Of a stretch of DNA of 64,000 nucleotides, positions 1 to 64,000 are shown piece after piece. The stretch comes from a virus (taxonomy: Duplodnaviria > Caudoviricetes), in the IMG/VR virus record IMGVR_UViG_3300028048_000042. One strand, given 5' to 3'. Within the stretch, counting starts at the first letter, position 1; every line of letters begins with the position of its first letter. Made by a program: the position numbers and the translations under genes. Under the pieces are notes generated by a model. That model was not told the origin of the DNA. It ran no database searches and was given only the letters and a program-made list of their open reading frames with translations.

Positions 1-6
1 AACATT

Positions 7-510
7 GTGCAGGGATTTATGTTTAAAAAATCAATCCATGATTGCGCTAAAGTTCGCAGAGTTCGTCCTATGCTCAATTGGGAAAAATGCTCTAACGTAC
101 ATCTTTTTATCGAAAAACGTTTGTCAGTTCGTCATGCAAGTGAAAAAGAAAAGGAAATTGTAGGTGTTGAGATTCGTAAATATAAACGAAACCATAGAGC
201 ATTTGATTATGAGGATGAATTGAAGTGGTGCAAAACAAATTTGAAAAATCGGTTAAGACAATACAAGGAAAATAAGGTTGAAAAAATTCCTCTTGATGTG
301 ATTTCCAATAGGGTTGCGGAAGTCATGAAAGATTATGCCGATTGTGCTACCAAAAATGATTTTTCTCTCATATTGAAAAAATATCCTTATTCAAAGTCTT
401 TGAGTGCGCATGATTACATTGCTAATATTGCGGTTAAATACGGACGTATTGTTAATTTTGATGATATTGGCGTAAAATCACACCTTTGGGAAATGCTTAA
501 AAAGCAATAA
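7..510 (+). CDS. hypothetical protein (5' end may lie outside window)
   Basis: 167-aa ORF followed by a hairpin at ~533-560. Confidence 0.6.
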   Translation: MQGFMFKKSIHDCAKVRRVRPMLNWEKCSNVHLFIEKRLSVRHASEKEKEIVGVEIRKYKRNHRAFDYEDELKWCKTNLKNRLRQYKENKVEKIPLDVISNRVAEVMKDYADCATKNDFSLILKKYPYSKSLSAHDYIANIAVKYGRIVNFDDIGVKSHLWEMLKKQ

Positions 511-583
511 TGATTTCAATTTGTAATAACAAGCAAGCCTACATAATATGTAGGCTTGCTATTGTATCTATTGGAGGATATAT

Positions 584-829
584 ATGAGTTGTAAATTTTG
601 TGATAAAACTAATGCAGATACAATCAAAGCAAGAATGTTTATTGATAGACCTAATGGAAAAACACTTATAGAGAAAGCAAATGCTTTTATTGACAGAACA
701 GATAAAGGAGATACAAAATTGGTTATAGATGGTTTTTGGGTTGGGTTTGGCAATAAAGGTGATAGTATTGATAAAGTCGAATTTCATATCCGTTTTTGCC
801 CTTTTTGTGGAAAGAAAATAGGAAGTTGA
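584..829 (+). CDS. small Zn-ribbon-like phage protein (CKFC...FCPFCG)
   Basis: GGAGG RBS; two CxxC motifs. Confidence 0.7.
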   Translation: MSCKFCDKTNADTIKARMFIDRPNGKTLIEKANAFIDRTDKGDTKLVIDGFWVGFGNKGDSIDKVEFHIRFCPFCGKKIGS

Positions 830-924
830 TTTATTTGAAAATAGACTTGAAATCAACAAAAGAATATGTTATACTAAAGACAGTTAAAGAAGTTAATTAT
901 ATTCCATAATAGGAGGAATTAAAA

Positions 925-1326
925 ATGATGATTGTCAATTTACCTAAAGATAAAAAACACGTTGTAAAAGATGAAAAAGAAACACAGGAAATCTTAGATA
1001 GAATGGAACGCCTTTCAAAAATAGTGTCCTTATATAGAGAGGTTCGTAAATTCCTAAATGAAGTGGCTGATTCAGATGAACGTTTTAGTTTTTTCGACAG
1101 TCCTTCTATTGCCAACAACAAGACAATCTATATTCTTTGGGATAAAGAGGTCTTTGGAGAGTTCTATATAAAATTCAGAAGTGACGGAGATTCGATTGTT
1201 TTTATTCATGGCAATGCAGAATATTCTTATGAGTGGAAAGAATTGAAAAATAACCTGCCAAAATTAAAAGATTTGCTCATTGCGTATATTGCAGGATTTG
1301 ATGAATTTGAAAAAATGATTAACTAA
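925..1326 (+). CDS. hypothetical protein
   Basis: upstream promoter and AGGAGG RBS. Confidence 0.75.
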   Translation: MMIVNLPKDKKHVVKDEKETQEILDRMERLSKIVSLYREVRKFLNEVADSDERFSFFDSPSIANNKTIYILWDKEVFGEFYIKFRSDGDSIVFIHGNAEYSYEWKELKNNLPKLKDLLIAYIAGFDEFEKMIN

Positions 1327-1403
1327 AAAACACTTGCAATATTGAGTAATCTATGATACACTATATATAGTGATAATTGAGTTCTTAAAAGGAGGAACAA
1401 ATC

Positions 1404-1811
1404 ATGAAGATTTATGACAATGGATGTTATATGTGGGAAAAAATTGTTCTTGGTATGGCTAGAGCAATGGTAAGTGAAGCAAAAACAATTTTGCAGGGAG
1501 AAAATGGCGATAGGTATAACGAAATTATTGATAAAATTGACGAAAACGCCATTGACAAAAATGCTTTGATTTTGCTTGTCAAAACGGCTACGGCATATTG
1601 CAAGGCAGGGCTTTTGAAGAATACCACAAATGAAGGTATGCAGGATGAAGGAGTTGACCTTTTCTTCGACCTTTATTTTGGCAATAATTATCATTTGTTG
1701 CGTGAAAACGATAGTGCCAATGAGTTCTATGAAAAATACCAAAGAATTTTTGAGAAATCACTTACTATTGGCGAATCCGTAGATGATGATATTCGAGTAT
1801 TTTTTGAATGA
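1404..1811 (+). CDS. hypothetical protein
   Basis: promoter, AGGAGG RBS, downstream terminator. Confidence 0.75.
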   Translation: MKIYDNGCYMWEKIVLGMARAMVSEAKTILQGENGDRYNEIIDKIDENAIDKNALILLVKTATAYCKAGLLKNTTNEGMQDEGVDLFFDLYFGNNYHLLRENDSANEFYEKYQRIFEKSLTIGESVDDDIRVFFE

Positions 1812-1819
1812 TAAATATG

Positions 1820-1850
1820 AGCAGGTAGGAAAATCCTACCTGCTTTTTTT
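1820..1850 (+). terminator. intrinsic terminator (representative of ~35 in 1.8-31.2 kb)
   Basis: AGCAGGTAGGA-aaa-TCCTACCTGCT followed by T run. Confidence 0.85.
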
Positions 1851-1943
1851 GTACGCATTTCAGTTAAATTCCTAAATAGTCTGAATTTTTAGGAATTTAG
1901 CAAAGTAGTGAAACAAAAAAATGTTATATGTTAAAAAAAGATA

Positions 1944-1975
1944 TTGACATACTTACATATATATGGTAATATAAT
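1944..1975 (+). promoter_or_regulatory. sigmaA/sigma70 early promoter (representative; similar promoters head nearly every cassette)
   Basis: TTGACA, 17-bp spacer ending TGG, TAATAT(AAT); upstream A-tract UP element. Confidence 0.85.
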
Positions 1976-2016
1976 GGTGTAAGAAGAAATAAGCACTCAA
2001 TAGGAGGTCGTTTGAA

Positions 2017-2463
2017 ATGGAATTGGATAGCATGAAAGTTCTCACTGTGATGAAAGAAGGTTCTTTGTATCGAAACTATGTTTATCCTGCTGATATTGCA
2101 GAAGATGATTTAGAAATGGAGGTGGCAAAAAAACTCGATGAATATGATGTAGACGATAGTTCGGATTTACTCTTTGACCTTATGGAAGATGGTTATATTT
2201 GTTATAACGATTTTGAGTTTTATTTGTCTGAAACAATTAAGGAAAATCCCAAAAAGGTACACATTAAACCGTTTACATTGGTTGGTGTTGATGGTAACGC
2301 ATGGTTTATCATGGGATATGTGCAGAATGCTATGAGAACTGCAAAAATGAGCAATGATGAAATCAAAGAGTATCACGGTAATGCTACAAGTGGAGACTAC
2401 AATCATTTGTTGTGTGTATCTATGGAAATGATTGATAAATGTAATAAAATGTTGGGGTTGTAA
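2017..2463 (+). CDS. hypothetical phage protein (acidic N-half; C-terminal DGNA-W-IMG...SGDY motif)
   Basis: RBS; flanked by promoter and terminator. Confidence 0.75.
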   Translation: MELDSMKVLTVMKEGSLYRNYVYPADIAEDDLEMEVAKKLDEYDVDDSSDLLFDLMEDGYICYNDFEFYLSETIKENPKKVHIKPFTLVGVDGNAWFIMGYVQNAMRTAKMSNDEIKEYHGNATSGDYNHLLCVSMEMIDKCNKMLGL

Positions 2464-2680
2464 AAACAAGGGGAATTTTCCCCTTGTTTTTTTTGTTTAC
2501 ATATTGAACAAATTCCTAAATAGTTTGAAAATTTAGGTGCTTAACGAAAAAGAGGTCTGCCACGAATTGCTGACAAACTTCTTTTTCGTAAATGTAAAAA
2601 TTTTTCTTGACATACATACATATATGTGGTAATATAATGGTGTAAGGGAAATTAAGGTTCTTGATTAGGAGGAACATAAA

Positions 2681-3217
2681 ATGATTAAGGTAAACGGCTT
2701 TGCACTCAAAAACTTCACTACTTGCATGACTGATGATGGATTCTTTATGGACGGAATACTTACCTATAATGGAAAGAACGTTGTGAGTTTCCATGATGAT
2801 GGTCGTGGTGGTGGAATGTATTTTAGAGATGGCAGTAAGAATGTTGGGGAATTGCAGGAAAGCATTCTCGCCACTTATAAAAAGCATGGATTGGATGATG
2901 ATTCAGAATGGTTCGGTAAAGAATTTGCTATGGAATGTTTTATAAATGATATGGCAAATCTTTATGACTTGATTAAAAAGATGAAAAAGCGCAAATGCGT
3001 AGGGGACAGACCTATTGTGTATTCTATTCTGCGTGAACAGAAGGGAATGAATCGCAAACATCTTTCTTTTGTCGGCGTATACTTGAACGATAAATGTCCT
3101 GCTGATTATCCTAAAGTCGTTTCTCAGATTGAGGAAAGTGAAAATGGCAAGGTTGTTGGTTACGTGGACGATATTAAAAATCGTACCATCAATGCTGAAA
3201 TTTTCAACATGGCTTGA
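2681..3217 (+). CDS. hypothetical phage protein (DDGRGG motif)
   Basis: AGGAGG RBS and promoter. Confidence 0.75.
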   Translation: MIKVNGFALKNFTTCMTDDGFFMDGILTYNGKNVVSFHDDGRGGGMYFRDGSKNVGELQESILATYKKHGLDDDSEWFGKEFAMECFINDMANLYDLIKKMKKRKCVGDRPIVYSILREQKGMNRKHLSFVGVYLNDKCPADYPKVVSQIEESENGKVVGYVDDIKNRTINAEIFNMA

Positions 3218-3231
3218 TGGAGGAATGAAAA

Positions 3232-3483
3232 GTGACGAATGAAAGAAAAGAAGAAATTAAAATGTTGCTTGATGAACATTTTGATAAAATCGGTGCAATT
3301 ATTCCAACATTTAAGGAAACGTTGAAGGAAATTCTTAAAAACGCACCTACGGAACACGAAATTAAAGAAGTCAATGAAGGGAGACTCGTTGACCTGTATG
3401 CGGAATTACATTGCCTGTATGCAGAAATAACAAATGTTGTGGATGAATATAATGATGTAAAAGAATATAAAGACAAAAAATAA
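3232..3483 (+). CDS. hypothetical protein
   Basis: GGAGG RBS, GTG start, terminator follows. Confidence 0.7.
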   Translation: MTNERKEEIKMLLDEHFDKIGAIIPTFKETLKEILKNAPTEHEIKEVNEGRLVDLYAELHCLYAEITNVVDEYNDVKEYKDKK

Positions 3484-3660
3484 AAAAAAGGGAGAAAACT
3501 CCCTTTTTTTTCTTGTCGAAATTCTTAAATTGTCTGAACATTTATGAATTTGTATATTAAAAAAATGGTGGTTTTGTTTGCGTAAGAATAAAAATTTTTC
3601 TTGACATACATTGTATATTATGATACTATAGTATTGTAAGTTTTTAAGGAGGTGTGTGAA

Positions 3661-3822
3661 ATGGCTAAGAATAAATTTGTTTCTTATGAGAAACTTTCCA
3701 AGAAGGAACAGAAGAAACGTAACGCGCAAAAGCGTGGTGATTGGGGACTAACCAAACCCATCACAAAGGTTGTACCTTCTAAGAAGGTTTATAACCGAAA
3801 AAAAGAGAAGTTTATTGCATAG
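3661..3822 (+). CDS. small basic protein MAKNKFVSYEKLSKKEQKKRNAQKRGDWG...KKVYNRKKEKFIA (53 aa, below ORF-track cutoff)
   Basis: own promoter, AGGAGG RBS and terminator. Confidence 0.75.
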   Translation: MAKNKFVSYEKLSKKEQKKRNAQKRGDWGLTKPITKVVPSKKVYNRKKEKFIA

Positions 3823-3920
3823 CTTCTCTTTTTTTTCGAAATAACAAAAAAAATATCATAACATACTTGATTTTTTCAACTTATTGTGTTATACTAAGTG
3901 TGATGTGAGGGAGGACAAAT

Positions 3921-4262
3921 ATGATGGAAAAGATTCAAGAAATACTGTTAAAAGATGGTCGGAAAATATCATTATACAACAAAGAAGGTTTGATGGCGTA
4001 TGGGTTTTCTACTCCACAAATAGATGCTTTGCCTTTTTGTGTGGATATAGAAAATGACGATTTACAAAATGCGTTTATCAAAACAAAAAGGTTAAATTTC
4101 TATAATATGATGGGTAAATACATTGGTATGATAGATAATGCACGGACAGGGTTTATGGAGCTTTTATCAGACATTAACACATATCATTTACAAGATTGTG
4201 TTGAAATGAAAAATAATTGCACCATGATAAAAGCTGAATTAATGACACGATTTAAATTCTAA
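3921..4262 (+). CDS. hypothetical protein
   Basis: promoter and GGAGG RBS. Confidence 0.7.
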   Translation: MMEKIQEILLKDGRKISLYNKEGLMAYGFSTPQIDALPFCVDIENDDLQNAFIKTKRLNFYNMMGKYIGMIDNARTGFMELLSDINTYHLQDCVEMKNNCTMIKAELMTRFKF

Positions 4263-4290
4263 AATACAAAATGCCCCATGCTAAACTGAC

Positions 4291-4587
4291 ATGGGGCGTT
4301 TAGAAAGGATAATAACAATGAGAATGATGAAGCCATTAGGCAAAAGAATGGAAAAATATGATTCTGAACGTAGGAAATTGATTAAAGAAATTTCAACAAG
4401 CAAATATATGAGGATTGAAGCAACTGCAAAACGAGAACCAAAGATTGTAAAGAACAACTTCATAAGACCTTATGTTTGCAAAGCCTGTGGACAGTTTTGT
4501 GAATGTATTCTTATTTCTCATGCAGAGCAACACGGATTTAAGACAAAGCAGGAATTTCTTGATAGTGGTTTGTTAGTACAAGTATGA
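4291..4587 (+). CDS. C2H2-like Zn-binding protein, paralog of 4611-4838
   Basis: YVCKACG...HAEQHG; true start may be 4318. Confidence 0.7.
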   Translation: MGRLERIITMRMMKPLGKRMEKYDSERRKLIKEISTSKYMRIEATAKREPKIVKNNFIRPYVCKACGQFCECILISHAEQHGFKTKQEFLDSGLLVQV

Positions 4588-4610
4588 ACAATTTGAGGGA
4601 GTGGCAATAA

Positions 4611-4838
4611 TTGAAGCACGATGTTAGTAAATGTGAAAGAAAAACAAAACGAGCAATATATGATGAAATTGAAAGGGAAAATCATCGGTTAAAAATCAAA
4701 CGTCCTAGCTATAATGGCAATTATGTTTGCAAATTGTGTGGTCAGTATTGCGAATGTGTGCTAACAATCCATGCAGAGCAACATGGATATAAAACAAAAA
4801 AAGAATTCCTTGAAAGTGGTAATCTTGTAGCGGTTTGA
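4611..4838 (+). CDS. C2H2-like Zn-binding protein, paralog of 4291-4587
   Basis: YVCKLCG...HAEQHG. Confidence 0.7.
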   Translation: MKHDVSKCERKTKRAIYDEIERENHRLKIKRPSYNGNYVCKLCGQYCECVLTIHAEQHGYKTKKEFLESGNLVAV

Positions 4839-5069
4839 GAATTGGGGGCATAATCCCCAATTCTTTTTTTGTTGTTTATACGCACTATCCCCAAATTCCT
4901 AAATAATCTGAAAATTTAGGAATTTGTCATAAGATAAAACTCTCCGCTTTTTGACATTTTTTCACAACGTGTAATGGCAAAATTTTTAAAAAAAAAAGAT
5001 ATTGACATACATACCAATGTATGATATTATAATAGTGTAAGCAAAAAACGTTTTCGGAGGTATAAAATC

Positions 5070-5285
5070 ATGGTACACATTGTTATTGAAAGTTTGAACG
5101 ATTTGGACGATACGACAAAAATTGTTGGTGTTTTCAACAACATTGAAAAGGCACAGGCTTGTTTTGAAAATTTGTTGAACAAATATGATGTAACAAATGA
5201 AGTCGAATATACAAATGCTTTGCAGGATTTGTATTACAGTGATGGTGGTGTGGAATTTCATGTGGAAAGTTGGGAGGTTGCTTAA
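5070..5285 (+). CDS. hypothetical protein
   Basis: promoter and GGAGG RBS. Confidence 0.75.
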   Translation: MVHIVIESLNDLDDTTKIVGVFNNIEKAQACFENLLNKYDVTNEVEYTNALQDLYYSDGGVEFHVESWEVA

Positions 5286-5286
5286 A

Positions 5287-5493
5287 ATGACATACAAGGA
5301 AAAATATTGCGCTTATATCCATAAGTCTTTCAAACAGATTTGGAAGGAGTTTGAAGATGTTCTTTTCGATGAAGTAAATGGAGAATTAATACTTTCCGAG
5401 GATTGGGAAATATACGATAAAGGTACATCAAGGGAATACATTTGGGCAAGCATGGAGGAAATTTTTGGTATCGTTATTGGAGAATATTTGTAA
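5287..5493 (+). CDS. hypothetical protein
   Basis: GGAGG within upstream gene end; start reassigned to MTYKEK. Confidence 0.7.
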   Translation: MTYKEKYCAYIHKSFKQIWKEFEDVLFDEVNGELILSEDWEIYDKGTSREYIWASMEEIFGIVIGEYL

Positions 5494-5716
5494 AATTCAT
5501 CACAAAGATATATTAAAGAAGGTTTTGTAAGTGGTCGTAGTAAGATGGTTGGATGATACGTGGCAAGTACATAATACAACAGTTGAAGTAGATACCTTGT
5601 CAAAAGCAGAATGGAAAATTTGGCAAGAAAACAAAAACTGTATAAGCATTATGTTTTCAAAATTCAATTGACAAAAACCTCCCTATTTGATATAATTTCA
5701 ATAGGGAGGTTTTTGT

Positions 5717-6415
5717 ATGGTTTCTGATGAAGATATATTGAAATTTGTAAGTCTCAGCAGATTGATGATGTGCTTACCACAAAATCATGTTCAAAAAATG
5801 GTACATTGCTATTTGGCTTGTCAATGTGATAAATCTAATGAAAGTTGGAGTATACCAATAAAAGAAAAAGAACTCTCGACAAGGATGATAATTCATTTTT
5901 TACAAACAACTTGTTTTAAAGATATGTTACAATATGAATTGTTTTGGAAAATTGCAAGCATATTGACGAAGCGATTTTATCTTAAAGTGATGGAAATTAG
6001 TTTTGAACAAGCGGTGGAAAATATGAAAATGTTTTTGACACATTTTTCATCTTTGAATGTTCCACAAAATTGTCAAGTGAATTATGTATATCATTCTGAC
6101 AAGCTAATTAAAACTTTAGAAAAACTTGAAAAAAATCATTGTATAAGAAGAATAACAGGACAGTTTAATACTTTAAATGAAATAAAAGAAATTATTGCAG
6201 ACGTAAAAGCAGAAAGCAAAAACAATGAATTTGTTTGCACAAGCAATTTTTATTCAATAAATAACCAACTGCCATTAATAACTTTTTGGTATTTAATACC
6301 ATTGAATCATGTATTTTCAAAATTATTAACTGTTGATACATTTTCCACTATATATAATATTGAAAATTTGAAAAAAATCAATTATACAACTATTACAGAC
6401 TTTATCTATGCGTAA
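5717..6415 (+). CDS. hypothetical protein
   Basis: 232-aa ORF; promoter and RBS embedded in a 17-bp inverted repeat. Confidence 0.7.
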   Translation: MVSDEDILKFVSLSRLMMCLPQNHVQKMVHCYLACQCDKSNESWSIPIKEKELSTRMIIHFLQTTCFKDMLQYELFWKIASILTKRFYLKVMEISFEQAVENMKMFLTHFSSLNVPQNCQVNYVYHSDKLIKTLEKLEKNHCIRRITGQFNTLNEIKEIIADVKAESKNNEFVCTSNFYSINNQLPLITFWYLIPLNHVFSKLLTVDTFSTIYNIENLKKINYTTITDFIYA

Positions 6416-6685
6416 AAAAAAAGAGAAGGTTTATTCCTTCTCTTTTTTTTTACCGTTCTATTTATATCTTTAGGAGGTAAATTCCTAAACTGTCTGAAAA
6501 TTTAGGAATTTGTACAAGGGGGGAGTTACCTTGCGACTTAACCATGAAAAAGTATCTTGCACCATTAAAAAAATACTTACAATAACTTAAAATATAATAA
6601 CAAATGAAAATAAATTTTGTTGACTTGTATATGAAATTGTGGTAACATGATAATGTAAATGAAATTGAGTTAAGGAGAAATAATT

Positions 6686-7192
6686 ATGCTTAAAGATACC
6701 ATAAAATCTATGCTGACAAACAGAAGGGAAAGACTTGTCGGTGAAGCGAAAAAAGAAAAAGAAAACTTTGAAAATCAAATGAAAAGATTGAAAAGTCTAA
6801 TGGTTTTGTTACAAGAAGATGTAGAAATTAGAAAAATGATTCATGAAGAAGGACTCGCATCTTATCTCGATGATTTTTTGTGGAATGCAAGGGATAATTC
6901 AATGGGATTTGCTCTTTATGCTAATAACAGTGAATTTCGTATTGGCGAAATCGTGCAAGATTTGAAATTTCTAGGTTTTTACAACGCAACATTACTCGTA
7001 GGCATTAACCCAACAGAGGAATCTTTTATCGTTGAAAGTTTTAACAGTCGAATGAGATATATTGATATAGACGAAGCTCCCCAATGTATGCAAACTTCTA
7101 ATTTTTTGAAGCGTTTTTGTGATGATTTAGAAGCGTTTCACACAGATTTTCAAAAATATGTAAAATCAATTAAATGGGAAGAAATTGATTAA
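6686..7192 (+). CDS. hypothetical protein
   Basis: RBS; terminator follows. Confidence 0.75.
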   Translation: MLKDTIKSMLTNRRERLVGEAKKEKENFENQMKRLKSLMVLLQEDVEIRKMIHEEGLASYLDDFLWNARDNSMGFALYANNSEFRIGEIVQDLKFLGFYNATLLVGINPTEESFIVESFNSRMRYIDIDEAPQCMQTSNFLKRFCDDLEAFHTDFQKYVKSIKWEEID

Positions 7193-7374
7193 GAACAGGG
7201 ATTTTCCTTGTTCTTTTTTTAATTGTTAGAATAAATTCCTAAAGATTCTGACTATTTAGAATTTCATATAGAAAGATAACAAAAAAATCTCATAACATAC
7301 TTGACAAAACTCCTAAAAGTGATATAATGATTATAGTAAATGAAATTGAGTTATCTAATAGGAGGTAATTTATT

Positions 7375-7653
7375 ATGACGAAGAATCTTATCAGCCCTGC
7401 AAGTGGTGCAAAGGTAGCTAATCAGTTTGAAGTGGTGGAAGGTAACAAAACAACCTTTGTATCTTACACAACGAAAATTGCAGAATTAGAAGGGGACAAA
7501 ATTACGTTGGATAACAACGCATTGGATTATAGCCAAACTACTTCTAAATGGTTATATCACTTCTTGCGTACTCATTTGGGTGGTAATTTTAATCGTTCAA
7601 TCATTTTGAGAAAGATTAAGGCAGGTAAAATTGCTACTGCAAATCTTAACTGA
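7375..7653 (+). CDS. phage protein with SYxTxI...YSxTTSK motif
   Basis: motif recalled from other phage proteins; strong RBS. Confidence 0.7.
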   Translation: MTKNLISPASGAKVANQFEVVEGNKTTFVSYTTKIAELEGDKITLDNNALDYSQTTSKWLYHFLRTHLGGNFNRSIILRKIKAGKIATANLN

Positions 7654-7695
7654 ACAAATAAGATGGATAATTTTTAATAAAAATATTGGGAGGAA

Positions 7696-8271
7696 TTGAA
7701 AATGACGAAAGAACATTTAGAGGAACTTATCAACGGAGTAATTAACCATATTGCGGTTGCCAATTCTGTTAGTGAACAGATTGAAGAACTTGACCGAATG
7801 GGCTTTACGAAAGATGATTTGCTTTACTTTGGCTATTCCAAAGAAGATTTAAAAGACCATTTTTCCGAAACTTTTCTATCGTTGTTTAAAGAATTGTATG
7901 ACGATACAGGCATTATTTGTGATGAAAATATGGATTTGTCACGATTGCTTCCTAGCAATGCAATGGATATTGCCATTAAAGTGGTAGAAGAATATGGCTA
8001 CAATACGAATTATGAGGATTTTACATGGGACAAAGTGCTTGATATGTGTAATGATATTGCTTGTGAGATTTGCAAAATTGACTTGGCAGATACAAGAAAA
8101 TGGAATGATATTTCAGAAGTTATGATGAAATACTTCTTTACTGATTATATAGATTCTCATGGTTATGATAAAAACCAAACTATGCAAATGGTTATTGGGG
8201 AATGTTATCACGAAGCTATTGCCAATCTTTGCACAGAACCTTCTGTTTTAGAATATTTTAAAAGAGTGTGA
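7696..8271 (+). CDS. acidic hypothetical protein
   Basis: GGAGG RBS. Confidence 0.75.
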   Translation: MKMTKEHLEELINGVINHIAVANSVSEQIEELDRMGFTKDDLLYFGYSKEDLKDHFSETFLSLFKELYDDTGIICDENMDLSRLLPSNAMDIAIKVVEEYGYNTNYEDFTWDKVLDMCNDIACEICKIDLADTRKWNDISEVMMKYFFTDYIDSHGYDKNQTMQMVIGECYHEAIANLCTEPSVLEYFKRV

Positions 8272-8415
8272 TACATAAAGGCAGGGAACAAAATACCCTG
8301 CCTTTATATTTATTTAAAATAAAAAAAATCCCATAACATACTTGACAAAACTCTTAAAAGTGATATAATGATTATAGTAAATGAAATTGTGTTATCTAAT
8401 AGGAGGTAATTCATT

Positions 8416-8910
8416 ATGGCAAAGAAAATTATTTGGACAAGTGAAATTAATATGGAAGATTGGAAAGAATTTTTAGAAGAAGAATATCCTAAAATAAAAG
8501 ATAAAAACGAACAATATGACCTTGTTCGTGATTATATCATTCGTAATTTAGAAGATGAACGTCAAAATCTTAACATTCCTACCAATGGAAGAATCCTTAT
8601 GATTGCAGATTTGGGTTTGTGGGATGGGCGTAGAAGTGGCTATATGATTATTGATAAACGAAACATCAATGCCATTCTTACAAATTACTATGAAGGAGAG
8701 ACTGAATATTACTCTGATGGGTGGAATATCAAAGGGGTTTGGAAGCATCATGACGGTACGAATTATTACGAATTTCGTGAAATTCGTGAAGGTAAGCACA
8801 TTGATAACCTTTTAAATCGTTTGTATTGTGGAAAACCTGTTAATCGCAAGATGATTAACTATTACACAAAATCAATTGCACCACAGGTAAATGCAGTATA
8901 TGGTTGGTAA
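8416..8910 (+). CDS. hypothetical phage protein (LGLWDG...HHDGTN motifs)
   Basis: promoter, RBS, terminator. Confidence 0.75.
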   Translation: MAKKIIWTSEINMEDWKEFLEEEYPKIKDKNEQYDLVRDYIIRNLEDERQNLNIPTNGRILMIADLGLWDGRRSGYMIIDKRNINAILTNYYEGETEYYSDGWNIKGVWKHHDGTNYYEFREIREGKHIDNLLNRLYCGKPVNRKMINYYTKSIAPQVNAVYGW

Positions 8911-9162
8911 AAAAAAGCAGGGAAACCTGCTTTTTTTTGTAATTATTCTTTGGCAAATTCCTAAACTTTCAGACTATTTAGGAATTTGCCAAGGAAATCT
9001 AAAATTGCTTATTTCCTCCAATAAGTATCGTAAAATGATATTTATTGGAGGAAATAGGCATATTTTTTAAAAAAGTTTCATATCATACTTGACATATATA
9101 CATATATATGGTAATATAATATTGTAAATGAAATTAAGCTATCCAACAGGAGGTAATCAAAA

Positions 9163-9606
9163 ATGGAAATGACAAAAACCAATTTGAAAAAGTTTCGTGC
9201 TGATTTCGCTAAAGCAGTGAAAGTCCTTGAAAAAAGTTATGGTGTAAAGTTGGAATTGGGTTCGATTTCGTATTCTGAAAACAACTTTACCACAAGACTG
9301 ACTGTTACCAATGGCGGTGATAACAGTGAGGTGGAAAAGACAAAATTTGAATGTGCAATTATCAATTTTTCTATGTATGGACTGACAAAAACTGATTATC
9401 GTAAAGAGTTTAAAGGAAAAGATGGAAAAACGTATCGGCTTGTAGGTGTAAAACCTAGAGCACGGAAAAACCCTTTTGTTATTGAGACAGTTGGCGGTAC
9501 ACGTTATACTTGTGCGCCTGAATTTTTGGGATTGGAAATGAATTTCAAAGGTTGGACTGTTACAGAACACAAAGCTGATGGCTCAATGAATACAATTAAT
9601 CTTTAA
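9163..9606 (+). CDS. hypothetical phage protein
   Basis: promoter, RBS, terminator. Confidence 0.75.
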   Translation: MEMTKTNLKKFRADFAKAVKVLEKSYGVKLELGSISYSENNFTTRLTVTNGGDNSEVEKTKFECAIINFSMYGLTKTDYRKEFKGKDGKTYRLVGVKPRARKNPFVIETVGGTRYTCAPEFLGLEMNFKGWTVTEHKADGSMNTINL

Positions 9607-9743
9607 TGACAGTAAAAGCAAGGTAAAATTTTGCCTTGCTTTTTTTGATATGATAAATTTAAAAAAACTGTTGACATACATATACAAATATGGTAATATA
9701 ATATTGTAAATGAAATTAAACTATCCAATAGGAGGTAATTAAA

Positions 9744-10151
9744 ATGAGTAGAGAAGCAAATGTAGAATTTAACGTTGAAGATACGGAAGCGGTTGTTGAA
9801 TGGTTTACTACTTTTTGTTGCATTGCCGAGGTGCACAACGATAATTTATGGATTTACGTTGATTGGGGAGAAACGGTCAAAGACACTTTGGAAAAATTTA
9901 TCAAAGATAATCCTACTATTGCAATAGATGTATTTGTAGACCAAGATGAAGCAGGTTATAGTGAGGATTGTCAAACAGATTATTACGTTCGCAATGGTAA
10001 AATCATTACTGTTGACGATAACAATACTACAATTTCCTTAGATAAATTGTCTAAAATGACAAGCAGTGAAATTAGAGATTGTATCGCAAATTATAAAGCC
10101 TTAATGGAGTCAATTAAGCCATTAGAAGAATGTGTTAAGGGGGATAAATAA
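9744..10151 (+). CDS. hypothetical protein
   Basis: promoter and RBS. Confidence 0.75.
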   Translation: MSREANVEFNVEDTEAVVEWFTTFCCIAEVHNDNLWIYVDWGETVKDTLEKFIKDNPTIAIDVFVDQDEAGYSEDCQTDYYVRNGKIITVDDNNTTISLDKLSKMTSSEIRDCIANYKALMESIKPLEECVKGDK

Positions 10152-10153
10152 TT

Positions 10154-10492
10154 ATGGATAGCAAAAAACATAAAATCAACATTACGAATTTACTTCTTCG
10201 CTTGAAAAAGGAACAAAAGAAAAACAATTTGGAGTATATTGACTTGTACGATTGTATTTTTGAACATGATGTTGAACACATGGTAGAAGTTTTGCGAGAA
10301 ATGGGAGAAAAGAAATTCTTGATTTCAGTCAAGCAAACAAATGTGGTTGACATTATTGCGATGTTTGAAAAACAGGGATTTAAACTGATTGGTGTTGTCG
10401 AAGTCACTGATTGCTATGGTCATTATGAATATGATGAAAATGGCAATTCAAAATTATCCACTAAAAACGCTTTTTTGATGGAAGTTCGATAA
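10154..10492 (+). CDS. hypothetical protein
   Basis: coupled to upstream ORF; terminator follows. Confidence 0.7.
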   Translation: MDSKKHKINITNLLLRLKKEQKKNNLEYIDLYDCIFEHDVEHMVEVLREMGEKKFLISVKQTNVVDIIAMFEKQGFKLIGVVEVTDCYGHYEYDENGNSKLSTKNAFLMEVR

Positions 10493-10687
10493 TGAAAAGA
10501 CAGGGAAATTTCCCTGTCTTTTTGTTTACTATCATATTTATTAAATTCCTAAACAATCTGAAAATTTGGGAATTTAATAAATTGCGAGATTGGTAGGAAT
10601 ATATTTTTCAAAAAAAAAGTATTGACATGCATGGTTATTTATGATACAATGATATTGTAAATAAGAAATGGTTACTTTGAAAGGAAA

Positions 10688-11200
10688 GTGATTATAATGG
10701 AAATTATGGAAATTTTGAATGCTGATATTTACGCTATTGGTGATGTAGAAAAACTTAACTCTATGCTTGATGTTTTACAACAGGCAGAAACCGACAAGTA
10801 CAATAGCTTTGAGGATTTTGTAGAAAATCTTGACACAAAAGATAAAGCAAGGTTGTATCAGTCTTATGCGGAAGCAACAAATAATGAAACGTTTTACACC
10901 ATGGATATGATTGATGAAGTGATGTGCGATTTGCCTTTTTCTGAAGCAATTCGCAAGATTGATAAACAGAAGTTTGATATTGACCATGAAATCTTTTGGT
11001 ATGACCGTTTTGGTGATATTGTAAGTGGTTCTATTGATGAATTTGTAGAGGAAAATTTCTATACGACTGATATTGTGCAGTGGTTAGAGCGTTGTGACTA
11101 TGAAGATGGTTGCGGTGTGATTAGTGACTTTGTTGACGAATTGACCGCTATTACAGAGAAAATTGATGAAGTGCAGGAGCAGTTAGAAGAAATTGGATAA
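10688..11200 (+). CDS. highly acidic protein (possible DNA mimic)
   Basis: roughly a quarter D/E; stand-alone cassette. Confidence 0.65.
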   Translation: MIIMEIMEILNADIYAIGDVEKLNSMLDVLQQAETDKYNSFEDFVENLDTKDKARLYQSYAEATNNETFYTMDMIDEVMCDLPFSEAIRKIDKQKFDIDHEIFWYDRFGDIVSGSIDEFVEENFYTTDIVQWLERCDYEDGCGVISDFVDELTAITEKIDEVQEQLEEIG

Positions 11201-11384
11201 AATATGGCAGGGAGTAAAATCCCTGCCTTTTTGTTTTACTTGCTTTCGATAAATTCATATATTGTCTTATATACGTGGTAGGTAAAAACATATTTAAAAA
11301 AAAGTATTGATATATATGGTTATTTATGGTACAATGATATTGTAAATGAGAGATGGTTACTATGAAATGAAAGGTGTGGTAATT

Positions 11385-11567
11385 ATGTTATGCGCTAGAT
11401 GTGGGCGAGAAAAAGGCATAAAAGAATTTGAAGATGAACTACTTTGCTCTCATTGCTTTGATATTAGAATTAAAGCACATAGAATCCTAGAATTTGCCTG
11501 TGGTGATAAATTCAGTTATAAAGATAGACTAGCAATAGAAAGATTAATAGAAAAATATGAAAAATAA
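11385..11567 (+). CDS. small Zn-finger-like protein (CARC...CSHC)
   Basis: two CxxC motifs; start reassigned. Confidence 0.65.
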   Translation: MLCARCGREKGIKEFEDELLCSHCFDIRIKAHRILEFACGDKFSYKDRLAIERLIEKYEK

Positions 11568-11813
11568 GAGGAAACCTTTTCCTCTTATTTTATCGAGGAT
11601 TGTATTGACAATGCTATACAAGTATATTGTTTGTTTACAATAAAGTAAATTCCTAAATTTTCAAACTATTTAGGAATTTATTGAAAGAGGTTTATCACGA
11701 ATTGTTGACAAACCTTTTTTAACAAAATGTAAAAATTTTTCTTGACATACATACATGTATATGATAATATAATAGTGCAAATGAAATTTAGTTATCTAAT
11801 AGGAGGTAGTGAA

Positions 11814-12368
11814 ATGTATGAAAGTAAAATAATTTTGATGGATAAACTCACGGATAAGCAAATCGAATTTAAGGTAAATGCTCATGGTGATATTGAGATT
11901 TTGCCAATCAAAAATGAAAATTCTTCCGTTACATTATGTCAAATTACATTTACTCCTATGCTTGTTAAAATCAAAGGGAAGCGAAAAGAATGGCAAATTG
12001 AAGCGGATGGCGAACGTCTTGAAAAAGTGTTCGACGAATTTGTTTCTTTCATATTCTATAATGAATATACAAAAGATATGTCAGCAATTGTGGATGTTTG
12101 GATAGAAAAATGTACGGAAAAGCATACATGCCCTATTTGTGGTAAAAAAATTCCTGTATTGTCAACAGAATGGTATGATGTAGTAAATATCAATGATGGA
12201 AATGATGTTTACGATAGTGTTTGTGAAGATTGTGTTGAAGCTAATAGTGCCTTTGATATTTACAAAAAAACAGGCGGTATTTTGTTTGATGATTTCGATA
12301 CAGAGATTGGGTATGATATTCGTACTTTTGTAAAACTCAAACAAAAATTAGAAGCAACTAAAAAATAA
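11814..12368 (+). CDS. hypothetical protein with CPIC...CEDC and DIYKKTGGI; related to 13955-14338
   Basis: AGGAGG RBS; shared C-terminal motifs. Confidence 0.7.
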   Translation: MYESKIILMDKLTDKQIEFKVNAHGDIEILPIKNENSSVTLCQITFTPMLVKIKGKRKEWQIEADGERLEKVFDEFVSFIFYNEYTKDMSAIVDVWIEKCTEKHTCPICGKKIPVLSTEWYDVVNINDGNDVYDSVCEDCVEANSAFDIYKKTGGILFDDFDTEIGYDIRTFVKLKQKLEATKK

Positions 12369-12446
12369 GTATTGACATATTGTTGTTTTTTTGATATAAT
12401 AAGTATATCAAATAGAAAAACATGTATTCAGTAGGAGGTAAAAAAA

Positions 12447-12797
12447 ATGAATAAGACTGATAAGGTGTATGATATTGAATGGGACGTTGACTTTGATGGA
12501 GTTATCAATACCATTATGGAATGGACTCCACAGAGCGTGGCAGAAGTGCTGAATAACATTTCTGAAAAAGAATGGATGGCAATGAACGACAAAGAAAAAA
12601 GCGATTTTGTTTTTGATAGTGTATACTATAATGGGGAAACCAATCATGAATTAGTTGCAAACATTATGGATTTGCCGAGAGAAGTTGAACTCCCCTTTAC
12701 GGTAAACAAGACGAATCCAAATTGGGTTGATGATGTTGCAGACTATTTGAGCGATGAATATGAGTTCACCGTAGGTGGTTTCAAATTGAAAGATTGA
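12447..12797 (+). CDS. acidic hypothetical protein
   Basis: promoter and RBS. Confidence 0.75.
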   Translation: MNKTDKVYDIEWDVDFDGVINTIMEWTPQSVAEVLNNISEKEWMAMNDKEKSDFVFDSVYYNGETNHELVANIMDLPREVELPFTVNKTNPNWVDDVADYLSDEYEFTVGGFKLKD

Positions 12798-12817
12798 CTA
12801 AGAGAGGATTGATATAT

Positions 12818-13114
12818 ATGTTCGCCATTATGAATACTATTCGTGATAATCAGCAATTTTCAAAAACAGTTGCTATCTTTGAGACTGAGGAACAGGCAAA
12901 TAAGAAATTTGAAGAACTTGTAAGCAATACTTATGACGATTTTGGATTCCCTTCTGAGGAACTTGACTTTTCGCAAACTGTAAACGAAAAAGACGGAGGT
13001 TGCTTCGTATTTGTAGCTACTGAAAAATCTTATCGTAATGCTATCCTTGAAAAGGGTTCGGACTTTGGTCAGTATATCACCAAAACAGAATATCAGATGG
13101 GTAAATTTATCTAA
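12818..13114 (+). CDS. hypothetical protein
   Basis: GAGG RBS; terminator follows. Confidence 0.7.
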   Translation: MFAIMNTIRDNQQFSKTVAIFETEEQANKKFEELVSNTYDDFGFPSEELDFSQTVNEKDGGCFVFVATEKSYRNAILEKGSDFGQYITKTEYQMGKFI

Positions 13115-13316
13115 AGCAAAACAGGGAGAAATCCCTGTTTTTTTTGCTTGTAATGTTTTAACAAATTCCTAAATTTTCAAACTATTTAGGAATTTGTTAA
13201 ATATGGTGGTAAAAACTTTTATAAAAAATCAAAAATAAGTATTGACATACAAGTAGATATTTGATATAATGAATTACAGATAAGGAAGAACGTATCAATA
13301 AAAGGAGAGATATTTT

Positions 13317-13706
13317 ATGACTAACTATCCAAAACTTAAAGATATGACTAAAAAAGATTGGCTAACTCTTATCAATGATGGCGTTGCCAAAGGTCTTGTT
13401 AAAGTTGTTGATTCTGATAATTTAGATAAGGAATACGGAACGCAAGGTATTGTTTGTAATATTGGTGATAATGCGTTTTATTGTTTTGAAAAAGCTGACG
13501 AATATGACAATGCAAATGGTAATGGTTTAGAACAGTTTATGAAGGATTTTTCGCAAGAAGAAATCAATGAACAAATTGTAGACCAACTTCTCGCTATGCA
13601 AGAAGAATATGTAGCCAACTTCGAAAACAATGGAGATAAAGAAATTTATGGTGAATTTGAACCAGAATACTCTTATTATTACTATCATCTTATAGACAAT
13701 ATGTAA
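13317..13706 (+). CDS. acidic hypothetical protein
   Basis: promoter and AGGAG RBS. Confidence 0.75.
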   Translation: MTNYPKLKDMTKKDWLTLINDGVAKGLVKVVDSDNLDKEYGTQGIVCNIGDNAFYCFEKADEYDNANGNGLEQFMKDFSQEEINEQIVDQLLAMQEEYVANFENNGDKEIYGEFEPEYSYYYYHLIDNM

Positions 13707-13954
13707 ATTTCAAAATAACAAAAAATAACAAAATGATGGGAAGCAGGGAGAAATCTCTGTTTTCTTTTTGTTCTACATCTAACAAATTCCTAAATAATTT
13801 GAAAATTTAGGAATTTGTTAAAAGGGAAGTTATTACCAAACTTGGTAAAGAATTTTCTTTTGTTAATGTAAAAGTTTTTCTTGACATACACACAAAATTA
13901 TGATATTATAATAGTGTAAAAGTGGTTCTGAATAAAAATTTGGAGGGAATAATA

Positions 13955-14338
13955 ATGTATAAAAATCATTTAAAACTTGCAGAAATATTGATGATTAATT
14001 CTATTCCGTTTAAGGTTTCTGAAAAATGTCAGTTTGAAATTGAAATGAATGATGGTAAATTTGAGATTCTAATTAATTCTGTTGTTGTCACAATGATAGA
14101 CAAGAATAAAGATAGAACGTGGTATTTTGAAACGGATAGCGACAAAATTGAGGAAATGTATAAGGCATTTATTCTATATATGTTGCATTATCATTCAAAT
14201 ATGGCTATCAAAATGATGAATGATTACATTGATAATAATTGTAAAAAACATCGTTGTCCTATTTGCGAAGATTGTCTTGATGAACCTTCTGTTGTAGATA
14301 TTTATAAAAAAACAGGCGGTATTTATGGGTTGTTTTAG
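13955..14338 (+). CDS. hypothetical protein related to 11814-12368
   Basis: CPICEDC...DIYKKTGGI. Confidence 0.7.
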   Translation: MYKNHLKLAEILMINSIPFKVSEKCQFEIEMNDGKFEILINSVVVTMIDKNKDRTWYFETDSDKIEEMYKAFILYMLHYHSNMAIKMMNDYIDNNCKKHRCPICEDCLDEPSVVDIYKKTGGIYGLF

Positions 14339-14432
14339 TAAGAAAAATTAATTTTAAGTATTGACATACAAATGAAAGTGTGTTAATATAGAAGCATGAA
14401 CAAAGTGTTTATCTAATAGGAGGTAATGAATT

Positions 14433-15044
14433 ATGGGTCAGTATTATTATCCTGTCGTAGGGAATGCAGAAGGTAAGGACATTACGGTATTTGACCGTAG
14501 TGTGAATGGTGAGTACACTATGGCAAAACTTATGGAGCATTCGTGGTGGAAAAATGACTGTATGATGAATATGGTTAAATTGCTTGTTCACAATCCTGTA
14601 CGTTTGGCTTGGGTTGGTGACTATGCAGAGCAGGACGATTTCGCAGAACCATTTGCAAGTGAACGAAATATCCCTAGTGATGTAGAACTTCCTAACGTTG
14701 AATATGTTTGGGAAGATGATACAGAAAAATACGGTTTTATCGGTAAAGGTGTTTCTTTGTATGGCAAATTCCTTGTAAACCATGATAAGAAAATGTACTT
14801 CAATTGTACGAAATGGTATAATTTGGCAAAGAAACAAAGTGGTAATTGGTGGGTTGTTCACCCTCTTTCCTTGCTTACCGCAGTAGGCAATGACCGTGGA
14901 GGTGGAGATTATCACGAAGGACACCTTAACTTTGATATGGTTGGCATTTGGGCTTGGAATTTGTTGAGCGTTGAAACCAAAGATACAATTCCTGCCGATT
15001 ATGAAGAAATTACAGAATTGCAGGATATAATCTTTGCAGAATAA
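14433..15044 (+). CDS. conserved-type phage protein (MGQYY...KLMEHSW...WVGDYA...HPLSLLTAVGN-RGGGD)
   Basis: motif pattern recalled from other phage proteins; strong RBS. Confidence 0.75.
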   Translation: MGQYYYPVVGNAEGKDITVFDRSVNGEYTMAKLMEHSWWKNDCMMNMVKLLVHNPVRLAWVGDYAEQDDFAEPFASERNIPSDVELPNVEYVWEDDTEKYGFIGKGVSLYGKFLVNHDKKMYFNCTKWYNLAKKQSGNWWVVHPLSLLTAVGNDRGGGDYHEGHLNFDMVGIWAWNLLSVETKDTIPADYEEITELQDIIFAE

Positions 15045-15165
15045 AAAAAGCAAATCCCCATCAAAAGATGGGGATTTTTTAGGTTTTAAGAAAAAAATAT
15101 CTTGACATATAAACATATTTTTGTTATACTGTTTATAGAAAATGAATTACATAATAGGAGGTAAA

Positions 15166-15393
15166 ATGATGATTAATGATGTAATGTGGCGGTTTTGTGA
15201 AACATTAGGGGAACAGTTTGCAATAGTTGAACTAAATCCTAATCGAAAAGAATCGGAATATTTTAATCGACTTGTGGCTGATTATAACAATTACAAAAGA
15301 ACTGCCACAAAAGAAGATATTGAGCAATGCGAAGTTGTGATTGAACGTTCTCGCTGTAAGTTTCTTAATGAATGTCTTAGCGTTGGGGAATGA
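15166..15393 (+). CDS. hypothetical protein
   Basis: AGGAGG RBS. Confidence 0.7.
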   Translation: MMINDVMWRFCETLGEQFAIVELNPNRKESEYFNRLVADYNNYKRTATKEDIEQCEVVIERSRCKFLNECLSVGE

Positions 15394-15688
15394 ATCAAAA
15401 AAGGTTATATTTTGAAATGAAGAAAACAGGGATTTCTCCCTGTTTTTCTGTTTCTGCATTTATTAAATTCCTAAATTTTCAAACTATTTAGGAATTTATC
15501 GAAAAAGAGGTCTGTCACGAATAATTGATAAGGTTCTTTTTTGTAAAATGCAAAACTTTTTATTTTATGAAGTTTTTTTATAAAATACAAAAAAAACGTA
15601 TTGACATATACTGCAAAATAGTGTAATATATTAAGTGTCGAAGGGATAATCCCTTAGTTAATCAGTTATCCAATAGGAGGTAATAATT

Positions 15689-16117
15689 ATGAAAAAGTAT
15701 AACAACGAAGCATTGAATGTTGCAAAACTCACAAAGTTTGAGGTGGCTTTCCTTACTGCTATGGCAGAAGAAGCACAAAGAGTGTATAACGATACCAAAA
15801 ATGACAGAATGGAACTTAGTGATGTAGCCAAGAATTTGATTGATGTAATTAAATTCGATATGTTCTGCATTGATGAAGATGTTGCCAATTATTATATTGG
15901 CATTGCAAAACAGATTGAAAAAATCTTTGCAAATCAAATCAACACCATGACCGAAAGCGTTGTCGCAGAGGATATTATTTGTGATATGTTTTGGGACACG
16001 GATTACACAAATTATAATATGGGTTGGACAAAAGAACAGGAGGAATTTGTAAAGAGCAAACCACTTACAATTCCTATCATTGATTTCGTTAACGGAAGCG
16101 TTCGTATTTACGGTTAA
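15689..16117 (+). CDS. hypothetical protein
   Basis: promoter and RBS. Confidence 0.75.
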   Translation: MKKYNNEALNVAKLTKFEVAFLTAMAEEAQRVYNDTKNDRMELSDVAKNLIDVIKFDMFCIDEDVANYYIGIAKQIEKIFANQINTMTESVVAEDIICDMFWDTDYTNYNMGWTKEQEEFVKSKPLTIPIIDFVNGSVRIYG

Positions 16118-16207
16118 TGGCATTTCAACGCCACTTGTAAAAAAGTAGCAAGTGGCGTTACTCTAAATGTTAATTTGTAATATGATATATTTAAGGAGTG
16201 AAGAATT

Positions 16208-16339
16208 ATGTTGAAAAATATTATTGCGTGGACAGGTGTATTTTTTGCTACTGTTTTAGGTGTACTGATTGGGGTATTTTTAAAGGCGTTGCCTTGGATT
16301 GCAGTAATTGGATTTTGTTATTGGTTGTTCTTTATGTGA
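16208..16339 (+). CDS. small membrane protein MLKNIIAWTGVFFATVLGVLIGVFLKALPWIAVIGFCYWLFFM
   Basis: AGGAG RBS; hydrophobic throughout; terminator follows directly. Confidence 0.65.
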   Translation: MLKNIIAWTGVFFATVLGVLIGVFLKALPWIAVIGFCYWLFFM

Positions 16340-16535
16340 AAAAAAGGAAGGTTTATCCTTCCTTTTTTTTATGCTATTTTTTATATTTAAATTCCTAAAT
16401 AGTTTGAAAATTTTAGGAATTTAAAATGAAGTTTTTGCAAAATAACTTTAAAAATAGTATTGACAAACACACTAAAATATAGTACAATATTTATAAATCA
16501 AGAAAACATAGTTACTTATAAGGAGGTAACAAAAA

Positions 16536-17354
16536 ATGATTAGTTATGAATTGTTCAAAAAAATCCACAAGCAAATTACAATCGGTCATAGAGCATTACA
16601 AAAAGCACTTGTGACAAAGCGTTACAAAATAAACACCAATGAACTTGGTATGCGAGAAAACATCACGGAAGTGCTTGATATAGAAAACGAAAACTATAAA
16701 GACAATGATACCACCATTTATGTCTTTATGGATAAACATGGATGGCTTGAAGTTTTTCTTGGCAATAAACCTTTGTCAACTATCATCAGTGCAAAACGTG
16801 GAAAGAACGTTCGCAAATACATTGTGGAAAATAATATTTGTCGTGTTTTTAAAACAATAAAAGGCGTTCGTTTTTTTGTAGAACCTAGACGAGATTCTAG
16901 CGATAGTGAGTACATTCGATATTCTCATATTCATCACAATGGTTATAACCATGACTTGCGTAACGCAGATACCGAAAAAAAACGAAATGAAATTTATTTA
17001 AAGATTAGTAAAGATAAGCGTGAGCGTAGAGAATATGAGCGATATACAAAATATCGCGATATACGATATGGATTATATAATCGACTGGAAAAATACAAAC
17101 AAAGCAAGGTTGAAAATGTATCGGACGAAAATATTAGATTAAAAATGAGTGCTTTTTTCAGTCTGTATGCGAATTGCGTTGCACAGAACGATTATACAAC
17201 TATTCGTGACAATTTTGGCAAATATATGTCAAATTTTGATAACGAATTTGATTGGTGTAGAAAAACTGTTGAACGTTTTAATGAATACACTAAATATCCA
17301 AACGATTTGCAAAATAAGGTAAAACTTATTGAAATGTTACAGATTGAGCATTGA
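16536..17354 (+). CDS. basic hypothetical protein
   Basis: 272-aa ORF with promoter and RBS. Confidence 0.75.
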   Translation: MISYELFKKIHKQITIGHRALQKALVTKRYKINTNELGMRENITEVLDIENENYKDNDTTIYVFMDKHGWLEVFLGNKPLSTIISAKRGKNVRKYIVENNICRVFKTIKGVRFFVEPRRDSSDSEYIRYSHIHHNGYNHDLRNADTEKKRNEIYLKISKDKRERREYERYTKYRDIRYGLYNRLEKYKQSKVENVSDENIRLKMSAFFSLYANCVAQNDYTTIRDNFGKYMSNFDNEFDWCRKTVERFNEYTKYPNDLQNKVKLIEMLQIEH

Positions 17355-17394
17355 TATTTTCCCCCACTTCTTAAAGTGGGGGATTTTCTATTTC
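17351..17394 (-). mobile_element. degenerate IS200/IS605 right-end remnant
   Basis: TTGATATTTTCCCCCACTTCTTAAAGTGGGGGATTTTCTATTTC resembles the tnpB right end at 42868-42910 (TTGACATCCTCCTCCACCTTTTTAAGTGGGGGATTCCTACTTC). Confidence 0.6.
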
Positions 17395-17567
17395 TTTTTT
17401 TTGTATCTTACACAGACTCCATAATAATCAGACAATTTAGGAATTTGTCAAATCACAAAAAGAAAAATCATAACATGCGTGAAAAAAGTGCTTGCAATAT
17501 TTTGTGACTTATGGTATAGTATATATAGTGAATGAAATAAGTAGGTTCTTAGAAGGAGGAACTAATC

Positions 17568-17981
17568 ATGAAGAATTTTTATTTGAGCGAAAAGGATTAT
17601 ACAGATATGGTAAATAGCTCTTACGTGAAAGAGTATCTTAATCCACAGTTTGATTTCTACAATTCCGCTGAACATATCAAGGAAAAATTGGAAAATGGCG
17701 AATTTGTCGTAAGAGATGGCGTTGTATATCACGTATATCACAATCCTACTGAATACAAAGTATCTCAATACGATATAGCACAGTTTGCACGTTTCCTTGG
17801 CTATCCTGTTGATTTACCAAAGCATAAGCAGGTGCGTGATAAAGACGTTCGAGATATGATTGCTAAAATGAGGGAACATGATGAACACATTTCAGCCGAA
17901 GAACGTTTCGAAATGGAATGTGCGTTTGGTAAAGGTACAACTGTTGTAAATATCATTACAGGCAAAACGATTCAGTTATAA
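17568..17981 (+). CDS. hypothetical phage protein (EERFEM..AFG.GT.VVNIITG C-terminus)
   Basis: promoter and RBS. Confidence 0.75.
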   Translation: MKNFYLSEKDYTDMVNSSYVKEYLNPQFDFYNSAEHIKEKLENGEFVVRDGVVYHVYHNPTEYKVSQYDIAQFARFLGYPVDLPKHKQVRDKDVRDMIAKMREHDEHISAEERFEMECAFGKGTTVVNIITGKTIQL

Positions 17982-18022
17982 TGTGAGGGAGGATTTACCT
18001 CCCCACTTAGGGGGAATATAAT

Positions 18023-18304
18023 ATGTTGTATGAAGAAATGAATAAAGTAAACGAACTTATTGAACAGGCTCGTGAATTAGATAATTTTATTTCTAGTCTT
18101 GATGATGCCATGAAAGCAGAAAAAAGGGTAATTGTTCACTTTGAAGGTAAACAGTATAATCAATGTATCAATTATCCTATAAAAGAACTTAACTTAGAGT
18201 GTGTACAGTTTATTCGGTCTGTATATTATAAAAAATTGGAAGAACTTGATAAAAAAATCAAAAAAGAAATGAAATCTATTGCAGAAAACATGGATGGTTA
18301 TTGA
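18023..18304 (+). CDS. hypothetical coiled-coil protein
   Basis: ORF followed by terminator. Confidence 0.7.
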   Translation: MLYEEMNKVNELIEQARELDNFISSLDDAMKAEKRVIVHFEGKQYNQCINYPIKELNLECVQFIRSVYYKKLEELDKKIKKEMKSIAENMDGY

Positions 18305-18523
18305 AAACAGGGGGGAGAAATCCCCCATTTTTGTTTCTGAAGTCATTAACAAATTCCTAAATAGTCTGAAAGTTTAGGAATTTGTTGTATATATTCTTGC
18401 GATAAAAAATAACAAAAAAAATAAAAAATGTATTGACATATACTTAAAAATAGTGTAATATATAAATTGTCAAAGGGAGTTACCCAATAAGAGATAACTG
18501 TAACCGACAAGGAGGAAAAACCG

Positions 18524-18712
18524 ATGAAAACTGTAAATGATGTAATTATGAGTAAAGATTCCGAAAGAAAAATTGAACTTTTGAAAATTCGTGCTAATGC
18601 TAGAGCAGAACGCAATGCAAAAGTACGTGAGTATGCAAAAATGCTTGTTGGTGGTGCTATTGGTGCTATCGGCTTGTATGTCACCGCTATTGGCTTGTAT
18701 GTTATTCATTGA
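18524..18712 (+). CDS. small protein with C-terminal TM helix
   Basis: AGGAGG RBS; hydrophobic C-terminus. Confidence 0.7.
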   Translation: MKTVNDVIMSKDSERKIELLKIRANARAERNAKVREYAKMLVGGAIGAIGLYVTAIGLYVIH

Positions 18713-18727
18713 TAGGAGGTAATTAAA

Positions 18728-19303
18728 ATGGCACATAATATTGAATATGCTCATTATGAAGAAAATGTAAACAAAATGGAAGTGCAGGCTGAATGGGACG
18801 ATTATGTAAGTCGTGAAGATTGGCAAGAAGGTTGTAGCGGTTTACCTAATAAAATACGTTGGATAAATCATGTTTGCGATTCTAACGAACAGGCAGAAGA
18901 ATATATTCGTAATCATGATAAAGGTTGGTATGACCAATTAGCAGTAAAATATAGAACCACTGTAACGCCCACAACTCAGACCTACAAGAAACTTGTAGCT
19001 AGGAGACAGGAAATCAGCAACACCTTAAACGAACGTGAGCACAAAATTCACTATTCGGCAGAGAATACAAAATCAGAATATGTGGCTTGCAAATGTTGCG
19101 GTTCACGCCTTGCAACAAAATATATCCGTTCTAACACCTGCCCTTTGTGCAAAGCAGACCTTCGCCCTGCTAGTGCATTAAATGCTATTGAAACATCAAA
19201 GAAAATGTTGAGGGGTATTGATAAAAAGATTAAAGAACTTGAAGTTAAGGCAAGTAAAAAAGCAAAAATTGCATGGCTTGTGAAAATTGAATATCACACC
19301 TAA
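18728..19303 (+). CDS. Zn-ribbon-containing protein (CKCC...CPLC)
   Basis: RBS; two CxxC motifs. Confidence 0.75.
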   Translation: MAHNIEYAHYEENVNKMEVQAEWDDYVSREDWQEGCSGLPNKIRWINHVCDSNEQAEEYIRNHDKGWYDQLAVKYRTTVTPTTQTYKKLVARRQEISNTLNEREHKIHYSAENTKSEYVACKCCGSRLATKYIRSNTCPLCKADLRPASALNAIETSKKMLRGIDKKIKELEVKASKKAKIAWLVKIEYHT

Positions 19304-19429
19304 ATAGAAAAGGGGAGAAATCCCCTTTTTTTAATATATTTTAAAAAAAGTATTGACATATATGGTAAACAATAGTATAATGTAATTAAAGATAAGGAAC
19401 TAACGGATAGAAGTTGGAGGTAAAAAATC

Positions 19430-19708
19430 ATGGACACGAAAAAAATTATGCAGGTAGAAAAAAACATCATCAAAATTATGGAAGAAAAGAAAATCTATGG
19501 TGGCGAAGTGTATTGCGACGATTCCCTGCCTGTTGTGTTTGTTGAAATTGAAGGGGATTGGAAACATGAACACCTTTTCTTGGATAATCTTCTAAAAAAA
19601 CATGGGTACGTTCCCATGAACAAAGAAATCCTTTCAAGTGATGGTGGGGATTGGTATACCGCAAAACACGCTTTCATTATTCCTAACGAAAGTTTGGTAC
19701 AAATCTAA
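19430..19708 (+). CDS. hypothetical phage protein (GDWKHEH motif)
   Basis: promoter, RBS, terminator. Confidence 0.75.
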   Translation: MDTKKIMQVEKNIIKIMEEKKIYGGEVYCDDSLPVVFVEIEGDWKHEHLFLDNLLKKHGYVPMNKEILSSDGGDWYTAKHAFIIPNESLVQI

Positions 19709-19885
19709 AAGGAAGGGGAAATTTCCCCTTCCTTTTTTTTATTAAGAGTTTTTTTGCAGTTTGAAGTAACCCAATTTCTATTAAGATAAATTCCTAAATT
19801 TTCAAACTATTTAGGAATTTATCTTACTTGACAAGTTTACATTTTTGGGGTATAATTAATGTAAATACAAAGGGAGGTTTTTGCT

Positions 19886-20215
19886 ATGCACTTGAAAAAG
19901 AGCCAAAACAAAATTTTTGAAGAAATGGATATTCTCGAAGAACAGTTACAAGAGGATATTCTTCCAAATCTCTCTAAGCCTGATAAGGTTAGGCTATTAA
20001 ACAAGTTCCATGAAGAAATCGGCATTGAAAGAGTAAATGAACTCGATGAAGATTTGTTCATGAGTTGTGTGTTTTTGCTTGCTGAATGCTTGCACAACAA
20101 TGATTATATCTGCGATGAATTAAAATCAAAGAAATACCACAGGTGGGAGCATAAGCATAACAAGCTATTTCAGCAATGTTATGAAATGGAAACCGCCATG
20201 TATTATCAAGGTTAA
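19886..20215 (+). CDS. hypothetical protein
   Basis: promoter and GGAGG RBS. Confidence 0.7.
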   Translation: MHLKKSQNKIFEEMDILEEQLQEDILPNLSKPDKVRLLNKFHEEIGIERVNELDEDLFMSCVFLLAECLHNNDYICDELKSKKYHRWEHKHNKLFQQCYEMETAMYYQG

Positions 20216-20329
20216 TCCTTGTGACAAAGAGGGGTAAATTCCCCTTTTTGTTTTACAAAATATTGAAAAAAAGTATTGACATATACACAGATATGTGGTA
20301 ATATATAATCAATGAAAGGGGAGATATAT

Positions 20330-20503
20330 ATGAAAACACTTAGAATTTCAGTAACAGGCATTGTGGACATTCCAGTGCCTAAAGAACTTGAAAATGAGGA
20401 TATTGATACCGTTTGGGAGAAAATGCAGGATGAAGTGTCAGGCATTAATTGCGGAGACTTATATTCCATTGATAGTGAGCCTTTGGATTTGGACGAGGAG
20501 TGA
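20330..20503 (+). CDS. small acidic protein
   Basis: promoter, RBS, terminator. Confidence 0.65.
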   Translation: MKTLRISVTGIVDIPVPKELENEDIDTVWEKMQDEVSGINCGDLYSIDSEPLDLDEE

Positions 20504-20606
20504 ATAATTGCGATAAGGAAGGGGTTTTCCCTTCCTTTGAATTATGTTTGAATAAAGGATAAGACAGAAAAATTTGCCTTTGCACTTGTATTATAGGGGG
20601 AGAGAA

Positions 20607-20810
20607 ATGATTAAACTATTAATCAATATGGGGACACCTAAAATCGTAGCAGTAATAATGATTTGTTCTGCCATATTATATGGTTGTTTAATGCGATTTA
20701 TTCCACAAGATTTTCAAGCACTTTATGTTTTTCTTGGTTTGTTTTTTGTACCATTTTATGTTGCAATAATAGCTATATTAGTAGCTATTGTTAAGTTAAA
20801 ATATTCATAA
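20607..20810 (+). CDS. small 2-TM membrane protein
   Basis: two hydrophobic segments. Confidence 0.65.
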   Translation: MIKLLINMGTPKIVAVIMICSAILYGCLMRFIPQDFQALYVFLGLFFVPFYVAIIAILVAIVKLKYS

Positions 20811-20824
20811 TGGAGGTAATTAAA

Positions 20825-21139
20825 ATGAAATGTGTAATTTGTGGTAAGGAAATAAAAAAAAGTATGTATATGAATGCGGTTCTTTGCAGTGATAAGTGTT
20901 TTTCTAAGCACTTTTGGCAGGAAACTCTTGACGATAATGCTATTATCATCAATGGAAAATGTTATCATATAGGAGATGAAAACGATACAGGTTATTTCCG
21001 TGGCTTTGGCGGTGCTAAATATACCATTAAAAAACATGATGGAACAATCATAGAAACGACAAATCTTTGGCTGAATGGCATTATCCCTAAAGAACTTTAT
21101 AAAGGCGATAACGCTGAATTTGTTTGGGATTATAAATAA
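20825..21139 (+). CDS. Zn-binding protein, close paralog of 22293-22601
   Basis: MKCVICGKEIK...CSDKCF...TNLW...DNAEF. Confidence 0.8.
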   Translation: MKCVICGKEIKKSMYMNAVLCSDKCFSKHFWQETLDDNAIIINGKCYHIGDENDTGYFRGFGGAKYTIKKHDGTIIETTNLWLNGIIPKELYKGDNAEFVWDYK

Positions 21140-21152
21140 TTGGAGGGTAAAA

Positions 21153-21356
21153 ATGAATAACGATACACTAAAACGAAAAAACCTTATATGGCTTGATGGT
21201 GGCGAAGTTAAGAGTGTTGATTTTGGCTATGATTGGCATACAAATGTCAAACCGCAAGCATTCATTAAAGCGGAGTCTGAGGTAGAAGTTGATAACAAGG
21301 CAGTTATTTACGACAGAAAACGCGATGGAGAAAAACACAGAAGTATATTGGATTGA
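21153..21356 (+). CDS. hypothetical protein
   Basis: GGAGG RBS. Confidence 0.65.
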   Translation: MNNDTLKRKNLIWLDGGEVKSVDFGYDWHTNVKPQAFIKAESEVEVDNKAVIYDRKRDGEKHRSILD

Positions 21357-21551
21357 GGATAAAAGCAGGGAAAAATAACCCCTGCTTTTTGTTTATTTAC
21401 AATAAGGTAAATTCCTAAATAATCAGACAATTTAGGAATTTATATAAAGAATACAATAAAAAGTAACGACATACAAATAAAAAACTTGAATTCTTTTGCG
21501 AAAGATGTTACAATATAGGTAAAGAAAAATACATAACAGGAGGTAATTAAA

Positions 21552-21797
21552 ATGACTAAAAACATTAATGTTCGAGGATTAAGAGAAATATTAAGGAAGT
21601 TTGATGAAGATGGCTACCATGTGCAAGCTACTCATTGGTCTATTGGTAGAGGTGGATATGACCTTCAATGGGAATTATATTATGACGGAATCCCTGTTGT
21701 TGATTGTGTAGATGATGAAATTTCGAATCTTTGTTTATCAGAAAAAGATTTCAAACGAATAGCAAAAATCATTCGTGAGGAATATTCCATACGCTAA
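21552..21797 (+). CDS. hypothetical protein
   Basis: AGGAGG RBS. Confidence 0.7.
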   Translation: MTKNINVRGLREILRKFDEDGYHVQATHWSIGRGGYDLQWELYYDGIPVVDCVDDEISNLCLSEKDFKRIAKIIREEYSIR

Positions 21798-21921
21798 AAA
21801 AATCTTAAAATTTTTCAAAATAAGTATTGACATGCACGCAGAACAATGGTATAATATAATTAAAGATAAGGGATAAAACAAATCCCACAAAGTGTGTTTT
21901 AACCAATAGGAGGTAGTCAAA

Positions 21922-22023
21922 ATGAACAAGAACTCAAAGACCATCAAAGTTGCCAACATGAGCAAGGACGAATTTCGTAAACTGATTCAGACTTTGCAGG
22001 AAGTCGCCCATTTCAGCAAATAA
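21922..22023 (+). CDS. 33-aa peptide MNKNSKTIKVANMSKDEFRKLIQTLQEVAHFSK
   Basis: promoter and AGGAGG RBS. Confidence 0.6.
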   Translation: MNKNSKTIKVANMSKDEFRKLIQTLQEVAHFSK

Positions 22024-22046
22024 CAATCAAAAGGGAGGTAATTAAA

Positions 22047-22154
22047 ATGAAGGTTCAATACATTAACAAAAATTGGAATACCATCAATTATCGTTACCGC
22101 CGTATCAAAGCAATTCTTAAAGCAACGTTGCTGACGAAAACAGTTACCGCTTGA
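22047..22154 (+). CDS. 35-aa basic peptide MKVQYINKNWNTINYRYRRIKAILKATLLTKTVTA
   Basis: GGGAGG RBS; terminator follows. Confidence 0.6.
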   Translation: MKVQYINKNWNTINYRYRRIKAILKATLLTKTVTA

Positions 22155-22292
22155 TTGAAAGGGGAGGAAATTCCTCCCTTTTTTATTTTAATCAGTATGC
22201 GATATTTTTTAAAAAAAGTATTGACATATATATATAATTATGATATTATAATAATGTAAACAAAAACAAATACCCAATAGGAGGTAATTGAA

Positions 22293-22601
22293 ATGAAATG
22301 TGTAGTTTGCGGAAAAGAAATTAAAGAATCCATGTTTAGTGATGATGTTATTTGTAGCCATGATTGCTTTACCAAGCACTTTTGGGAAAAAACGCTTGAT
22401 AAAAAAGCCATTATCATTAATGGAGAATGTTACCATATCGGTGAGGAAAGTGGTAGATATTGTGGCGTTGGTGGTGCTAAATATACCATTAAAAAGCATA
22501 ATGGAAAAATCGTAGAAACAACGCATCTTTGGCAAAGCGGAACTATCCCTAAAGAATTCTATAAAGGGGATAATGCTGAATTTGTTTGGAATCGTAAATA
22601 A
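22293..22601 (+). CDS. Zn-binding protein, close paralog of 20825-21139
   Basis: obvious protein and DNA similarity. Confidence 0.8.
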   Translation: MKCVVCGKEIKESMFSDDVICSHDCFTKHFWEKTLDKKAIIINGECYHIGEESGRYCGVGGAKYTIKKHNGKIVETTHLWQSGTIPKEFYKGDNAEFVWNRK

Positions 22602-22616
22602 TTGGAGGGAAACAAA

Positions 22617-22886
22617 ATGAGAATCAAACATTGGCAGGGATATGGAATTATCAACGCTTTTCGTATTAAAGATAGGTCAGCTACACTTCATATTCAAGTA
22701 AAGGGAAATCATGAATATGGTATTGAATGTCCTACGCATATTGTTTATGATTGGCTTGTTCGTAGATTTGACAAAAGTTTTGACAGTCAATCAGAATGGG
22801 AGAAACGTTATCCAAAGATTGAAACGAAAAGCAGTTATGATTATGAAAAGCATGAAGATGTTTGCGATTATTACTTTTACTATTGA
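22617..22886 (+). CDS. hypothetical phage protein
   Basis: GGAGG RBS. Confidence 0.7.
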   Translation: MRIKHWQGYGIINAFRIKDRSATLHIQVKGNHEYGIECPTHIVYDWLVRRFDKSFDSQSEWEKRYPKIETKSSYDYEKHEDVCDYYFYY

Positions 22887-23104
22887 AAAGTTATCAATCA
22901 AGAACTAACTGAGTTTAACACAAGCAGGGAAAACAATCCCTGCTTATTGTTTATTCACAAGAAAGTAAATTCCTAAACTTTCAGACTATTTAGGAATTTG
23001 TATAAAAAACATTCTCAAAAAAAAGTATTGACATATATATACCGTTCTGTTATAATAGAATCATAGAGAAAAGATAACGAATAGATGTTATGGAGGTATT
23101 TATC

Positions 23105-23476
23105 ATGAAAATCACTCGTTCAGAAATCAAAACCGAAGTTAGCTATGAGGTTCGTTTTTTTGTTGATAAAAACGGTGGCTATGGTTTCCCTTGTGATGAA
23201 TATGGGAACATTTTGAAAGATGAAATGACTAAGCAGGCTATCGAAAACTATGAATGGTGTCTGAGTAGGGAAGAAGAATTTCCTTACCTTTTCAATGATG
23301 TTGTGAAAAAAACGCATACTTACCGTGAACCTGCTCATGGCACTTGCAAATGCGGTGAGGAAGTTTATATGGTTAATGATTATATGGGAGCAGTACAATG
23401 CCCTAAATGCGGTCAGTGGTATAATTTGTTCGGACAAGAACTTCTTCCTCCTGAACAGTGGGAAGAAGATTATTAA
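23105..23476 (+). CDS. Zn-ribbon protein (CKCG...CPKCG...YNLFGQEL)
   Basis: RBS; Cys motifs. Confidence 0.75.
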   Translation: MKITRSEIKTEVSYEVRFFVDKNGGYGFPCDEYGNILKDEMTKQAIENYEWCLSREEEFPYLFNDVVKKTHTYREPAHGTCKCGEEVYMVNDYMGAVQCPKCGQWYNLFGQELLPPEQWEEDY

Positions 23477-23547
23477 GAGGGAAGCAGGTCATTAAGACCT
23501 GCATGGTTACAAAGTTGATTAAGATAATGTTTTGGAGGTTGATTAAA

Positions 23548-23730
23548 ATGACAATGGAACAGGTAGCAAAACAGTTGTTTGATGGTATGGAAATGCAATA
23601 CGAACACGAAAAAACGTTTATTTTGGAACGTTTGGAAGAATTGCGAAAAGAGCATAATTGGACGATTGAGCAATTAAATGAATATTGTTGGGAGGATTCC
23701 ACTAGAGCATTTGATTACATTTTTGGTTGA
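23548..23730 (+). CDS. small hypothetical protein
   Basis: GGAGG RBS; terminator follows. Confidence 0.65.
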   Translation: MTMEQVAKQLFDGMEMQYEHEKTFILERLEELRKEHNWTIEQLNEYCWEDSTRAFDYIFG

Positions 23731-24055
23731 TGCTTGTAGACCTTAATAGTGAAAATCTATTAAGGTTTTTTATTTTTGGTATTGACATACATATCAATCC
23801 TTGGTATAATATACTTGTAAATGATATTACATTAACAAATGGGGAAGGTGAAAAACACCTTCCTTTTTTATGTTCAAAAAGATTACCAATCCTTCGGATT
23901 ATCTATTCTTCTAATTCCTAAATTTTCAGACTATTTAGGAATTAGTCACAAGCCACTCATTCAAAATTTTTCATAACATATATCAAAAATACTTGACTTT
24001 TCTCTTATTTGTGTTATAATGTACTTGAAAATAATCTCAACAGGGGGTAATTGAA

Positions 24056-24322
24056 ATGAAAACGAAAATTGCTTATATTACAAAAGATGATAAAATGTTT
24101 TTTAATAAATCCGAAGCTATTGAGCACGAAGCTAAACTGTTTGGATTGACTGTTGATGAATACCATACGCTTAAAAAGTTGGAACAGATTGAACGTGATT
24201 GTTCTTTTGCAATCTCACATAGCAAAAATGAGGAAACGGAAAAGGCTTTTGATAAAGCTATTAATGATGTTATAATTTTCAGAAAAGCCCATAACCTTGA
24301 TGAAACGGATAACCTTATTTAA
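24056..24322 (+). CDS. hypothetical protein
   Basis: promoter and RBS. Confidence 0.7.
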   Translation: MKTKIAYITKDDKMFFNKSEAIEHEAKLFGLTVDEYHTLKKLEQIERDCSFAISHSKNEETEKAFDKAINDVIIFRKAHNLDETDNLI

Positions 24323-24337
24323 CAGAGGTGGACAAAA

Positions 24338-25288
24338 ATGGATATTATCGAGGTTTCTGAATTAGCTAAACGCTACTTTGAAAACATTGATTTGTTAGCA
24401 AAAAATCATTTTACCCATTGCAATCCTTGTTTTAAAAATATGAAACTAACGTTTGCTACAACCAACTTAGAACAAAGTACCGCAGTTGATTATATTAACA
24501 AATGTGGATTTACACATGGCGAAATAATTTGCAAAACAATTACATTGTCGGAAGAAGATAAAGTCAAATATCGTAAACAAGATTTGCAGATATATGAATT
24601 GGCATTTGCCAATATTAACAAAAAACTAAATACGAACTATACAATTATGAATTTTCCTTTTATGCCTAACAAGCATGATGTAAATAATGCTATTCGTCTA
24701 TTTAGAAAACGTTTGGTTACAAATGGATTCTTAAATGCTAAATATCGCCTTGAATACAAGGTAAATATGTATGTTGATTCTGAAATTGTAAATTTCGGTT
24801 CTTATGCAATTTGCCTTGATGAATTTGGCACACCGATTGATGATACATATCTAATATTAAATAGCGACAGTTGGTTTCTTAATAAAATGTCTGATTTGGA
24901 CGTTGATTATGATGAACGTTTACAGGCTAGTTGTGTAATTAAACTATTTAATGAGTTTATCTATTTTGCGTTACAAATGATGAACTGTAACAATGTGGTG
25001 GTTGATGTTCCTAAAAAACACAATCATATACATAAGAAAAAACATAAAAAGAATACTCATTATACTGTTACAATTGTCCCTTATGGCAATAGAAAACGTT
25101 ATGTAGGGGAAACTATACATACAGGCGATAAGCGTGCCTTACACAAGCGCAGAGGTCATTTCAAGGACTATACAAAGGGTAAAGGTCTGTTTGGCAGATT
25201 GAAAGGTATCTATTGGTTTGAGGAACTTGTGGCAGGTTCACTTAATGAAGGTCTTTCCACAAAAGATTATAAAGTTACTTTTTCATAA
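24338..25288 (+). CDS. phage protein with C-terminal HxRRGH motif
   Basis: ALHKRRGHFKDY...GIYW motif; 316 aa. Confidence 0.75.
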   Translation: MDIIEVSELAKRYFENIDLLAKNHFTHCNPCFKNMKLTFATTNLEQSTAVDYINKCGFTHGEIICKTITLSEEDKVKYRKQDLQIYELAFANINKKLNTNYTIMNFPFMPNKHDVNNAIRLFRKRLVTNGFLNAKYRLEYKVNMYVDSEIVNFGSYAICLDEFGTPIDDTYLILNSDSWFLNKMSDLDVDYDERLQASCVIKLFNEFIYFALQMMNCNNVVVDVPKKHNHIHKKKHKKNTHYTVTIVPYGNRKRYVGETIHTGDKRALHKRRGHFKDYTKGKGLFGRLKGIYWFEELVAGSLNEGLSTKDYKVTFS

Positions 25289-25367
25289 AAAAAATGCTTG
25301 ACATACATTCATATATATGTTATTATAACAATGTAAACAAAAACAAAACATTATGGAGGTCTTACTT

Positions 25368-25601
25368 ATGAAAAAGTTGTATGTAGAAGCCACAGAGGTT
25401 GTTAATTGGAAGGGTTATATTGAAGTGCCTGACGATTTCGATTTGGAAAAAGCAAAAGAGGAAGAAAACAGATTTTCAAATAGCTCTTGGATTTCTGATG
25501 ATGCTTTGAACGAATATCTTTTGGAAGCACAGGACAACACCATGTTCGTGGCAGATTGTGATGGTATGATTCTTCGACACATTGATGAAGAAGAAAGATA
25601 A
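25368..25601 (+). CDS. small acidic protein
   Basis: promoter and GGAGG RBS. Confidence 0.7.
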   Translation: MKKLYVEATEVVNWKGYIEVPDDFDLEKAKEEENRFSNSSWISDDALNEYLLEAQDNTMFVADCDGMILRHIDEEER

Positions 25602-25837
25602 AACATATCTTATCAGAACAAAAAAGAGACAGGGATTTAACCACCTGTCTTTTTTTTGTTCTACACATTATACAAATTCCTAAAAATTCAGACAATTTAG
25701 GAATTTTTTCTAATAAAATTAAACAAAAAGTTTTTCACAACATACGCTTGCATTTTATATTTTTCTGTGATATAATGAACACATAAGGTTAAGAGATGCT
25801 TTGTAGAAAATCAACTACCATATAGGAGGTAATTAAA

Positions 25838-26104
25838 ATGAATATGATTAGTTGTTGGGAAAAGATGTTGACTTTGATTTCACCATTGGAAAATGGAGAT
25901 ATTGAAGAAGGAAAAACTATATTCCTTGATGAAAGTTTTACGGAGTTTTTGGACTTTTGTAAGGAGAAAGGTTGTTTCCCTACGGAAGATGTATTTACGG
26001 TTATTCGTTACGGCGTATGTGATTATGAAGATGGAGACAGTAATTATTCCGAGGAAAACTATGAACGTAAAAATCAGCTTTTGAACGTTTTGTTTGATGA
26101 ATAA
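25838..26104 (+). CDS. acidic hypothetical protein
   Basis: AGGAGG RBS. Confidence 0.7.
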   Translation: MNMISCWEKMLTLISPLENGDIEEGKTIFLDESFTEFLDFCKEKGCFPTEDVFTVIRYGVCDYEDGDSNYSEENYERKNQLLNVLFDE

Positions 26105-26136
26105 ATACCAACATTTGATATTGGGAGGTAAGTACA

Positions 26137-26295
26137 ATGACTTATGAAAATGCGAAGAACCTTCACAACGAAGATGAAGTGGTTGTAAAGAAAACAGGTG
26201 CAATTATGCAGGTAGTAGAAACTACTGTATTCAATGATTTCGTGGAAGTTATGTTGGAAGATGGCAACACCTATCGTCACGATGAATTGAAATAA
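26137..26295 (+). CDS. 52-aa protein MTYENAKNLHNEDEVVVKKTG...RHDELK
   Basis: GGGAGG RBS; below ORF-track cutoff. Confidence 0.65.
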   Translation: MTYENAKNLHNEDEVVVKKTGAIMQVVETTVFNDFVEVMLEDGNTYRHDELK

Positions 26296-26354
26296 TTATG
26301 ATTTTAACAAAATATAGTATTGACAATTAACTCTTGTTTGTGATATAATTAAAA

Positions 26355-26678
26355 CATAAAGAATCACATTTGAAAGGTGGTGAATGACAATGTTGAAATA
26401 CGCAGTTATGCGAAAACTTTTCAAGATGGCAATAGTCGGCTTTCGTTAGTTATCTTAACTGAATTTACAACGATTATTTAATTAAAAAATTTAACTAATA
26501 TTTAAGAGAAAGACAGGGAATACTCGGCAATTGTCGAAAGCCTTGTATCGTCCCTGCTCTTTGATGATTTTCTGAACAACAAATGGTTCAACCGTAACTC
26601 CCATTTGTTATCTGAAATGACTAACTGTATATATCTGAATCATAAGAAAGACAGGAACTCAACCGCCTGTCTTTTTTT
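26355..26678 (+). ncRNA. candidate structured RNA cassette
   Basis: promoter at 26320-26349 and terminator at 26647-26678 enclose no ORF longer than about 20 aa; several hairpins. Confidence 0.35.
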
Positions 26679-26826
26679 ATACTTTACATTAAATAAATTC
26701 CTAAATTTTCAAACTATTTAGGAATTTATAGAATCATTTAAGATGTTCTTGGAGTTAAAAAATATTGACTGAGTATATTGTTTATTGTATAATAAGATTA
26801 GAATAATAAAAAAGAGGGAAATTCTA

Positions 26827-27024
26827 ATGGGGAAATTCAAAAGTTGCGAAAATTGCAAACACGCTCAAATTGATTGGTTTGGATTTTGGTTCGGTAGTGG
26901 GCCTTTTTTTTATCAATTTGAATGTAATGCAAAAAATATATGTGATATGAAATCTCGTGATGAAATATATGAGGAAACGAATTGCGATAAATGGCAAGAT
27001 TGTGAAATGGATAATTCACATTAA
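26827..27024 (+). CDS. small Cys-rich protein
   Basis: GAGGG RBS; CENC...C...C. Confidence 0.6.
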   Translation: MGKFKSCENCKHAQIDWFGFWFGSGPFFYQFECNAKNICDMKSRDEIYEETNCDKWQDCEMDNSH

Positions 27025-27113
27025 ATTCTATTTCGTAAAAAAAAGTATTGACAAAGCACATTATTTTTGATACAATATAACCATAAAGGAACACCTAATA
27101 GGAGGTAATAAAA

Positions 27114-28190
27114 ATGGATATTAAAAATTTGGCGCAATTCTTAAACAATGGCAATGATAAGGTTTTACAGGTAGAATATGACGGACGACTTCGCCTATTC
27201 GTTAAAATCGTTGATGAAAAAACACAAAGCGTTGATGTTTTTTGTGGGACTTTTGGGACAAGAGAATCAAACCATACTTTAAAGAAATGTTTTACGTTCT
27301 TCCCTAAAAAAAATACCATTGTGTTTGTTGATGGGCTTCCGCATGAAATGTTTATTTTGTATGGATTTGACGATAAAAATATAATGGAACTTTTGAAAGA
27401 ACAAGGATTTGTTTGCACCACTTTTAAGGACTTGACAAAGGAATTGGTAAACAAATATACAGACTATGTTAAAACAAGTCTTATGAAAAAATATCCAACG
27501 TTTGAATCCCTTAAAGAACAGTACGACCAACATTATAATGAGGATTGGTATAACTCGCAAGCTAAACAGTATCTTATGGCAAAAAAAGAACCTACATTAA
27601 TAATTGATATTCCGTCCTCTATTCAACAAAGCAATGAGGGTTTGTTAATTGATATTTGGGCAAATGATAATGTGCAGACAGCCGTAGAGATATATGCTGA
27701 ACGAATGGAAAGTCAGAATATCCAATTGTTGTTTTCATACTATGCAATGTTAAAAGCAATGAAGGACAACAAACTGACAAATGAAGAAAAAGAAGCATCT
27801 GACAAAGCAAATAAAATCTTGAATTTTGTCAAAATCAATAAAGCAAAATCCGTTACTATGGTATATGACACTGCGGAAATGCTTGCAAAAGCCAATGAAA
27901 TTGTCAACTGTGATGATTTTGAAACAAAACATCGTTATGGCTATCAGTCAAGCATGAAACAAATTTTAAGCTATTTGAAAGAACATAATGAAATTGAATT
28001 TAAAGTAAAAAACGAATACGGAGATATTGTTAAATCTAGCACCACTGATTTTTTAAGTACATATAATACCAATTTAAGTTCTATATTTAGGTTGGGAAGA
28101 TATGATTCGTTCCCTATTGAAATTGCGAAAATGTTTGGAAACCCAAAATACATGAAAGATTGTCTGTATCGAGGTAAATCTATTCTGTGA
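27114..28190 (+). CDS. hypothetical protein (358 aa)
   Basis: promoter, RBS, terminator. Confidence 0.8.
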   Translation: MDIKNLAQFLNNGNDKVLQVEYDGRLRLFVKIVDEKTQSVDVFCGTFGTRESNHTLKKCFTFFPKKNTIVFVDGLPHEMFILYGFDDKNIMELLKEQGFVCTTFKDLTKELVNKYTDYVKTSLMKKYPTFESLKEQYDQHYNEDWYNSQAKQYLMAKKEPTLIIDIPSSIQQSNEGLLIDIWANDNVQTAVEIYAERMESQNIQLLFSYYAMLKAMKDNKLTNEEKEASDKANKILNFVKINKAKSVTMVYDTAEMLAKANEIVNCDDFETKHRYGYQSSMKQILSYLKEHNEIEFKVKNEYGDIVKSSTTDFLSTYNTNLSSIFRLGRYDSFPIEIAKMFGNPKYMKDCLYRGKSIL

Positions 28191-28427
28191 TTAACATTGA
28201 TAAATGGGTAGGTGAGAAATCACCTGCCTTTTTATTTGCTCAAAACTGCTATATAAATTCCTAAATTTTCAAACTATTTAGGAATTTATATAATTATTTT
28301 TTTAAAAATTTTTTTAAAAAAAAATGTATAAACATGGTTGACATATACTCAATTTTTTGATACAATAAAGTCATGAGGTTGAGACATACCTTATAGAAAA
28401 TCAACTACCATGTAGGAGGTAATTAAA

Positions 28428-28781
28428 ATGATTTTTTGGGTAAAGGATTTGGAAAACCACGATACGATTTATTATGGCGAAGATAAACGAGAAATGAGAA
28501 AGGCAATTCGGTCTTATGCGGAGCAGGTCGAAGGTATGGAGTTCTTAGATTACTCTATTGCAAAAATCGAACCAATTGGTTTAAATGCAAAGGAAATAAA
28601 AAACGTCCTCAGTTATACAGTAAGGGATTGGGATAAGCCGAAAGGACAGAAAACCTTGTTTTATAAAGGTACTTCCTTGAAGGAAGCAAAGGAAATTGCA
28701 AAGAAACACAATCTTGACCGCATCAACAGATGGACAATTATGGAATGTGTTTGTAATCACACCATGACATATACATTCTAA
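28428..28781 (+). CDS. hypothetical protein
   Basis: promoter, RBS, terminator. Confidence 0.75.
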   Translation: MIFWVKDLENHDTIYYGEDKREMRKAIRSYAEQVEGMEFLDYSIAKIEPIGLNAKEIKNVLSYTVRDWDKPKGQKTLFYKGTSLKEAKEIAKKHNLDRINRWTIMECVCNHTMTYTF

Positions 28782-28973
28782 ACAAAGAGGGGAGAAATCC
28801 CCTCTTTTATTTTCTTCATATTTATATAAATTCCTAAATTTTCAAACTATTTAGGAATTTACCCAATTATTATCGCAAAATTTTTTTCAATAAATATAAA
28901 AAAACACTTGTATTTACATGCGTGAAATGTTATAATTAGATTATAGAAAAACACCTAACAGGAGGGAATTGAA

Positions 28974-30044
28974 ATGTCGAATAACAAATTTGATGAACGC
29001 TTTACAAATGCCTTGGAAGAACTCTCAGAATCCTTATTGAAAGTGGCTCAGTTATGTGATGATGAAACACATGGCGAAGATTTTAATACAGAAATCCTTG
29101 CTATTAAACTAGGTCACTTGTGGGGTAAACCGCTTGATGAAATGGCAGGAGATATAAAGGACGTTGTAGAAGAAATGAGAAATAAACTTATTGAAACAAA
29201 AATGAAAAAGATTGAGTTGGCAAAAATGTTTATGCAACCATACATTACTTTGAAAAAAGTAACGTCTATAAAAAACACAATTAATGGAAACGAATGTTTT
29301 TCTGTCGTACTTACGCATCAACGTGCGTTTTCCAACATGTTCGGAATTACAGATGAAGATGTGCAAAAAGGTTGTTATAGATTCTTGGTTAAAAATCCTT
29401 TTGAGGTCTTTCAAGCTACTTATAATGGCGTGGATATGATATATACCTATAATACAGAAAAGAATGAATACGTGCCTGTATGCTCTTGTGATGAATTGAA
29501 AACGAATGACGAACTTGCCGAAAAACTCAAACATTATTTGACTTTGAATGAAACCTTTGGCGATACTACAAAAATTTTGGAAAACTCTTTTGAAAATCCA
29601 CACGATGTTGATTTGTTGATTAAACAGGGAGATAATGAAATCGTTTGTAGTGCTATTCCTTTTTGCTATCCTGTGGGAAGATTTTTAGTGCCTGTTCGTG
29701 CTGACAATGAAAATGGTTTTGTGCTGACGGATGTGCCTTTTGAATATTCATTTTATCGCACAAGTTATTCCGATAAGGCTAGTTATGTTGTAGTGCCAAA
29801 AAATACACCAATTTTCTTTGAAACTACTTTTTACAGTGATTGCAAGTGCCTTGAGTATTTTTCGAATCAACATTTAACAGTTAAATTCTTTGAGTCTAAT
29901 ATAGAACGTTCTTATAATAGTCTTGGTGAATTTGTGAAAGATAAGCAGGTTGTTGAGATTTGCAAAAACAATGCCTTAGATAAATTAACTCTGATTGACC
30001 CCAAAGCAAAAGACACAAAAGTTTTTATGGTTGGGGAGGTATAA
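28974..30044 (+). CDS. hypothetical protein (356 aa)
   Basis: promoter, RBS, terminator. Confidence 0.8.
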   Translation: MSNNKFDERFTNALEELSESLLKVAQLCDDETHGEDFNTEILAIKLGHLWGKPLDEMAGDIKDVVEEMRNKLIETKMKKIELAKMFMQPYITLKKVTSIKNTINGNECFSVVLTHQRAFSNMFGITDEDVQKGCYRFLVKNPFEVFQATYNGVDMIYTYNTEKNEYVPVCSCDELKTNDELAEKLKHYLTLNETFGDTTKILENSFENPHDVDLLIKQGDNEIVCSAIPFCYPVGRFLVPVRADNENGFVLTDVPFEYSFYRTSYSDKASYVVVPKNTPIFFETTFYSDCKCLEYFSNQHLTVKFFESNIERSYNSLGEFVKDKQVVEICKNNALDKLTLIDPKAKDTKVFMVGEV

Positions 30045-30267
30045 ATAAAATTAAGACAGGGAGTAAAATCCCTGTCTGTTTTTTTTGTTATTTAATAATT
30101 CAAATTCCTAAATTTTCTGATAATTTATGAATTTGATTGGACACCTTTTTTGAAAAATCTTTTCAAAAAAAATTATTGACATATATATAATCATCTGCTA
30201 TAATATAATCAAAGGTTGAGAGAAAAATAACTCAACGAAAAAGTTTCTACAACAGGAGGAAATCACC

Positions 30268-30561
30268 ATGAAAATGAACATCAACAATGCAGGAGACTTC
30301 GTGAAGGACGCTTTTCTGAATGGCTATCTGAAAGCCTTACAGGATTTGGCTGATTGGGAGATTAACCATCTCGACCAAGATGATTCCAATGCAGTAAAAG
30401 AGTGGGACAATAACTACGCTGTTAGGGTTGTTATGAGAGGTAAAATCCTCGGTATCAGTGAGGAAACGTCCAACGAGAATTATGCCAAAGTCCTTGAAGC
30501 CAAGGTCAATGCAATGGCTACTCCGTGGAAAGAATACAACGTTGATGTCGTGGTCGCTTAA
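30268..30561 (+). CDS. hypothetical protein
   Basis: promoter, RBS, terminator. Confidence 0.75.
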   Translation: MKMNINNAGDFVKDAFLNGYLKALQDLADWEINHLDQDDSNAVKEWDNNYAVRVVMRGKILGISEETSNENYAKVLEAKVNAMATPWKEYNVDVVVA

Positions 30562-30802
30562 CTGACAAGTCATATAATCTGAGGGGGAGAAATCCCCTTC
30601 TTTTGCGTTCGTTTTTTTTTGCAGCATATCTGTATAAATTCCTAAATAGTCTGAACATTTAGGAATTTAATTAAGCACCTTTAAAAAAAACCTTTTATTT
30701 TTTTAAAAAATGTATTGACATACATACAAAATTTTGGTACAATATATTTGTAAGGTTGAGAGATACCTAAGAAATAAAATTACCCAATAGGAGGAATTTA
30801 AC

Positions 30803-31147
30803 ATGTTAGAATTTGTAAAGGTAGAAGAAAAGGAAAGTCGTTTTTTTGAAGGTGCAATTACAGAGGTTTTTGAAAGCCATAATAAGCTGAATGGTAGAAC
30901 GTACCTGTTTGAAATAACCACTGATGATAATATCGCTAGTGTATCGGTGTTGCGTTTGCGCAAAGGGAGTAAGTTCCTGTATGACCAAACTTATATCCTC
31001 GACAAAATATCCTTCAATTATGATGATAACGCCGATAAAAAGCGTATGAGAGAAATATTGCTTCGGAATTGCATCAAAAAATACGCTACATATAAGAGCG
31101 ACCTGTATCAGTTCTTCTCTTTGACATTGGCTAATATCGCTTATTAA
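30803..31147 (+). CDS. hypothetical protein (last cassette of the array)
   Basis: promoter, RBS, terminator. Confidence 0.75.
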   Translation: MLEFVKVEEKESRFFEGAITEVFESHNKLNGRTYLFEITTDDNIASVSVLRLRKGSKFLYDQTYILDKISFNYDDNADKKRMREILLRNCIKKYATYKSDLYQFFSLTLANIAY

Positions 31148-31444
31148 AAAATGGCAGGGATAATCCCTGCTTTTTTATTTCACGTTAAATTGTCAGAACA
31201 TTTAGGAATTTATTTGCTCTGAATTGTCTGAATATTTAGGAATATATATTCTAAAACCGTGCATTTTTTTAAAGCCGTTTTTAGGGGTATTTTTACCCCC
31301 TATATGGCGAACCCATCGCTCAAAAATCACATGAAAATTTTTAGGCTTTTTTGCAGAATCTCTTACGGAGCGTAGGCAATAAGTGCCAATAAGTGTGGAG
31401 GGAGCATATACATTGAGTGCAGAGAAAAGGAAAAACACTTTTTC

Positions 31445-31910
31445 GAAATCAAAAAATCTCATTTAAAAAATTTTTCAAAAAAATTTTAGACCTTTTTTTG
31501 TAAAGGGAATATATGGGGCAGAGGGGACAAAGGGAATAAAAGTGTTGGGGGACTAAGGGGGGAATTTGGGGAAATATTTTTGGAGAGATTGTGTATTGAG
31601 TAGAATTTGAGCAATAGCGATTAAAACGGCAATGCACTGTTGATTTAATCGAAACAAATAACATTGTGGACGGATAGACGAGCGTAGGAACAAAAAAAAC
31701 GAAAAACTGAAATCGAAAAATCTCATTTAAAAAAATTTTCAAAAAAATTTTTAGACCTTTTTTTGGAATGATGAAATAGCACAAGAATAGGAATGGTGCA
31801 AAATGGAACGAAGATTTGAAGTGAGGTTGGCAGAAGGGGAAACGCAGTTTCCGAAATGCAAAAATCTCATTTAAAAAATTTTTCAAAAAAATTTTTAAGC
31901 CTTTTTTTTG
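31445..31910. repeat. three ~56-bp A/T-tract direct repeats flanking a G-tract cluster; candidate origin, terminus or packaging locus
   Basis: GAAAT..AAAATCTCATTTAAAAAA(A/T)TTTTCAAAAAAATTTT..CCTTTTTTT at 31445-31500, 31709-31765 and 31853-31910; G runs at 31504-31570. Confidence 0.85.
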
Positions 31911-32044
31911 AAAAATCGAGCCTACGGCGATAGAGGTTAGAATATGGCTTGGTAATGAATAGCACTTTACAAGAATGGTGCAATGTGCTATAATGTAAAT
32001 AAGACTAACGTCCTAAAAAAAATAAAGATAAGGAGGATGGTAAA

Positions 32045-32473
32045 ATGTGGATATTTGCGCTTCTTGCATTGGCACTTATTTTTGGAGATTATTCTGCTGA
32101 CAAAATGTTTTTTATCTGTGTGGCAATTACAATTTTTACAATTATAGTAAAAATAGTGGATTTTGTATTTGAAAAATATTGGACTTGGCAGGAAAAGAAA
32201 TTTCGAGAAAAACGTGAACGACAATTCGCCATTGAACAGGAAGAATTAAAACGCAGGCGAGAACTTGAAGAAAAGAAATATCGAGAAAAAATTCGAAAAA
32301 GCGCAGAGAATATTTGTCATGATATTCAAACAGGCAAACGTCCCATGCCCAATATCAGTGGGATTGTTGGAGAGCGTTTAAGTTATGATAACGCAAAAAT
32401 TAGAGAATTTTGTTGTCAAAACAATATTACTTTTGATGAATTGGTGGAAATGCACTTCAACGGATATTTGTAA
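32045..32473 (+). CDS. membrane protein (2 N-terminal TM plus coiled coil)
   Basis: AGGAGG RBS; hydrophobic N-terminus. Confidence 0.75.
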   Translation: MWIFALLALALIFGDYSADKMFFICVAITIFTIIVKIVDFVFEKYWTWQEKKFREKRERQFAIEQEELKRRRELEEKKYREKIRKSAENICHDIQTGKRPMPNISGIVGERLSYDNAKIREFCCQNNITFDELVEMHFNGYL

Positions 32474-32521
32474 AAAAAGACACTCAATATGAGTGCCTTT
32501 TTTTTGTTTTCTTGTGTGGTG

Positions 32522-32875
32522 TTAACCTTCCCAACGAGCAGCATAACCACGAGTGTCTACATGAACGAATTGGTCATCATAGTAACGACCAATACCATCA
32601 GCACCGAGTTCTTCAGCGAGGTCAGCCAATTCATCAACTGTCCATCCATCAGGAACAAGTACGTCAGCAGCGCACCCTTGAACATGCTGAGAGTTAGGAA
32701 CGCCACCTACTTCGGCATTATGTTCAGGGCAACGGTATACACAAGATACATTTACAGGTGCTCCTACACGTTCACGAATATCATCAAGGAGATTCTGCAA
32801 ACGTACATCAATACCATCACCAAGGCTACCGCAACAACGGCAAGCCATTTCTTCTACACTAAAATATTTAGCCAT
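32522..32875 (-). CDS. peptidase M15 family Zn peptidoglycan peptidase (endolysin-like)
   Basis: YRCPEHN..VGG..NSQHVQGCAAD...GIGRY...FVHVDTR: SxHxxGxAxD and HVD Zn ligands. Confidence 0.9.
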   Translation of the reverse strand: MAKYFSVEEMACRCCGSLGDGIDVRLQNLLDDIRERVGAPVNVSCVYRCPEHNAEVGGVPNSQHVQGCAADVLVPDGWTVDELADLAEELGADGIGRYYDDQFVHVDTRGYAARWEG

Positions 32876-33087
32876 AAAATCACCTCATATTAAAAAGAAG
32901 CATAGTCTTAGGAAGTTACCACTTCACAAAAAACAATATTTCTTTTTACATTAAATATGAAGTTGTTTTGTACCTAGTTAAAAACTCATGGCTGAAAGTG
33001 AGGGACTTTATTAACGTTAAAAAATCATTGACAAACAACTGCTTCTATGATAAGATAAAGAAAAAATTAAAACTTGGAGGAATAAAA

Positions 33088-33465
33088 ATGTATATAAACA
33101 ATATCAGAGAATGGATTGATAGACGATTGAAAAATGATGAAATTACGAAAGTTCGTTTCTATATTTCTCCTAAAGATTGCATTGAATCCATTTACGAAAA
33201 TAAATTGATTGCAGAAATCGAGAAAATGTTCAAAGAAATTGGCATCAATACTAATTTTGTAGATACTATACCAGGTGCTTTCAATCTCAATCGTAATTAC
33301 CTCGAAACGGACAAATTTGATGCCATTGTTGAATATTGTGGTGTATATCCAATCAAAATGGACGCCAAAAACAGTGCTTGGTTGTCTGCACTAGATAATT
33401 GCGGTGAAATTCGCATAACGGTAGTCACTTATGATAAAGATGATAATGAACATATGAATTTGTAA
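33088..33465 (+). CDS. hypothetical protein
   Basis: GGAGG RBS; start reassigned. Confidence 0.7.
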   Translation: MYINNIREWIDRRLKNDEITKVRFYISPKDCIESIYENKLIAEIEKMFKEIGINTNFVDTIPGAFNLNRNYLETDKFDAIVEYCGVYPIKMDAKNSAWLSALDNCGEIRITVVTYDKDDNEHMNL

Positions 33466-33478
33466 TGGAGGACTTGTT

Positions 33479-34000
33479 TTGTTTAAAAAGCTTTTTGTCA
33501 TATTGATGGTTATTACTTCCTTTTTTATGGTTGGATGTGTCAATTCTTCCGAAACGGTAGAAATTAAAGTAACAGGTATTTCTTGGGAATATATTATTCA
33601 TGTTCAGAAGTTAATTACCGTAGAAGAAGAAGATTCGGTTATTCCTAAAGACGGACGATATAAATATAGTACAACAGCAATTCAATATTATGTAGGAAAT
33701 ACGCCTATATACGAAACAAAATATGTATATGATATTGAACGTTGGGAAAAATATGGCACAATTACAACAGAAGGATATGGTCATAATCCGTATTGGGAAG
33801 AATTTTCTTTAGAAAAAGGTGAACCGCCCTATAATGTAGGGGCAACAGATGTAGCAAAAACAGAAGAAATTTACAAGGTCACAGGTATTGTAAATGGAAA
33901 AGAACAAACATTTACTGTAAATAAATCTTTGTGGGAACAACTCAATGAAGGAGATACTGTGGTTGGCATTGTCGAAAACAATCATTTGTATGTAGAATAA
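33479..34000 (+). CDS. putative lipoprotein
   Basis: signal peptide with lipobox-like FMVG-C. Confidence 0.7.
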   Translation: MFKKLFVILMVITSFFMVGCVNSSETVEIKVTGISWEYIIHVQKLITVEEEDSVIPKDGRYKYSTTAIQYYVGNTPIYETKYVYDIERWEKYGTITTEGYGHNPYWEEFSLEKGEPPYNVGATDVAKTEEIYKVTGIVNGKEQTFTVNKSLWEQLNEGDTVVGIVENNHLYVE

Positions 34001-34017
34001 TGATAGGAGTGATAGTC

Positions 34018-34191
34018 ATGAATAAGAATCTTGATGGCGTATTTTTCCGCATTAAACGTGATGGAGAATGGCAGAATGTTTGTTTTTGCGATTTGACCAT
34101 AACTGAAATGTATACCGTAATGAAAAGTAGAAGTTGGCATTGGTATAAGGAACTTTTCAAAATTCTTTTGCAGAACAATTTGCGATATTAG
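34018..34191 (+). CDS. small hypothetical protein
   Basis: AGGAG RBS. Confidence 0.6.
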   Translation: MNKNLDGVFFRIKRDGEWQNVCFCDLTITEMYTVMKSRSWHWYKELFKILLQNNLRY

Positions 34192-34223
34192 TAATTATTT
34201 TAATTTGAAAGGAATTTGATTTA

Positions 34224-34484
34224 ATGAAGTTTAAATCACATGGAAACACTTTTTTTTCAAATTGGTATGCATTTGAAATCACTGACAATAATCAAAAAAT
34301 AGATAATGTAGTTTTCAAAATGTCTCCCTATACAAATGAAAGGCAAATTTGCATTTATGATGAATACGCTAAATGTAAATATCTTTTTCTGATTAAAGAC
34401 GATACAATTCTTGCGTATGAATCCAATGATATATTAAATATTAAAGAAATGAAACAATTGTTGTCACGATTTTTTGGAGTATGA
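34224..34484 (+). CDS. RxxG[VI]-COOH family protein
   Basis: ends KQLLSRFFGV*. Confidence 0.75.
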   Translation: MKFKSHGNTFFSNWYAFEITDNNQKIDNVVFKMSPYTNERQICIYDEYAKCKYLFLIKDDTILAYESNDILNIKEMKQLLSRFFGV

Positions 34485-34487
34485 AAG

Positions 34488-34733
34488 ATGAATATACATT
34501 TTGTTTTACAAAAAACTGTTATGGAAGGTGTTGATTACCAAGAACCAAAAAAAAGAGTAGGTTGTATAGGATATATTTTTACAACAAGTAATATATCTAA
34601 AAAATTTGTTTTTCGTAGCTATACTGATGGCACACAAACGATGCATAAATTAGGTGGAATTTTATACAAACCAATAGACTTTATGAAAGTTGAATACCTA
34701 AGAAAATTAATGCAAAGATTTGATGGAGTTTGA
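34488..34733 (+). CDS. RxxG[VI]-COOH family protein
   Basis: ends RKLMQRFDGV*. Confidence 0.75.
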   Translation: MNIHFVLQKTVMEGVDYQEPKKRVGCIGYIFTTSNISKKFVFRSYTDGTQTMHKLGGILYKPIDFMKVEYLRKLMQRFDGV

Positions 34734-34751
34734 TTATAAAGGAGTAATGAA

Positions 34752-34916
34752 ATGAATAATAAAAACGTGAGTGGAAAAAGAGACACAAAATTGTGCAAAA
34801 GCATAAAAGAACATAACAAAACTTGTGACAGTTGTCCTGCTTTAGTAAGAAAATCAGAAGGAAAATGTTGTGTTTTTGACTATACTCTAATTAAAGCTGA
34901 TAAAGATTTGAGATAA
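34752..34916 (+). CDS. small Cys-rich protein
   Basis: AGGAG RBS; 54 aa. Confidence 0.55.
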   Translation: MNNKNVSGKRDTKLCKSIKEHNKTCDSCPALVRKSEGKCCVFDYTLIKADKDLR

Positions 34917-34949
34917 AATTATGTTGGCATATAATCCAAATGAAAAAGG

Positions 34950-35195
34950 ATGGCAAAAGTGAAATTAGAAGAAGCGATTAAGCGTTGCGAAGAATTAGCT
35001 GACAGTAAATATAATACATATAGTAGAGAATGTAGACAATTGGCAGAATGGCTAAAAAAGTTAAAACAATATATTTTAGAATGTAAAAAAGGAAGTGGAA
35101 TAAAATGTTGGATTTTGTTTGCGGTATTTTTGTTGGCATTTTCTTTGGACTTATTCTGCTTAATGATGAAATTAACATTGGATGAAAGAAAATGA
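34950..35195 (+). CDS. small protein with C-terminal TM helix
   Basis: ORF; hydrophobic C-terminus. Confidence 0.6.
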   Translation: MAKVKLEEAIKRCEELADSKYNTYSRECRQLAEWLKKLKQYILECKKGSGIKCWILFAVFLLAFSLDLFCLMMKLTLDERK

Positions 35196-35201
35196 GGATT
35201 A

Positions 35202-35501
35202 ATGAATATGAAAGATGAATTGATTGTCAAGAATGCAATTACTAATGCAATAGCCAAAACACACAAAGAACTTTCAAATTTAAGATTGGGAATTTTGGCA
35301 TTTATTGATGAATATAACAATTTTGGATTTTCAATTTATGGCGGTTTGAATAGTGGATTAGGCAAAAAAGAAATTTACAACAGAGAAATTCTTGCTTTTG
35401 AAGAATATATGAAGTCGTGCAATATCAATATTGTTTTGGTTTTGCGTGAAGATGATTTAGATGATGATACATTTTACCTTGAATACAAAGTAGTAGAATG
35501 A
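35202..35501 (+). CDS. hypothetical protein
   Basis: GAGG RBS. Confidence 0.65.
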   Translation: MNMKDELIVKNAITNAIAKTHKELSNLRLGILAFIDEYNNFGFSIYGGLNSGLGKKEIYNREILAFEEYMKSCNINIVLVLREDDLDDDTFYLEYKVVE

Positions 35502-35529
35502 GAAAATAGTAAAGGAAGGATGAATAAAT

Positions 35530-36315
35530 ATGTTTAAAGATTCTTTAGGCGATAGAATGAAAGGTTATTATGAAAATGCTTATCGCAATTATTTAACAAG
35601 ACGAACTCCTGTAATTATCCGTATTGACGGTAAAGCTTTTCACACTTTTACAAGAGGTCTTGAAAAACCATATGATATGATTTTTAAGAAAGCTATGTGG
35701 AAAACAACGGTTTATTTGTGTGAAAATATTCAAAATGCAAGAATTGGCTATGTGCAATCTGATGAAATTTCCATTCTTTTGATTGACTATAATAAATTTA
35801 CAACCTCTGCATGGTTTGATAATAATATTCAGAAAATGTGTTCTGTGTCAGCAAGTATGGCAACGATGGCTTTCAATAAATATTTTATGGAAGAACTCTA
35901 TGAATATTTAGAAACAAATGATATGTCTGATGAAAAGTTTGCTATTTATGAAAGCAAACTTAATGGTGCTATGTTTGATTCGCGAGTTTTCAATCTCCCT
36001 GAGTCGGAGGTTTGTAATTATTTCATTTGGCGACAAAATGATGCTACACGTAATTCTATTGAACTTTTGGGTAGAGAATACTTTTCTGCAAAAGAATTGC
36101 ATAAGGTTAATTGCAATCAAATTCAAGACAAACTCATGACAGAGAAAAATGTTAATTGGAATGATTGTCCAACATTTTTTAAGCGTGGTGCGTGTGCATA
36201 TAAGAAAGTCAATGAAGAAGAAAATTGTTCGGCAGTAAGTATTGATTTGGAAATTCCAATTTTTACACAAGATAGAAATTTCATTGAGAAACATTTGGAA
36301 ATTGTAGACAAATAA
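35530..36315 (+). CDS. thg1: tRNA(His) guanylyltransferase Thg1-like 3'-5' polymerase
   Basis: RIDGKAFHTFT, YVQSDEIS, FDSRVF, YFIWRQNDATRNS, KRG motifs. Confidence 0.93.
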   Translation: MFKDSLGDRMKGYYENAYRNYLTRRTPVIIRIDGKAFHTFTRGLEKPYDMIFKKAMWKTTVYLCENIQNARIGYVQSDEISILLIDYNKFTTSAWFDNNIQKMCSVSASMATMAFNKYFMEELYEYLETNDMSDEKFAIYESKLNGAMFDSRVFNLPESEVCNYFIWRQNDATRNSIELLGREYFSAKELHKVNCNQIQDKLMTEKNVNWNDCPTFFKRGACAYKKVNEEENCSAVSIDLEIPIFTQDRNFIEKHLEIVDK

Positions 36316-36330
36316 AGGGAGATACAACGT

Positions 36331-36426
36331 ATGTTCTTGCTTGATGCATGGATTTGTTTTATTGGATTGGCAGGGTTTACTTTTGCGCTATGGTTCATTA
36401 TCAATAGCGAAGAAAAAACATTATAA
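36331..36426 (+). CDS. 31-aa single-TM peptide
   Basis: GGGAG RBS; hydrophobic. Confidence 0.45.
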   Translation: MFLLDAWICFIGLAGFTFALWFIINSEEKTL

Positions 36427-36536
36427 CAAAAAAAACAAAAAAGAGTAAGGTATATTTCCTTACTCTTTTTGTTGACAAAAAACATTTCTTGTGATATTCT
36501 AAAAATAGATTTTTAATAAAAGGAGAGAAAATTTCA

Positions 36537-37265
36537 ATGAAAAAAATCCTAATAATGTTTACACTTATCTTTACCACAATATTATCATCTGCTAGTGCTC
36601 ACAATTATTGTTTTATTGGAGATAGCCGTTTTGTGGGTATGAAGCAATCTGTAGAATATAACAACAATGTGAAATGGATTGCTAAAGTTTCTATGGGTAA
36701 TGCGTGGGTTTGGCAACACATGAATACGATTCAATCTTTAGATAAAGACACCATCATTATTTACGAAATGGGCGTGAATGATTTAGATTCAGCAGAATGT
36801 ATTTCTGTATTAAATCATCTAAAGGAATTAGGATTTACTCATATTTATTTTTCAACGATTACACCTGTAAACGAAGAAAAATGCTATTCCTATGGATATA
36901 GCAGAACGAATAGTCAAATTCAAACATACAATCGTAATGTATTAAACAATCTGCCTAATGGTGTAAAATTAATTAGTAGTTATGATACATTCATCAACAA
37001 TGGGTTTAATACATTAGATGGAATTCATTACACAAATGATACATATCAAATGTGGTATCAATACATTATGAAACAGGTAGAAAAAGATTTTGAACAAGTC
37101 CAATCAACGCCTGTGGTTTCAAAAGAAACAATTCAAAAAGATATTCAACCACAAGAAGATGTTCAATCAGCAGAAAACCCTAAAGATGAACCACTAGAAC
37201 AAAAATCACTTACAATTTTTGATAGAATTATTATTTTCCTTAAACAAATCTTTCGGAGAGATTAA
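36537..37265 (+). CDS. secreted SGNH/GDSL-type hydrolase
   Basis: signal peptide; FIGDS, GVND and DGIH blocks. Confidence 0.85.
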   Translation: MKKILIMFTLIFTTILSSASAHNYCFIGDSRFVGMKQSVEYNNNVKWIAKVSMGNAWVWQHMNTIQSLDKDTIIIYEMGVNDLDSAECISVLNHLKELGFTHIYFSTITPVNEEKCYSYGYSRTNSQIQTYNRNVLNNLPNGVKLISSYDTFINNGFNTLDGIHYTNDTYQMWYQYIMKQVEKDFEQVQSTPVVSKETIQKDIQPQEDVQSAENPKDEPLEQKSLTIFDRIIIFLKQIFRRD

Positions 37266-37560
37266 TCAATGAGCATATTTGATGATATAATTAATTTTCC
37301 TTTAAATTTTGTTTCATTTTGGACAAATTGGAGTTGCTTGGACAATAAAAGAAAGTCTAACAACCAATTAGAAATTACGCTTATCAACCCTAAAAATATG
37401 TCCTATAATATAAATACAATTGATTTAAGGAGAGATAAATAAATGCGCAATAACTTTATTGGTACATGATACAATTCAATCCATTATTATCAGTGACGAT
37501 TATGAAACTGCAATAAAAAAGGCATTTTCCAATAACTAATCATGTGGGGAGGGATAATTA

Positions 37561-38079
37561 ATGTCACTTTTTAAGAATCTTTTCAATGATAAAAAACTTG
37601 TAAGTGAAGATAGACAAGAACGACCTGCCGAAAAAAATAATGCCAACTCAGAAATCAATAAAGAATACAATATAACTTATAAACCATGCGAACAATCCAC
37701 AGATTTTAATTCGCACAATGATAAAGACTATGAATATAATAACGAGGGCGAGGAGGGAGAAGAAATGAACAATTATGAAGATGAAGAATATAAAGAAGTG
37801 GTAATTCCACCAATCATTAACCTTCGAGAAGCAATTGTATGTACTTGTGATGAAGGAGAAACAAAAGTAGCTATCAGAAAAGATAGAATTTTTTATTTGG
37901 AGGAAGAAGAAGATACAGATGATTACAATAAAAAGCATACTGAAATTTATTTTGACGATTCAACAGGCGAAGAATGTAGCGTAACAGTAGACCAATCTTT
38001 TGATGAAGTACGTAAAGCGGTATGGGGATATGAAAATCATAATGAATTAATGTTAGATAATGAAGCTAAAAATAAATAA
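37561..38079 (+). CDS. acidic hypothetical protein
   Basis: GGAGG RBS. Confidence 0.7.
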   Translation: MSLFKNLFNDKKLVSEDRQERPAEKNNANSEINKEYNITYKPCEQSTDFNSHNDKDYEYNNEGEEGEEMNNYEDEEYKEVVIPPIINLREAIVCTCDEGETKVAIRKDRIFYLEEEEDTDDYNKKHTEIYFDDSTGEECSVTVDQSFDEVRKAVWGYENHNELMLDNEAKNK

Positions 38080-38091
38080 GGGAGGATTATA

Positions 38092-38976
38092 ATGGACAAT
38101 TCACACTATTGGAGAAGAAAAGAAGAAATGAAAAAGAAAGCATTAGAACATACAAAAGAAATGTCTAATACTTATTCAGAAGAAATTCTAAACTCCATTA
38201 ATAACACTACACTCTATTTTATGAATGGAAACAATGTAAAGAAAAGTCATCATGAAGGAGATAGTATTATCACCGAAACTGTATATCCTTTGGTTAAGAA
38301 TGCTATGGTAAGACCAATTCCTAAACATCATGTATTACAGTCTACTTCTACACAAGCAATCTTTGATGAATTAAGTAGTAGTGGCAAAGTTTGTGTATTG
38401 AACTTTGCTAGTTATAAGAATGCAGGAGGTGAATTCCTTAAAGGCAGTACAGCACAAGAAGAATGTTTATGCCATGATTCATTCCTGTATAATGTATTAA
38501 AAGAATATCCTAAGTATTATGAATGGAATAAACAACATTTAAATAAGGGAATGTATCTCCATAGAGCATTATATACAAAAGATGTAATTTTTGAATGTGA
38601 AGGTAAAAAAGCGTTGGTAGATGTAATTACTTGTGCTAGTCCAAACTATTCCGTAGCATTAAAATATGGCGGTTTTACGGCAAAAGAAAATCTAACCTGC
38701 CTAAAGCAGAGGGCGAAATTTATTCATGCCATAATTGAGGACAATCCACAGATTGATGTAGTCATTTTAGGAGCTTGGGGATGTGGCGTATTCAAACAAC
38801 AGCCCAAACAAATGGCAGAGATTTGGAAAAGATTGCCTTTTGACTCTAATCTGACCATTATCCACGCTATCCCTGACAGACGAACTTTTAACGATTTTGA
38901 AAATGTGCTTCATAAGCATAAGCAAATGGGAAATAGTTTTTACTCAAATTCGTTTTACTTAAATCAAATTGAGTAA
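38092..38976 (+). CDS. TIGR02452/DUF2263-type macrodomain (bacterial PARG-like ADP-ribose glycohydrolase)
   Basis: VLNFAS..NAGGEF..GSTAQEE.LC signature; LGAWGCGVF loop. Confidence 0.9.
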   Translation: MDNSHYWRRKEEMKKKALEHTKEMSNTYSEEILNSINNTTLYFMNGNNVKKSHHEGDSIITETVYPLVKNAMVRPIPKHHVLQSTSTQAIFDELSSSGKVCVLNFASYKNAGGEFLKGSTAQEECLCHDSFLYNVLKEYPKYYEWNKQHLNKGMYLHRALYTKDVIFECEGKKALVDVITCASPNYSVALKYGGFTAKENLTCLKQRAKFIHAIIEDNPQIDVVILGAWGCGVFKQQPKQMAEIWKRLPFDSNLTIIHAIPDRRTFNDFENVLHKHKQMGNSFYSNSFYLNQIE

Positions 38977-38997
38977 AAATATATAGGTGGAATCCAC

Positions 38998-39089
38998 AAA
39001 TTCATAGTAATGAATTCTATAAATTCATAGTAATGAATTTTATAAATTTGTAATAATGAATTCTATAAATTTGTGTTAATAGATTCTTT
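38998..39089. repeat. four tandem 23-bp repeats AAATTCATAGTAATGAATTCTAT (degenerating rightwards)
   Basis: units start at 38998, 39021, 39044, 39067; the first two contain AATTCAT-N4-ATGAATT. Confidence 0.85.
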
Positions 39090-39099
39090 GATTTTATGG

Positions 39100-39142
39100 T
39101 AACAAAAAGAGACAGGTGTTTTATACCTATCTCTTTTTGTTA
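39100..39142. terminator. bidirectional intrinsic terminator
   Basis: TAACAAAAAGAGA.AGGT...ACCT.TCTCTTTTTGTTA. Confidence 0.75.
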
Positions 39143-39144
39143 TT

Positions 39145-39480
39145 ATATACGTGGCAAGTTAGCTATCGTCAGATAGTCATATAACCGCCCATACGGATAA
39201 TCTACGTATAAAAAGTAATTGCACTATACAGTCTAAAATAGTACATATTCGTTGACTGTTTCCATAGGCAACTATTAGTTCGCCATTCGGTACAAATTGT
39301 ACAGAAAAAAGAGCGTTTACCTACGCTCACAGGCATCTGAAAAAGCACCTTATTCGCACCGTAGGGTGCTCATGTGCGGAAAAATTTCGGATTGAGTTTT
39401 CGGAGTTCATTCATTCTATAAAAAGAATAAGAAGTCCTCTGCCCTATATTTTGTCGTTGAGAGAGTAGAAGATTAGCAAA
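39145..39480. ncRNA. candidate structured non-coding RNA
   Basis: about 330 nt with no convincing ORF, GC above flanks, several hairpins. Confidence 0.35.
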
Positions 39481-39554
39481 AATATAGATTAAAAAGAATA
39501 TTGACAAAATGTGAATGATAATGATATAATTGTATAGAAAGGAGTTGTAGATAT

Positions 39555-39836
39555 ATGATAAAATTCTGCAATGAAATGCAATATGACAATTCATTCCTTG
39601 AAGATAAGTCGTGTTTTTTCGCATTTTTTTATTCTGAAGGCGAAAGATATTTTTGCAGATTACCATCAGGCATAGATGTAAACAGCATTGACTACTTAAA
39701 ACTATACCGTGTTTGGCATCCTTCAAAATCTGTTGGACAAAATAATATAGGATGGAACTTTGAAGAATTGAAAGAAAACAAAACACCACAACAAAAAATG
39801 TATAGAAAATTGTATAGTAGGATTTTGGGATTATGA
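39555..39836 (+). CDS. RxxG[VI]-COOH family protein
   Basis: ends KLYSRILGL*. Confidence 0.75.
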   Translation: MIKFCNEMQYDNSFLEDKSCFFAFFYSEGERYFCRLPSGIDVNSIDYLKLYRVWHPSKSVGQNNIGWNFEELKENKTPQQKMYRKLYSRILGL

Positions 39837-40294
39837 ATGACAGTAAAGAATATCTGCAAAACAAAATGTTTGAGAAAATAACAGCAATTTCCATTATTGA
39901 GAAATTCTATTTTTTTAGGTTTGGTCATGTAGAAGCACATTGGTTATTTGGTGACAAAAAGAAACTTAACAACCTTCTTTTTAAAAAAAATATAAAAATT
40001 TCTTATTTTGAAGAGAGAGGAAATGTAGTTACCTTCCACGGCAAAGAGGAGTATTGTATCTATTATGAAGTAATTCACAAAAAAGAACATATTTTCCGAG
40101 CTGTATTTGTTTGCGGAGAAAATAAACTTTTTCTTACTGATGATAATAGAAGCGGTTATGTATTTTGCCCAAATGATAATGAACATCAAGATACTTATAA
40201 ATTTTTGGCATCAAAAGCAGAATTGATTTCTTGTTCTGTTGATGACCTAATTAAAATTTTACGTTCGGTAATGTTTCGTACAATAGGCACTTAG
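39833..40294 (+). CDS. RxxG[VI]-COOH family protein (variant end)
   Basis: ends SVMFRTIGT*. Confidence 0.7.
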   Translation: MNDSKEYLQNKMFEKITAISIIEKFYFFRFGHVEAHWLFGDKKKLNNLLFKKNIKISYFEERGNVVTFHGKEEYCIYYEVIHKKEHIFRAVFVCGENKLFLTDDNRSGYVFCPNDNEHQDTYKFLASKAELISCSVDDLIKILRSVMFRTIGT

Positions 40295-40306
40295 GAGAGA
40301 TTTTGC

Positions 40307-40720
40307 ATGAAAACATTTGGTAGATTTGATAAAGATTATGGGGAATACGAAATTCATATAAAGTGTATATTTCGAGATGATTCTATACCTGCAACATTTG
40401 GGACTTTAACTTTGAGAGAGTTTTTTGCCCCACCATCGACTCTAAATTACATTTCTGTGGCAATCGTAGCAAAAAAATCTCTAAGCGACAAAATGAATTA
40501 CTTTGAACGCACAACACAAAAGCAAAGAAATTCAAATTTATGTTATTATACAGATAGTGAATTTGGTATTTTTAGCATAACAAATGCGTTAAAAACAATA
40601 CTAATGGCAGGGTACAATTTAAGTTATTATCCGCAAATACGCAAAAATTTAAAACAAGGATTAGAACTCGTTTTAAAAGATTTAAAAGAAAATTATGTAC
40701 CTAGAAAGATTGGAGTATAA
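40307..40720 (+). CDS. RxxG[VI]-COOH family protein
   Basis: ends YVPRKIGV*. Confidence 0.7.
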   Translation: MKTFGRFDKDYGEYEIHIKCIFRDDSIPATFGTLTLREFFAPPSTLNYISVAIVAKKSLSDKMNYFERTTQKQRNSNLCYYTDSEFGIFSITNALKTILMAGYNLSYYPQIRKNLKQGLELVLKDLKENYVPRKIGV

Positions 40721-40723
40721 AAA

Positions 40724-41512
40724 ATGATTTTTTTTATTTCTGACACACATTTTTATCATGATAATATAATTAAATATTGTAATCGTCCTTTTCGCAATGT
40801 AGAAGAAATGAACGAAACCATAATTGAAAATTGGAATTCGGTAGTAAAACCTACTGATGTAGTGTATCATTTGGGCGATTTTACAACTGCTGATTATATC
40901 CCTAATATTAAATTTAAAGACAGATACATTGTAACAGCTAGGAATCTGTTGTCAAGGTTAAATGGAAAAAAAATTTTAATTCGTGGTAATCATGATTTAA
41001 GCAAAACAGTTTGTTTGGAATGTGGATGGGATAGGGTTGAAACTGAAGTCAATGAGAGAGGTATGGTATTAAGTCACAAACCTAAGGAATATATAAACCT
41101 TGTAAATGTTCATGGTCATATTCATAATCAAAAACCATTTTGTTATTTAGATGAAAATGGTAAGGTTCGGTTTAATGTTAGCGTTGATGTAACATCTTTC
41201 AAACCTGTATCAATTGAACAAATTGAGAATGCGTATATTAACAAAATTTCTGAAGTATACCAAAACGAAAAAATCGTTAGTAGTGAAATTCATTATGGTA
41301 AATTTTTCCAATTTATCCATGATAAAAAATTTGATATTCTTGTAGTATTGAAATTTACCAATAATTACAGTTTAGAAATTTACAAAACACGAAGTCAATA
41401 TGTAATAAAATGTAATGGCATAGAAATGCATATAATAAGAGTAGATTTAAATGATTTAAAAAAGTTCCCTCAGTTTTTGAAGGATTTAATGATAAGATAT
41501 GGAGTGATTTAA
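40724..41512 (+). CDS. calcineurin-like metallophosphoesterase fused to a C-terminal RxxG-like module
   Basis: SDTHF, HLGDF, GNHD, LSH, HGHIH motifs; extra ~90 aa ending KDLMIRYGVI*. Confidence 0.88.
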   Translation: MIFFISDTHFYHDNIIKYCNRPFRNVEEMNETIIENWNSVVKPTDVVYHLGDFTTADYIPNIKFKDRYIVTARNLLSRLNGKKILIRGNHDLSKTVCLECGWDRVETEVNERGMVLSHKPKEYINLVNVHGHIHNQKPFCYLDENGKVRFNVSVDVTSFKPVSIEQIENAYINKISEVYQNEKIVSSEIHYGKFFQFIHDKKFDILVVLKFTNNYSLEIYKTRSQYVIKCNGIEMHIIRVDLNDLKKFPQFLKDLMIRYGVI

Positions 41513-41513
41513 T

Positions 41514-41876
41514 ATGGCATATACATATCCATTTATGTGCACAACTATTTCTGCAAAAGCAGAATATTTTGCAAGGTCTGTTGAAACACAATCAATATTT
41601 AATGAATTTAAAGTATTGAAAAAAGAAAAAAAATATAAGGTTCAAAATTTTTGTGGATATAGGATTATAGAAGTTGACCCATATTTTTCACTCTTTATAA
41701 AAAAAGACAAAACAATTTGCGGATTTTTATCCAATTATGCAGATAATCCGTTTATGTATAACATTAAATTTACTCACAAAACAAATTTTATATATGACAA
41801 TTTTACAAAAGCTAAATATAAACCTAAAGAAAAAGAGTTTATTAAACATTTGTGTGCAAGATTGAAAGGTATATGA
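41514..41876 (+). CDS. RxxG[VI]-COOH family protein
   Basis: ends HLCARLKGI*. Confidence 0.78.
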   Translation: MAYTYPFMCTTISAKAEYFARSVETQSIFNEFKVLKKEKKYKVQNFCGYRIIEVDPYFSLFIKKDKTICGFLSNYADNPFMYNIKFTHKTNFIYDNFTKAKYKPKEKEFIKHLCARLKGI

Positions 41877-41877
41877 A

Positions 41878-42249
41878 ATGGTTAATATAACAGAAGGACT
41901 CAATCGAATAAATAGTTGTAAATATAATTTTTTCTTTAATGGCTTGAAAATTTCCCAACAAAAAAATGGTATTGTTATTGTTCGAAATTTCAATCCATTA
42001 AGTATTAGAAATAATTGTTCTTGGCATGACCAATCGCCATACATCTATACAAGTTTTTTTCTTGAAAAAGATGGAATTTTTAGTTATAACGACCATATAA
42101 GAGACAGGCAAGTAAAAATAAACTTATTTGGATATAAACAAAAATGGTGGAATAAATATTGGTTTTCATTCGAGTTGAATTTTACATTTTTCGAAAGCAC
42201 AATGGTTTATTTTGCAAAAAAATTGTATAGCCGTTTATATGGAGTGTAA
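41878..42249 (+). CDS. RxxG[VI]-COOH family protein
   Basis: ends KLYSRLYGV*. Confidence 0.78.
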   Translation: MVNITEGLNRINSCKYNFFFNGLKISQQKNGIVIVRNFNPLSIRNNCSWHDQSPYIYTSFFLEKDGIFSYNDHIRDRQVKINLFGYKQKWWNKYWFSFELNFTFFESTMVYFAKKLYSRLYGV

Positions 42250-42252
42250 AAT

Positions 42253-42519
42253 ATGCGTATTTCTACAACAAAAATTTTTAACAACCTTTGTCGAGTTTTT
42301 GCTTATGGAGAATCAGACAATTACATATTTACTTTTGATTTAGACGATAGTGATTTTTGCGAAATAATTATTAACAATTATAAAATTACAATTGCAAGAG
42401 AAGATGGAATGAACAGTTATATTGCTTGGAATGAAATTAAGAATTTAACAAATTTCTATCCCATATCTCATATTAAGAAAGAACCTCGAATTATGTTTTC
42501 TAGGTGCTTTGGAGTCTGA
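42253..42519 (+). CDS. RxxG[VI]-COOH family protein
   Basis: ends IMFSRCFGV*. Confidence 0.78.
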   Translation: MRISTTKIFNNLCRVFAYGESDNYIFTFDLDDSDFCEIIINNYKITIAREDGMNSYIAWNEIKNLTNFYPISHIKKEPRIMFSRCFGV

Positions 42520-42594
42520 TTTTTCAGGCTCTTTTTTGTTGACAAAAGTTGCAAAATCGTATAAAATAAAAGTAATGAATAGGAGGTAATTAAA

Positions 42595-42864
42595 ATGATA
42601 GAAAGTGTATTTATAGATATGCCACATATATACTTGAAAAAAGACGCTTTTTATTTTGGTAAGACAAACATTAGAAAGCTTGGCGTGCGCATCTCGCTTG
42701 AAGATTATGCTAATTTCTATGTATCAAGGTGGAGAATGTTTCGTGGTGAACAGTATTCTCGTAATAATGGTTTGGTTTTCGAAACATTGTATAATCAAAT
42801 TGGTGAATATTACCAATACACTAAGGAAGCAAAAATTTTAATGGGAAGGTTGGCAGGTATATGA
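42595..42864 (+). CDS. RxxG[VI]-COOH family protein
   Basis: ends ILMGRLAGI*; own promoter and AGGAGG RBS. Confidence 0.8.
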   Translation: MIESVFIDMPHIYLKKDAFYFGKTNIRKLGVRISLEDYANFYVSRWRMFRGEQYSRNNGLVFETLYNQIGEYYQYTKEAKILMGRLAGI

Positions 42865-43048
42865 TAATTGACATCCTCCTCCACCTTTTTAAGTGGGGGA
42901 TTCCTACTTCTCAGACCGTAGCGTATGTGATTTCATCACATGAGGTATGGCGTAGCCATACCTTTTTACGTCTTACACAATCTCCATAGGCTTTCCGTAC
43001 CTTCGGTACGCTGATTCCGCAAGCCCTGCGGTACAGTTTTTGTATGGT
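42848..43048 (-). ncRNA. TnpB omegaRNA (right-end RNA) copy 1; scaffold ends GGATGTCAA at 42868, predicted guide TTATCATATACCTGCCAACC
   Basis: homologous to 51367-51540 with compensatory hairpin changes; right-end hairpin CCCCCAC...GTGG.GG. Confidence 0.8.
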
Positions 43049-44161
43049 TTAGGCTACTTTCAGTAGCCTTTTTCCTTCTTTTAAGATATTTATGCTTGCA
43101 TTTATGTCTCGGTCATGCGTAGCATGACATTTCGGACATTCCCATTCTCTGATTGACAAATCTTTTACTTTTGGATTTTTATATCCACAATTTGAACAAG
43201 TTTGAGAACTAGCAAAGAAGGTATCTACCTTCACTACTTGGCAATTGCATTGCCATTTTGCTTTGTATTCAAGCATAGTTATGAATTTATACCATGAACA
43301 ATCTTGAATGGATTTAGCTAATTTATGATTTTTTACCATATTTTTAATTTTTAAACTCTCAATAGCTATGACTTGGTTTTCATCTACTAGCTTTCTTGAA
43401 AGTTTATGAAAAAAATCATTTTTAAAATTGGTAATTTTTTCATATTGAATAGCTAATTTAATTCTTCTTTTTTCATGGTTTTTAGATTTAGGCATTGTTC
43501 TTGAAAATTGTTTTTGTAATCTTTTTAATTTCTTTTCAAGTTTTTCAATGTGCTCTGTGTCCATGTGGTACTTCGTACCATTTGATGTAATAGCAAAATC
43601 TTTAATACCCAAATCAATACCAACTTCGTTGGCTTGTGATGTACCAAAAACATCTTGTTCCTCTACAAGAAGTGAAACAAAATACTTATTTGATGGTGTC
43701 TTTGACACCGTAGCATTTTTGATTATTCCATTGAAAAATCTGCTTTGTTTTACTTTTACAAGAGTTTTTAGTTTAGGCAAGCGTAGCTTGCCATTCTCAA
43801 CGGCTACTGTTCCATTCTGATTTAGTGTTCTGTAAGAATTTTTCCTATGCTTATTGTGAAATCTTGGATATTTAGCTTTTTTCTTAAAGAAACGTTGAAA
43901 AGCTGAATCAAGGTCACGAAGTGACTGTTGCAATGCGATAGAATCGCTCTTTTTCAGCCATTCGTATTCTTGATATTTTTTCAAATCAGTGATATGTTTT
44001 GATAATTCTTTCATAGAAATAGTTTTTTGTTCATTTTTCCAAAGGGCTTTTTTAAGACCCAAACAATGATTATAAACAAATCTACAATTCCCAATGTTTT
44101 GGTCAAAAAATTGTTTTTGATTTTCATTAGGATATAATCTAAATTTGTATGCTTTTAGCAT
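43049..44161 (-). CDS. tnpB: IS200/IS605-family RNA-guided endonuclease TnpB (no tnpA)
   Basis: N-terminal KAYKFRLYP; RuvC D (GIDLG), E (IESL) and D (DRDINA); Zn finger CSNC/CPKC. Confidence 0.95.
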
Positions 44162-44265
44162 TTTATTTCACCTCCTTTAAAGGATATTGACAAATTAAAA
44201 TATTTGTGTTAATATTAGTATATACCTAAAAGAGAAAAATGTCAAAAAGTGGAGGGGGTCTTTAT

Positions 44266-44526
44266 ATGATAAATAAAAAATTTAAATTTTACCATAGTTT
44301 TCTTAACAAACGCCAAAATTCATTTACAGTTACAGTATACACCCATATTGGTGAGCCAAATATAAAAGAGGAAGTATATACTATAACTTGCTTCGACCAT
44401 GAAGCTATAGCAATTTCAAAGAATTACAAAAACACAATGTATTACAACACAAAACATTTCATTCTTAATAAAAAACTTCCACAAAGAGAAACATCACTGC
44501 TAATTAGTAGAATGTTTGGAGTTTAA
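44266..44526 (+). CDS. RxxG[VI]-COOH family protein
   Basis: ends LLISRMFGV*. Confidence 0.78.
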   Translation: MINKKFKFYHSFLNKRQNSFTVTVYTHIGEPNIKEEVYTITCFDHEAIAISKNYKNTMYYNTKHFILNKKLPQRETSLLISRMFGV

Positions 44527-44527
44527 T

Positions 44528-44772
44528 ATGGCTACTAGAAAATACATTTTTAGTATAACACGTACAGTTTTTCGCAACGAAGTTAGAACGATTGATGAAT
44601 TCTTTCACATTCATATTAACACATATAGACAGACAGCAACAATGACAGATTATGATTATGATATATTCCAAAGATATGACTTAAAAAGAGGGAAACGAAT
44701 GGTTGTAGAAGGTGTAGATAGAGAAATCCCCCTTTTTGCAAAAAACTAATATCAAGAGCGAACGGAGTATAA
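44528..44772 (+). CDS. RxxG[VI]-COOH family protein requiring a -1 frameshift at A_AAA_AAC (or a pseudogene)
   Basis: 0 frame stops at 44749; -1 frame gives KLISRANGV*. Confidence 0.65.
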
Positions 44773-44824
44773 AACAAATAAGATATATATAACACTTGAC
44801 ACAAGTAGAACGGTAGGGGGAAAC

Positions 44825-45094
44825 ATGAAACAACTTAATGTATATAGAAACGATGAATTAGTTAATTTTTTTGCTGTGGGTTTTCGTCAGAACTATTGGA
44901 TTACAATATATTTCCCACTAACGATACAACATTATCTTTTTAGAATTTCTGTAACGCAAACGCATTGTTCTCGTAAATCAACTGTTAAATTTTTCTTTTC
45001 TTATCATACTCAACAAGATTACGATAAAATTTTCGGTTCAGATATAGAAAAAAAACAAATCATGCTCAATATAAGCAGAATGGTTGGTGTATAA
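44825..45094 (+). CDS. RxxG[VI]-COOH family protein
   Basis: ends LNISRMVGV*. Confidence 0.78.
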   Translation: MKQLNVYRNDELVNFFAVGFRQNYWITIYFPLTIQHYLFRISVTQTHCSRKSTVKFFFSYHTQQDYDKIFGSDIEKKQIMLNISRMVGV

Positions 45095-45100
45095 TAAGCA

Positions 45101-45388
45101 ATGGAGAAAAACAAAATAAAATTTGTAAGCAAATTGGGGAAAGAAAACAATCTCAGTTATTGTACAAACAATGGAATTGATAATAATCTATTTTGCACAT
45201 ATTACACTACAATTTTGTTCAATGGTATTGATTTACCAATCGTTGATTTAAGTTATAGAGATGAAATAAATCATTTTATAGATTTTTCACCATATAATAA
45301 AGAATGTTCTTCTGATGATTATGAAAACATTCTTGATGGAAAATATAAAAAAATACGAATTATCTTTTGTCGCCTGATGGGAGTATAG
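45101..45388 (+). CDS. RxxG[VI]-COOH family protein
   Basis: ends IIFCRLMGV*. Confidence 0.78.
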   Translation: MEKNKIKFVSKLGKENNLSYCTNNGIDNNLFCTYYTTILFNGIDLPIVDLSYRDEINHFIDFSPYNKECSSDDYENILDGKYKKIRIIFCRLMGV

Positions 45389-45679
45389 ATGAATTATACA
45401 TTTAATTTTAAAAATAACAATTGTGTTGAATTTTTTTGTAAAGATGATATTGAACATTACGAACGTTATTACTGTTGGTTCTATATCTTAGAGCCAAAAC
45501 TTAAAACCGAAAAATGGAACTTCATGTTATCCTTTTTTATCCGAGATGGAGGAATGAAACATGAATTTTTTAACTCTGACAGTGAAAAAGATGATTATGT
45601 AACAAACTTGAAGTGCCATTTTGACACCTCAAATATAAAAAAAATAATGATACTTATTGGTCGTGCAATAGGCATTTAA
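45389..45679 (+). CDS. RxxG[VI]-COOH family protein
   Basis: ends ILIGRAIGI*. Confidence 0.78.
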   Translation: MNYTFNFKNNNCVEFFCKDDIEHYERYYCWFYILEPKLKTEKWNFMLSFFIRDGGMKHEFFNSDSEKDDYVTNLKCHFDTSNIKKIMILIGRAIGI

Positions 45680-45729
45680 AAAAATGTTGACAAATTATGC
45701 TTTTTCTGATACAATAAAGGAGAAATAAG

Positions 45730-46026
45730 ATGTATAACAATTACAAAAAAACGTTTAGCAGTGAATATAGCGATTATAATTCAATTGTTTTTACGATTAA
45801 AATCATACATCCTGTAAGTTGTGAAAAAATAGGAGAATTTAGCATAGATATTTCTCTTTACAAAAATTCCTGTTGGACATATATCACTGAATCAAAAGAA
45901 ATTCCCCTCACGGAAGATTTGCAAGGAGAAGTACAAAAATATGAATTTTGGAATGATAAATCTTTTGCAGAACATTTAATGTCTAGCGGTTGGAAAAATG
46001 AAGCGTTGAGATTAATAGGAGTGTAA
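45730..46026 (+). CDS. RxxG[VI]-COOH family protein
   Basis: ends NEALRLIGV*. Confidence 0.78.
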   Translation: MYNNYKKTFSSEYSDYNSIVFTIKIIHPVSCEKIGEFSIDISLYKNSCWTYITESKEIPLTEDLQGEVQKYEFWNDKSFAEHLMSSGWKNEALRLIGV

Positions 46027-46031
46027 AAAAA

Positions 46032-46292
46032 ATGAAAGTGTATTTTGCGAATTTCAAAATATCTCGATACAGAGAGTTTGTGTCAAATGTGATTATTTGC
46101 AATAAATTTAACATTTATACTTATCACATGCCCATGAGTTGTACACTATCTATCCTACCAATAGATAAAACAGCCGTTCAAGATTCTGCAACTGTAACAA
46201 ATAAGTATGGTAGAGAATGTTGGATTCATTATGAAAATTCATTGGAAGATAAGGAATTGAGAAAAGTTTTTGAGAGGATGTTTGGAATATAA
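46032..46292 (+). CDS. RxxG[VI]-COOH family protein
   Basis: ends KVFERMFGI*. Confidence 0.78.
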   Translation: MKVYFANFKISRYREFVSNVIICNKFNIYTYHMPMSCTLSILPIDKTAVQDSATVTNKYGRECWIHYENSLEDKELRKVFERMFGI

Positions 46293-46573
46293 TGTTAGAT
46301 TTGAAAGTAAAATTCTCTGAAATACATTATAACAAAACAGGCATACCTTCATGTTCAATTCCTATAACCATATACTATAAAGAAGGACAAATGGACATGC
46401 TTTTTTTTCTCAATGGTAAATGGTTGCTTTTTGAAAAATTTGATGAAAATGGAAATGTTTTCCCCTTAACAAAGACGATTGAATATTTAGATGTAAAAAA
46501 GGAATTCGATAAAGAAAATTTACCGTTACACAAAGAGATTTTTTTTATACTTAATAGGAGTGTTGGAATATGA
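46292..46573 (+). CDS. RxxG[VI]-COOH family protein
   Basis: ends FILNRSVGI*. Confidence 0.78.
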   Translation: MLDLKVKFSEIHYNKTGIPSCSIPITIYYKEGQMDMLFFLNGKWLLFEKFDENGNVFPLTKTIEYLDVKKEFDKENLPLHKEIFFILNRSVGI

Positions 46574-46803
46574 CACATTGTATAATGTTTCCTTCGACCA
46601 TACATTGTAGCGCACTTAGAATCTATACAACTTTCTTCCACAATGGCAAAAAATATAAAAGTTATGATACTTATACAAATAGTTTTTTTAATTACCAACC
46701 AAAAATTGAAAGTGTTGGGTTGCTTTCTGATACTTATTCAATTCAAAATTTTCATTTGATTCCTGAGTTATCCAAAATCTATTCAAGAATACATGGAGTA
46801 TAA
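46570..46803 (+). CDS. RxxG[VI]-COOH family protein
   Basis: ends KIYSRIHGV*. Confidence 0.78.
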   Translation: MTHCIMFPSTIHCSALRIYTTFFHNGKKYKSYDTYTNSFFNYQPKIESVGLLSDTYSIQNFHLIPELSKIYSRIHGV

Positions 46804-46804
46804 A

Positions 46805-47053
46805 ATGTTTAAAATAAAATTTTGTGAAACAAAAAACAATCCTAATAGTCCAAAGCGTAAGTTTATATCTGCCAAATTATATCGCAATGATTATTTGCAA
46901 GAAATAAGAATAAATTATCAATTTAGAAAATCGCATTATTCAAAAGTACGATTTGTAACAAAATATAATGGTAAAAAGACAGAAACGTGGGAATCACAAT
47001 TGATGCACAACCTTTTTCAAAAGAAAATTATTGCAAGAATGTTGGGGGTGTAA
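46805..47053 (+). CDS. RxxG[VI]-COOH family protein
   Basis: ends KIIARMLGV*. Confidence 0.78.
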   Translation: MFKIKFCETKNNPNSPKRKFISAKLYRNDYLQEIRINYQFRKSHYSKVRFVTKYNGKKTETWESQLMHNLFQKKIIARMLGV

Positions 47054-47055
47054 AT

Positions 47056-47370
47056 GTGATAACAATACCGTTACCTAAACCAATTTCCCCTATCTCTGCG
47101 GTTGGTGGAGCATGTATAAGATACCTAAAGTTGGGAAAACCTCTTTACTTTAAGATATATTCTCCCATAGATTTTAAAGTAGATACATTACACATTCATA
47201 CTATTGGAATTGTTTTTCGTTTAAAAAATAACAAACTTGTATATGATTTGTGTGTTTTTGAAAATTATAATGTGTCAGAGAAAGATTTTTTGTATTACAG
47301 TAAGACTATATTGGAATACAAAAAGAAAAAGTTCGTTAATCATTTAATTCAAAGATTAGTTGGCATCTAA
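47056..47370 (+). CDS. RxxG[VI]-COOH family protein
   Basis: GTG start; ends HLIQRLVGI*. Confidence 0.75.
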   Translation: MITIPLPKPISPISAVGGACIRYLKLGKPLYFKIYSPIDFKVDTLHIHTIGIVFRLKNNKLVYDLCVFENYNVSEKDFLYYSKTILEYKKKKFVNHLIQRLVGI

Positions 47371-47427
47371 TCCAATTTAGATGTAAAATTACAACTAACA
47401 GAATGTTTAAATTGAGGGAAATATAAA

Positions 47428-47817
47428 ATGTTTAATTTTTTTAGAAAGATATTTAAGAAAAAGCAAAAATATATTTTTTCAAAGCCAAACATTGATATAA
47501 TTGATAGAGGTGGCAATAATATTGTCACCTTTAGCTATCACATAGGGCAAGCAATTTCAAACAGTAACATTAACCGAAATGTTTTTTTGTCAACTACTAT
47601 TGTGAATGATACAAAACATATATCTGAAATAGCTAATAAAGATTATCTTTACCACCAAGCTCTTAAAAATTTGAACCTTGAATGGTTCTCATATGAAAAA
47701 GTTGACTCTATTATTGGAGTGGAAAACGATACAAAGACAGACAGATATGCCTTTTGTGATTTCTGTAAAGCATACCCTCAATACAAAAATTTGTATTCTC
47801 GTTATTTTGGCGTATAA
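47428..47817 (+). CDS. RxxG[VI]-COOH family protein
   Basis: ends NLYSRYFGV*. Confidence 0.78.
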   Translation: MFNFFRKIFKKKQKYIFSKPNIDIIDRGGNNIVTFSYHIGQAISNSNINRNVFLSTTIVNDTKHISEIANKDYLYHQALKNLNLEWFSYEKVDSIIGVENDTKTDRYAFCDFCKAYPQYKNLYSRYFGV

Positions 47818-47831
47818 GGAGATATTTTGAA

Positions 47832-48146
47832 ATGGAAAAAAGACTTTTGGTATTTAAAACACTTGAAAATCAAAGTGTAGAGGTTCGTGTTACACATGGC
47901 AGTGGAATATTTTGTAAAGGTGGCGGTAGAGAAATATTAGATTTCGACATGACCGTTACACACTTCTATTGTAGTTGTTGGAAAATAGAAAACGAATACT
48001 GTATCAGTTTTGGTATGAATGATTTTTTTGCATTACAACGTGGCGATTTTGTCCATAGTGATTATAACAACATAATTCCACTAACAGCATTCAAAGCTAT
48101 GCCAAAATCCATAAAAAATTTACAACTTAGAATTTGGGGAGTCTAA
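47832..48146 (+). CDS. RxxG[VI]-COOH family protein
   Basis: ends NLQLRIWGV*. Confidence 0.78.
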   Translation: MEKRLLVFKTLENQSVEVRVTHGSGIFCKGGGREILDFDMTVTHFYCSCWKIENEYCISFGMNDFFALQRGDFVHSDYNNIIPLTAFKAMPKSIKNLQLRIWGV

Positions 48147-48303
48147 CTAAGTTTAAAAACTGTTGACAAAATAACAAAAATGAAGTACAATTATCAAAGA
48201 TAAATAATTGTACTTTTTTAAATGTTAGTGAAGATTCATCTGTAAAAGTGGGAGAATGTCACCTAAAATACCAATTGTAATTAAAATTGTAGGAGTATAA
48301 AAA

Positions 48304-48564
48304 ATGTTAAAAGCTAAATATTACTTTTCTCAAACATATCAAGCACTTGTCATTGATGATATAACTTACACATCATCAGGCTCTTTTTCTAATCAACTTC
48401 TATCTATGATGATTAATTTTGAACAAATTAATTTTCGCTATAAAGAAATGTTTTCTGATAGTTGTAAAATCAACTCTAATTTTGAAGATTTAAAAAAATT
48501 ACGTTTTACAAAAAACGAAAAAAGACTTATTTTGCGAAGCATTAGTAGGTTAAAAGGCGTTTAA
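48304..48564 (+). CDS. RxxG[VI]-COOH family protein
   Basis: ends RSISRLKGV*. Confidence 0.78.
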   Translation: MLKAKYYFSQTYQALVIDDITYTSSGSFSNQLLSMMINFEQINFRYKEMFSDSCKINSNFEDLKKLRFTKNEKRLILRSISRLKGV

Positions 48565-48565
48565 A

Positions 48566-48844
48566 ATGGAAAATAAGGCTAAATATGATAAATGGCAATT
48601 TTGGGACAATAAAATTGCTTATCCTCCAAACATAATTGGAGATTCACCTATAAAAAATATGATGGTTAGAAACACACAAGATAAACAAAGCTTATTTTGT
48701 CATATAACATTTTCCAAACCATTAGAAACAACATTTGCCTTTATCAATAACAATAAAATAAAAAGTTACAATAATAATGATTTGGTAATGATGAAAGAAA
48801 ACAAAAAATTTGCACTGCTGATTGCACGAACTGTGGGGATGTAA
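48566..48844 (+). CDS. RxxG[VI]-COOH family protein
   Basis: ends LLIARTVGM*. Confidence 0.78.
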   Translation: MENKAKYDKWQFWDNKIAYPPNIIGDSPIKNMMVRNTQDKQSLFCHITFSKPLETTFAFINNNKIKSYNNNDLVMMKENKKFALLIARTVGM

Positions 48845-48847
48845 AAA

Positions 48848-49189
48848 ATGAAACGAGCACAATTAACAAAAGAGGAAGTTAAAGAATTAACAAATAATCA
48901 ACACAAAGTCTCATTTGAAACAAGAAGAGCAAATACAGGAAAAATAACGTATACTATATTTTCCGTTTTCTTCAATGAGAATAAAAATTTTCCAAAAATG
49001 CTTTTTAAATTTTTTTACACACAAAAAGATTTGCAAAATTTTATGTATGTTATTGCATTATATGACTTTAAGAATGAGAAAGAATATAATCTACAAGATT
49101 TGCAAAAAATTGGATTGGGAAGTAAAAGGTATTCACCCCTATTTTGTTCTGTTCTAAGAAAATATGTATTGAGAATTGATGGTGTGTAG
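48848..49189 (+). CDS. RxxG[VI]-COOH family protein
   Basis: ends KYVLRIDGV*. Confidence 0.78.
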   Translation: MKRAQLTKEEVKELTNNQHKVSFETRRANTGKITYTIFSVFFNENKNFPKMLFKFFYTQKDLQNFMYVIALYDFKNEKEYNLQDLQKIGLGSKRYSPLFCSVLRKYVLRIDGV

Positions 49190-49256
49190 ATACATTGACA
49201 ACGATTGATATTTTTGATATAATTTAGTCGTTGTCAATGCAAAGAGGTGATGCACT

Positions 49257-49529
49257 ATGATTTTCCGAAATGAAGTAAGAAAAGCAAACGTAGTAAGTAA
49301 CGATATGTACATACTGATTAACGAAGTATCAGAAGGAACAACAAGAATCGTATTGAAATTGTTGATAATGAACAACGATAATTATAAAAAAATTAGCTGT
49401 TCAAACAAATTGGTTGAAGTGTTTGGTGTAAGAAATAAAAGATATAAAATTATAGAAAATCACGATTTATCAGTAATGAAAAGACATAAAAGTTTTAGGA
49501 TTGTTTTTTCAAGAGTATATGGGGTGTAA
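49257..49529 (+). CDS. RxxG[VI]-COOH family protein
   Basis: ends IVFSRVYGV*. Confidence 0.78.
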   Translation: MIFRNEVRKANVVSNDMYILINEVSEGTTRIVLKLLIMNNDNYKKISCSNKLVEVFGVRNKRYKIIENHDLSVMKRHKSFRIVFSRVYGV

Positions 49530-49532
49530 GTT

Positions 49533-49799
49533 ATGAGTGTTACAACACTAACCTATTCAATAAAACCTTGTAAGTTTTTCAAAGAAATTAAATTTTCAAT
49601 ATTTGGTTGCAAAGCTTATGGTGTGAATTATAACAACGAGGAAACGTTGATTTTGTGTGCAACACAGGAATCATTGTTTCTTGAATGGTCGCCAAAAAAA
49701 AAGGATAAATTGGCTAAGAATTATCCACTGAACCATCAAGATTTAGAATATTTAAACCATAAATTTAGTGGATTTGTATCTCGAATAATAGGAGTTTAA
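49533..49799 (+). CDS. RxxG[VI]-COOH family protein
   Basis: ends GFVSRIIGV*. Confidence 0.78.
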   Translation: MSVTTLTYSIKPCKFFKEIKFSIFGCKAYGVNYNNEETLILCATQESLFLEWSPKKKDKLAKNYPLNHQDLEYLNHKFSGFVSRIIGV

Positions 49800-49801
49800 A
49801 A

Positions 49802-50182
49802 ATGCAAAATGTATTTACCATATGCGGTCAACCTACACATAATTCCAATTCGGTAACATGTTTCAATCCGCATTCTTTTTTGAAAGGGATTGGATTACCT
49901 TATAGTTTTTTAGGTTATAAAAAATGTTATTGTTATTTGAAAATTAGCTCTCCCTTTGTGACAACAGTTTTCGATAAACAAGGAGAAATAAGCGATTTTG
50001 ACTGTCATGGAATTGTTGCATCTATTAATGAGAATGGAAAATATGATTTCTTTTGTATTGATAGTTACACTAAACCAATTTGGGACGAAAGTGGAGAATG
50101 TTTCGGTTGTAGACCTGTCATTGATAATGTAGGTAGCCAAGAAAAATTCTCAAAACTTTTTCAAAGAATTGTAGGAGTATAA
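49802..50182 (+). CDS. RxxG[VI]-COOH family protein
   Basis: ends KLFQRIVGV*. Confidence 0.78.
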   Translation: MQNVFTICGQPTHNSNSVTCFNPHSFLKGIGLPYSFLGYKKCYCYLKISSPFVTTVFDKQGEISDFDCHGIVASINENGKYDFFCIDSYTKPIWDESGECFGCRPVIDNVGSQEKFSKLFQRIVGV

Positions 50183-50253
50183 AAAATGAAAATAACGTTT
50201 CCTGTAATTTTCCATAAATAATAATACAATTAAATCAAAGGAGGTGAAACAAA

Positions 50254-51366
50254 ATGCTGAAAGCATACAAATTTAGATTATATCCAACCGAAGAACAAAA
50301 ACAATTTTTCAATCAGTGCATTGGAAATGCACGTTTCGTTTACAATCATTGTTTAGGTCTTAAAAAAGACCTTTGGAAAAATGAACAAAAAACTATTTCC
50401 ACGAAAGAACTTTCAAAACATATCACTGATTTGAAAAAATATCAAGAATATGAATGGTTGAAAAAGAGCGATTCTATCGCTCTTCAACAGTCACTTCGTG
50501 ACCTTGATTTGGCGTTTCAAAGATTTTTCAAAAAACAAGCTAAATATCCAAGATTTCATAACAAACATAAGAAAAATTCTTATAGAACAATCAATCAGAA
50601 TAACAAAATACGTTTAGAAAATGGTAAGTTACACTTGCCTAAACTTAAAACGTTTGTAAAAATCAGACAAAGCAGATTTTTCAATGGAACAATCAAAAAT
50701 GCTACGGTATCAAAGACACCATCAAATAAGTATTTTGTTTCACTTCTTGTCGAAGAAGAAGATGTTTTTGGTGTTTCACAAGTCAACGAAGTTGGCATTG
50801 ATTTAGGTATTAAAGATTTTGCTATCTTGTCCAACGGTACGAAGTACCACATAGATACCAAGCATATTAAAAAACTTGAAAAGAAGTTAAAAAGATTACA
50901 AAAACAATTTTCAAGAACAATGCCTAAATCTCAAAACCATGAAAAAAGAAGAATTGAATTAGCTATTCAATATGAAAAAATTACCAATTTCAGAAATGAT
51001 TTCTTTCACAAACTTTCAAGAAAGCTAGTAGATGAAAACCAAGTCATAGCTATTGAGAGTTTAAAAATTAAAAATATGGTAAAAAATCATAAATTAGCTA
51101 AATCCATTCAAGATTGTTCATGGAACAAATTTATAACTATGCTTGAATACAAAGCAAAATGGCAATGCAATTGCCAAGTAGTGAAGGTAGATACCTTCTT
51201 TGCTAGTTCTCAAACTTGTTCAAATTGTGGATATAAAAATCCAAAAGTAAAAGATTTGTCAATCAGAGAATGGGAATGTCTGAAATGTCATGCTACGCAT
51301 GACCGAGACATAAATGCAAGCATAAATATCTTAAATGAAGGTAAAAGGCTACTTAACGTAGCCTAA
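50254..51366 (+). CDS. tnpB: IS200/IS605-family RNA-guided endonuclease TnpB, copy 2
   Basis: close paralog of 43049-44161; RuvC D/E/D intact; Zn finger CSNC/CLKC. Confidence 0.95.
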
Positions 51367-51560
51367 ACCATATAAAAAACTGTACCGCAGGGCTTGCGGA
51401 ATCAGTATAAAACTAAGCCTATGGAGATTGTGTAAGACGTAAAAAAGCATGGCTACGTCATGCCCTATGTGATGAAATCACATATGCTACGGTCTGAGAA
51501 GTAGGAATCCCCCACCTCTACAGGTGGGGGAGGATGTCAAATTGTAGAATTTGGGGGATA
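51367..51560 (+). ncRNA. TnpB omegaRNA copy 2; scaffold ends GGATGTCAA at 51540, predicted guide ATTGTAGAATTTGGGGGATA
   Basis: conserved with copy 1; right-end hairpin CCCCCACCT-ctac-AGGTGGGGG. Confidence 0.8.
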
Positions 51561-51565
51561 TAAAA

Positions 51566-51838
51566 ATGAAATTTAATTGTTCTATTGAAAATTGTTTATT
51601 CTTAGGACAACCATCATGTGTGATTACAATTGAACTGTATAAAACATTCGCTACATTTTGTTTTGTTTGTACCGAGGAACATGGTATATTTTTACAATAT
51701 CAGAGATATGACGATTATTATCCAAAATTAATTAACCAAGAAACAATGAAAAAAATTGCTCTTGGGAAAGATAAAAGATATAAAGTAATCTCAAAAGAAC
51801 TTATGAATTTTTGTTATTTGCGAATTTTTGGAGCTTGA
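51566..51838 (+). CDS. RxxG[VI]-COOH family protein
   Basis: ends FCYLRIFGA*. Confidence 0.78.
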   Translation: MKFNCSIENCLFLGQPSCVITIELYKTFATFCFVCTEEHGIFLQYQRYDDYYPKLINQETMKKIALGKDKRYKVISKELMNFCYLRIFGA

Positions 51839-51841
51839 AAA

Positions 51842-52111
51842 ATGAAAATTAAGTTTAGCGATTATTTTCAAAGTTGGAGCACAAGTACAAAGGGGCAAAT
51901 ATTCATCAATAAATTGACAAAAGATAAACAAACTATGCAATTAGAACTAAGAGTTGGTTTTGCCATAAAAGTGAGTCAATGCTTTGATATACGAATTATT
52001 TACGGCAAAAAACCAATTCATAAAATTATGAATAAACAAAAATTGTTATACCAAAAATCATACAAATACAGACAATACAGATTAATTTTTTTAAGAATTT
52101 TTGGAGTTTGA
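51842..52111 (+). CDS. RxxG[VI]-COOH family protein
   Basis: ends LIFLRIFGV*. Confidence 0.78.
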   Translation: MKIKFSDYFQSWSTSTKGQIFINKLTKDKQTMQLELRVGFAIKVSQCFDIRIIYGKKPIHKIMNKQKLLYQKSYKYRQYRLIFLRIFGV

Positions 52112-52114
52112 AAA

Positions 52115-52423
52115 ATGTTAATTGTAGATAACTTGCCGCCTATACAATTTGGCAAATGGAAAAAATCAACTGCATTTGAAAATTTTTATTGTGATGTAAA
52201 ATTGGGAAATCATGCGAAATATAGATTGTTTTTGCAATCTTGTTATCAAAAACCACATATATTGCTTATTATCCCTTGCCGTGATGGAGAACAAACAAAT
52301 ATTAATTTTAGCAAAAAGGCAAAATATGGGAAAAAAGAATTATCAACATATGATTTTCTTCATAATAAATATACAATTGTTCAAGAAATGAGTAAAATAT
52401 ATTTGCGAACGGTAGGTGTATAA
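52115..52423 (+). CDS. RxxG[VI]-COOH family protein
   Basis: ends KIYLRTVGV*. Confidence 0.78.
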   Translation: MLIVDNLPPIQFGKWKKSTAFENFYCDVKLGNHAKYRLFLQSCYQKPHILLIIPCRDGEQTNINFSKKAKYGKKELSTYDFLHNKYTIVQEMSKIYLRTVGV

Positions 52424-52425
52424 CA

Positions 52426-52743
52426 ATGTTCTCGTTAAAAGAAAGTATGTACTATTGGAAAAGCAAAAGAAAACTAAAATCATTTCATAAATCAGTCACA
52501 ACAACAAGCATAAAAACAATCATTACTTTTCACTGTTTGCATGGTGGAAAATATGCTGACCATATAGACCTTATAAAACATAATCGCAATGCAAATAAGT
52601 CTTGGTCGATTTCTTTGACCGATTATCAAAATGGCGAAATTATTGATTTTGATTTTTTCATTAAAGATGAAAAAGAACGAAATATACAAATGTTAGCAAA
52701 TAAAAAATATCATTATTTTTTGTCGAGGTTGGTAGGTGTTTGA
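52426..52743 (+). CDS. RxxG[VI]-COOH family protein, paralog of 55660-55998
   Basis: ends RNIQMLANKKYHYFLSRLVGV*. Confidence 0.8.
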   Translation: MFSLKESMYYWKSKRKLKSFHKSVTTTSIKTIITFHCLHGGKYADHIDLIKHNRNANKSWSISLTDYQNGEIIDFDFFIKDEKERNIQMLANKKYHYFLSRLVGV

Positions 52744-52744
52744 A

Positions 52745-53008
52745 ATGGCATTCCCACACGAAGAATTGAAAACCTTTTCATTCCCACAAAAAATGGTTTT
52801 TGAAATATCAACTACATATTTTTATTTTAGCGGAAATGTAAAAATGAATGGACGTAAATTTCTTCTTGAAGAACAAACAGGAATGGATAACGAACCTGCA
52901 AGGCGTTTCTTGTATAACCATCAAACATTTGAATACGTTTTGCATGAAGATTTAATGGAAAAAAGTAAACCTTACAATTTTCTTTTCCAAAGAATAATAG
53001 GAGTTTGA
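52745..53008 (+). CDS. RxxG[VI]-COOH family protein
   Basis: ends FLFQRIIGV*. Confidence 0.78.
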   Translation: MAFPHEELKTFSFPQKMVFEISTTYFYFSGNVKMNGRKFLLEEQTGMDNEPARRFLYNHQTFEYVLHEDLMEKSKPYNFLFQRIIGV

Positions 53009-53010
53009 TT

Positions 53011-53262
53011 ATGAAATTTGTTGGTGCATTAAATTCAGATTATACCACCCATAAAAGTTTCATCATAAGGTTGCATGGTCTTGGATTTGAATTCAATCTT
53101 GTAAAACAAACGAACAGCATTGCTGTAATTGGTGGGCTTGTTAATTTTGGGGGATATAAACATTTTGAAAATGGCAAAAACTATCTTACATTAAGGAATC
53201 TTAAATGTAAACGCAAGTATAAAGAATTTAGTTTGTTGTATTTAAGAATTTTTGGAGCATAA
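53011..53262 (+). CDS. RxxG[VI]-COOH family protein
   Basis: ends LLYLRIFGA*. Confidence 0.78.
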   Translation: MKFVGALNSDYTTHKSFIIRLHGLGFEFNLVKQTNSIAVIGGLVNFGGYKHFENGKNYLTLRNLKCKRKYKEFSLLYLRIFGA

Positions 53263-53264
53263 CA

Positions 53265-53552
53265 ATGATGCAAAAATTTAAAGTTCAAACGAAACATTAT
53301 CCTATAACGAAACAAATGGAAATAATTATCCATTGGACAAATTCATCAAGCAACCTTGACGCATTTGACACAAGTAATAAATTTCGCATTATTATATATC
53401 GAGGAAAAGTATTTGTGCAGGTAAGAGCGTTTACAAATCTAAAAAAAACATATGATTTGAAACAAATTCAGAAAATCGGATTAAATGACAAACGATTTTT
53501 GGTTGATACAAAAAAATTCAATTTTTGTTATTTAAGGATGATGGGAGTATAA
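53265..53552 (+). CDS. RxxG[VI]-COOH family protein
   Basis: ends FCYLRMMGV*. Confidence 0.78.
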   Translation: MMQKFKVQTKHYPITKQMEIIIHWTNSSSNLDAFDTSNKFRIIIYRGKVFVQVRAFTNLKKTYDLKQIQKIGLNDKRFLVDTKKFNFCYLRMMGV

Positions 53553-53680
53553 CAGAATACATTTAAAATTCTATTGACAAAAAACCTTCAATACGTTATA
53601 ATACTATTGAAGGTTTTTGAATGTGATATTGTAATTACAATGAACATTCTCACAAATAAAATCTAGCAAGCAGAATGTGA

Positions 53681-54910
53681 GTGATTAAAATGACGATTGA
53701 AGATTTCGCTAAAACAATTCAGTCTATGGGGGGAACTGCTTATATTGTAGGTGGTTTTGTCCGTGACGAAATAATGAATATTTCTTCCCATGATTGCGAT
53801 TTAATGATAACAGGCATTAAAGAGGATGATTTTGTCAAGAAATTTCCTAATGCTAATCCAACAGGATTAGCATTCCCTGTTTTTCGTTTATTTATTGACG
53901 GTGAAGAAATGGAAGTAGCTTTTGCTCGTAAAGAACGTAAAGTGTCTGAAGGTCACAATGGTTTTGAAGTTTTCTTTTCTCCTGAGGTTACAGTTGAAGA
54001 AGATTTGGAACGCAGAGATATTCGTATGAATTCTATTGCAAAAAACATATTAACAAAAGAAATTATTGACCCCTTTAATGGTGTAAAGGATATTCAAAAT
54101 AAAATTATCAATATTACTTCTAAAAAACATTTCTCTGAAGACCCATTAAGAGTTTTACGAGTAGCACGACAGGCTTCCAAATTCAATTTTGATATTAGTG
54201 AAGAAACAAAACAAATCCTAACCCAAACGGCAGATAGTTTAGTAGAATTACCACTAGAACGCATTTTTGGCGAAATGGAAAAAGCATTAGAAACAAAAAA
54301 GCCATCTACGTTTTTCAGAATTTTGAAAGAGGTTGGTGCGTTAAAATTTGCTTTTCCTTGGTTAAACAAATTGATTGGTCAAACACAATCAAAACAATGG
54401 CATCCTGAGGGAGATGCTTTTGAACATTCAATGTTGGTTTTGGATAAAGTATCAATGCAAACCAAGGATGTGAAATTAAGGTTTTGCGCTTTATACCATG
54501 ATATTGGAAAAGCAGTAACACCGAAAGAAACCCTTCCAAAACATCTTGGTCATGATTTTGAAGGGTTAAAAATCATTGACAGTTTACCGCTTGTAATTCC
54601 GAAGGATTGGCGTAACAGAGCAAGAGCAGTGGCAGAATTACACATGAAAGTAAGAACAATAAAAAAACCTGTAAAGAAAGTACAGTTATTTAATAGGTTA
54701 AAACAAGCAGGTCTTTCCGTTGATGAATTTAAAATTATCGTTAGTGCTGACAGTATTAACGGTGATGAAGATGTACCTGCTTGGCTTACACAGGAAACTT
54801 TTGATAAAGTATTTTTGCCAATTGAAATTCCTAACAATTTAAATCCTAAAAAAGATGGAACAAAAATCAAAGAATTTGTTTTATCTGTTCGCAGTAAAAG
54901 AATTAGCTAA
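53681..54910 (+). CDS. cca: CCA-adding tRNA nucleotidyltransferase with HD domain (multifunctional Cca-like)
   Basis: VGGFVRD...DCD, EVAFARKE, DLERRDIRMNS, FSEDPLRVLR, ERIFGE, WHPEGD..H, ALYHDIGK. Confidence 0.92.
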   Translation: MIKMTIEDFAKTIQSMGGTAYIVGGFVRDEIMNISSHDCDLMITGIKEDDFVKKFPNANPTGLAFPVFRLFIDGEEMEVAFARKERKVSEGHNGFEVFFSPEVTVEEDLERRDIRMNSIAKNILTKEIIDPFNGVKDIQNKIINITSKKHFSEDPLRVLRVARQASKFNFDISEETKQILTQTADSLVELPLERIFGEMEKALETKKPSTFFRILKEVGALKFAFPWLNKLIGQTQSKQWHPEGDAFEHSMLVLDKVSMQTKDVKLRFCALYHDIGKAVTPKETLPKHLGHDFEGLKIIDSLPLVIPKDWRNRARAVAELHMKVRTIKKPVKKVQLFNRLKQAGLSVDEFKIIVSADSINGDEDVPAWLTQETFDKVFLPIEIPNNLNPKKDGTKIKEFVLSVRSKRIS

Positions 54911-54972
54911 ACATAGTATTTGTTGCAAAGGTAAGGAAAATGTCAAAATAAAACTATTAGGAGCACAAATTT

Positions 54973-55410
54973 ATGAATTTATCTAAAATTAATTTTTGGG
55001 ACAAAACAGATAATACAACCATTTTTGACGAAGTAATTTTTAAAATTCATCAATACTATGAAGAAACAGAAACAATAAAGTGGCGAGATTTTGCACAACT
55101 TAAAACAAAGATTTGCAAATTTTTATTTTTATATCACAAATATTTCAAACCACATTGTAAATGGAAATTCAGCACCGAACAACAATATTACACAAACATT
55201 ATATTAAATGATACAATTTGCTTTGAACTTTGTTATATGACTGCCGATGTTTTGCTTGACCCTTCCAAATTAAAAAAACCCAACAATGGACTTAGATTTT
55301 CTGTAAAACTCAAAAATAAACAAATGAATTATGTCTACTTTAACTCTTGGGGCAACCGCTTCTTAAACAAAGAATATAAACTAATTCTTTTAAGAGGGGA
55401 TGGCGTATGA
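54973..55410 (+). CDS. RxxG[VI]-COOH family protein
   Basis: ends LILLRGDGV*. Confidence 0.75.
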   Translation: MNLSKINFWDKTDNTTIFDEVIFKIHQYYEETETIKWRDFAQLKTKICKFLFLYHKYFKPHCKWKFSTEQQYYTNIILNDTICFELCYMTADVLLDPSKLKKPNNGLRFSVKLKNKQMNYVYFNSWGNRFLNKEYKLILLRGDGV

Positions 55411-55637
55411 TGAAAGAAAGATTCAAATTCAGACACAATGTTTACGAAATGGTTGCATATTCTCCATTCACACAAATCACCATAAATATAAACGCATACA
55501 AAGTTACATGGCATACGAAAAAACTAACAAAAAATTTCAATTTACGCAAAATGAATGTATTGTATAAAAATCCGTTTATCTCTGATTGTGAAGTAAAAAC
55601 TATATCAATTATTGTAGGACGGATGTGGGGGATTTAA
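55407..55637 (+). CDS. RxxG[VI]-COOH family protein
   Basis: ends IIVGRMWGI*. Confidence 0.78.
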   Translation: MMKERFKFRHNVYEMVAYSPFTQITININAYKVTWHTKKLTKNFNLRKMNVLYKNPFISDCEVKTISIIVGRMWGI

Positions 55638-55659
55638 AAAAATGTTTGGGTGAAAAATT

Positions 55660-55998
55660 ATGAAGAAAGAATATTATGAAAAAAATATAAGGTATTGGAA
55701 AACAAGAAAAAAAATTAAAAATTTTCGCATAGCTTCTCTAAAACACTTTCCGAAACCAATCTTTTCAACACCACTCAGTCGGCAGCATATGTTCTTTTTG
55801 TGTGGACAAGCATATGATTCTTTTGAAATCTTGCCACCTACATCCGATATAAAAGAATTTAGATTTGTTTTGAATGATTACAAGAACAATGATTATTTTG
55901 TGTTCTATTTTACGCCAAAATCGGAAAAATGCAGAGATATACAAATGCTTATTAACAAAAAATATAATCATTTGTTGTCGCGTTTTTTGGGGGTATAA
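55660..55998 (+). CDS. RxxG[VI]-COOH family protein, paralog of 52426-52743
   Basis: ends RDIQMLINKKYNHLLSRFLGV*. Confidence 0.8.
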   Translation: MKKEYYEKNIRYWKTRKKIKNFRIASLKHFPKPIFSTPLSRQHMFFLCGQAYDSFEILPPTSDIKEFRFVLNDYKNNDYFVFYFTPKSEKCRDIQMLINKKYNHLLSRFLGV

Positions 55999-56000
55999 AA

Positions 56001-56267
56001 ATGAATATTTTTCTTGAAGATATAAAAAAAGTAAAATTTAGTTCCGTGGAAACTACAACTTTAGGTCACATTGAAGGTAGACTAACTTGCAGTTCTGAAA
56101 TTCTTGTAAATGACCTCCATTTTGTACACACACAATTAAAACTGCCTATCAATATATACAATAATAATTATAAAAGGTGGTATGATTTACACCACATGTA
56201 TTCACTAAAATTCTTAAAGCAATCAGAAAAAGCAAGACATATATATTCTCGTATATATGGAGTATGA
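56001..56267 (+). CDS. RxxG[VI]-COOH family protein
   Basis: ends HIYSRIYGV*. Confidence 0.78.
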   Translation: MNIFLEDIKKVKFSSVETTTLGHIEGRLTCSSEILVNDLHFVHTQLKLPINIYNNNYKRWYDLHHMYSLKFLKQSEKARHIYSRIYGV

Positions 56268-56271
56268 AAAC

Positions 56272-56505
56272 ATGAAAAAAAAAGATTTCCATTTTTGTAA
56301 GAGTTTTATTGACCCACAATTGTTCTATTTAAGTACAGACGTTATACGTTTAGGAATGTATGATGATGCTTTTTTAAACAGTGCTCATTATTTTCACAAC
56401 GATAAACAATTATACAAATTAAATCAATTTCGTGAATTTTCAATTGTTAGCGAGAAACAGAATCGTTCATTCCGATTAATTATAAGTAGACTTGAAGGGA
56501 TATAA
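56272..56505 (+). CDS. RxxG[VI]-COOH family protein (last of array)
   Basis: ends LIISRLEGI*. Confidence 0.78.
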   Translation: MKKKDFHFCKSFIDPQLFYLSTDVIRLGMYDDAFLNSAHYFHNDKQLYKLNQFREFSIVSEKQNRSFRLIISRLEGI

Positions 56506-56657
56506 ATAAGACATATTACACAATTCATATTGACATTTTTATACATACATAGTAAAATATATGTAATAGAAAATTTTTCTAAAGAGGATTGAAGAAGTAC
56601 GAATAAAGATTTTGAGAGAAAAATCATTAAAGAACGTTTTACAAAGGAGAATTTGTA

Positions 56658-57422
56658 ATGGATGAATTTTATGTAAAAATGAATAACAATGATGATGAAA
56701 AAATTTCTGCCACAGAATACTTTCAACGGTTAAAGAATAGCAAACAAAGTATTTCCGACAAAGATTTAATTCAATTTTATAATAACTGTTTACAGATGAA
56801 AGAACAGTTTGAAAAAACTGAACAAATTGATGCAATCAAAAAATTGGTATTTTTGATTGAAACTGTTACAAGAGAGAAAAAAGTTCTTGACCTTGGAATT
56901 AATCAATATGTGTTCCGCAATTCTATTGATGAATTTATTGAACATGTATCTAAAGACGAATTGAGTTTTATTGAATTAAGTCGATACGAACGAATTGTTC
57001 CTGACGATATTATTGAAAAAGTTGAAAAATGTAAAGATGTTTTTGACAACATGTATGTATTGTTTACGGATTATTCTCAAACACACAAGAAAAAATATGA
57101 GCGTGAACACGACCCTATTCTGTTTGGTGTCTTTGAAAAAGATGGTTATGTGCATGACCGTTTCTATTTTATTGGAGATTGGGTTGACGAATACTGTGAT
57201 TTAACATTAGATAAATTTGCAACTATGTATGAAAAAGTACACAAAGTCAATCCTGTTAATAAAATTTCTGCTCTTGATGAAATCAATATTGGTGAAATTG
57301 GAGCATTGAAACATGAAATGAATACCTTGCGATTCAATACAGATACAGGCAAATATGAAAAAATTCCTGAAAAAAATATGATTCAGAAATTTATCGGAAC
57401 AGTAAAAGGATTTTTCAAATGA
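56658..57422 (+). CDS. hypothetical phage protein (YERIVP...LFTDY...DPILFG...YFIGDWVDEYCDLT)
   Basis: promoter and AGGAG RBS; conserved-looking motifs. Confidence 0.8.
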   Translation: MDEFYVKMNNNDDEKISATEYFQRLKNSKQSISDKDLIQFYNNCLQMKEQFEKTEQIDAIKKLVFLIETVTREKKVLDLGINQYVFRNSIDEFIEHVSKDELSFIELSRYERIVPDDIIEKVEKCKDVFDNMYVLFTDYSQTHKKKYEREHDPILFGVFEKDGYVHDRFYFIGDWVDEYCDLTLDKFATMYEKVHKVNPVNKISALDEINIGEIGALKHEMNTLRFNTDTGKYEKIPEKNMIQKFIGTVKGFFK

Positions 57423-57865
57423 GATTAAGAGATTTTGACCTAACCGAAAATGGGTTATTTAGAAACGCAGAAAGAAGAAAATATACCGACAAAATGTTAC
57501 TGCGAATGTTAAAACGCAGTGTAATGTTTAATGGTAAAGAAGTGGGATTTGCCATGAAACGCTATGTAGACAGTATGCTTTTTGAAAAATACGGCATTGG
57601 TCACTTTTGTGATAGGTATCTGATTAAAAAACCTAAAAATTATGAGCGCAATGGATTGTTAATTGGTTCGCAAAAGAAAAAGAAACTTTTCGCAGAATAC
57701 ATGATGGCTGAAGATGGAAAAATCTGTGTATGTTGTGGCAGACCGATAGCACCTTATAATCTTACCTTGTGTAATCAATGCGAGGAAAGAGGTAAACGGA
57801 AGTCCATTACTAGCGATTGTTATCGCAGATTACAATTAAATGAACGTCCTTTGGAATGGATGTAA
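57419..57865 (+). CDS. Zn-finger-containing protein (CVCCG...LCNQC)
   Basis: overlapping start/stop; terminator follows. Confidence 0.75.
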   Translation: MRLRDFDLTENGLFRNAERRKYTDKMLLRMLKRSVMFNGKEVGFAMKRYVDSMLFEKYGIGHFCDRYLIKKPKNYERNGLLIGSQKKKKLFAEYMMAEDGKICVCCGRPIAPYNLTLCNQCEERGKRKSITSDCYRRLQLNERPLEWM

Positions 57866-57969
57866 AAAAGAGAAATCCTGAATATTACTCAGGATTTCTC
57901 TTTTTTTTTTGTTAAAAAATTGTTGACAACAATAATAAAATATGATAACATATACATAAAAGAAAGGGA

Positions 57970-59517
57970 GTGCGAAAAATGAAATACTATGTAAATAGTG
58001 AGGAAATTGGTAATGGTTTTGCAGAACTTCATGACGGAGACTTAGACAAATTCCATTCTTTAATTGAAAACGATTTGAAGAATATAGATGTTGAATTTAA
58101 CAACCTTATGCCTTATGGTGGACTTCAATACAACAAAGGTGCTAATTCTGTAATTCTTAATTACGTTATGAGTATGAGAGAAGATGGTAAATATCCTGTC
58201 TACTTCGTTGCATATTATGATGAAAATGCAAATTTGAGAGCGTTCGTCCCAAAGAAAAACAACAATTTGGTAATGGGTGATGATGGCAAATGGCATGGTA
58301 TTTACGATAATGATGAAAGCGGAAAGATTTACAACATCACTCGCATATTAAAAGAGTTTAAAAAAAATACTATTTATATTGATAAGAAACCTCGTGACAT
58401 TGCTTACCATACCAACGAAAAACAATTTGCAAACTACATCAATCGTTTTGGTGACGAATTAATTAATTTTGTAAAATGTGATGTAGAACTCGGTATGTAT
58501 GGAGTTCAATATAATGAAGTAAAAAAGATTACTCCACATACAGATAGTATCTATAATAAAAATGGATTGGTTTTTTGTTTTGCCGATATTGAAATCAAAA
58601 ACATGCATAATATTAAAGGGATTCTTTATATCAATGAACGTGGCGGTTTACAAATGTATGTACCTATAAATGGTAATGCTATCGACAAGGCAAATATGGA
58701 AATTTTCAAACAAGAACATTGTGTATATTTTTCTGAATCAAAAATGATTAAGGAATTTCTACATTTAGTGAATATTAGTTATGATAATATTGATTTAAGT
58801 GAAGAAACATTTTATTACCGTAACGGTATTCCTTATGAAAACATTGATGCCGAAAAAATTGTTGCTAACCGTGGCAAAGTCAATGTGTTGGAAAAAACAG
58901 ATTTCGATTTTGAAAATTTTCTAAAAAGCAAATTCAATTTTGATTCTTTCGACATTGTGGAACATGGCATAGAATTTAAAGATGTATATGTGAAGCAGGT
59001 TGATGTTTCCATTGATGGCTACCATACGATTGCTGTTTTTGGTTATATGGATAAAAACAATAAGCCTTGTGTGACGATTCCTTTAAAAAACAACAATTTA
59101 TATAAAGGAGAATTAATTCCTTCTGATATTGATGAACTCCCATATATAAATTATGATTCTGTTGGAGCAAATTGTTTTGAATTATTCGAAGAAAAAGTTG
59201 ATTTAATTGAAGAAACATATACTGCTCGTCCATACGGATTTAGTATTCTCACTCCATTAATTGATGGTAAATCTGTCAATGAAGTAAATGCGTTAATTTG
59301 TGATGATATAAAATACACAAATCCAAAAAATGAAGTTACAAAGTATAGTAATAACAAAGGATTAGAATGTTATCTATTCCAAGTCGATGAAGGATATTGC
59401 GTATTGTATTGTGACATTTTTGATAAAATTCGTGGCGTAATTGTTAGTGACACAACAAAAATTGACAGAACAATTATTGCTACAAGCTTTGATAGTGATG
59501 AAGATTTGTTGTTGTAA
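57970..59517 (+). CDS. protein of ~4 degenerate tandem domains
   Basis: recurring YGxxY/F...Y.D....LR.FVP..NN blocks. Confidence 0.8.
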   Translation: MRKMKYYVNSEEIGNGFAELHDGDLDKFHSLIENDLKNIDVEFNNLMPYGGLQYNKGANSVILNYVMSMREDGKYPVYFVAYYDENANLRAFVPKKNNNLVMGDDGKWHGIYDNDESGKIYNITRILKEFKKNTIYIDKKPRDIAYHTNEKQFANYINRFGDELINFVKCDVELGMYGVQYNEVKKITPHTDSIYNKNGLVFCFADIEIKNMHNIKGILYINERGGLQMYVPINGNAIDKANMEIFKQEHCVYFSESKMIKEFLHLVNISYDNIDLSEETFYYRNGIPYENIDAEKIVANRGKVNVLEKTDFDFENFLKSKFNFDSFDIVEHGIEFKDVYVKQVDVSIDGYHTIAVFGYMDKNNKPCVTIPLKNNNLYKGELIPSDIDELPYINYDSVGANCFELFEEKVDLIEETYTARPYGFSILTPLIDGKSVNEVNALICDDIKYTNPKNEVTKYSNNKGLECYLFQVDEGYCVLYCDIFDKIRGVIVSDTTKIDRTIIATSFDSDEDLLL

Positions 59518-59520
59518 GAG

Positions 59521-59793
59521 ATGTTTAGCGTGAATTTAGAAAGTATTAAAAATGCGATTGAAAAAATTAAAGAATTGGAATATGATTTTTTGAACAATTC
59601 CGATACATATATTGATGAAGAATGCACAACGCATTCTAACGAATGGTTAAAAACTCATTGGCAATTCAGTTTAGATATTAGACGATTAGAAGAATTGATG
59701 TTTGATTACAAATACAACCGTCCAACTATTAGTGCAGAGCGTGTAGAAAAATTATCAGATTGGTTAAATCAAAAATATGGGGTGGTTTTATGA
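59521..59793 (+). CDS. hypothetical protein
   Basis: ORF in operon. Confidence 0.65.
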   Translation: MFSVNLESIKNAIEKIKELEYDFLNNSDTYIDEECTTHSNEWLKTHWQFSLDIRRLEELMFDYKYNRPTISAERVEKLSDWLNQKYGVVL

Positions 59794-60095
59794 GAACTGA
59801 AATTTATAATTTAATTTGTATGACAAGATTTTTTGATACAGATGATGGTAAAGTTGTGGTTTTGGAAGTATACAAAAAAGGCGAGGATTTAGGAAAAGAA
59901 TATGATAATTATCATGGTTCTCGTTCTGTTCATTATACAAAACTATTCAAAACAAAAGATTTTACCGTTGATAATGTAGTGACAGAAATGGCAAAAAAAT
60001 TAGCAAAACCTCAGTCACAATTTCAAACACTCGTAGCTTCGTTTGATAAGCAAATTCTAAAATTTTTGAGAAATTCCGTAGAACAAAACATTTGA
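59790..60095 (+). CDS. hypothetical protein
   Basis: ATGA overlap with upstream gene. Confidence 0.65.
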   Translation: MRTEIYNLICMTRFFDTDDGKVVVLEVYKKGEDLGKEYDNYHGSRSVHYTKLFKTKDFTVDNVVTEMAKKLAKPQSQFQTLVASFDKQILKFLRNSVEQNI

Positions 60096-60134
60096 ATGTG
60101 AAATTTTCTTGAATCGCAAAGGGAGATATATGAA

Positions 60135-60515
60135 ATGGCACGTCAACAAATTGTTATACCAATAGAAACAGGATATGATACTTATTTGATTTTTGAATTT
60201 TCAAAATATAAATTTTCGCAGATATGTTTGACTTTGCATCATCCTAGCAAATTTCATTGTATTCCTATTGCGATAAAAGAATGGAGAATGCCAAGGCACG
60301 ATTATCCTTTTGATTCTTATGACCACCTAAATAAAGAAATTCAAAATTTACGTGAAGGAATTAATCAAGATGAAAAATTGAATTTTTTCAAAAAAAGAAT
60401 CCCTAAACCATTAGAAAAAGCAATGCTTAAATGGATTGATGAATTTTCTGTATGGTCTATTCCTTGTAAAACTATGTATGAAATAATTGGTTTGGATGTA
60501 AGGGATGGTATATAA
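60135..60515 (+). CDS. hypothetical protein
   Basis: GGGAG RBS. Confidence 0.7.
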   Translation: MARQQIVIPIETGYDTYLIFEFSKYKFSQICLTLHHPSKFHCIPIAIKEWRMPRHDYPFDSYDHLNKEIQNLREGINQDEKLNFFKKRIPKPLEKAMLKWIDEFSVWSIPCKTMYEIIGLDVRDGI

Positions 60516-60883
60516 TGGGCGAATTAATTTATCAATACGATTGCTTGTTACCCTCAGGTACAAAATTCAAATTTAAAATCAATACACCTGATTATAAAAA
60601 CGATTCGATAGAAATGCAATTTTTTGTCACTATGGACTTTAGAAAAGACAAAGAAAAATTTATCAAAAATAATTTTGATATAATTACAGGCATTTTTAAA
60701 TATGGATTATCAAATGATTCTATGTGTAAAATCAAAACAAAGATGAAGGCTAGAGCAATAAAATATGCGCAACCTTTTACAATGAAAGATGTACGTGCTG
60801 CAAACAAAATCATTGATGGCTTAGATATAAATGTAAATAAATTTCCAAAAATCAAAGAAAGAGGGCGTAGACATGGTATATAA
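60515..60883 (+). CDS. hypothetical protein
   Basis: coupled ORF. Confidence 0.7.
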   Translation: MGELIYQYDCLLPSGTKFKFKINTPDYKNDSIEMQFFVTMDFRKDKEKFIKNNFDIITGIFKYGLSNDSMCKIKTKMKARAIKYAQPFTMKDVRAANKIIDGLDINVNKFPKIKERGRRHGI

Positions 60884-61115
60884 ACTCAACAAAAAAGATG
60901 GTACTGAATTTGATAACGCCATTGACAGGGCTTTTTCTGAAATGGAATTTAAGGATTTACCTATTGATAAAGCAAATCAATTATTTCGAGATGGAGTTCT
61001 CGGATTGTATATCGCAGAAATGGCTTTAAAAAATGGAAAGCACATTTATGTTCATAGTGACTTATTCACCATAGCTGTAAATATTCGAGAAGCTTGTGAG
61101 TTGGTGGCAAAATGA
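60873..61115 (+). CDS. hypothetical protein
   Basis: coupled ORF. Confidence 0.65.
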   Translation: MVYKLNKKDGTEFDNAIDRAFSEMEFKDLPIDKANQLFRDGVLGLYIAEMALKNGKHIYVHSDLFTIAVNIREACELVAK

Positions 61116-61510
61116 CTAGCAAATTTATTCCTCATTCAATTTCAATTCAGAACCCTCAATATAGCATTGCCTGTATATATATTTTCAATAGTTATGATTC
61201 TTATAACGGTGAACTCAATCTATGTTTTGAATTTGGATTAAAAGAACCGTTAAAAAACAACAAAAATGGAGCAACGTATTCTTTTTATTGTACTGTTAAA
61301 TGTAATGGGAATTTGAAAATCAAAGCCTATAAAGACATTGAATATGTATTTAAAACAGCACTTGCTAAATTGAAAAATAGTGATGAATATCACAAACCGC
61401 ATTGGAAAAAGAAATGGCAGAATCTTATAGATTTAACTCAGAATGTAAATATTTATAAATACATTTCTGCAAAAGATATAATGATGTTAAACAATGACTT
61501 TTCATTATAA
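61112..61510 (+). CDS. hypothetical protein
   Basis: coupled ORF; terminator at 61542-61572. Confidence 0.7.
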   Translation: MTSKFIPHSISIQNPQYSIACIYIFNSYDSYNGELNLCFEFGLKEPLKNNKNGATYSFYCTVKCNGNLKIKAYKDIEYVFKTALAKLKNSDEYHKPHWKKKWQNLIDLTQNVNIYKYISAKDIMMLNNDFSL

Positions 61511-61611
61511 TAAAATGTATATATTTTATAGTACCACATTACAAAGCTAAGATTTTTATCTTAGCTTTTTTTATTTTTACGGTAGAAAATAAAAAAAAAG
61601 GGGTAAAAACA

Positions 61612-64000
61612 ATGGCAAAACTAATACAAGAAGAACAATTGTGTACATCAATAAAAAATAAATTGTTAAATTCAATAAAAGCATGGAAGCCAAAAACATA
61701 TTTTTGTCAAGGGGATATTGTCTTAACTTTAAATAATATATATATGGAATGCTTGCGTGATGGAGTTACAGGCAGTGTTGAACCAAACTGTGCAGGAATA
61801 ATAGAGGATGGAACTGTGCAATGGAAAGCAAACACTCAAACTTCTCAACCACAAAATGTAGATACAACTGTTGTTGAAACTTCACTTGATATATTAGAAC
61901 AATTTCCTACTCCAAAAGAAGGAGATTTATGTATTGTACAACGAAAAATGCCAAATTTGCAAGAATTAAAATCAAATACAAGTTGTTTTATAATATTTTC
62001 TATATATTGTGATGATTTAGATTGTGATGTTTTAATTAAAAACCCAAAAACATTCGATAAATTAATGGATTTAAAAAGCAAAACAACGGGAGAATCACTT
62101 TTAGAATTAACAGATACTATAAACACGGATTATGGATATGAAAGATATGATTCAATTGAAACAAGCACAACCATCCAAGAATTACTTTATTATTGTATGG
62201 CGGCAAAAGATAAAAACAAAAAACACACAATAAAAAACAAATATTACATATATAATGCACAAACTATAGTAAAAAAAATATCAGGTAAAGAACTAAAAAT
62301 TGATTATCTAACTTATAAATTGAATGTATCTCAAAACAATGCAGCAATAAGCTATATTATTTATATCAATTGTCCAACCAATAATGGTAATGAGAAAATA
62401 TTCGGAACAAATGATTTAGAATCTATTGCAGGTCGCAAATTATACTTTTATGATACACAAAAGAAAAGGAAAAACATATACATACAAATTGATAGATTAT
62501 TTAACAATACTCGTGATAAAGAACATTTAATGCTTGCAGATGTTGAAGCAGGAATGAATCGCTATAAAGACGGTGTTACATATGAAGAGTATGACCCTAT
62601 GGAAGGCCCCAAATCATTACTCGGTTGGAAATCTTTTTCTAATAATTATGTAGATGAAAATATAAAAAACAACACAATTCAATTCAAAACAATAAACATT
62701 TATAAAGCATACACAGGAGGAATATTTAACACAATAAAAAACAGTTTATCAGTTACAGGAATTGAAAGTAACGAGCAAATACAATATAATGCAGAACAGC
62801 AAATAAAAAATTACATAAAACGAACATTCAATCAGACGCAAGACATCGACTTAATTCACTACACATCTTCCACTACAAAAATATCTTCTTATGATTCAAA
62901 AGGAACACCTTCTAACACATCTATACCTTTATTAAAAGATGTTTGCGTTTCTCAATCAGAAGTGGCCTTAAACACACCAAGGGTAAAATATAATTATGAT
63001 AATTCCACACTTACAGTTTCAGACTATATGTATGCAAATAATCAATATGAGATTAGAGGAGTAAAAACATATTTTAAATACGGAATTACAATACCGTATA
63101 ATTTTTCAAATATTAAAATTGTTTCAAATGATATAGAATCACTTGCAAAAAATTTCTGTTTTTACTCGGACTTGGGGGTAAACTTTTGGCCATTAGGTGT
63201 AAATCTATCAAATTATATTTTAAGTGTGGATTTTTTAGAAATAGAAAATTTAAAATACACAAATACCAACTTTGTAACAGATTATTGCATTTATGAAAAA
63301 AATCGACCATATTATTATTATCAAAATATAAGAAAGATAAACTTCTTAAATTTAGAAATAGAAACTTATATTATTGGCGGTTCGTATATTACTTTACCTA
63401 TTTTAAGCAATACATGTATAACAGAACTTACAATACCATTCAATCTTAATTTATTTTTGATAAATGGCAGTGATGAATTTCAAATTTTTAAAGATAAAAC
63501 AATCCCAAGAAAACTACAATTATGTTGTCCAAAATTAAAAAGAATTCACCTTACAGAATTTAGAATCAGTAAAGAAAAAAAAGTTTATGACGAGCCATAT
63601 AAAACAAAAAAATTAACCCCACCAAAAGAGGTTGAAGCTACATATATCAAATTTAAACCAACTGACAAAAAAATTAAACGATGGGCATATGTTTTAAAAG
63701 ATGGAACATACAAAATAGATACGATTTTTAGAGAATACAATCTTTTACAATTTGTAAAAGATGTTCTAATAAAAAACAGTCCACAAACAAGAACAATCAT
63801 TTTTGATGGTACAAGTACAGAAAAACAAACATTAGATATGGGAGAAGATAGATATGGAGATAAACAAACTGCGGAAATTGATATAGGGGAAATTGTTGTA
63901 AAAATAACAGATGATTTATGTGGTATTTACATAAGTTACGCTTCTAGTGGTAAATTATTTGAATTAGAAAATGATTATGACGGTTATTCTTTTTTGGGAA
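61612..64000 (+). CDS. large protein truncated by window end (~795+ aa), possible tail fibre or virion surface protein
   Basis: frame from ATG 61612 appears open to the edge (start checked by eye; absent from ORF track, consistent with no stop); N-terminal W.P.T....GD.V.....YMEC...G.TG..EP......DGTVQW motif typical of phage tail carbohydrate-binding modules. Confidence 0.7.
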   Translation, partial: MAKLIQEEQLCTSIKNKLLNSIKAWKPKTYFCQGDIVLTLNNIYMECLRDGVTGSVEPNCAGIIEDGTVQWKANTQTSQPQNVDTTVVETSLDILEQFPTPKEGDLCIVQRKMPNLQELKSNTSCFIIFSIYCDDLDCDVLIKNPKTFDKLMDLKSKTTGESLLELTDTINTDYGYERYDSIETSTTIQELLYYCMAAKDKNKKHTIKNKYYIYNAQTIVKKISGKELKIDYLTYKLNVSQNNAAISYIIYINCPTNNGNEKIFGTNDLESIAGRKLYFYDTQKKRKNIYIQIDRLFNNTRDKEHLMLADVEAGMNRYKDGVTYEEYDPMEGPKSLLGWKSFSNNYVDENIKNNTIQFKTINIYKAYTGGIFNTIKNSLSVTGIESNEQIQYNAEQQIKNYIKRTFNQTQDIDLIHYTSSTTKISSYDSKGTPSNTSIPLLKDVCVSQSEVALNTPRVKYNYDNSTLTVSDYMYANNQYEIRGVKTYFKYGITIPYNFSNIKIVSNDIESLAKNFCFYSDLGVNFWPLGVNLSNYILSVDFLEIENLKYTNTNFVTDYCIYEKNRPYYYYQNIRKINFLNLEIETYIIGGSYITLPILSNTCITELTIPFNLNLFLINGSDEFQIFKDKTIPRKLQLCCPKLKRIHLTEFRISKEKKVYDEPYKTKKLTPPKEVEATYIKFKPTDKKIKRWAYVLKDGTYKIDTIFREYNLLQFVKDVLIKNSPQTRTIIFDGTSTEKQTLDMGEDRYGDKQTAEIDIGEIVVKITDDLCGIYISYASSGKLFELENDYDGYSFLG

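Follow-up and report, generated by a model that had tools for sequence, protein, structure and literature searches.

A Near-Invariant Palindrome behind the Terminators of an Early Gene Array in an Uncultured Jumbo Phage, a Candidate Dispersed Operator with CodY-Like Boxes

Most of the roughly 55 early gene units of the phage studied here carry a 33-base palindrome placed ~20 bases behind the terminator. With about even confidence, we read this element as a dispersed operator that would seal or regulate the early units, with CodY as the candidate binder and cassette shuffling as a by-product. The original prediction had named an array of binding sites as an alternative to a recombination platform; we prefer that alternative for the symmetry of the element, its locking to terminators, and its conservation in relatives. 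The window referred to below is the whole 64,000-nucleotide stretch of DNA that was analyzed (IMGVR_UViG_3300028048_000042). The phage is a giant (jumbo), uncultured virus with a 318-kb genome, and its host is a low-GC bacterium.

The window contains 25 full copies of the palindrome, spanning positions 1866 to 30668, and 2 half copies; shuffled sequences give an expectation of 0, and the predicted number of about 25 is confirmed. The count comprises 23 matches with ≤3 mismatches, the copy at 16389..16422, which has a 12-nt center, and the copy at 17414..17446, whose left arm is decayed here and intact in relatives L013 and L025. No strand is assigned to the copies. The first one (1866..1898) has perfect arms, that at 3519..3551 has 2 mismatches, and further copies lie at 6479..6511, 13784..13816, 18351..18383, 21409..21441, 22967..22999, 25674..25706, 26695..26727, and 28255..28287. 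The last full copy is found at 30636..30668, and the array ends with the two half copies, each a center plus right arm (31177-31211 and 31217-31245, within 31177..31245). From 31.3 to 64 kb there is no element copy, the sole candidate being a 5-mismatch chance match, in agreement with the predicted abrupt end at 31.2 kb. The apparent start at 1866 is an effect of the window edge. ENA contig k141_282527 is identical to window positions 1-11326 and carries 15 further full copies, back to about -29.6 kb. The whole array thus extends from about -29.6 kb to +31.2 kb (~61 kb) with 40 full copies; the number per phage genome is put at about 45. The window part of the array (1..31245, + strand, continuing about 29.6 kb upstream) holds about 60 small open reading frames (ORFs), all on the + strand; almost none belongs to a known family. 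Every unit is equipped with a TTGACA/TATAAT promoter and a terminator of its own, so that the predicted layout of terminator, element, promoter, and small + strand ORFs stands as described, and the 33 bp recur with similar promoters and terminators every ~1.5 kb.

The consensus over 52 copies is a symmetric 35-bp palindrome, and the symmetric 33- to 35-bp site reads Y-AAATTCCTAAA-TWKTC-W-GAMWA-TTTAGGAATTT-R. In the half-site table for these copies, positions 1-11 are 94-100% conserved, T15 is invariant, and only positions 13 and 14 are free. One dominant subfamily looks directional because of these two weakly constrained positions per half. The asymmetric, two-orientation core of the original prediction is therefore not upheld: the consensus is symmetric, and core orientation is reversed at 2-3 orthologous sites in relatives with collinear flanks (2510..2542 against L020:672, and 8955..8987 against L023:724). 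Fourteen adjacent copy pairs have opposite cores, yet inverted cassettes are absent: all genes lie on the + strand, as had been claimed. Compensatory variation in the arms is absent beyond two cases, the symmetric double changes at 23912..23944 (at both outer ends) and at L016:301, and the terminator stems beside the element vary between copies yet still pair. The conserved property of the element is thus its sequence, not its structure. The flanks lengthen the palindrome more often than chance (p < 5e-5; a second test was weak), with complementary flanks adding 7 bp to the arms at 10543..10575 (1 mismatch) and 6 bp at 13163..13195. This counts against a pure double-stranded DNA operator, which does not predict such extension.

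The distance from the end of the terminator stem to the element has a median of 19 bp in the window and 21 bp over 35 sites in the 61 kb, which confirms the predicted position downstream of terminators. The distance from the element to the next -35 varies, as predicted, from 7 bp (at 19788..19820) to 108 bp. The element is tied to terminators, not to promoters. Transcription termination occurs about 8 nt after the terminator stem, so the left edge of the element would lie 11-13 bp ahead of the active site, which would correspond to the front of the RNA polymerase footprint at the terminator. The claim that the element marks cassette boundaries holds for most units and fails for 16 of 59 terminator-like hairpins, which have no element; these have a promoter within 250 bp, at a median of 31 bp behind the stem. 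At three of the window copies, as in L007, a different phage contig, the element has a terminator-like hairpin on its opposite side. Conserved hairpins follow the copies at 2510..2542 (2549-2590, bidirectional; the right arm of this copy is decayed), 11647..11679 (11684-), and 15465..15497 (15504-). Both the hairpins on the other side and the roughly 16 boundaries without an element are points against an operator.

The element is kept at 12 of 12 orthologous sites compared in relatives of 75-92% identity. Extra copies in the relatives' contigs (only those that did not themselves bring their contig into the search were tallied) are perfect except for 5 with 1-2 arm mismatches. L007 has the same element, and its element plus hairpin is 92% identical. 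A search for the exact full element in 185,579 representative bacterial genomes gave only 2 chance matches, both without the TCWGA center. Metagenomic relatives show gain, loss, replacement, and translocation of cassettes. Homology to L019 ends at the right edge of the copy at 4893..4925 and begins at the left edge of that at 7233..7265, whose right arm has a 1-base deletion, so these junctions lie exactly at element edges. L014 has an extra cassette after the copy at 28828..28860, flanked by a 79-bp repeat made of terminator plus element. Other junctions lie in promoters (L023 and L004), and those in promoters and at gene ends are about as frequent as those at the element. The expected cassette turnover is thus found, with some junctions at element edges; confinement of the junctions to the element is not. 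In a strain with 98.9-100% identity, the net length of the array is unchanged.

These junctions and the turnover among relatives bear out the predicted PeSL-like role, and cassette shuffling through repeated regulatory modules is real. PeSLs are a precedent for portable homology modules of promoter and stem-loop (PMC2839356). As in T4-type phages, modules of a strong sigma-70-type promoter and a terminator surround ORFans in a plastic region, and relatives vary by insertion, deletion, and replacement of cassettes with junctions in the modules (PMC2839356). Exchange between adjacent PeSL modules also yields mini-circles. In contrast to this array, PeSLs have no third conserved palindromic component, and the window showed no T4-type core gene. 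The array provides a clear instance of such shuffling beyond the T4 group.

The central 15 bp of the element match the CodY box AATTTTCWGAAAATT with 1-4 mismatches in 25 of 25 window copies (1 mismatch at 30102..30134); for the outer boxes, which are offset by 9 bp, the usual number is 5. Three boxes at this 9-bp offset span just the 33 bp of the element, their mismatches running 5, at most 4, and 5. CodY sites are 15-nt boxes, usually two or more overlapping by 6 nt; the Bacillus subtilis ureA triple site, with 5, 2, and 3 mismatches, assembles three CodY dimers; and natural sites are very variable in sequence (PMC10415144). The element's pattern is comparable with that of ureA, and its positions equivalent to box T6 and A10 are invariant. 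Close to the left end of the array, at about -25.8 kb, there are four boxes with 0-1 mismatch, two of them perfect; outside the elements, the window contains CodY-like boxes at background numbers only. By its boxes, the element thus qualifies as a candidate CodY operator of the Bacillota type. It differs from known CodY operators in being phage-borne, in its about 45 copies, and in standing behind terminators rather than over promoters, and its outer parts are invariant and nonconsensus, unlike the highly variable CodY sites found in nature. Five arm positions that never vary deviate from the CodY consensus, which would speak more for a dedicated binder or for concerted evolution. The center of the dominant subfamily has 3 mismatches to the CodY box, though perfect boxes exist.

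We propose that an oligomeric DNA-binding protein docks on the symmetric 33- to 35-bp double-stranded site. The best candidate would be a putative host CodY, or a protein of CodY-like specificity, bound as three overlapping dimers; the main alternative binder would be a dedicated phage factor. Placed after the terminators of most early units at about one RNA polymerase footprint, the bound protein could act as a stop sign or insulator, holding polymerase at the terminator and preventing read-through into the next strong-promoter unit. CodY is a documented transcription roadblock (PMC10310618). Where the element abuts a promoter, repression may be added, and the whole early block would be coupled to one regulator. 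The same 33 bp return every ~1.5 kb along with promoters and terminators that are similar, and this repetition also gives PeSL-like shuffling its homology, as a by-product.

Dispersed phage operators are known in stoperators (PMC9283540) and in SPBRE, bound by MrpR (PMC10516654), and the array resembles them in its many conserved intergenic copies (40) kept at orthologous sites (12 of 12). The stoperators of cluster A mycobacteriophages (L5 gp71 type) are likewise short intergenic sites in dozens of copies, spread genome-wide, and are thought to stop elongating polymerase besides repressing promoters (PMC9283540). They are 13-14 bp long, asymmetric, oriented with transcription, bound by a monomer, and found in temperate phages (PMC9283540), whereas the element here is palindromic, 33 bp long, without preference for either orientation, and tied to intrinsic terminators. 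SPBRE is also a repeated, conserved intergenic element of early genes in a large Bacillota phage, SPbeta, and was known from sequence long before the master repressor MrpR/YopR was found as its binder (PMC10516654). It differs in having about 10 copies, in promoter regions, and a binder with a tyrosine recombinase fold (PMC10516654); neither an MrpR-like nor a gp71-like gene was seen in the ~100 kb inspected here.

The original prediction inferred an integron- or lox/dif-like site for acquiring and excising cassettes, a reading that the comparisons already largely refute and that we consider highly improbable. Lox/dif/FRT-type sites have an asymmetric 6- to 8-bp spacer that sets directionality; integrons are marked by an adjacent intI tyrosine recombinase with attI and Pc and by promoterless cassettes, and their attC sites have variable sequence and a conserved imperfect structure. 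The element shares with all of these inverted arms, 11 bp long here, around a central spacer at cassette boundaries, and cassettes do turn over among relatives. Its spacer, however, is 11 bp long and symmetric, orientation flips at orthologous sites, and the 14 opposite-core pairs without inversion leave no orientation logic, so a lox/dif/FRT-type site was rejected. An integron was rejected as well, since the inspected DNA contains no intI-type recombinase, the units carry their own promoters and terminators, and the element is nearly invariant in all copies. Junctions are also not confined to the element. Neither the 60 array ORFs nor precomputed Pfam tables for roughly 100 kb (about -37 to +49 kb) of the 318-kb genome contained a recombinase family, in line with the prediction that none is visible in the window, and the same search gave no HTH or other DNA-binding family. 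That search also bears on the same operator array bound by a dedicated phage regulator, as MrpR binds SPBRE and gp71 binds stoperators, which we hold possible but rather doubtful. Such a protein, made early, would shut off or insulate the roughly 55 host sigma-A units at the switch to the transcription program of the phage itself, and the CodY likeness would be coincidence or mimicry. The invariance of non-CodY arm positions in 52 copies, the absence of the exact element from bacterial genomes save the 2 chance matches, and the two precedents speak for it. The lack of an HTH, recombinase-fold, or other DNA-binding family in the DNA inspected, the same element in the different phage contig L007, and the correspondence of the element center to the CodY consensus speak against it.

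The element might also have no binder and serve, with terminator and promoter, as a portable homology block for PeSL-like recombination and cassette exchange. We think this unlikely: the L019 and L014 junctions, the segment common to L007, and the PeSL precedent (PMC2839356) agree with it, but evolvability alone would not keep 22 arm positions near 100% while flanks diverge by 10-25%, junctions fall as often in promoters and gene ends, and the near-identical strain shows no net length change. A sponge, in which the about 45 high-affinity sites of each genome, amplified as the DNA replicates, would titrate CodY and so derepress host amino acid and nucleotide supply genes, is less likely still; copy number and CodY-box content would suit it, but it would require no constant spacing to terminators and no restriction to the early block. 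We give very little credence to a hairpin in read-through RNA or single-stranded DNA (for processing or 3′ protection) or to a REP/MITE-type mobile palindrome. The predicted RNA hairpin is stable (-12 to -19 kcal/mol, z of -4 to -8), and the flank extension and the two symmetric double changes are consistent with these readings. However, the element is rarely transcribed because it lies behind strong terminators, it works in both orientations with differing loops, and arm covariation is otherwise absent. Two TnpB genes in the window might suggest mobility, but no copy lies near their ends, TnpA or RAYT was not found, and none of the 12 orthologous sites shows presence/absence polymorphism. The tiny mobile palindrome also offered in the original prediction, like a REP/BIME or MITE-like element, was rejected on these grounds.

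How large phages stop dozens of very strong, codirectional early promoters from colliding, and how they time or condition their early block, is poorly understood. If the operator reading is true, placing a single protein-binding site at constant spacing after intrinsic terminators would be a simple insulator design. The analysis also shows that a seemingly directional core does not by itself make a palindrome a recombination site. We suggest only tentatively that a lytic jumbo phage has placed the entire ~61-kb early region under CodY, the nutrient sensor of its host. If so, each of about 45 triple CodY operators would follow a terminator at the distance of one polymerase footprint, terminator read-through and the insulation of units would depend on the host level of branched-chain amino acids and of GTP, and the replicated sites might titrate CodY as well. 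Early expression in the phage would then be tied directly to the nutrition of its host.

The pattern AAATTCCTAAA-N11-TTTAGGAATTT, which describes the element as two 11-bp arms around an 11-nt core, has 23 matches in the window with three or fewer mismatches and none in 100 shuffles. A looser search adds two copies, at 16389 (12-nt centre) and 17414 (left arm decayed), in agreement with the roughly 25 copies of the original prediction. The predicted unit was found in the same layout: an intrinsic terminator, the element, a TTGACA-N17-TATAAT promoter, and one to four small plus-strand ORFs. The array ends in two half copies, each made of the centre and right arm, at 31177-31245, and no credible element was found past 31.3 kb in the window by the looser pattern search, so the right-hand limit of the predicted interval, 1866-31245, was correct. 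The left-hand limit was not. ENA contig k141_282527 (206 kb) matches window 1-11326 at 100% identity and window 28092-44178 at 98.9% (154 mismatches and 21 gaps). It carries 15 further full copies upstream, back to about -29.6 kb (negative coordinates lie upstream of the window start), plus decayed ones, and the apparent start at 1866 is thus an effect of the window edge. The whole array comprises 40 full copies across about 61 kb, with every gene on the plus strand, as had been stated for the cassettes.

On k141_282527, the coordinate offset is equal on both flanks of window 11.3-28.1 kb, so there is no net indel between them; the contig was compared on either side of this interval, and searches with four proteins encoded in window 16-28 kb yielded short Logan contigs alone. 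The presence of 100% and 98.9% stretches in one contig suggests, as a reading of the alignments, recent recombination between co-circulating strains. Scanning IMG/VR with the exact element gave no match, and the 35 single matches obtained there with the centre and right arm were all attributable to chance and inside coding sequence. Two chance matches, both without the conserved centre, were obtained from bacterial genome contigs. Directly past the array, window 31250-32040 holds about 800 bp without a convincing ORF, with G-rich stretches and three 65-nt direct repeats (at 31440, 31704, and 31848; 77 to 86% identical); it may serve as an origin or boundary element, or encode several small RNAs.

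The core had been described as asymmetric and present in two orientations, a description that did not survive alignment. Fifty-two copies from the window and its metagenomic relatives were each split into two half sites, which read Y, AAATTCCTAAA (94 to 100% conserved), T, W (A 50/T 50), K (G 43/T 44/A 17), an invariant T, C (76%), and a central W, which makes the element consensus palindromic and symmetric over 35 bp. The apparent pair of orientations stems from a single dominant subfamily (TAGTTTGAAAA) that is present both ways round; among the copies outside it, every mixture of half sites occurs. The core is flipped in 2 to 3 of about 12 orthologous pairs, with collinear flanks for the copies at 2510 (versus metagenome contig L020:672) and 8955 (versus L023:724) and with nonhomologous flanks for the copy at 15465 (versus L013:23).

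The position of the element is fixed relative to terminators, not promoters. In the window, a median of 19 bp separates the terminator stem end from the element (about 12 bp when counted from the last T of the run), whereas the distance to the next -35 box spans 7 to 108 bp, matching the predicted variability (about 8 to over 100 bp). The 61 kb contain 59 terminator-like hairpins, 35 of which have an element behind them, at a median distance of 21 bp; another 16 lack the element and have a promoter within 250 bp, with the -35 box a median of 31 bp behind the stem, and 8 have neither. Intrinsic termination occurs about 8 nt past the stem, which places the left edge of the element about 11 to 13 bp downstream of the polymerase active site at release. 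That edge would coincide with the front of the polymerase footprint, the geometry expected of a roadblock holding polymerase on the terminator.

Selection on the element appears to act on its sequence. The arms show near-zero variation, with compensatory changes limited to two symmetric double changes, whereas neighbouring terminator stems vary in sequence among copies and keep their pairing. The element is retained at 12 of 12 orthologous positions in relatives of 75 to 92% identity, and of the extra copies in relatives' contigs (counting those that had not themselves recruited the contig into the search), five have one or two arm mismatches and the others are perfect. Nearly invariant arms with almost no compensation, varying stems, and complete retention favour a candidate sequence-specific double-stranded DNA binder over a hairpin. 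Folded as RNA, the element reaches -12 to -19 kcal/mol, but its place behind strong terminators and its function both ways round count against an RNA hairpin role. The DNA-binder reading fits two features poorly: in 6 of 25 copies, flanks add 4 to 7 variable base pairs to the palindrome (p < 5e-5, permutation), and the first flanking position tends weakly to symmetry. Subfamily descent or templated palindrome correction could be the cause.

As to the binder, the central 15 bp differ from the CodY consensus AATTTTCWGAAAATT by 1 to 4 mismatches in 25 of 25 window copies. The outer 15-mers, shifted by 9 bp, mostly have 5 mismatches, and the 33 bp equal exactly three 15-nt boxes with 6-nt overlaps; CodY-like boxes occur only at background numbers in the rest of the window. 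Overlapping CodY operators are known: in ureA, three CodY dimers assemble on boxes with 5, 2, and 3 mismatches, and CodY is reported to recognise DNA shape through few base contacts and to tolerate steps of the kind present in the element (PMC10415144). It is also a documented roadblock (PMC10310618). Four CodY boxes with 0 or 1 mismatch, two of them perfect, lie at about -25.8 kb (upstream stretch L038:1100-1215), close to the left limit of the array and ahead of the promoter that serves an Rnl1-type RNA ligase cassette. Three of these boxes are followed by the right arm of the element but lack its left arm, and a further full copy lies to their left, at -29.6 kb. An argument against CodY is that non-consensus arm positions are invariant, while real CodY sites vary widely. 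Pfam and PHROGs searches of 60 array ORFs returned only DUFs and unnamed families, and no helix-turn-helix or recombinase family was found among these ORFs or in precomputed tables for about 100 kb, extending the original observation that no recombinase is visible in the window. One full and one half copy also occur in L007, a contig of another phage (PhoH, primase, DUF932), adjoining a shared conserved hairpin. This bidirectional terminator-like structure (A-run, GAGGT-type stem, T-run) lies 4 to 6 bp right of three elements in the window (2549-2590, 11684-11725, and 15504-15545) and at 11047-11094 and 9400-9451 in L007. Judged from these sequences, the element in L007 would be compatible both with a host factor and with horizontal module transfer.

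The original prediction of an integron-like or PeSL-like platform called for cassette gain, loss, or reordering in relatives, and these were seen in metagenome contigs at 75 to 92% identity to the window. In L010 one gene is missing and another is replaced; 13288-14343 is absent from L022, and L023 lacks 6613-8316 and has one cassette duplicated. L019 has a translocated cassette and a 366-bp gene inserted directly after the copy at 4893, while additional cassettes lie between 79-bp repeats of terminator plus element in L014 and between 26-bp promoter repeats in L004. Paralogous array genes (20825-21139 and 22293-22601, 68% amino acid identity; 4291-4587 and 4611-4838, 62%) are evidence of local duplication. 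Of the junctions, 3 to 4 coincide with element edges, 3 lie inside promoters, and about 5 are located at gene ends or within them. These changes and the spread of junctions match the homologous exchange between repeated regulatory modules known for PeSLs (PMC2839356), so the PeSL-like part of the prediction holds. Site-specific recombination differs in that array junctions also fall in promoters and gene ends, and no inverted cassettes were found in the compared relatives. Moreover, a recombinase sensing core direction would invert cassettes; across the full array, 17 cores point one way and 20 the other, with 14 adjacent pairs opposed, yet all genes are on the plus strand, which argues against such a recombinase. 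An integron- or lox-type site is not supported, given the symmetric consensus, the flipped cores, and the lack of any inverted cassette or recombinase in these searches. A promoter for a phage sigma factor was dropped because downstream sequence is not conserved, and a link to TnpB ends because no sequence is shared; replication iterons, packaging sites, and restriction decoys were considered and dropped.

The window has a GC content of 31%. A 10.5-kb megablast query found no close relatives in 50,697 phage records, no Rfam match or tRNA was found in the window, and a protein search of the phage collection with two array ORFs returned only distant mycobacteriophage hypotheticals. A homologue search with a 358-amino-acid array protein yielded only two relatives, both on short contigs. 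The cluster containing one array protein has a longest contig of 318 kb, indicating a jumbo phage of a low-GC host. A Thg1-like tRNA-His guanylyltransferase (35530-36315; no Thg1 relatives found in IMG/VR), a microbial PARG-like protein (38092-38976), a CCA-adding enzyme (53681-54910), and the Rnl1 RNA ligase (L038:1325-2518) together resemble a toolkit for tRNA repair and for countering ADP-ribosylation, probably aimed against host defences. Two TnpB (IS605 OrfB) genes, at 43049-44161 (minus strand) and 50254-51366 (plus strand), are about 84% identical at the DNA level; collinearity with k141_282527 ends 17 bp past the 5′ end of the former, marking a rearrangement breakpoint at this TnpB element.

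The best explanation is that the element is a dispersed, symmetric, terminator-locked predicted operator, for which a CodY-type protein is the foremost candidate binder. Protein bound to it would hold polymerase at the terminator, as a roadblock or insulator, and the PeSL-like cassette shuffling is supported as a by-product of the element. Known analogues are stoperators (PMC9283540), the SPbeta repeated element bound by MrpR (PMC10516654), and PeSLs; the element is set apart from these by being locked to terminators, by its design of three boxes in 33 bp, and by its copy number.

Follow-up and report, generated by a model that had tools for sequence, protein, structure and literature searches.

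An array of small phage proteins with hypervariable bodies and one conserved C-terminal tail, possibly a shared handle

In the 64,000-nt stretch of phage DNA analysed here (the window), 40 open reading frames (ORFs) on the + strand end in R-x-x-G-[VILMAT]. The 39 intact ORFs at 34224-34733 and 39555-56505 encode proteins of 76-153 aa (81-105 aa in 28 of them) with a common F/Y/N-rich composition, and the 40th, at 60515-60883, is a doubtful outlier (Table 1). The roughly 40 copies form seven or so operons under strong promoters of the host type, and TTGACA-17-TATAAT consensus promoters precede each array block. The tail is present on all small array genes except two TnpB genes, a CCA-adding enzyme gene, a metallophosphoesterase gene and a frameshifted copy; counting the 39 intact copies, the frameshifted one and an enzyme fusion gives 41, the approximate number put forward in the original prediction. 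The stricter form R-x-x-G-[VI] ends 32 of 48 ORFs in 39.5-56.6 kb, 2 of 11 in 34-39.5 kb and 0 of 87 in 1-34 kb, in keeping with the absence first claimed for small ORFs at 0.5-31 kb, as well as 0 of 176 ORFs on the minus strand. The rate expected from amino-acid composition is 2.5e-4 per ORF; the motif is far more frequent than chance and the array is real. No member (0/38) matches Pfam or PHROGs, which agrees with the earlier view that no such system has been described. The sigma-70-type promoters point to early genes and are consistent with proteins acting in the host cell, and with the array genes probably early, a role of the tail in capsid loading, one of the functions originally proposed, is unlikely.

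Table 1 Features of the array and its surroundings.
Feature	Length (aa)	C-terminal end	Position	Strand	Remark
Member	86	LLSRFFGV	34224..34484	+	
Member	81	LMQRFDGV	34488..34733	+	
PARG-type macrodomain gene			38092-38976		just upstream of array
Sigma-70-type promoter			39501..39530	+	consensus (12/12), heads main array
Member	93	LYSRILGL	39555..39836	+	L001 has ortholog
Member	153	VMFRTIGT	39833..40294	+	
Member	137	YVPRKIGV	40307..40720	+	
Metallophosphoesterase (~170 aa) plus beta-rich extension (~90 aa)		KKFPQFLKDLMIRYGVI (variant tail)	40724..41512	+	Pfam match
Member	120	LCARLKGI	41514..41876	+	
Member	123	LYSRLYGV	41878..42249	+	
Member	88	MFSRCFGV	42253..42519	+	operon-final
Terminator-like hairpin			42511-42532		overlaps last codons of 42253..42519
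Sigma-70-type promoter			42539..42567	+	11/12
Member	89	LMGRLAGI	42595..42864	+	GGT ATA
TnpB (IS605 OrfB family)			43049..44161	-	insertion within array; L001 without copy at site
Member	86	LISRMFGV	44266..44526	+	from ATG 44266; ORF open from 44239
Frameshifted member			44528..44776	+	truncated at 44749
Member	89	NISRMVGV	44825..45094	+	L001 ortholog's tail lost to TnpB insertion
Member	95	IFCRLMGV	45101..45388	+	
Member	96	LIGRAIGI	45389..45679	+	GGC ATT; operon-final
Sigma-70-type promoter			45687..45715	+	11/12
Member	98	EALRLIGV	45730..46026	+	
Member	86	VFERMFGI	46032..46292	+	
Member	93	ILNRSVGI	46292..46573	+	
Member	77	IYSRIHGV	46570..46803	+	
Member	86	IIARMLGV	46793..47053	+	
Member	~104	LIQRLVGI	47056..47370	+	GGC ATC; from GTG 47056; ORF open from 46987
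Member	129	LYSRYFGV	47428..47817	+	
Member	104	LQLRIWGV	47832..48146	+	operon-final
Sigma-70-type promoter			48163..48191	+	11/12
Member	86	SISRLKGV	48304..48564	+	
Member	92	LIARTVGM	48566..48844	+	
Member	113	YVLRIDGV	48848..49189	+	GGT GTG; operon-final
Sigma-70-type promoter			49195..49223	+	12/12
Member	90	VFSRVYGV	49257..49529	+	
Member	88	FVSRIIGV	49533..49799	+	
Member	126	LFQRIVGV	49802..50182	+	
TnpB (IS605 OrfB family)			50254..51366	+	second copy within array
Member	95	CYLRIFGA	51551..51838	+	
Member	89	IFLRIFGV	51842..52111	+	AlphaFold2-modelled copy
Member	102	IYLRTVGV	52115..52423	+	
Member	105	FLSRLVGV	52426..52743	+	detectable paralog of 55660-55998
Member	90	LFQRIIGV	52736..53008	+	
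Member	85	LYLRIFGA	53005..53262	+	
Member	95	CYLRMMGV	53265..53552	+	operon-final
Sigma-70-type promoter			53574..53602	+	12/12; precedes CCA-adding enzyme gene and last members
Member	145	ILLRGDGV	54973..55410	+	body akin to 34224-34484
Member	76	IVGRMWGI	55407..55637	+	
Member	112	LLSRFLGV	55660..55998	+	
Member	88	IYSRIYGV	56001..56267	+	
Member	82	IISRLEGI	56257..56505	+	array's final gene
Conserved protein, marker	515		57970..59517	+	
Possible outlying member	122	NKFPKIKERGRRHGI	60515..60883	+	membership uncertain

The tail signature R-x-x-G-[V/I] stands as first described, except that the conserved unit is longer, a basic, amphipathic helix-like segment of 13 residues, K-x-Φ-(+)-x-L-Φ-S-R-Φ-Φ-G-V-COOH. 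Its hydrophobic positions (-11, -8, -7, -4, -3 and -1) and basic positions (-13, -10 and -5) are spaced as in an amphipathic helix whose hydrophobic face has basic residues along both edges; the final 20 residues carry a net charge of +2.4. In 11 of the 39 copies a proline, common at helix-start positions, lies between -12 and -20, and a low-confidence AlphaFold2 model (pLDDT 57) shows a compact beta-meander with two helices after it and places residues 74-86 of 89 in a helix. From these features we infer a terminal helix. The hydrophobic moment, a weak test, is 0.37 for the tail and 0.27 ± 0.14 for the bodies, compared with 0.22-0.24 for the membrane-targeting sequence (MTS) of B. subtilis MinD. 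Arg-5 is never replaced by Lys (0/39 copies), whereas Lys and Arg are freely swapped at -10 and -13.

All six Arg codons are used at Arg-5 (AGA 18, AGG 8, CGT 6, CGA 5, CGC 1, CGG 1) and all four Gly codons at Gly-2 (GGA 21, GGC 6, GGT 6, GGG 6), in proportions close to the background of the same genes; selection on the tail therefore acts on the protein, as the original prediction had it. Compared with the relative L001 (88-95% identical), pN/pS falls from 0.33 in the bodies to 0.18 over the final 20 residues, and the Arg, the Gly and the last residue show no substitution. The notion that the motif is a by-product at the nucleotide level, with GGA-GTN-stop kept as the next gene's Shine-Dalgarno or coupling signal, can point to the frequent GGA, to its slight enrichment in coupled genes (16/27, versus 5/12 where the gene ends an operon and 42% among background Gly codons) and to a next start usually 1-8 nt past the stop, but is contradicted by the codon data and has a negligible chance of being right: GGC, GGT or GGG serves in 18 of 39 copies (among them the GGC/GGT codons reported at 45679, 47370 and 49189), 12 operon-final genes retain the motif (some with new promoters following, as had been noted, at 45687, 48163, 49195 and 53574), the hydrophobic pattern reaches 13 residues upstream, and L003 codons are equally mixed. 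Shine-Dalgarno overlap contributes a mild GGA bias only.

The bodies are as refractory to alignment as had been claimed. With the last 20 aa removed, BLAST recovers only two related pairs, a body-only jackhmmer search leaves 29 of 39 as singletons, and apparent conserved columns are no better than shuffled controls. The heads are hypervariable, diverged past recognition, and 'constant tail, variable head' is a fair description of the layout; F-box and PRANC-like domains, known from the adaptors to which the design had been likened, are absent. Sizes are narrow, the members have a composition in common, and about a quarter of them (9/39, versus 0/45 control ORFs) carry a [KR]-Φ-x-F motif at the N-terminal end; one fast-evolving paralogous domain is as likely as a collection of unrelated heads.

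Relatives were traced through the 515-aa marker protein, whose homologs (26-30% identical) lie inside or adjoining similar arrays in four other phage contigs, one of them a 281-kb IMG/VR phage, so that the marker gene is found within or beside arrays in five of five lineages. The search of related phages for the tail, which the original prediction had recommended, recovered one register common to the four distant relatives (Φ-11, basic-10, Y/Φ-7, G-2, Φ-1) without the invariant Arg-5, which is fixed only in the present lineage; G-Φ-COOH is therefore the ancestral core and the Arg a lineage-specific feature. The superfamily, which we name 'G-Φ-end' proteins, is lineage-specific and comprises small, probably early proteins encoded by uncultured giant phages of low GC content. 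Among more than 100 copies from five lineages, none extends beyond the residue after Gly. In the relatives, bodies of 65 to 219 aa bear the same tail, and one copy combines a hydrophobic segment at its N-terminus with the tail. The tails of the relatives L003, L009 and G001 are not as basic, and their amphipathicity does not exceed that of body segments; G001 also has very hydrophobic tails (for example ...YIIFYGI).

We favour, with a probability of roughly 0.55-0.6, a tail that is a functional handle of some kind. A short helix at the end of each protein, through its hydrophobic face, the fixed Arg and the terminal Gly-Val, would dock all copies on one surface, where the variable bodies would each act differently. 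In favour of a handle are the protein-level selection, the constancy of the tail beside diverged bodies, the register common to distant lineages, the tail-bearing module fused to an enzyme at 40724-41512 and the relative's copy with a hydrophobic N-terminal segment. As a tentative, specific version, that surface may be the inner face of the cytoplasmic membrane, with the members parked there as peripheral proteins. The membrane is suggested because the tail pattern, counted from the C-terminus, matches the membrane-targeting helix of MinD: the E. coli MTS, KGFLKRLFGG (PMC5471200), resembles the array tails position for position, and its pattern Φ-Φ-x-R-Φ-Φ-G-x-COOH fits 27 of 39 copies; the B. 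subtilis MTS is KGMMAKIKSFFGVRS (PMC13537761). A MinD-like tail is a concrete option that requires no protein partner and was missing from the original prediction. Lipid binding alone would tolerate Lys, so the strict Arg-5 suggests either that a protein is contacted specifically or that the Arg forms a salt bridge within the molecule, and the less basic tails of L003, L009 and G001 imply that a membrane role is not obviously general. Membrane docking is our leading specific guess, and recognition by a reader protein, or a helix with a structural role alone, is about as likely.

A protein reader, either a hub of the host or a protein of the phage itself, would use the tail as a docking peptide, a possible but doubtful arrangement in which the partner might be a protease/unfoldase, chaperone, modifying enzyme, polymerase or clamp. 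The members could be adaptors that bring different targets to the reader, or the reader could handle all members, as in timed degradation of early proteins via a non-polar C-terminal degron. Arg-5 (never Lys in this array), Gly-2 and the hydrophobic last residue are strictly retained, and the tail sits exactly at the C-terminus in more than 100 copies across the five lineages, which suggests a pocket reading side chains and the free carboxylate; the constant company of the 515-aa marker gene also counts in its favour. Φ-G-Φ-COOH is akin to class II PDZ ligands and to clamp-binding ends. A phage precedent exists in T4, where the gp45 clamp is the common binding partner of the interchangeable hydrophobic C-termini of gp43, gp33 and gp55 (PMC2988020). 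Against a reader, the array tail is basic, unlike the acidic T4 clamp tails, and the search for a reader yielded no candidate: ClpP, PDZ_2, a DnaN-type clamp and MinD/ParA are all missing from the relative G001, which is 98% complete.

It is similarly conceivable, if on balance improbable, that the members are an ordinary, very fast-evolving paralogous domain family whose last helix is an unread part of the conserved structural core, in which Gly would be the C-cap, the hydrophobic residue would fold back, and the Arg would form a pair with either the terminal carboxylate or the dipole of the helix. The narrow lengths, shared composition and [KR]-Φ-x-F motif fit a single domain, of which the last helix could be part, and the few bodies still detectably related, the compact fold in the low-confidence model, the textbook capping of a helix that begins with Pro and closes with Gly, and the burial that the hydrophobic G001 tails would need all lean the same way. 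So does the metallophosphoesterase, which ends ...LMIRYGVI and of which homologs span only 63-65%: it is an enzyme fused to a tail-bearing module, and the fusion carries the entire ~90-aa module rather than the tail alone. However, a purely structural helix is rarely so constant while its packing partners change past recognition, and body columns at shuffled-control level, an unchanged tail on relatives' bodies of such different size and the absence of any C-terminal extension speak against it.

Far less probable is a processing or conjugation site, with cleavage after Gly, as in ubiquitin-like/Atg8-like precursors or viral protease sites, or modification of Arg, for example by ADP-ribosylation. 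[F/Y]-G-x-COOH is akin to Atg8-type ends, and a PARG-type macrodomain gene lies just upstream of the array, but Gly-Gly is absent from the tail, the spacing before Gly is helical and not extended, the low-confidence model is not a beta-grasp, and the window showed no gene for an E1-like enzyme, a JAB domain or a protease.

Individual copies have lost the tail. The frameshifted copy did so by a 1-nt deletion in a C-run, although its tail ...KKLISRANGV can still be read in the +1 frame and is undamaged in L001, and in L001 itself a TnpB insertion removed the tail of the ortholog of 44825-45094.

Thirty-nine plus-strand ORFs of the window (76-153 aa; hereinafter members) end in R-x-x-G-[V/I/L/M/A/T]-stop, the close of a conserved 13-residue unit with the consensus K-x-Φ-(+)-x-L-Φ-S-R-Φ-Φ-G-V-COOH (hereinafter the tail; Φ, hydrophobic; positions are counted back from the C-terminus). 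These 39 intact copies, a frameshifted copy and a metallophosphoesterase with a variant ending account for the approximately 41 proteins of the original prediction. The tail of the frameshifted copy, ...KKLISRANGV, can still be read in the +1 frame, and L001, a close relative of the phage, has it intact. Few non-member genes lie within the array, namely two TnpB genes, a CCA-adding enzyme and the metallophosphoesterase. With a G+C content of 28-34% and almost all genes on the plus strand, the window resembles an early region from a large phage. No tRNA genes were found in it, neither the array DNA nor a 796-aa neighbour protein had a match in a cultured-phage database, and a query of IMG/VR with the CCA-adding enzyme returned no relative.

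Features of the array and its surroundings (window positions unless a contig is named)
Feature	Position	Strand	Remarks
Members, two	34224-34733	+
Members, 37	between 39555 and 56505	+
TTGACA-17-TATAAT promoters	39501, 42539, 44187, 45687, 48163, 49195, 53574		ahead of each array block
Thg1-like tRNA-His guanylyltransferase	35530-36315		interleaved with array
Microbial PARG-type macrodomain	38092-38976		interleaved with array
Metallophosphoesterase	40724-41512		inside array; ends ...LMIRYGVI
TnpB (IS605 OrfB / Cas12f-like TNB)	43049-44161	-	inside array
TnpB (IS605 OrfB / Cas12f-like TNB)	50254-51366	+	inside array
Hairpins flanking the TnpB copies	43017-43031 and 51385-51399		match each other
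Frameshifted member	44528-44749		1-nt deletion in C-run
CCA-adding enzyme with HD domain	53681-54910		interleaved with array
Transposase-like gene, 254 aa	56658-57422		own consensus promoter at 56530
Marker protein, 515 aa	57970-59517	+
Marker homologs	L003 4387-5985; L006 10001-11506; L009 2428-4029; L010 10001-11488
ORF, 122 aa	60515-60883		downstream of marker

From composition, R-x-x-G-[VI]-end is expected in 2.5e-4 of ORFs; it was observed in 32 of the 48 ORFs at 39.5-56.6 kb, in none of 87 at 1-34 kb and in none of 176 on the minus strand. As the original prediction had noted, none of the roughly 55 small genes at 500-31200 carries the tail. We rejected the view that the motif is a nucleotide-level by-product of ribosome-binding sites, because its codons are freely mixed and operon-final copies keep it. 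Arg-5 is encoded by AGA (18), AGG (8), CGT (6), CGA (5), CGC (1) and CGG (1), and Gly-2 by GGA (21), GGC (6), GGT (6) and GGG (6; n = 39 for both), a usage close to that at other positions of the same genes. Gly-2 is GGA in 16 of 27 genes that are followed by the next start after a few bases and in 5 of 12 operon-final genes, against a background of 42%; this mild enrichment in coupled genes indicates that Shine-Dalgarno overlap is real but secondary. Between the window and L001 (88-95% nucleotide identity), pN/pS is 0.33 for the bodies (the protein outside the tail) and 0.18 for the last 20 residues, and the Arg, the Gly and the last residue are unchanged in all compared copies. Judged from these sequence comparisons, the members are expressed, constrained proteins with the tail as their most constrained part. 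Selection clearly acts on the tail itself, and the codon mix and pN/pS together bear out the protein-level selection originally proposed. Since the codons vary freely, integron-like or recombination-site conservation and a RegB-type RNA site were also dropped.

Within the tail, Arg-5 and Gly-2 are present in 39/39 copies, all of which terminate one residue past the Gly. The remaining positions are K at -13, E or K at -12, a hydrophobic residue at -11 (90% of copies), R, K or S at -10, any of various residues at -9, L or I at -8, Y, I or F at -7, S, L or Q at -6 (Gln in only 4 of 39), hydrophobic residues at -4 and -3 (82% at -3) and V or I at -1 (hydrophobic in 97%). The hydrophobic positions -11, -8, -7, -4, -3 and -1 follow a helical spacing, and a helical wheel places them on one hydrophobic face, which R-5 borders on one side and K/R-10 on the other. 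The last 20 residues carry a net charge of +2.4, and Pro is frequent just upstream of the tail. A low-confidence AlphaFold2 model (pLDDT 57) has a beta-meander and, after it, a helix spanning residues 74-86 of 89. Used to probe for a membrane helix, the hydrophobic moment did not discriminate (0.37 for the tail, 0.27 ± 0.14 for body windows).

This short C-terminal peptide is the only constant feature of the family. When the tail is removed, BLAST links only two pairs of bodies and an iterative search leaves 29 of 39 as singletons; apparently conserved F and Y columns in a MAFFT alignment are not relied on because shuffled bodies give similar ones. Members are narrow in size (28/39 at 81-105 aa), rich in F, Y and N and poor in E and A, and nine of them carry an N-terminal [KR]-Φ-x-F motif that occurs in 0/45 control ORFs. 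The bodies, 60-140 aa long and beta-rich, are either one domain diverged beyond recognition or several unrelated small folds. None of 38 members matches Pfam or PHROGs at E <= 0.001, and ten relatives on L003, a distantly related contig, have no Pfam match; the members belong to no described family in these two collections, in agreement with the original statement that no described phage system of this design is known. Structure prediction yielded models, but at low confidence (pLDDT 57; 0.39) and with no fold match. A wide structural search with the AlphaFold2 model of 51842-52108, built from a paralog alignment, rose no higher than Z 3.4, a noise-level score; for another member, the ESM Atlas model (pLDDT 0.39) gave a Tae4 feature match of 0.91 that is within chance range, and an ESM Atlas look-up of one member from a 281-kb relative was uninformative.

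The thousands of homologs of the metallophosphoesterase cover only the first 63-65% of the chain, and the beta-rich C-terminal extension of about 90 residues ends in KKFPQFLKDLMIRYGVI, a variant of the member tail. By its sequence pattern the extension resembles a member-like module joined to the enzyme. The phosphoesterase, the Thg1-like protein, the macrodomain and the CCA-adding enzyme are the kind of repair and counter-defence genes carried by large phages, and the last three resemble a set for tRNA repair and ADP-ribose removal, as is typical of counter-defence regions. The gene that immediately follows the array is the transposase-like one, matched by phrog_10081 (transposase) at E 3e-61. 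Further on, the 122-aa ORF downstream of the marker ends in NKFPKIKERGRRHGI and may be an outlying member, with a K-F-P start and a G-I end as in the tails of relatives.

Leave-one-out profile scores were about 10 bits for tail-only and full-length profiles alike, which made profile searches of large libraries pointless; the tail profile envisaged in the original prediction could be built but was too weak for a database-wide search, and the conserved marker protein was used instead. A word-indexed search with one alignment (A1) recovered just two near-identical proteins, and a route through a metallophosphoesterase homolog (P0004) led to a 145-kb contig (L002) without the tail family. Marker homologs, 26-30% identical, lie on four contigs, all with arrays of small genes ending in G-[V/I/L/M/A]-stop: 17 genes on L003, 7 on L006, about 15 on L009, and 25 of the 40 ORFs of a 21-kb stretch surrounding the marker in IMGVR_UViG_3300028886_000035 (hereinafter G001). 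The 281,186-bp G001, which CheckV rates as 98% complete, carries 15 tRNA genes. The ending occurs in 38 of its approximately 379 ORFs, 31 of them at 138-168 kb, where array copies flank both the marker and an NAD-dependent ligase. In the relatives, too, Gly codons are mixed and operon-final copies keep the ending. All five lineages share the register Φ-11, basic-10, Y/Φ-7, G-2 and Φ-1; Arg-5 is fixed in the lineage of the window only, and the relatives have bodies of 65-219 aa and less basic tails. With its constant 13-residue ending, the family is an undescribed and very large expansion across the clade, and makes up about 1 gene in 10 of G001 and about 40 genes in the window.

The marker (500-533 aa, with a thrice-repeated motif …KLRA[FY]IP.N…) stands in or beside such arrays in all five lineages; the gene after it usually encodes an NAD-dependent DNA ligase. 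It has no Pfam, PHROG or PDB match; its model reached pLDDT 63, and Foldseek and profile searches gave no PDB match. The suggested co-folding of the tail with phage proteins was run as a marker-member complex and scored 0.00, which weighs neither for nor against binding. A 210-aa relative on L003 (1921-2553) combines an N-terminal hydrophobic, membrane-span-like segment with a G-L ending.

The consensus promoters ahead of each array block suggest that the host polymerase transcribes the array at an early stage of infection. Capsid targeting, one of the functions first proposed for the tail, was dropped given these early host-type promoters. Member copies have been gained and lost between the close strains represented by the window and L001. 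The TnpB element at 43-44 kb is absent from the same site in L001, where a TnpB insertion elsewhere removed the tail of one member.

We put the probability that the tail is a functional handle at 0.55-0.6, split roughly evenly between docking on the membrane and docking on a protein reader. The standard way of making a protein peripheral to the membrane is to end it in a short, basic, amphipathic helix, and the tail would dock the members on the membrane in this manner. The membrane-targeting sequence of E. coli MinD is KGFLKRLFGG (PMC5471200), and that of B. subtilis MinD is KGMMAKIKSFFGVRS, in which ...FFGV occurs (PMC13537761). Counted from the C-terminus, E. coli MinD shares the pattern Φ-Φ-x-R-Φ-Φ-G-x-COOH with the phage tail, a pattern that 27 of the 39 members have, and E. 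coli and B. subtilis MinD alike carry Φ-Φ-x-[KR]-Φ-Φ-G close to the end; the first member of the window ends LLSRFFGV. Both kinds of tail are extreme C-terminal, short and basic, and the residue pattern of the phage tail would fit an amphipathic helix like that of MinD. However, MinD is a Walker-type ATPase, whereas the phage tail sits on small hypervariable proteins, with no deviant Walker A ATPase domain of MinD/ParA homology in the 38 members searched against Pfam (0/38 with a match). MinD tails also vary, whereas the phage tail has an invariant Arg and Gly and always stops one residue past the Gly. The likeness to MinD would be one of functional class, not homology, and membrane binding by the phage tail is predicted from sequence. 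Two points weigh against the membrane reading, the lower basicity of the tails in the relatives and the strictness of the Arg. If one mechanism had to be named, it would nonetheless be the membrane, since no other reading has a concrete match in sequence.

Docking on a single protein reader takes roughly the other half of that probability. Arg-5 is never Lys, though K and R interchange at -10 and -13, and the chain ends exactly one residue past the Gly in more than 100 copies, which suggests that a pocket recognises the side chains together with the free carboxylate. T4 offers the nearest precedent among phages: there, the highly similar, interchangeable C-termini of gp43, gp33 and gp55 bind the gp45 sliding clamp (PMC2988020). 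As in the array, several different proteins of one phage share similar tails, which in T4 have one reader; the T4 set comprises three proteins rather than about 40, and its tails are hydrophobic and acidic, whereas those of the phage are basic. The phage tails, with Arg-5 and Gly-2 as their invariant residues, do not match a sliding-clamp consensus such as QL[SD]LF or QLxLxL, nor the hydrophobic and acidic T4 type. They do match the class II PDZ ligand pattern Φ-x-Φ-COOH, as a pattern match only, and a PDZ_2 model found nothing in G001. Among candidate readers in that genome, ClpP, PDZ_2, a DnaN-type clamp and CbiA/MinD/ParA were not found; the search returned one AAA protein.

About as likely, in our estimate, as either docking reading taken alone is a last helix of purely structural role, C-capped by Gly, in a single paralogous fold. 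The helix at the end of the AlphaFold2 model and the narrow size range of the members are compatible with it. If the helix is only structural, the family would be among the largest paralog expansions seen in a phage, ordinary in kind.

A bolder form of the functional handle is rather unlikely: by analogy, the tail could be an address label that a single partner reads, be it the membrane surface or one machine of host or phage, and the heads would drag many different host or defence targets there. Dozens of interchangeable, fast-evolving heads would then sit on one constant handle across a giant-phage clade. Poxvirus ankyrin-PRANC/F-box proteins likewise comprise many paralogs per virus, each with a variable target-binding part and a constant C-terminal module. 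The members share this variable-head, constant-tail layout, from which the original prediction drew the analogy, but the Pfam search found no such module in them: they have no F-box or PRANC domain and no repeat-type heads, and their constant part is 13 residues long. An address label of this kind would make the family a bacterial-virus counterpart of F-box/PRANC adaptor families. Whether read by the membrane or by a protein, it would tell in a simple way where dozens of early phage proteins act, and would provide a portable experimental tag and a route into the host-takeover and anti-defence functions of uncultured giant phages. At most, the family would work like the MinD helix, the shared docking tail of T4 or the constant-module adaptors of eukaryotic viruses.

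Processing or conjugation at the Gly, also part of the original prediction, is unlikely: a ubiquitin- or Atg8-like precursor is suggested by the Gly near the chain end, but a Gly-Gly is absent, the residues ahead of the Gly are spaced as in a helix, and the AlphaFold2 member model is not a beta-grasp, at pLDDT 57 and a best structural match of Z 3.4. Arbitrium- or Phr-type peptides and RiPP precursors were dropped because the proteins are about 90 aa long and follow no signal-peptide or leader logic.

The small genes at 500-31200 stand singly, each apparently having its own promoter and a G+C-rich hairpin (for example GGGGAAATTTCCCC) right after the stop codon. Obvious paralog pairs are formed by 4291-4587 with 4611-4838 and by 20810-21139 with 22293-22601.
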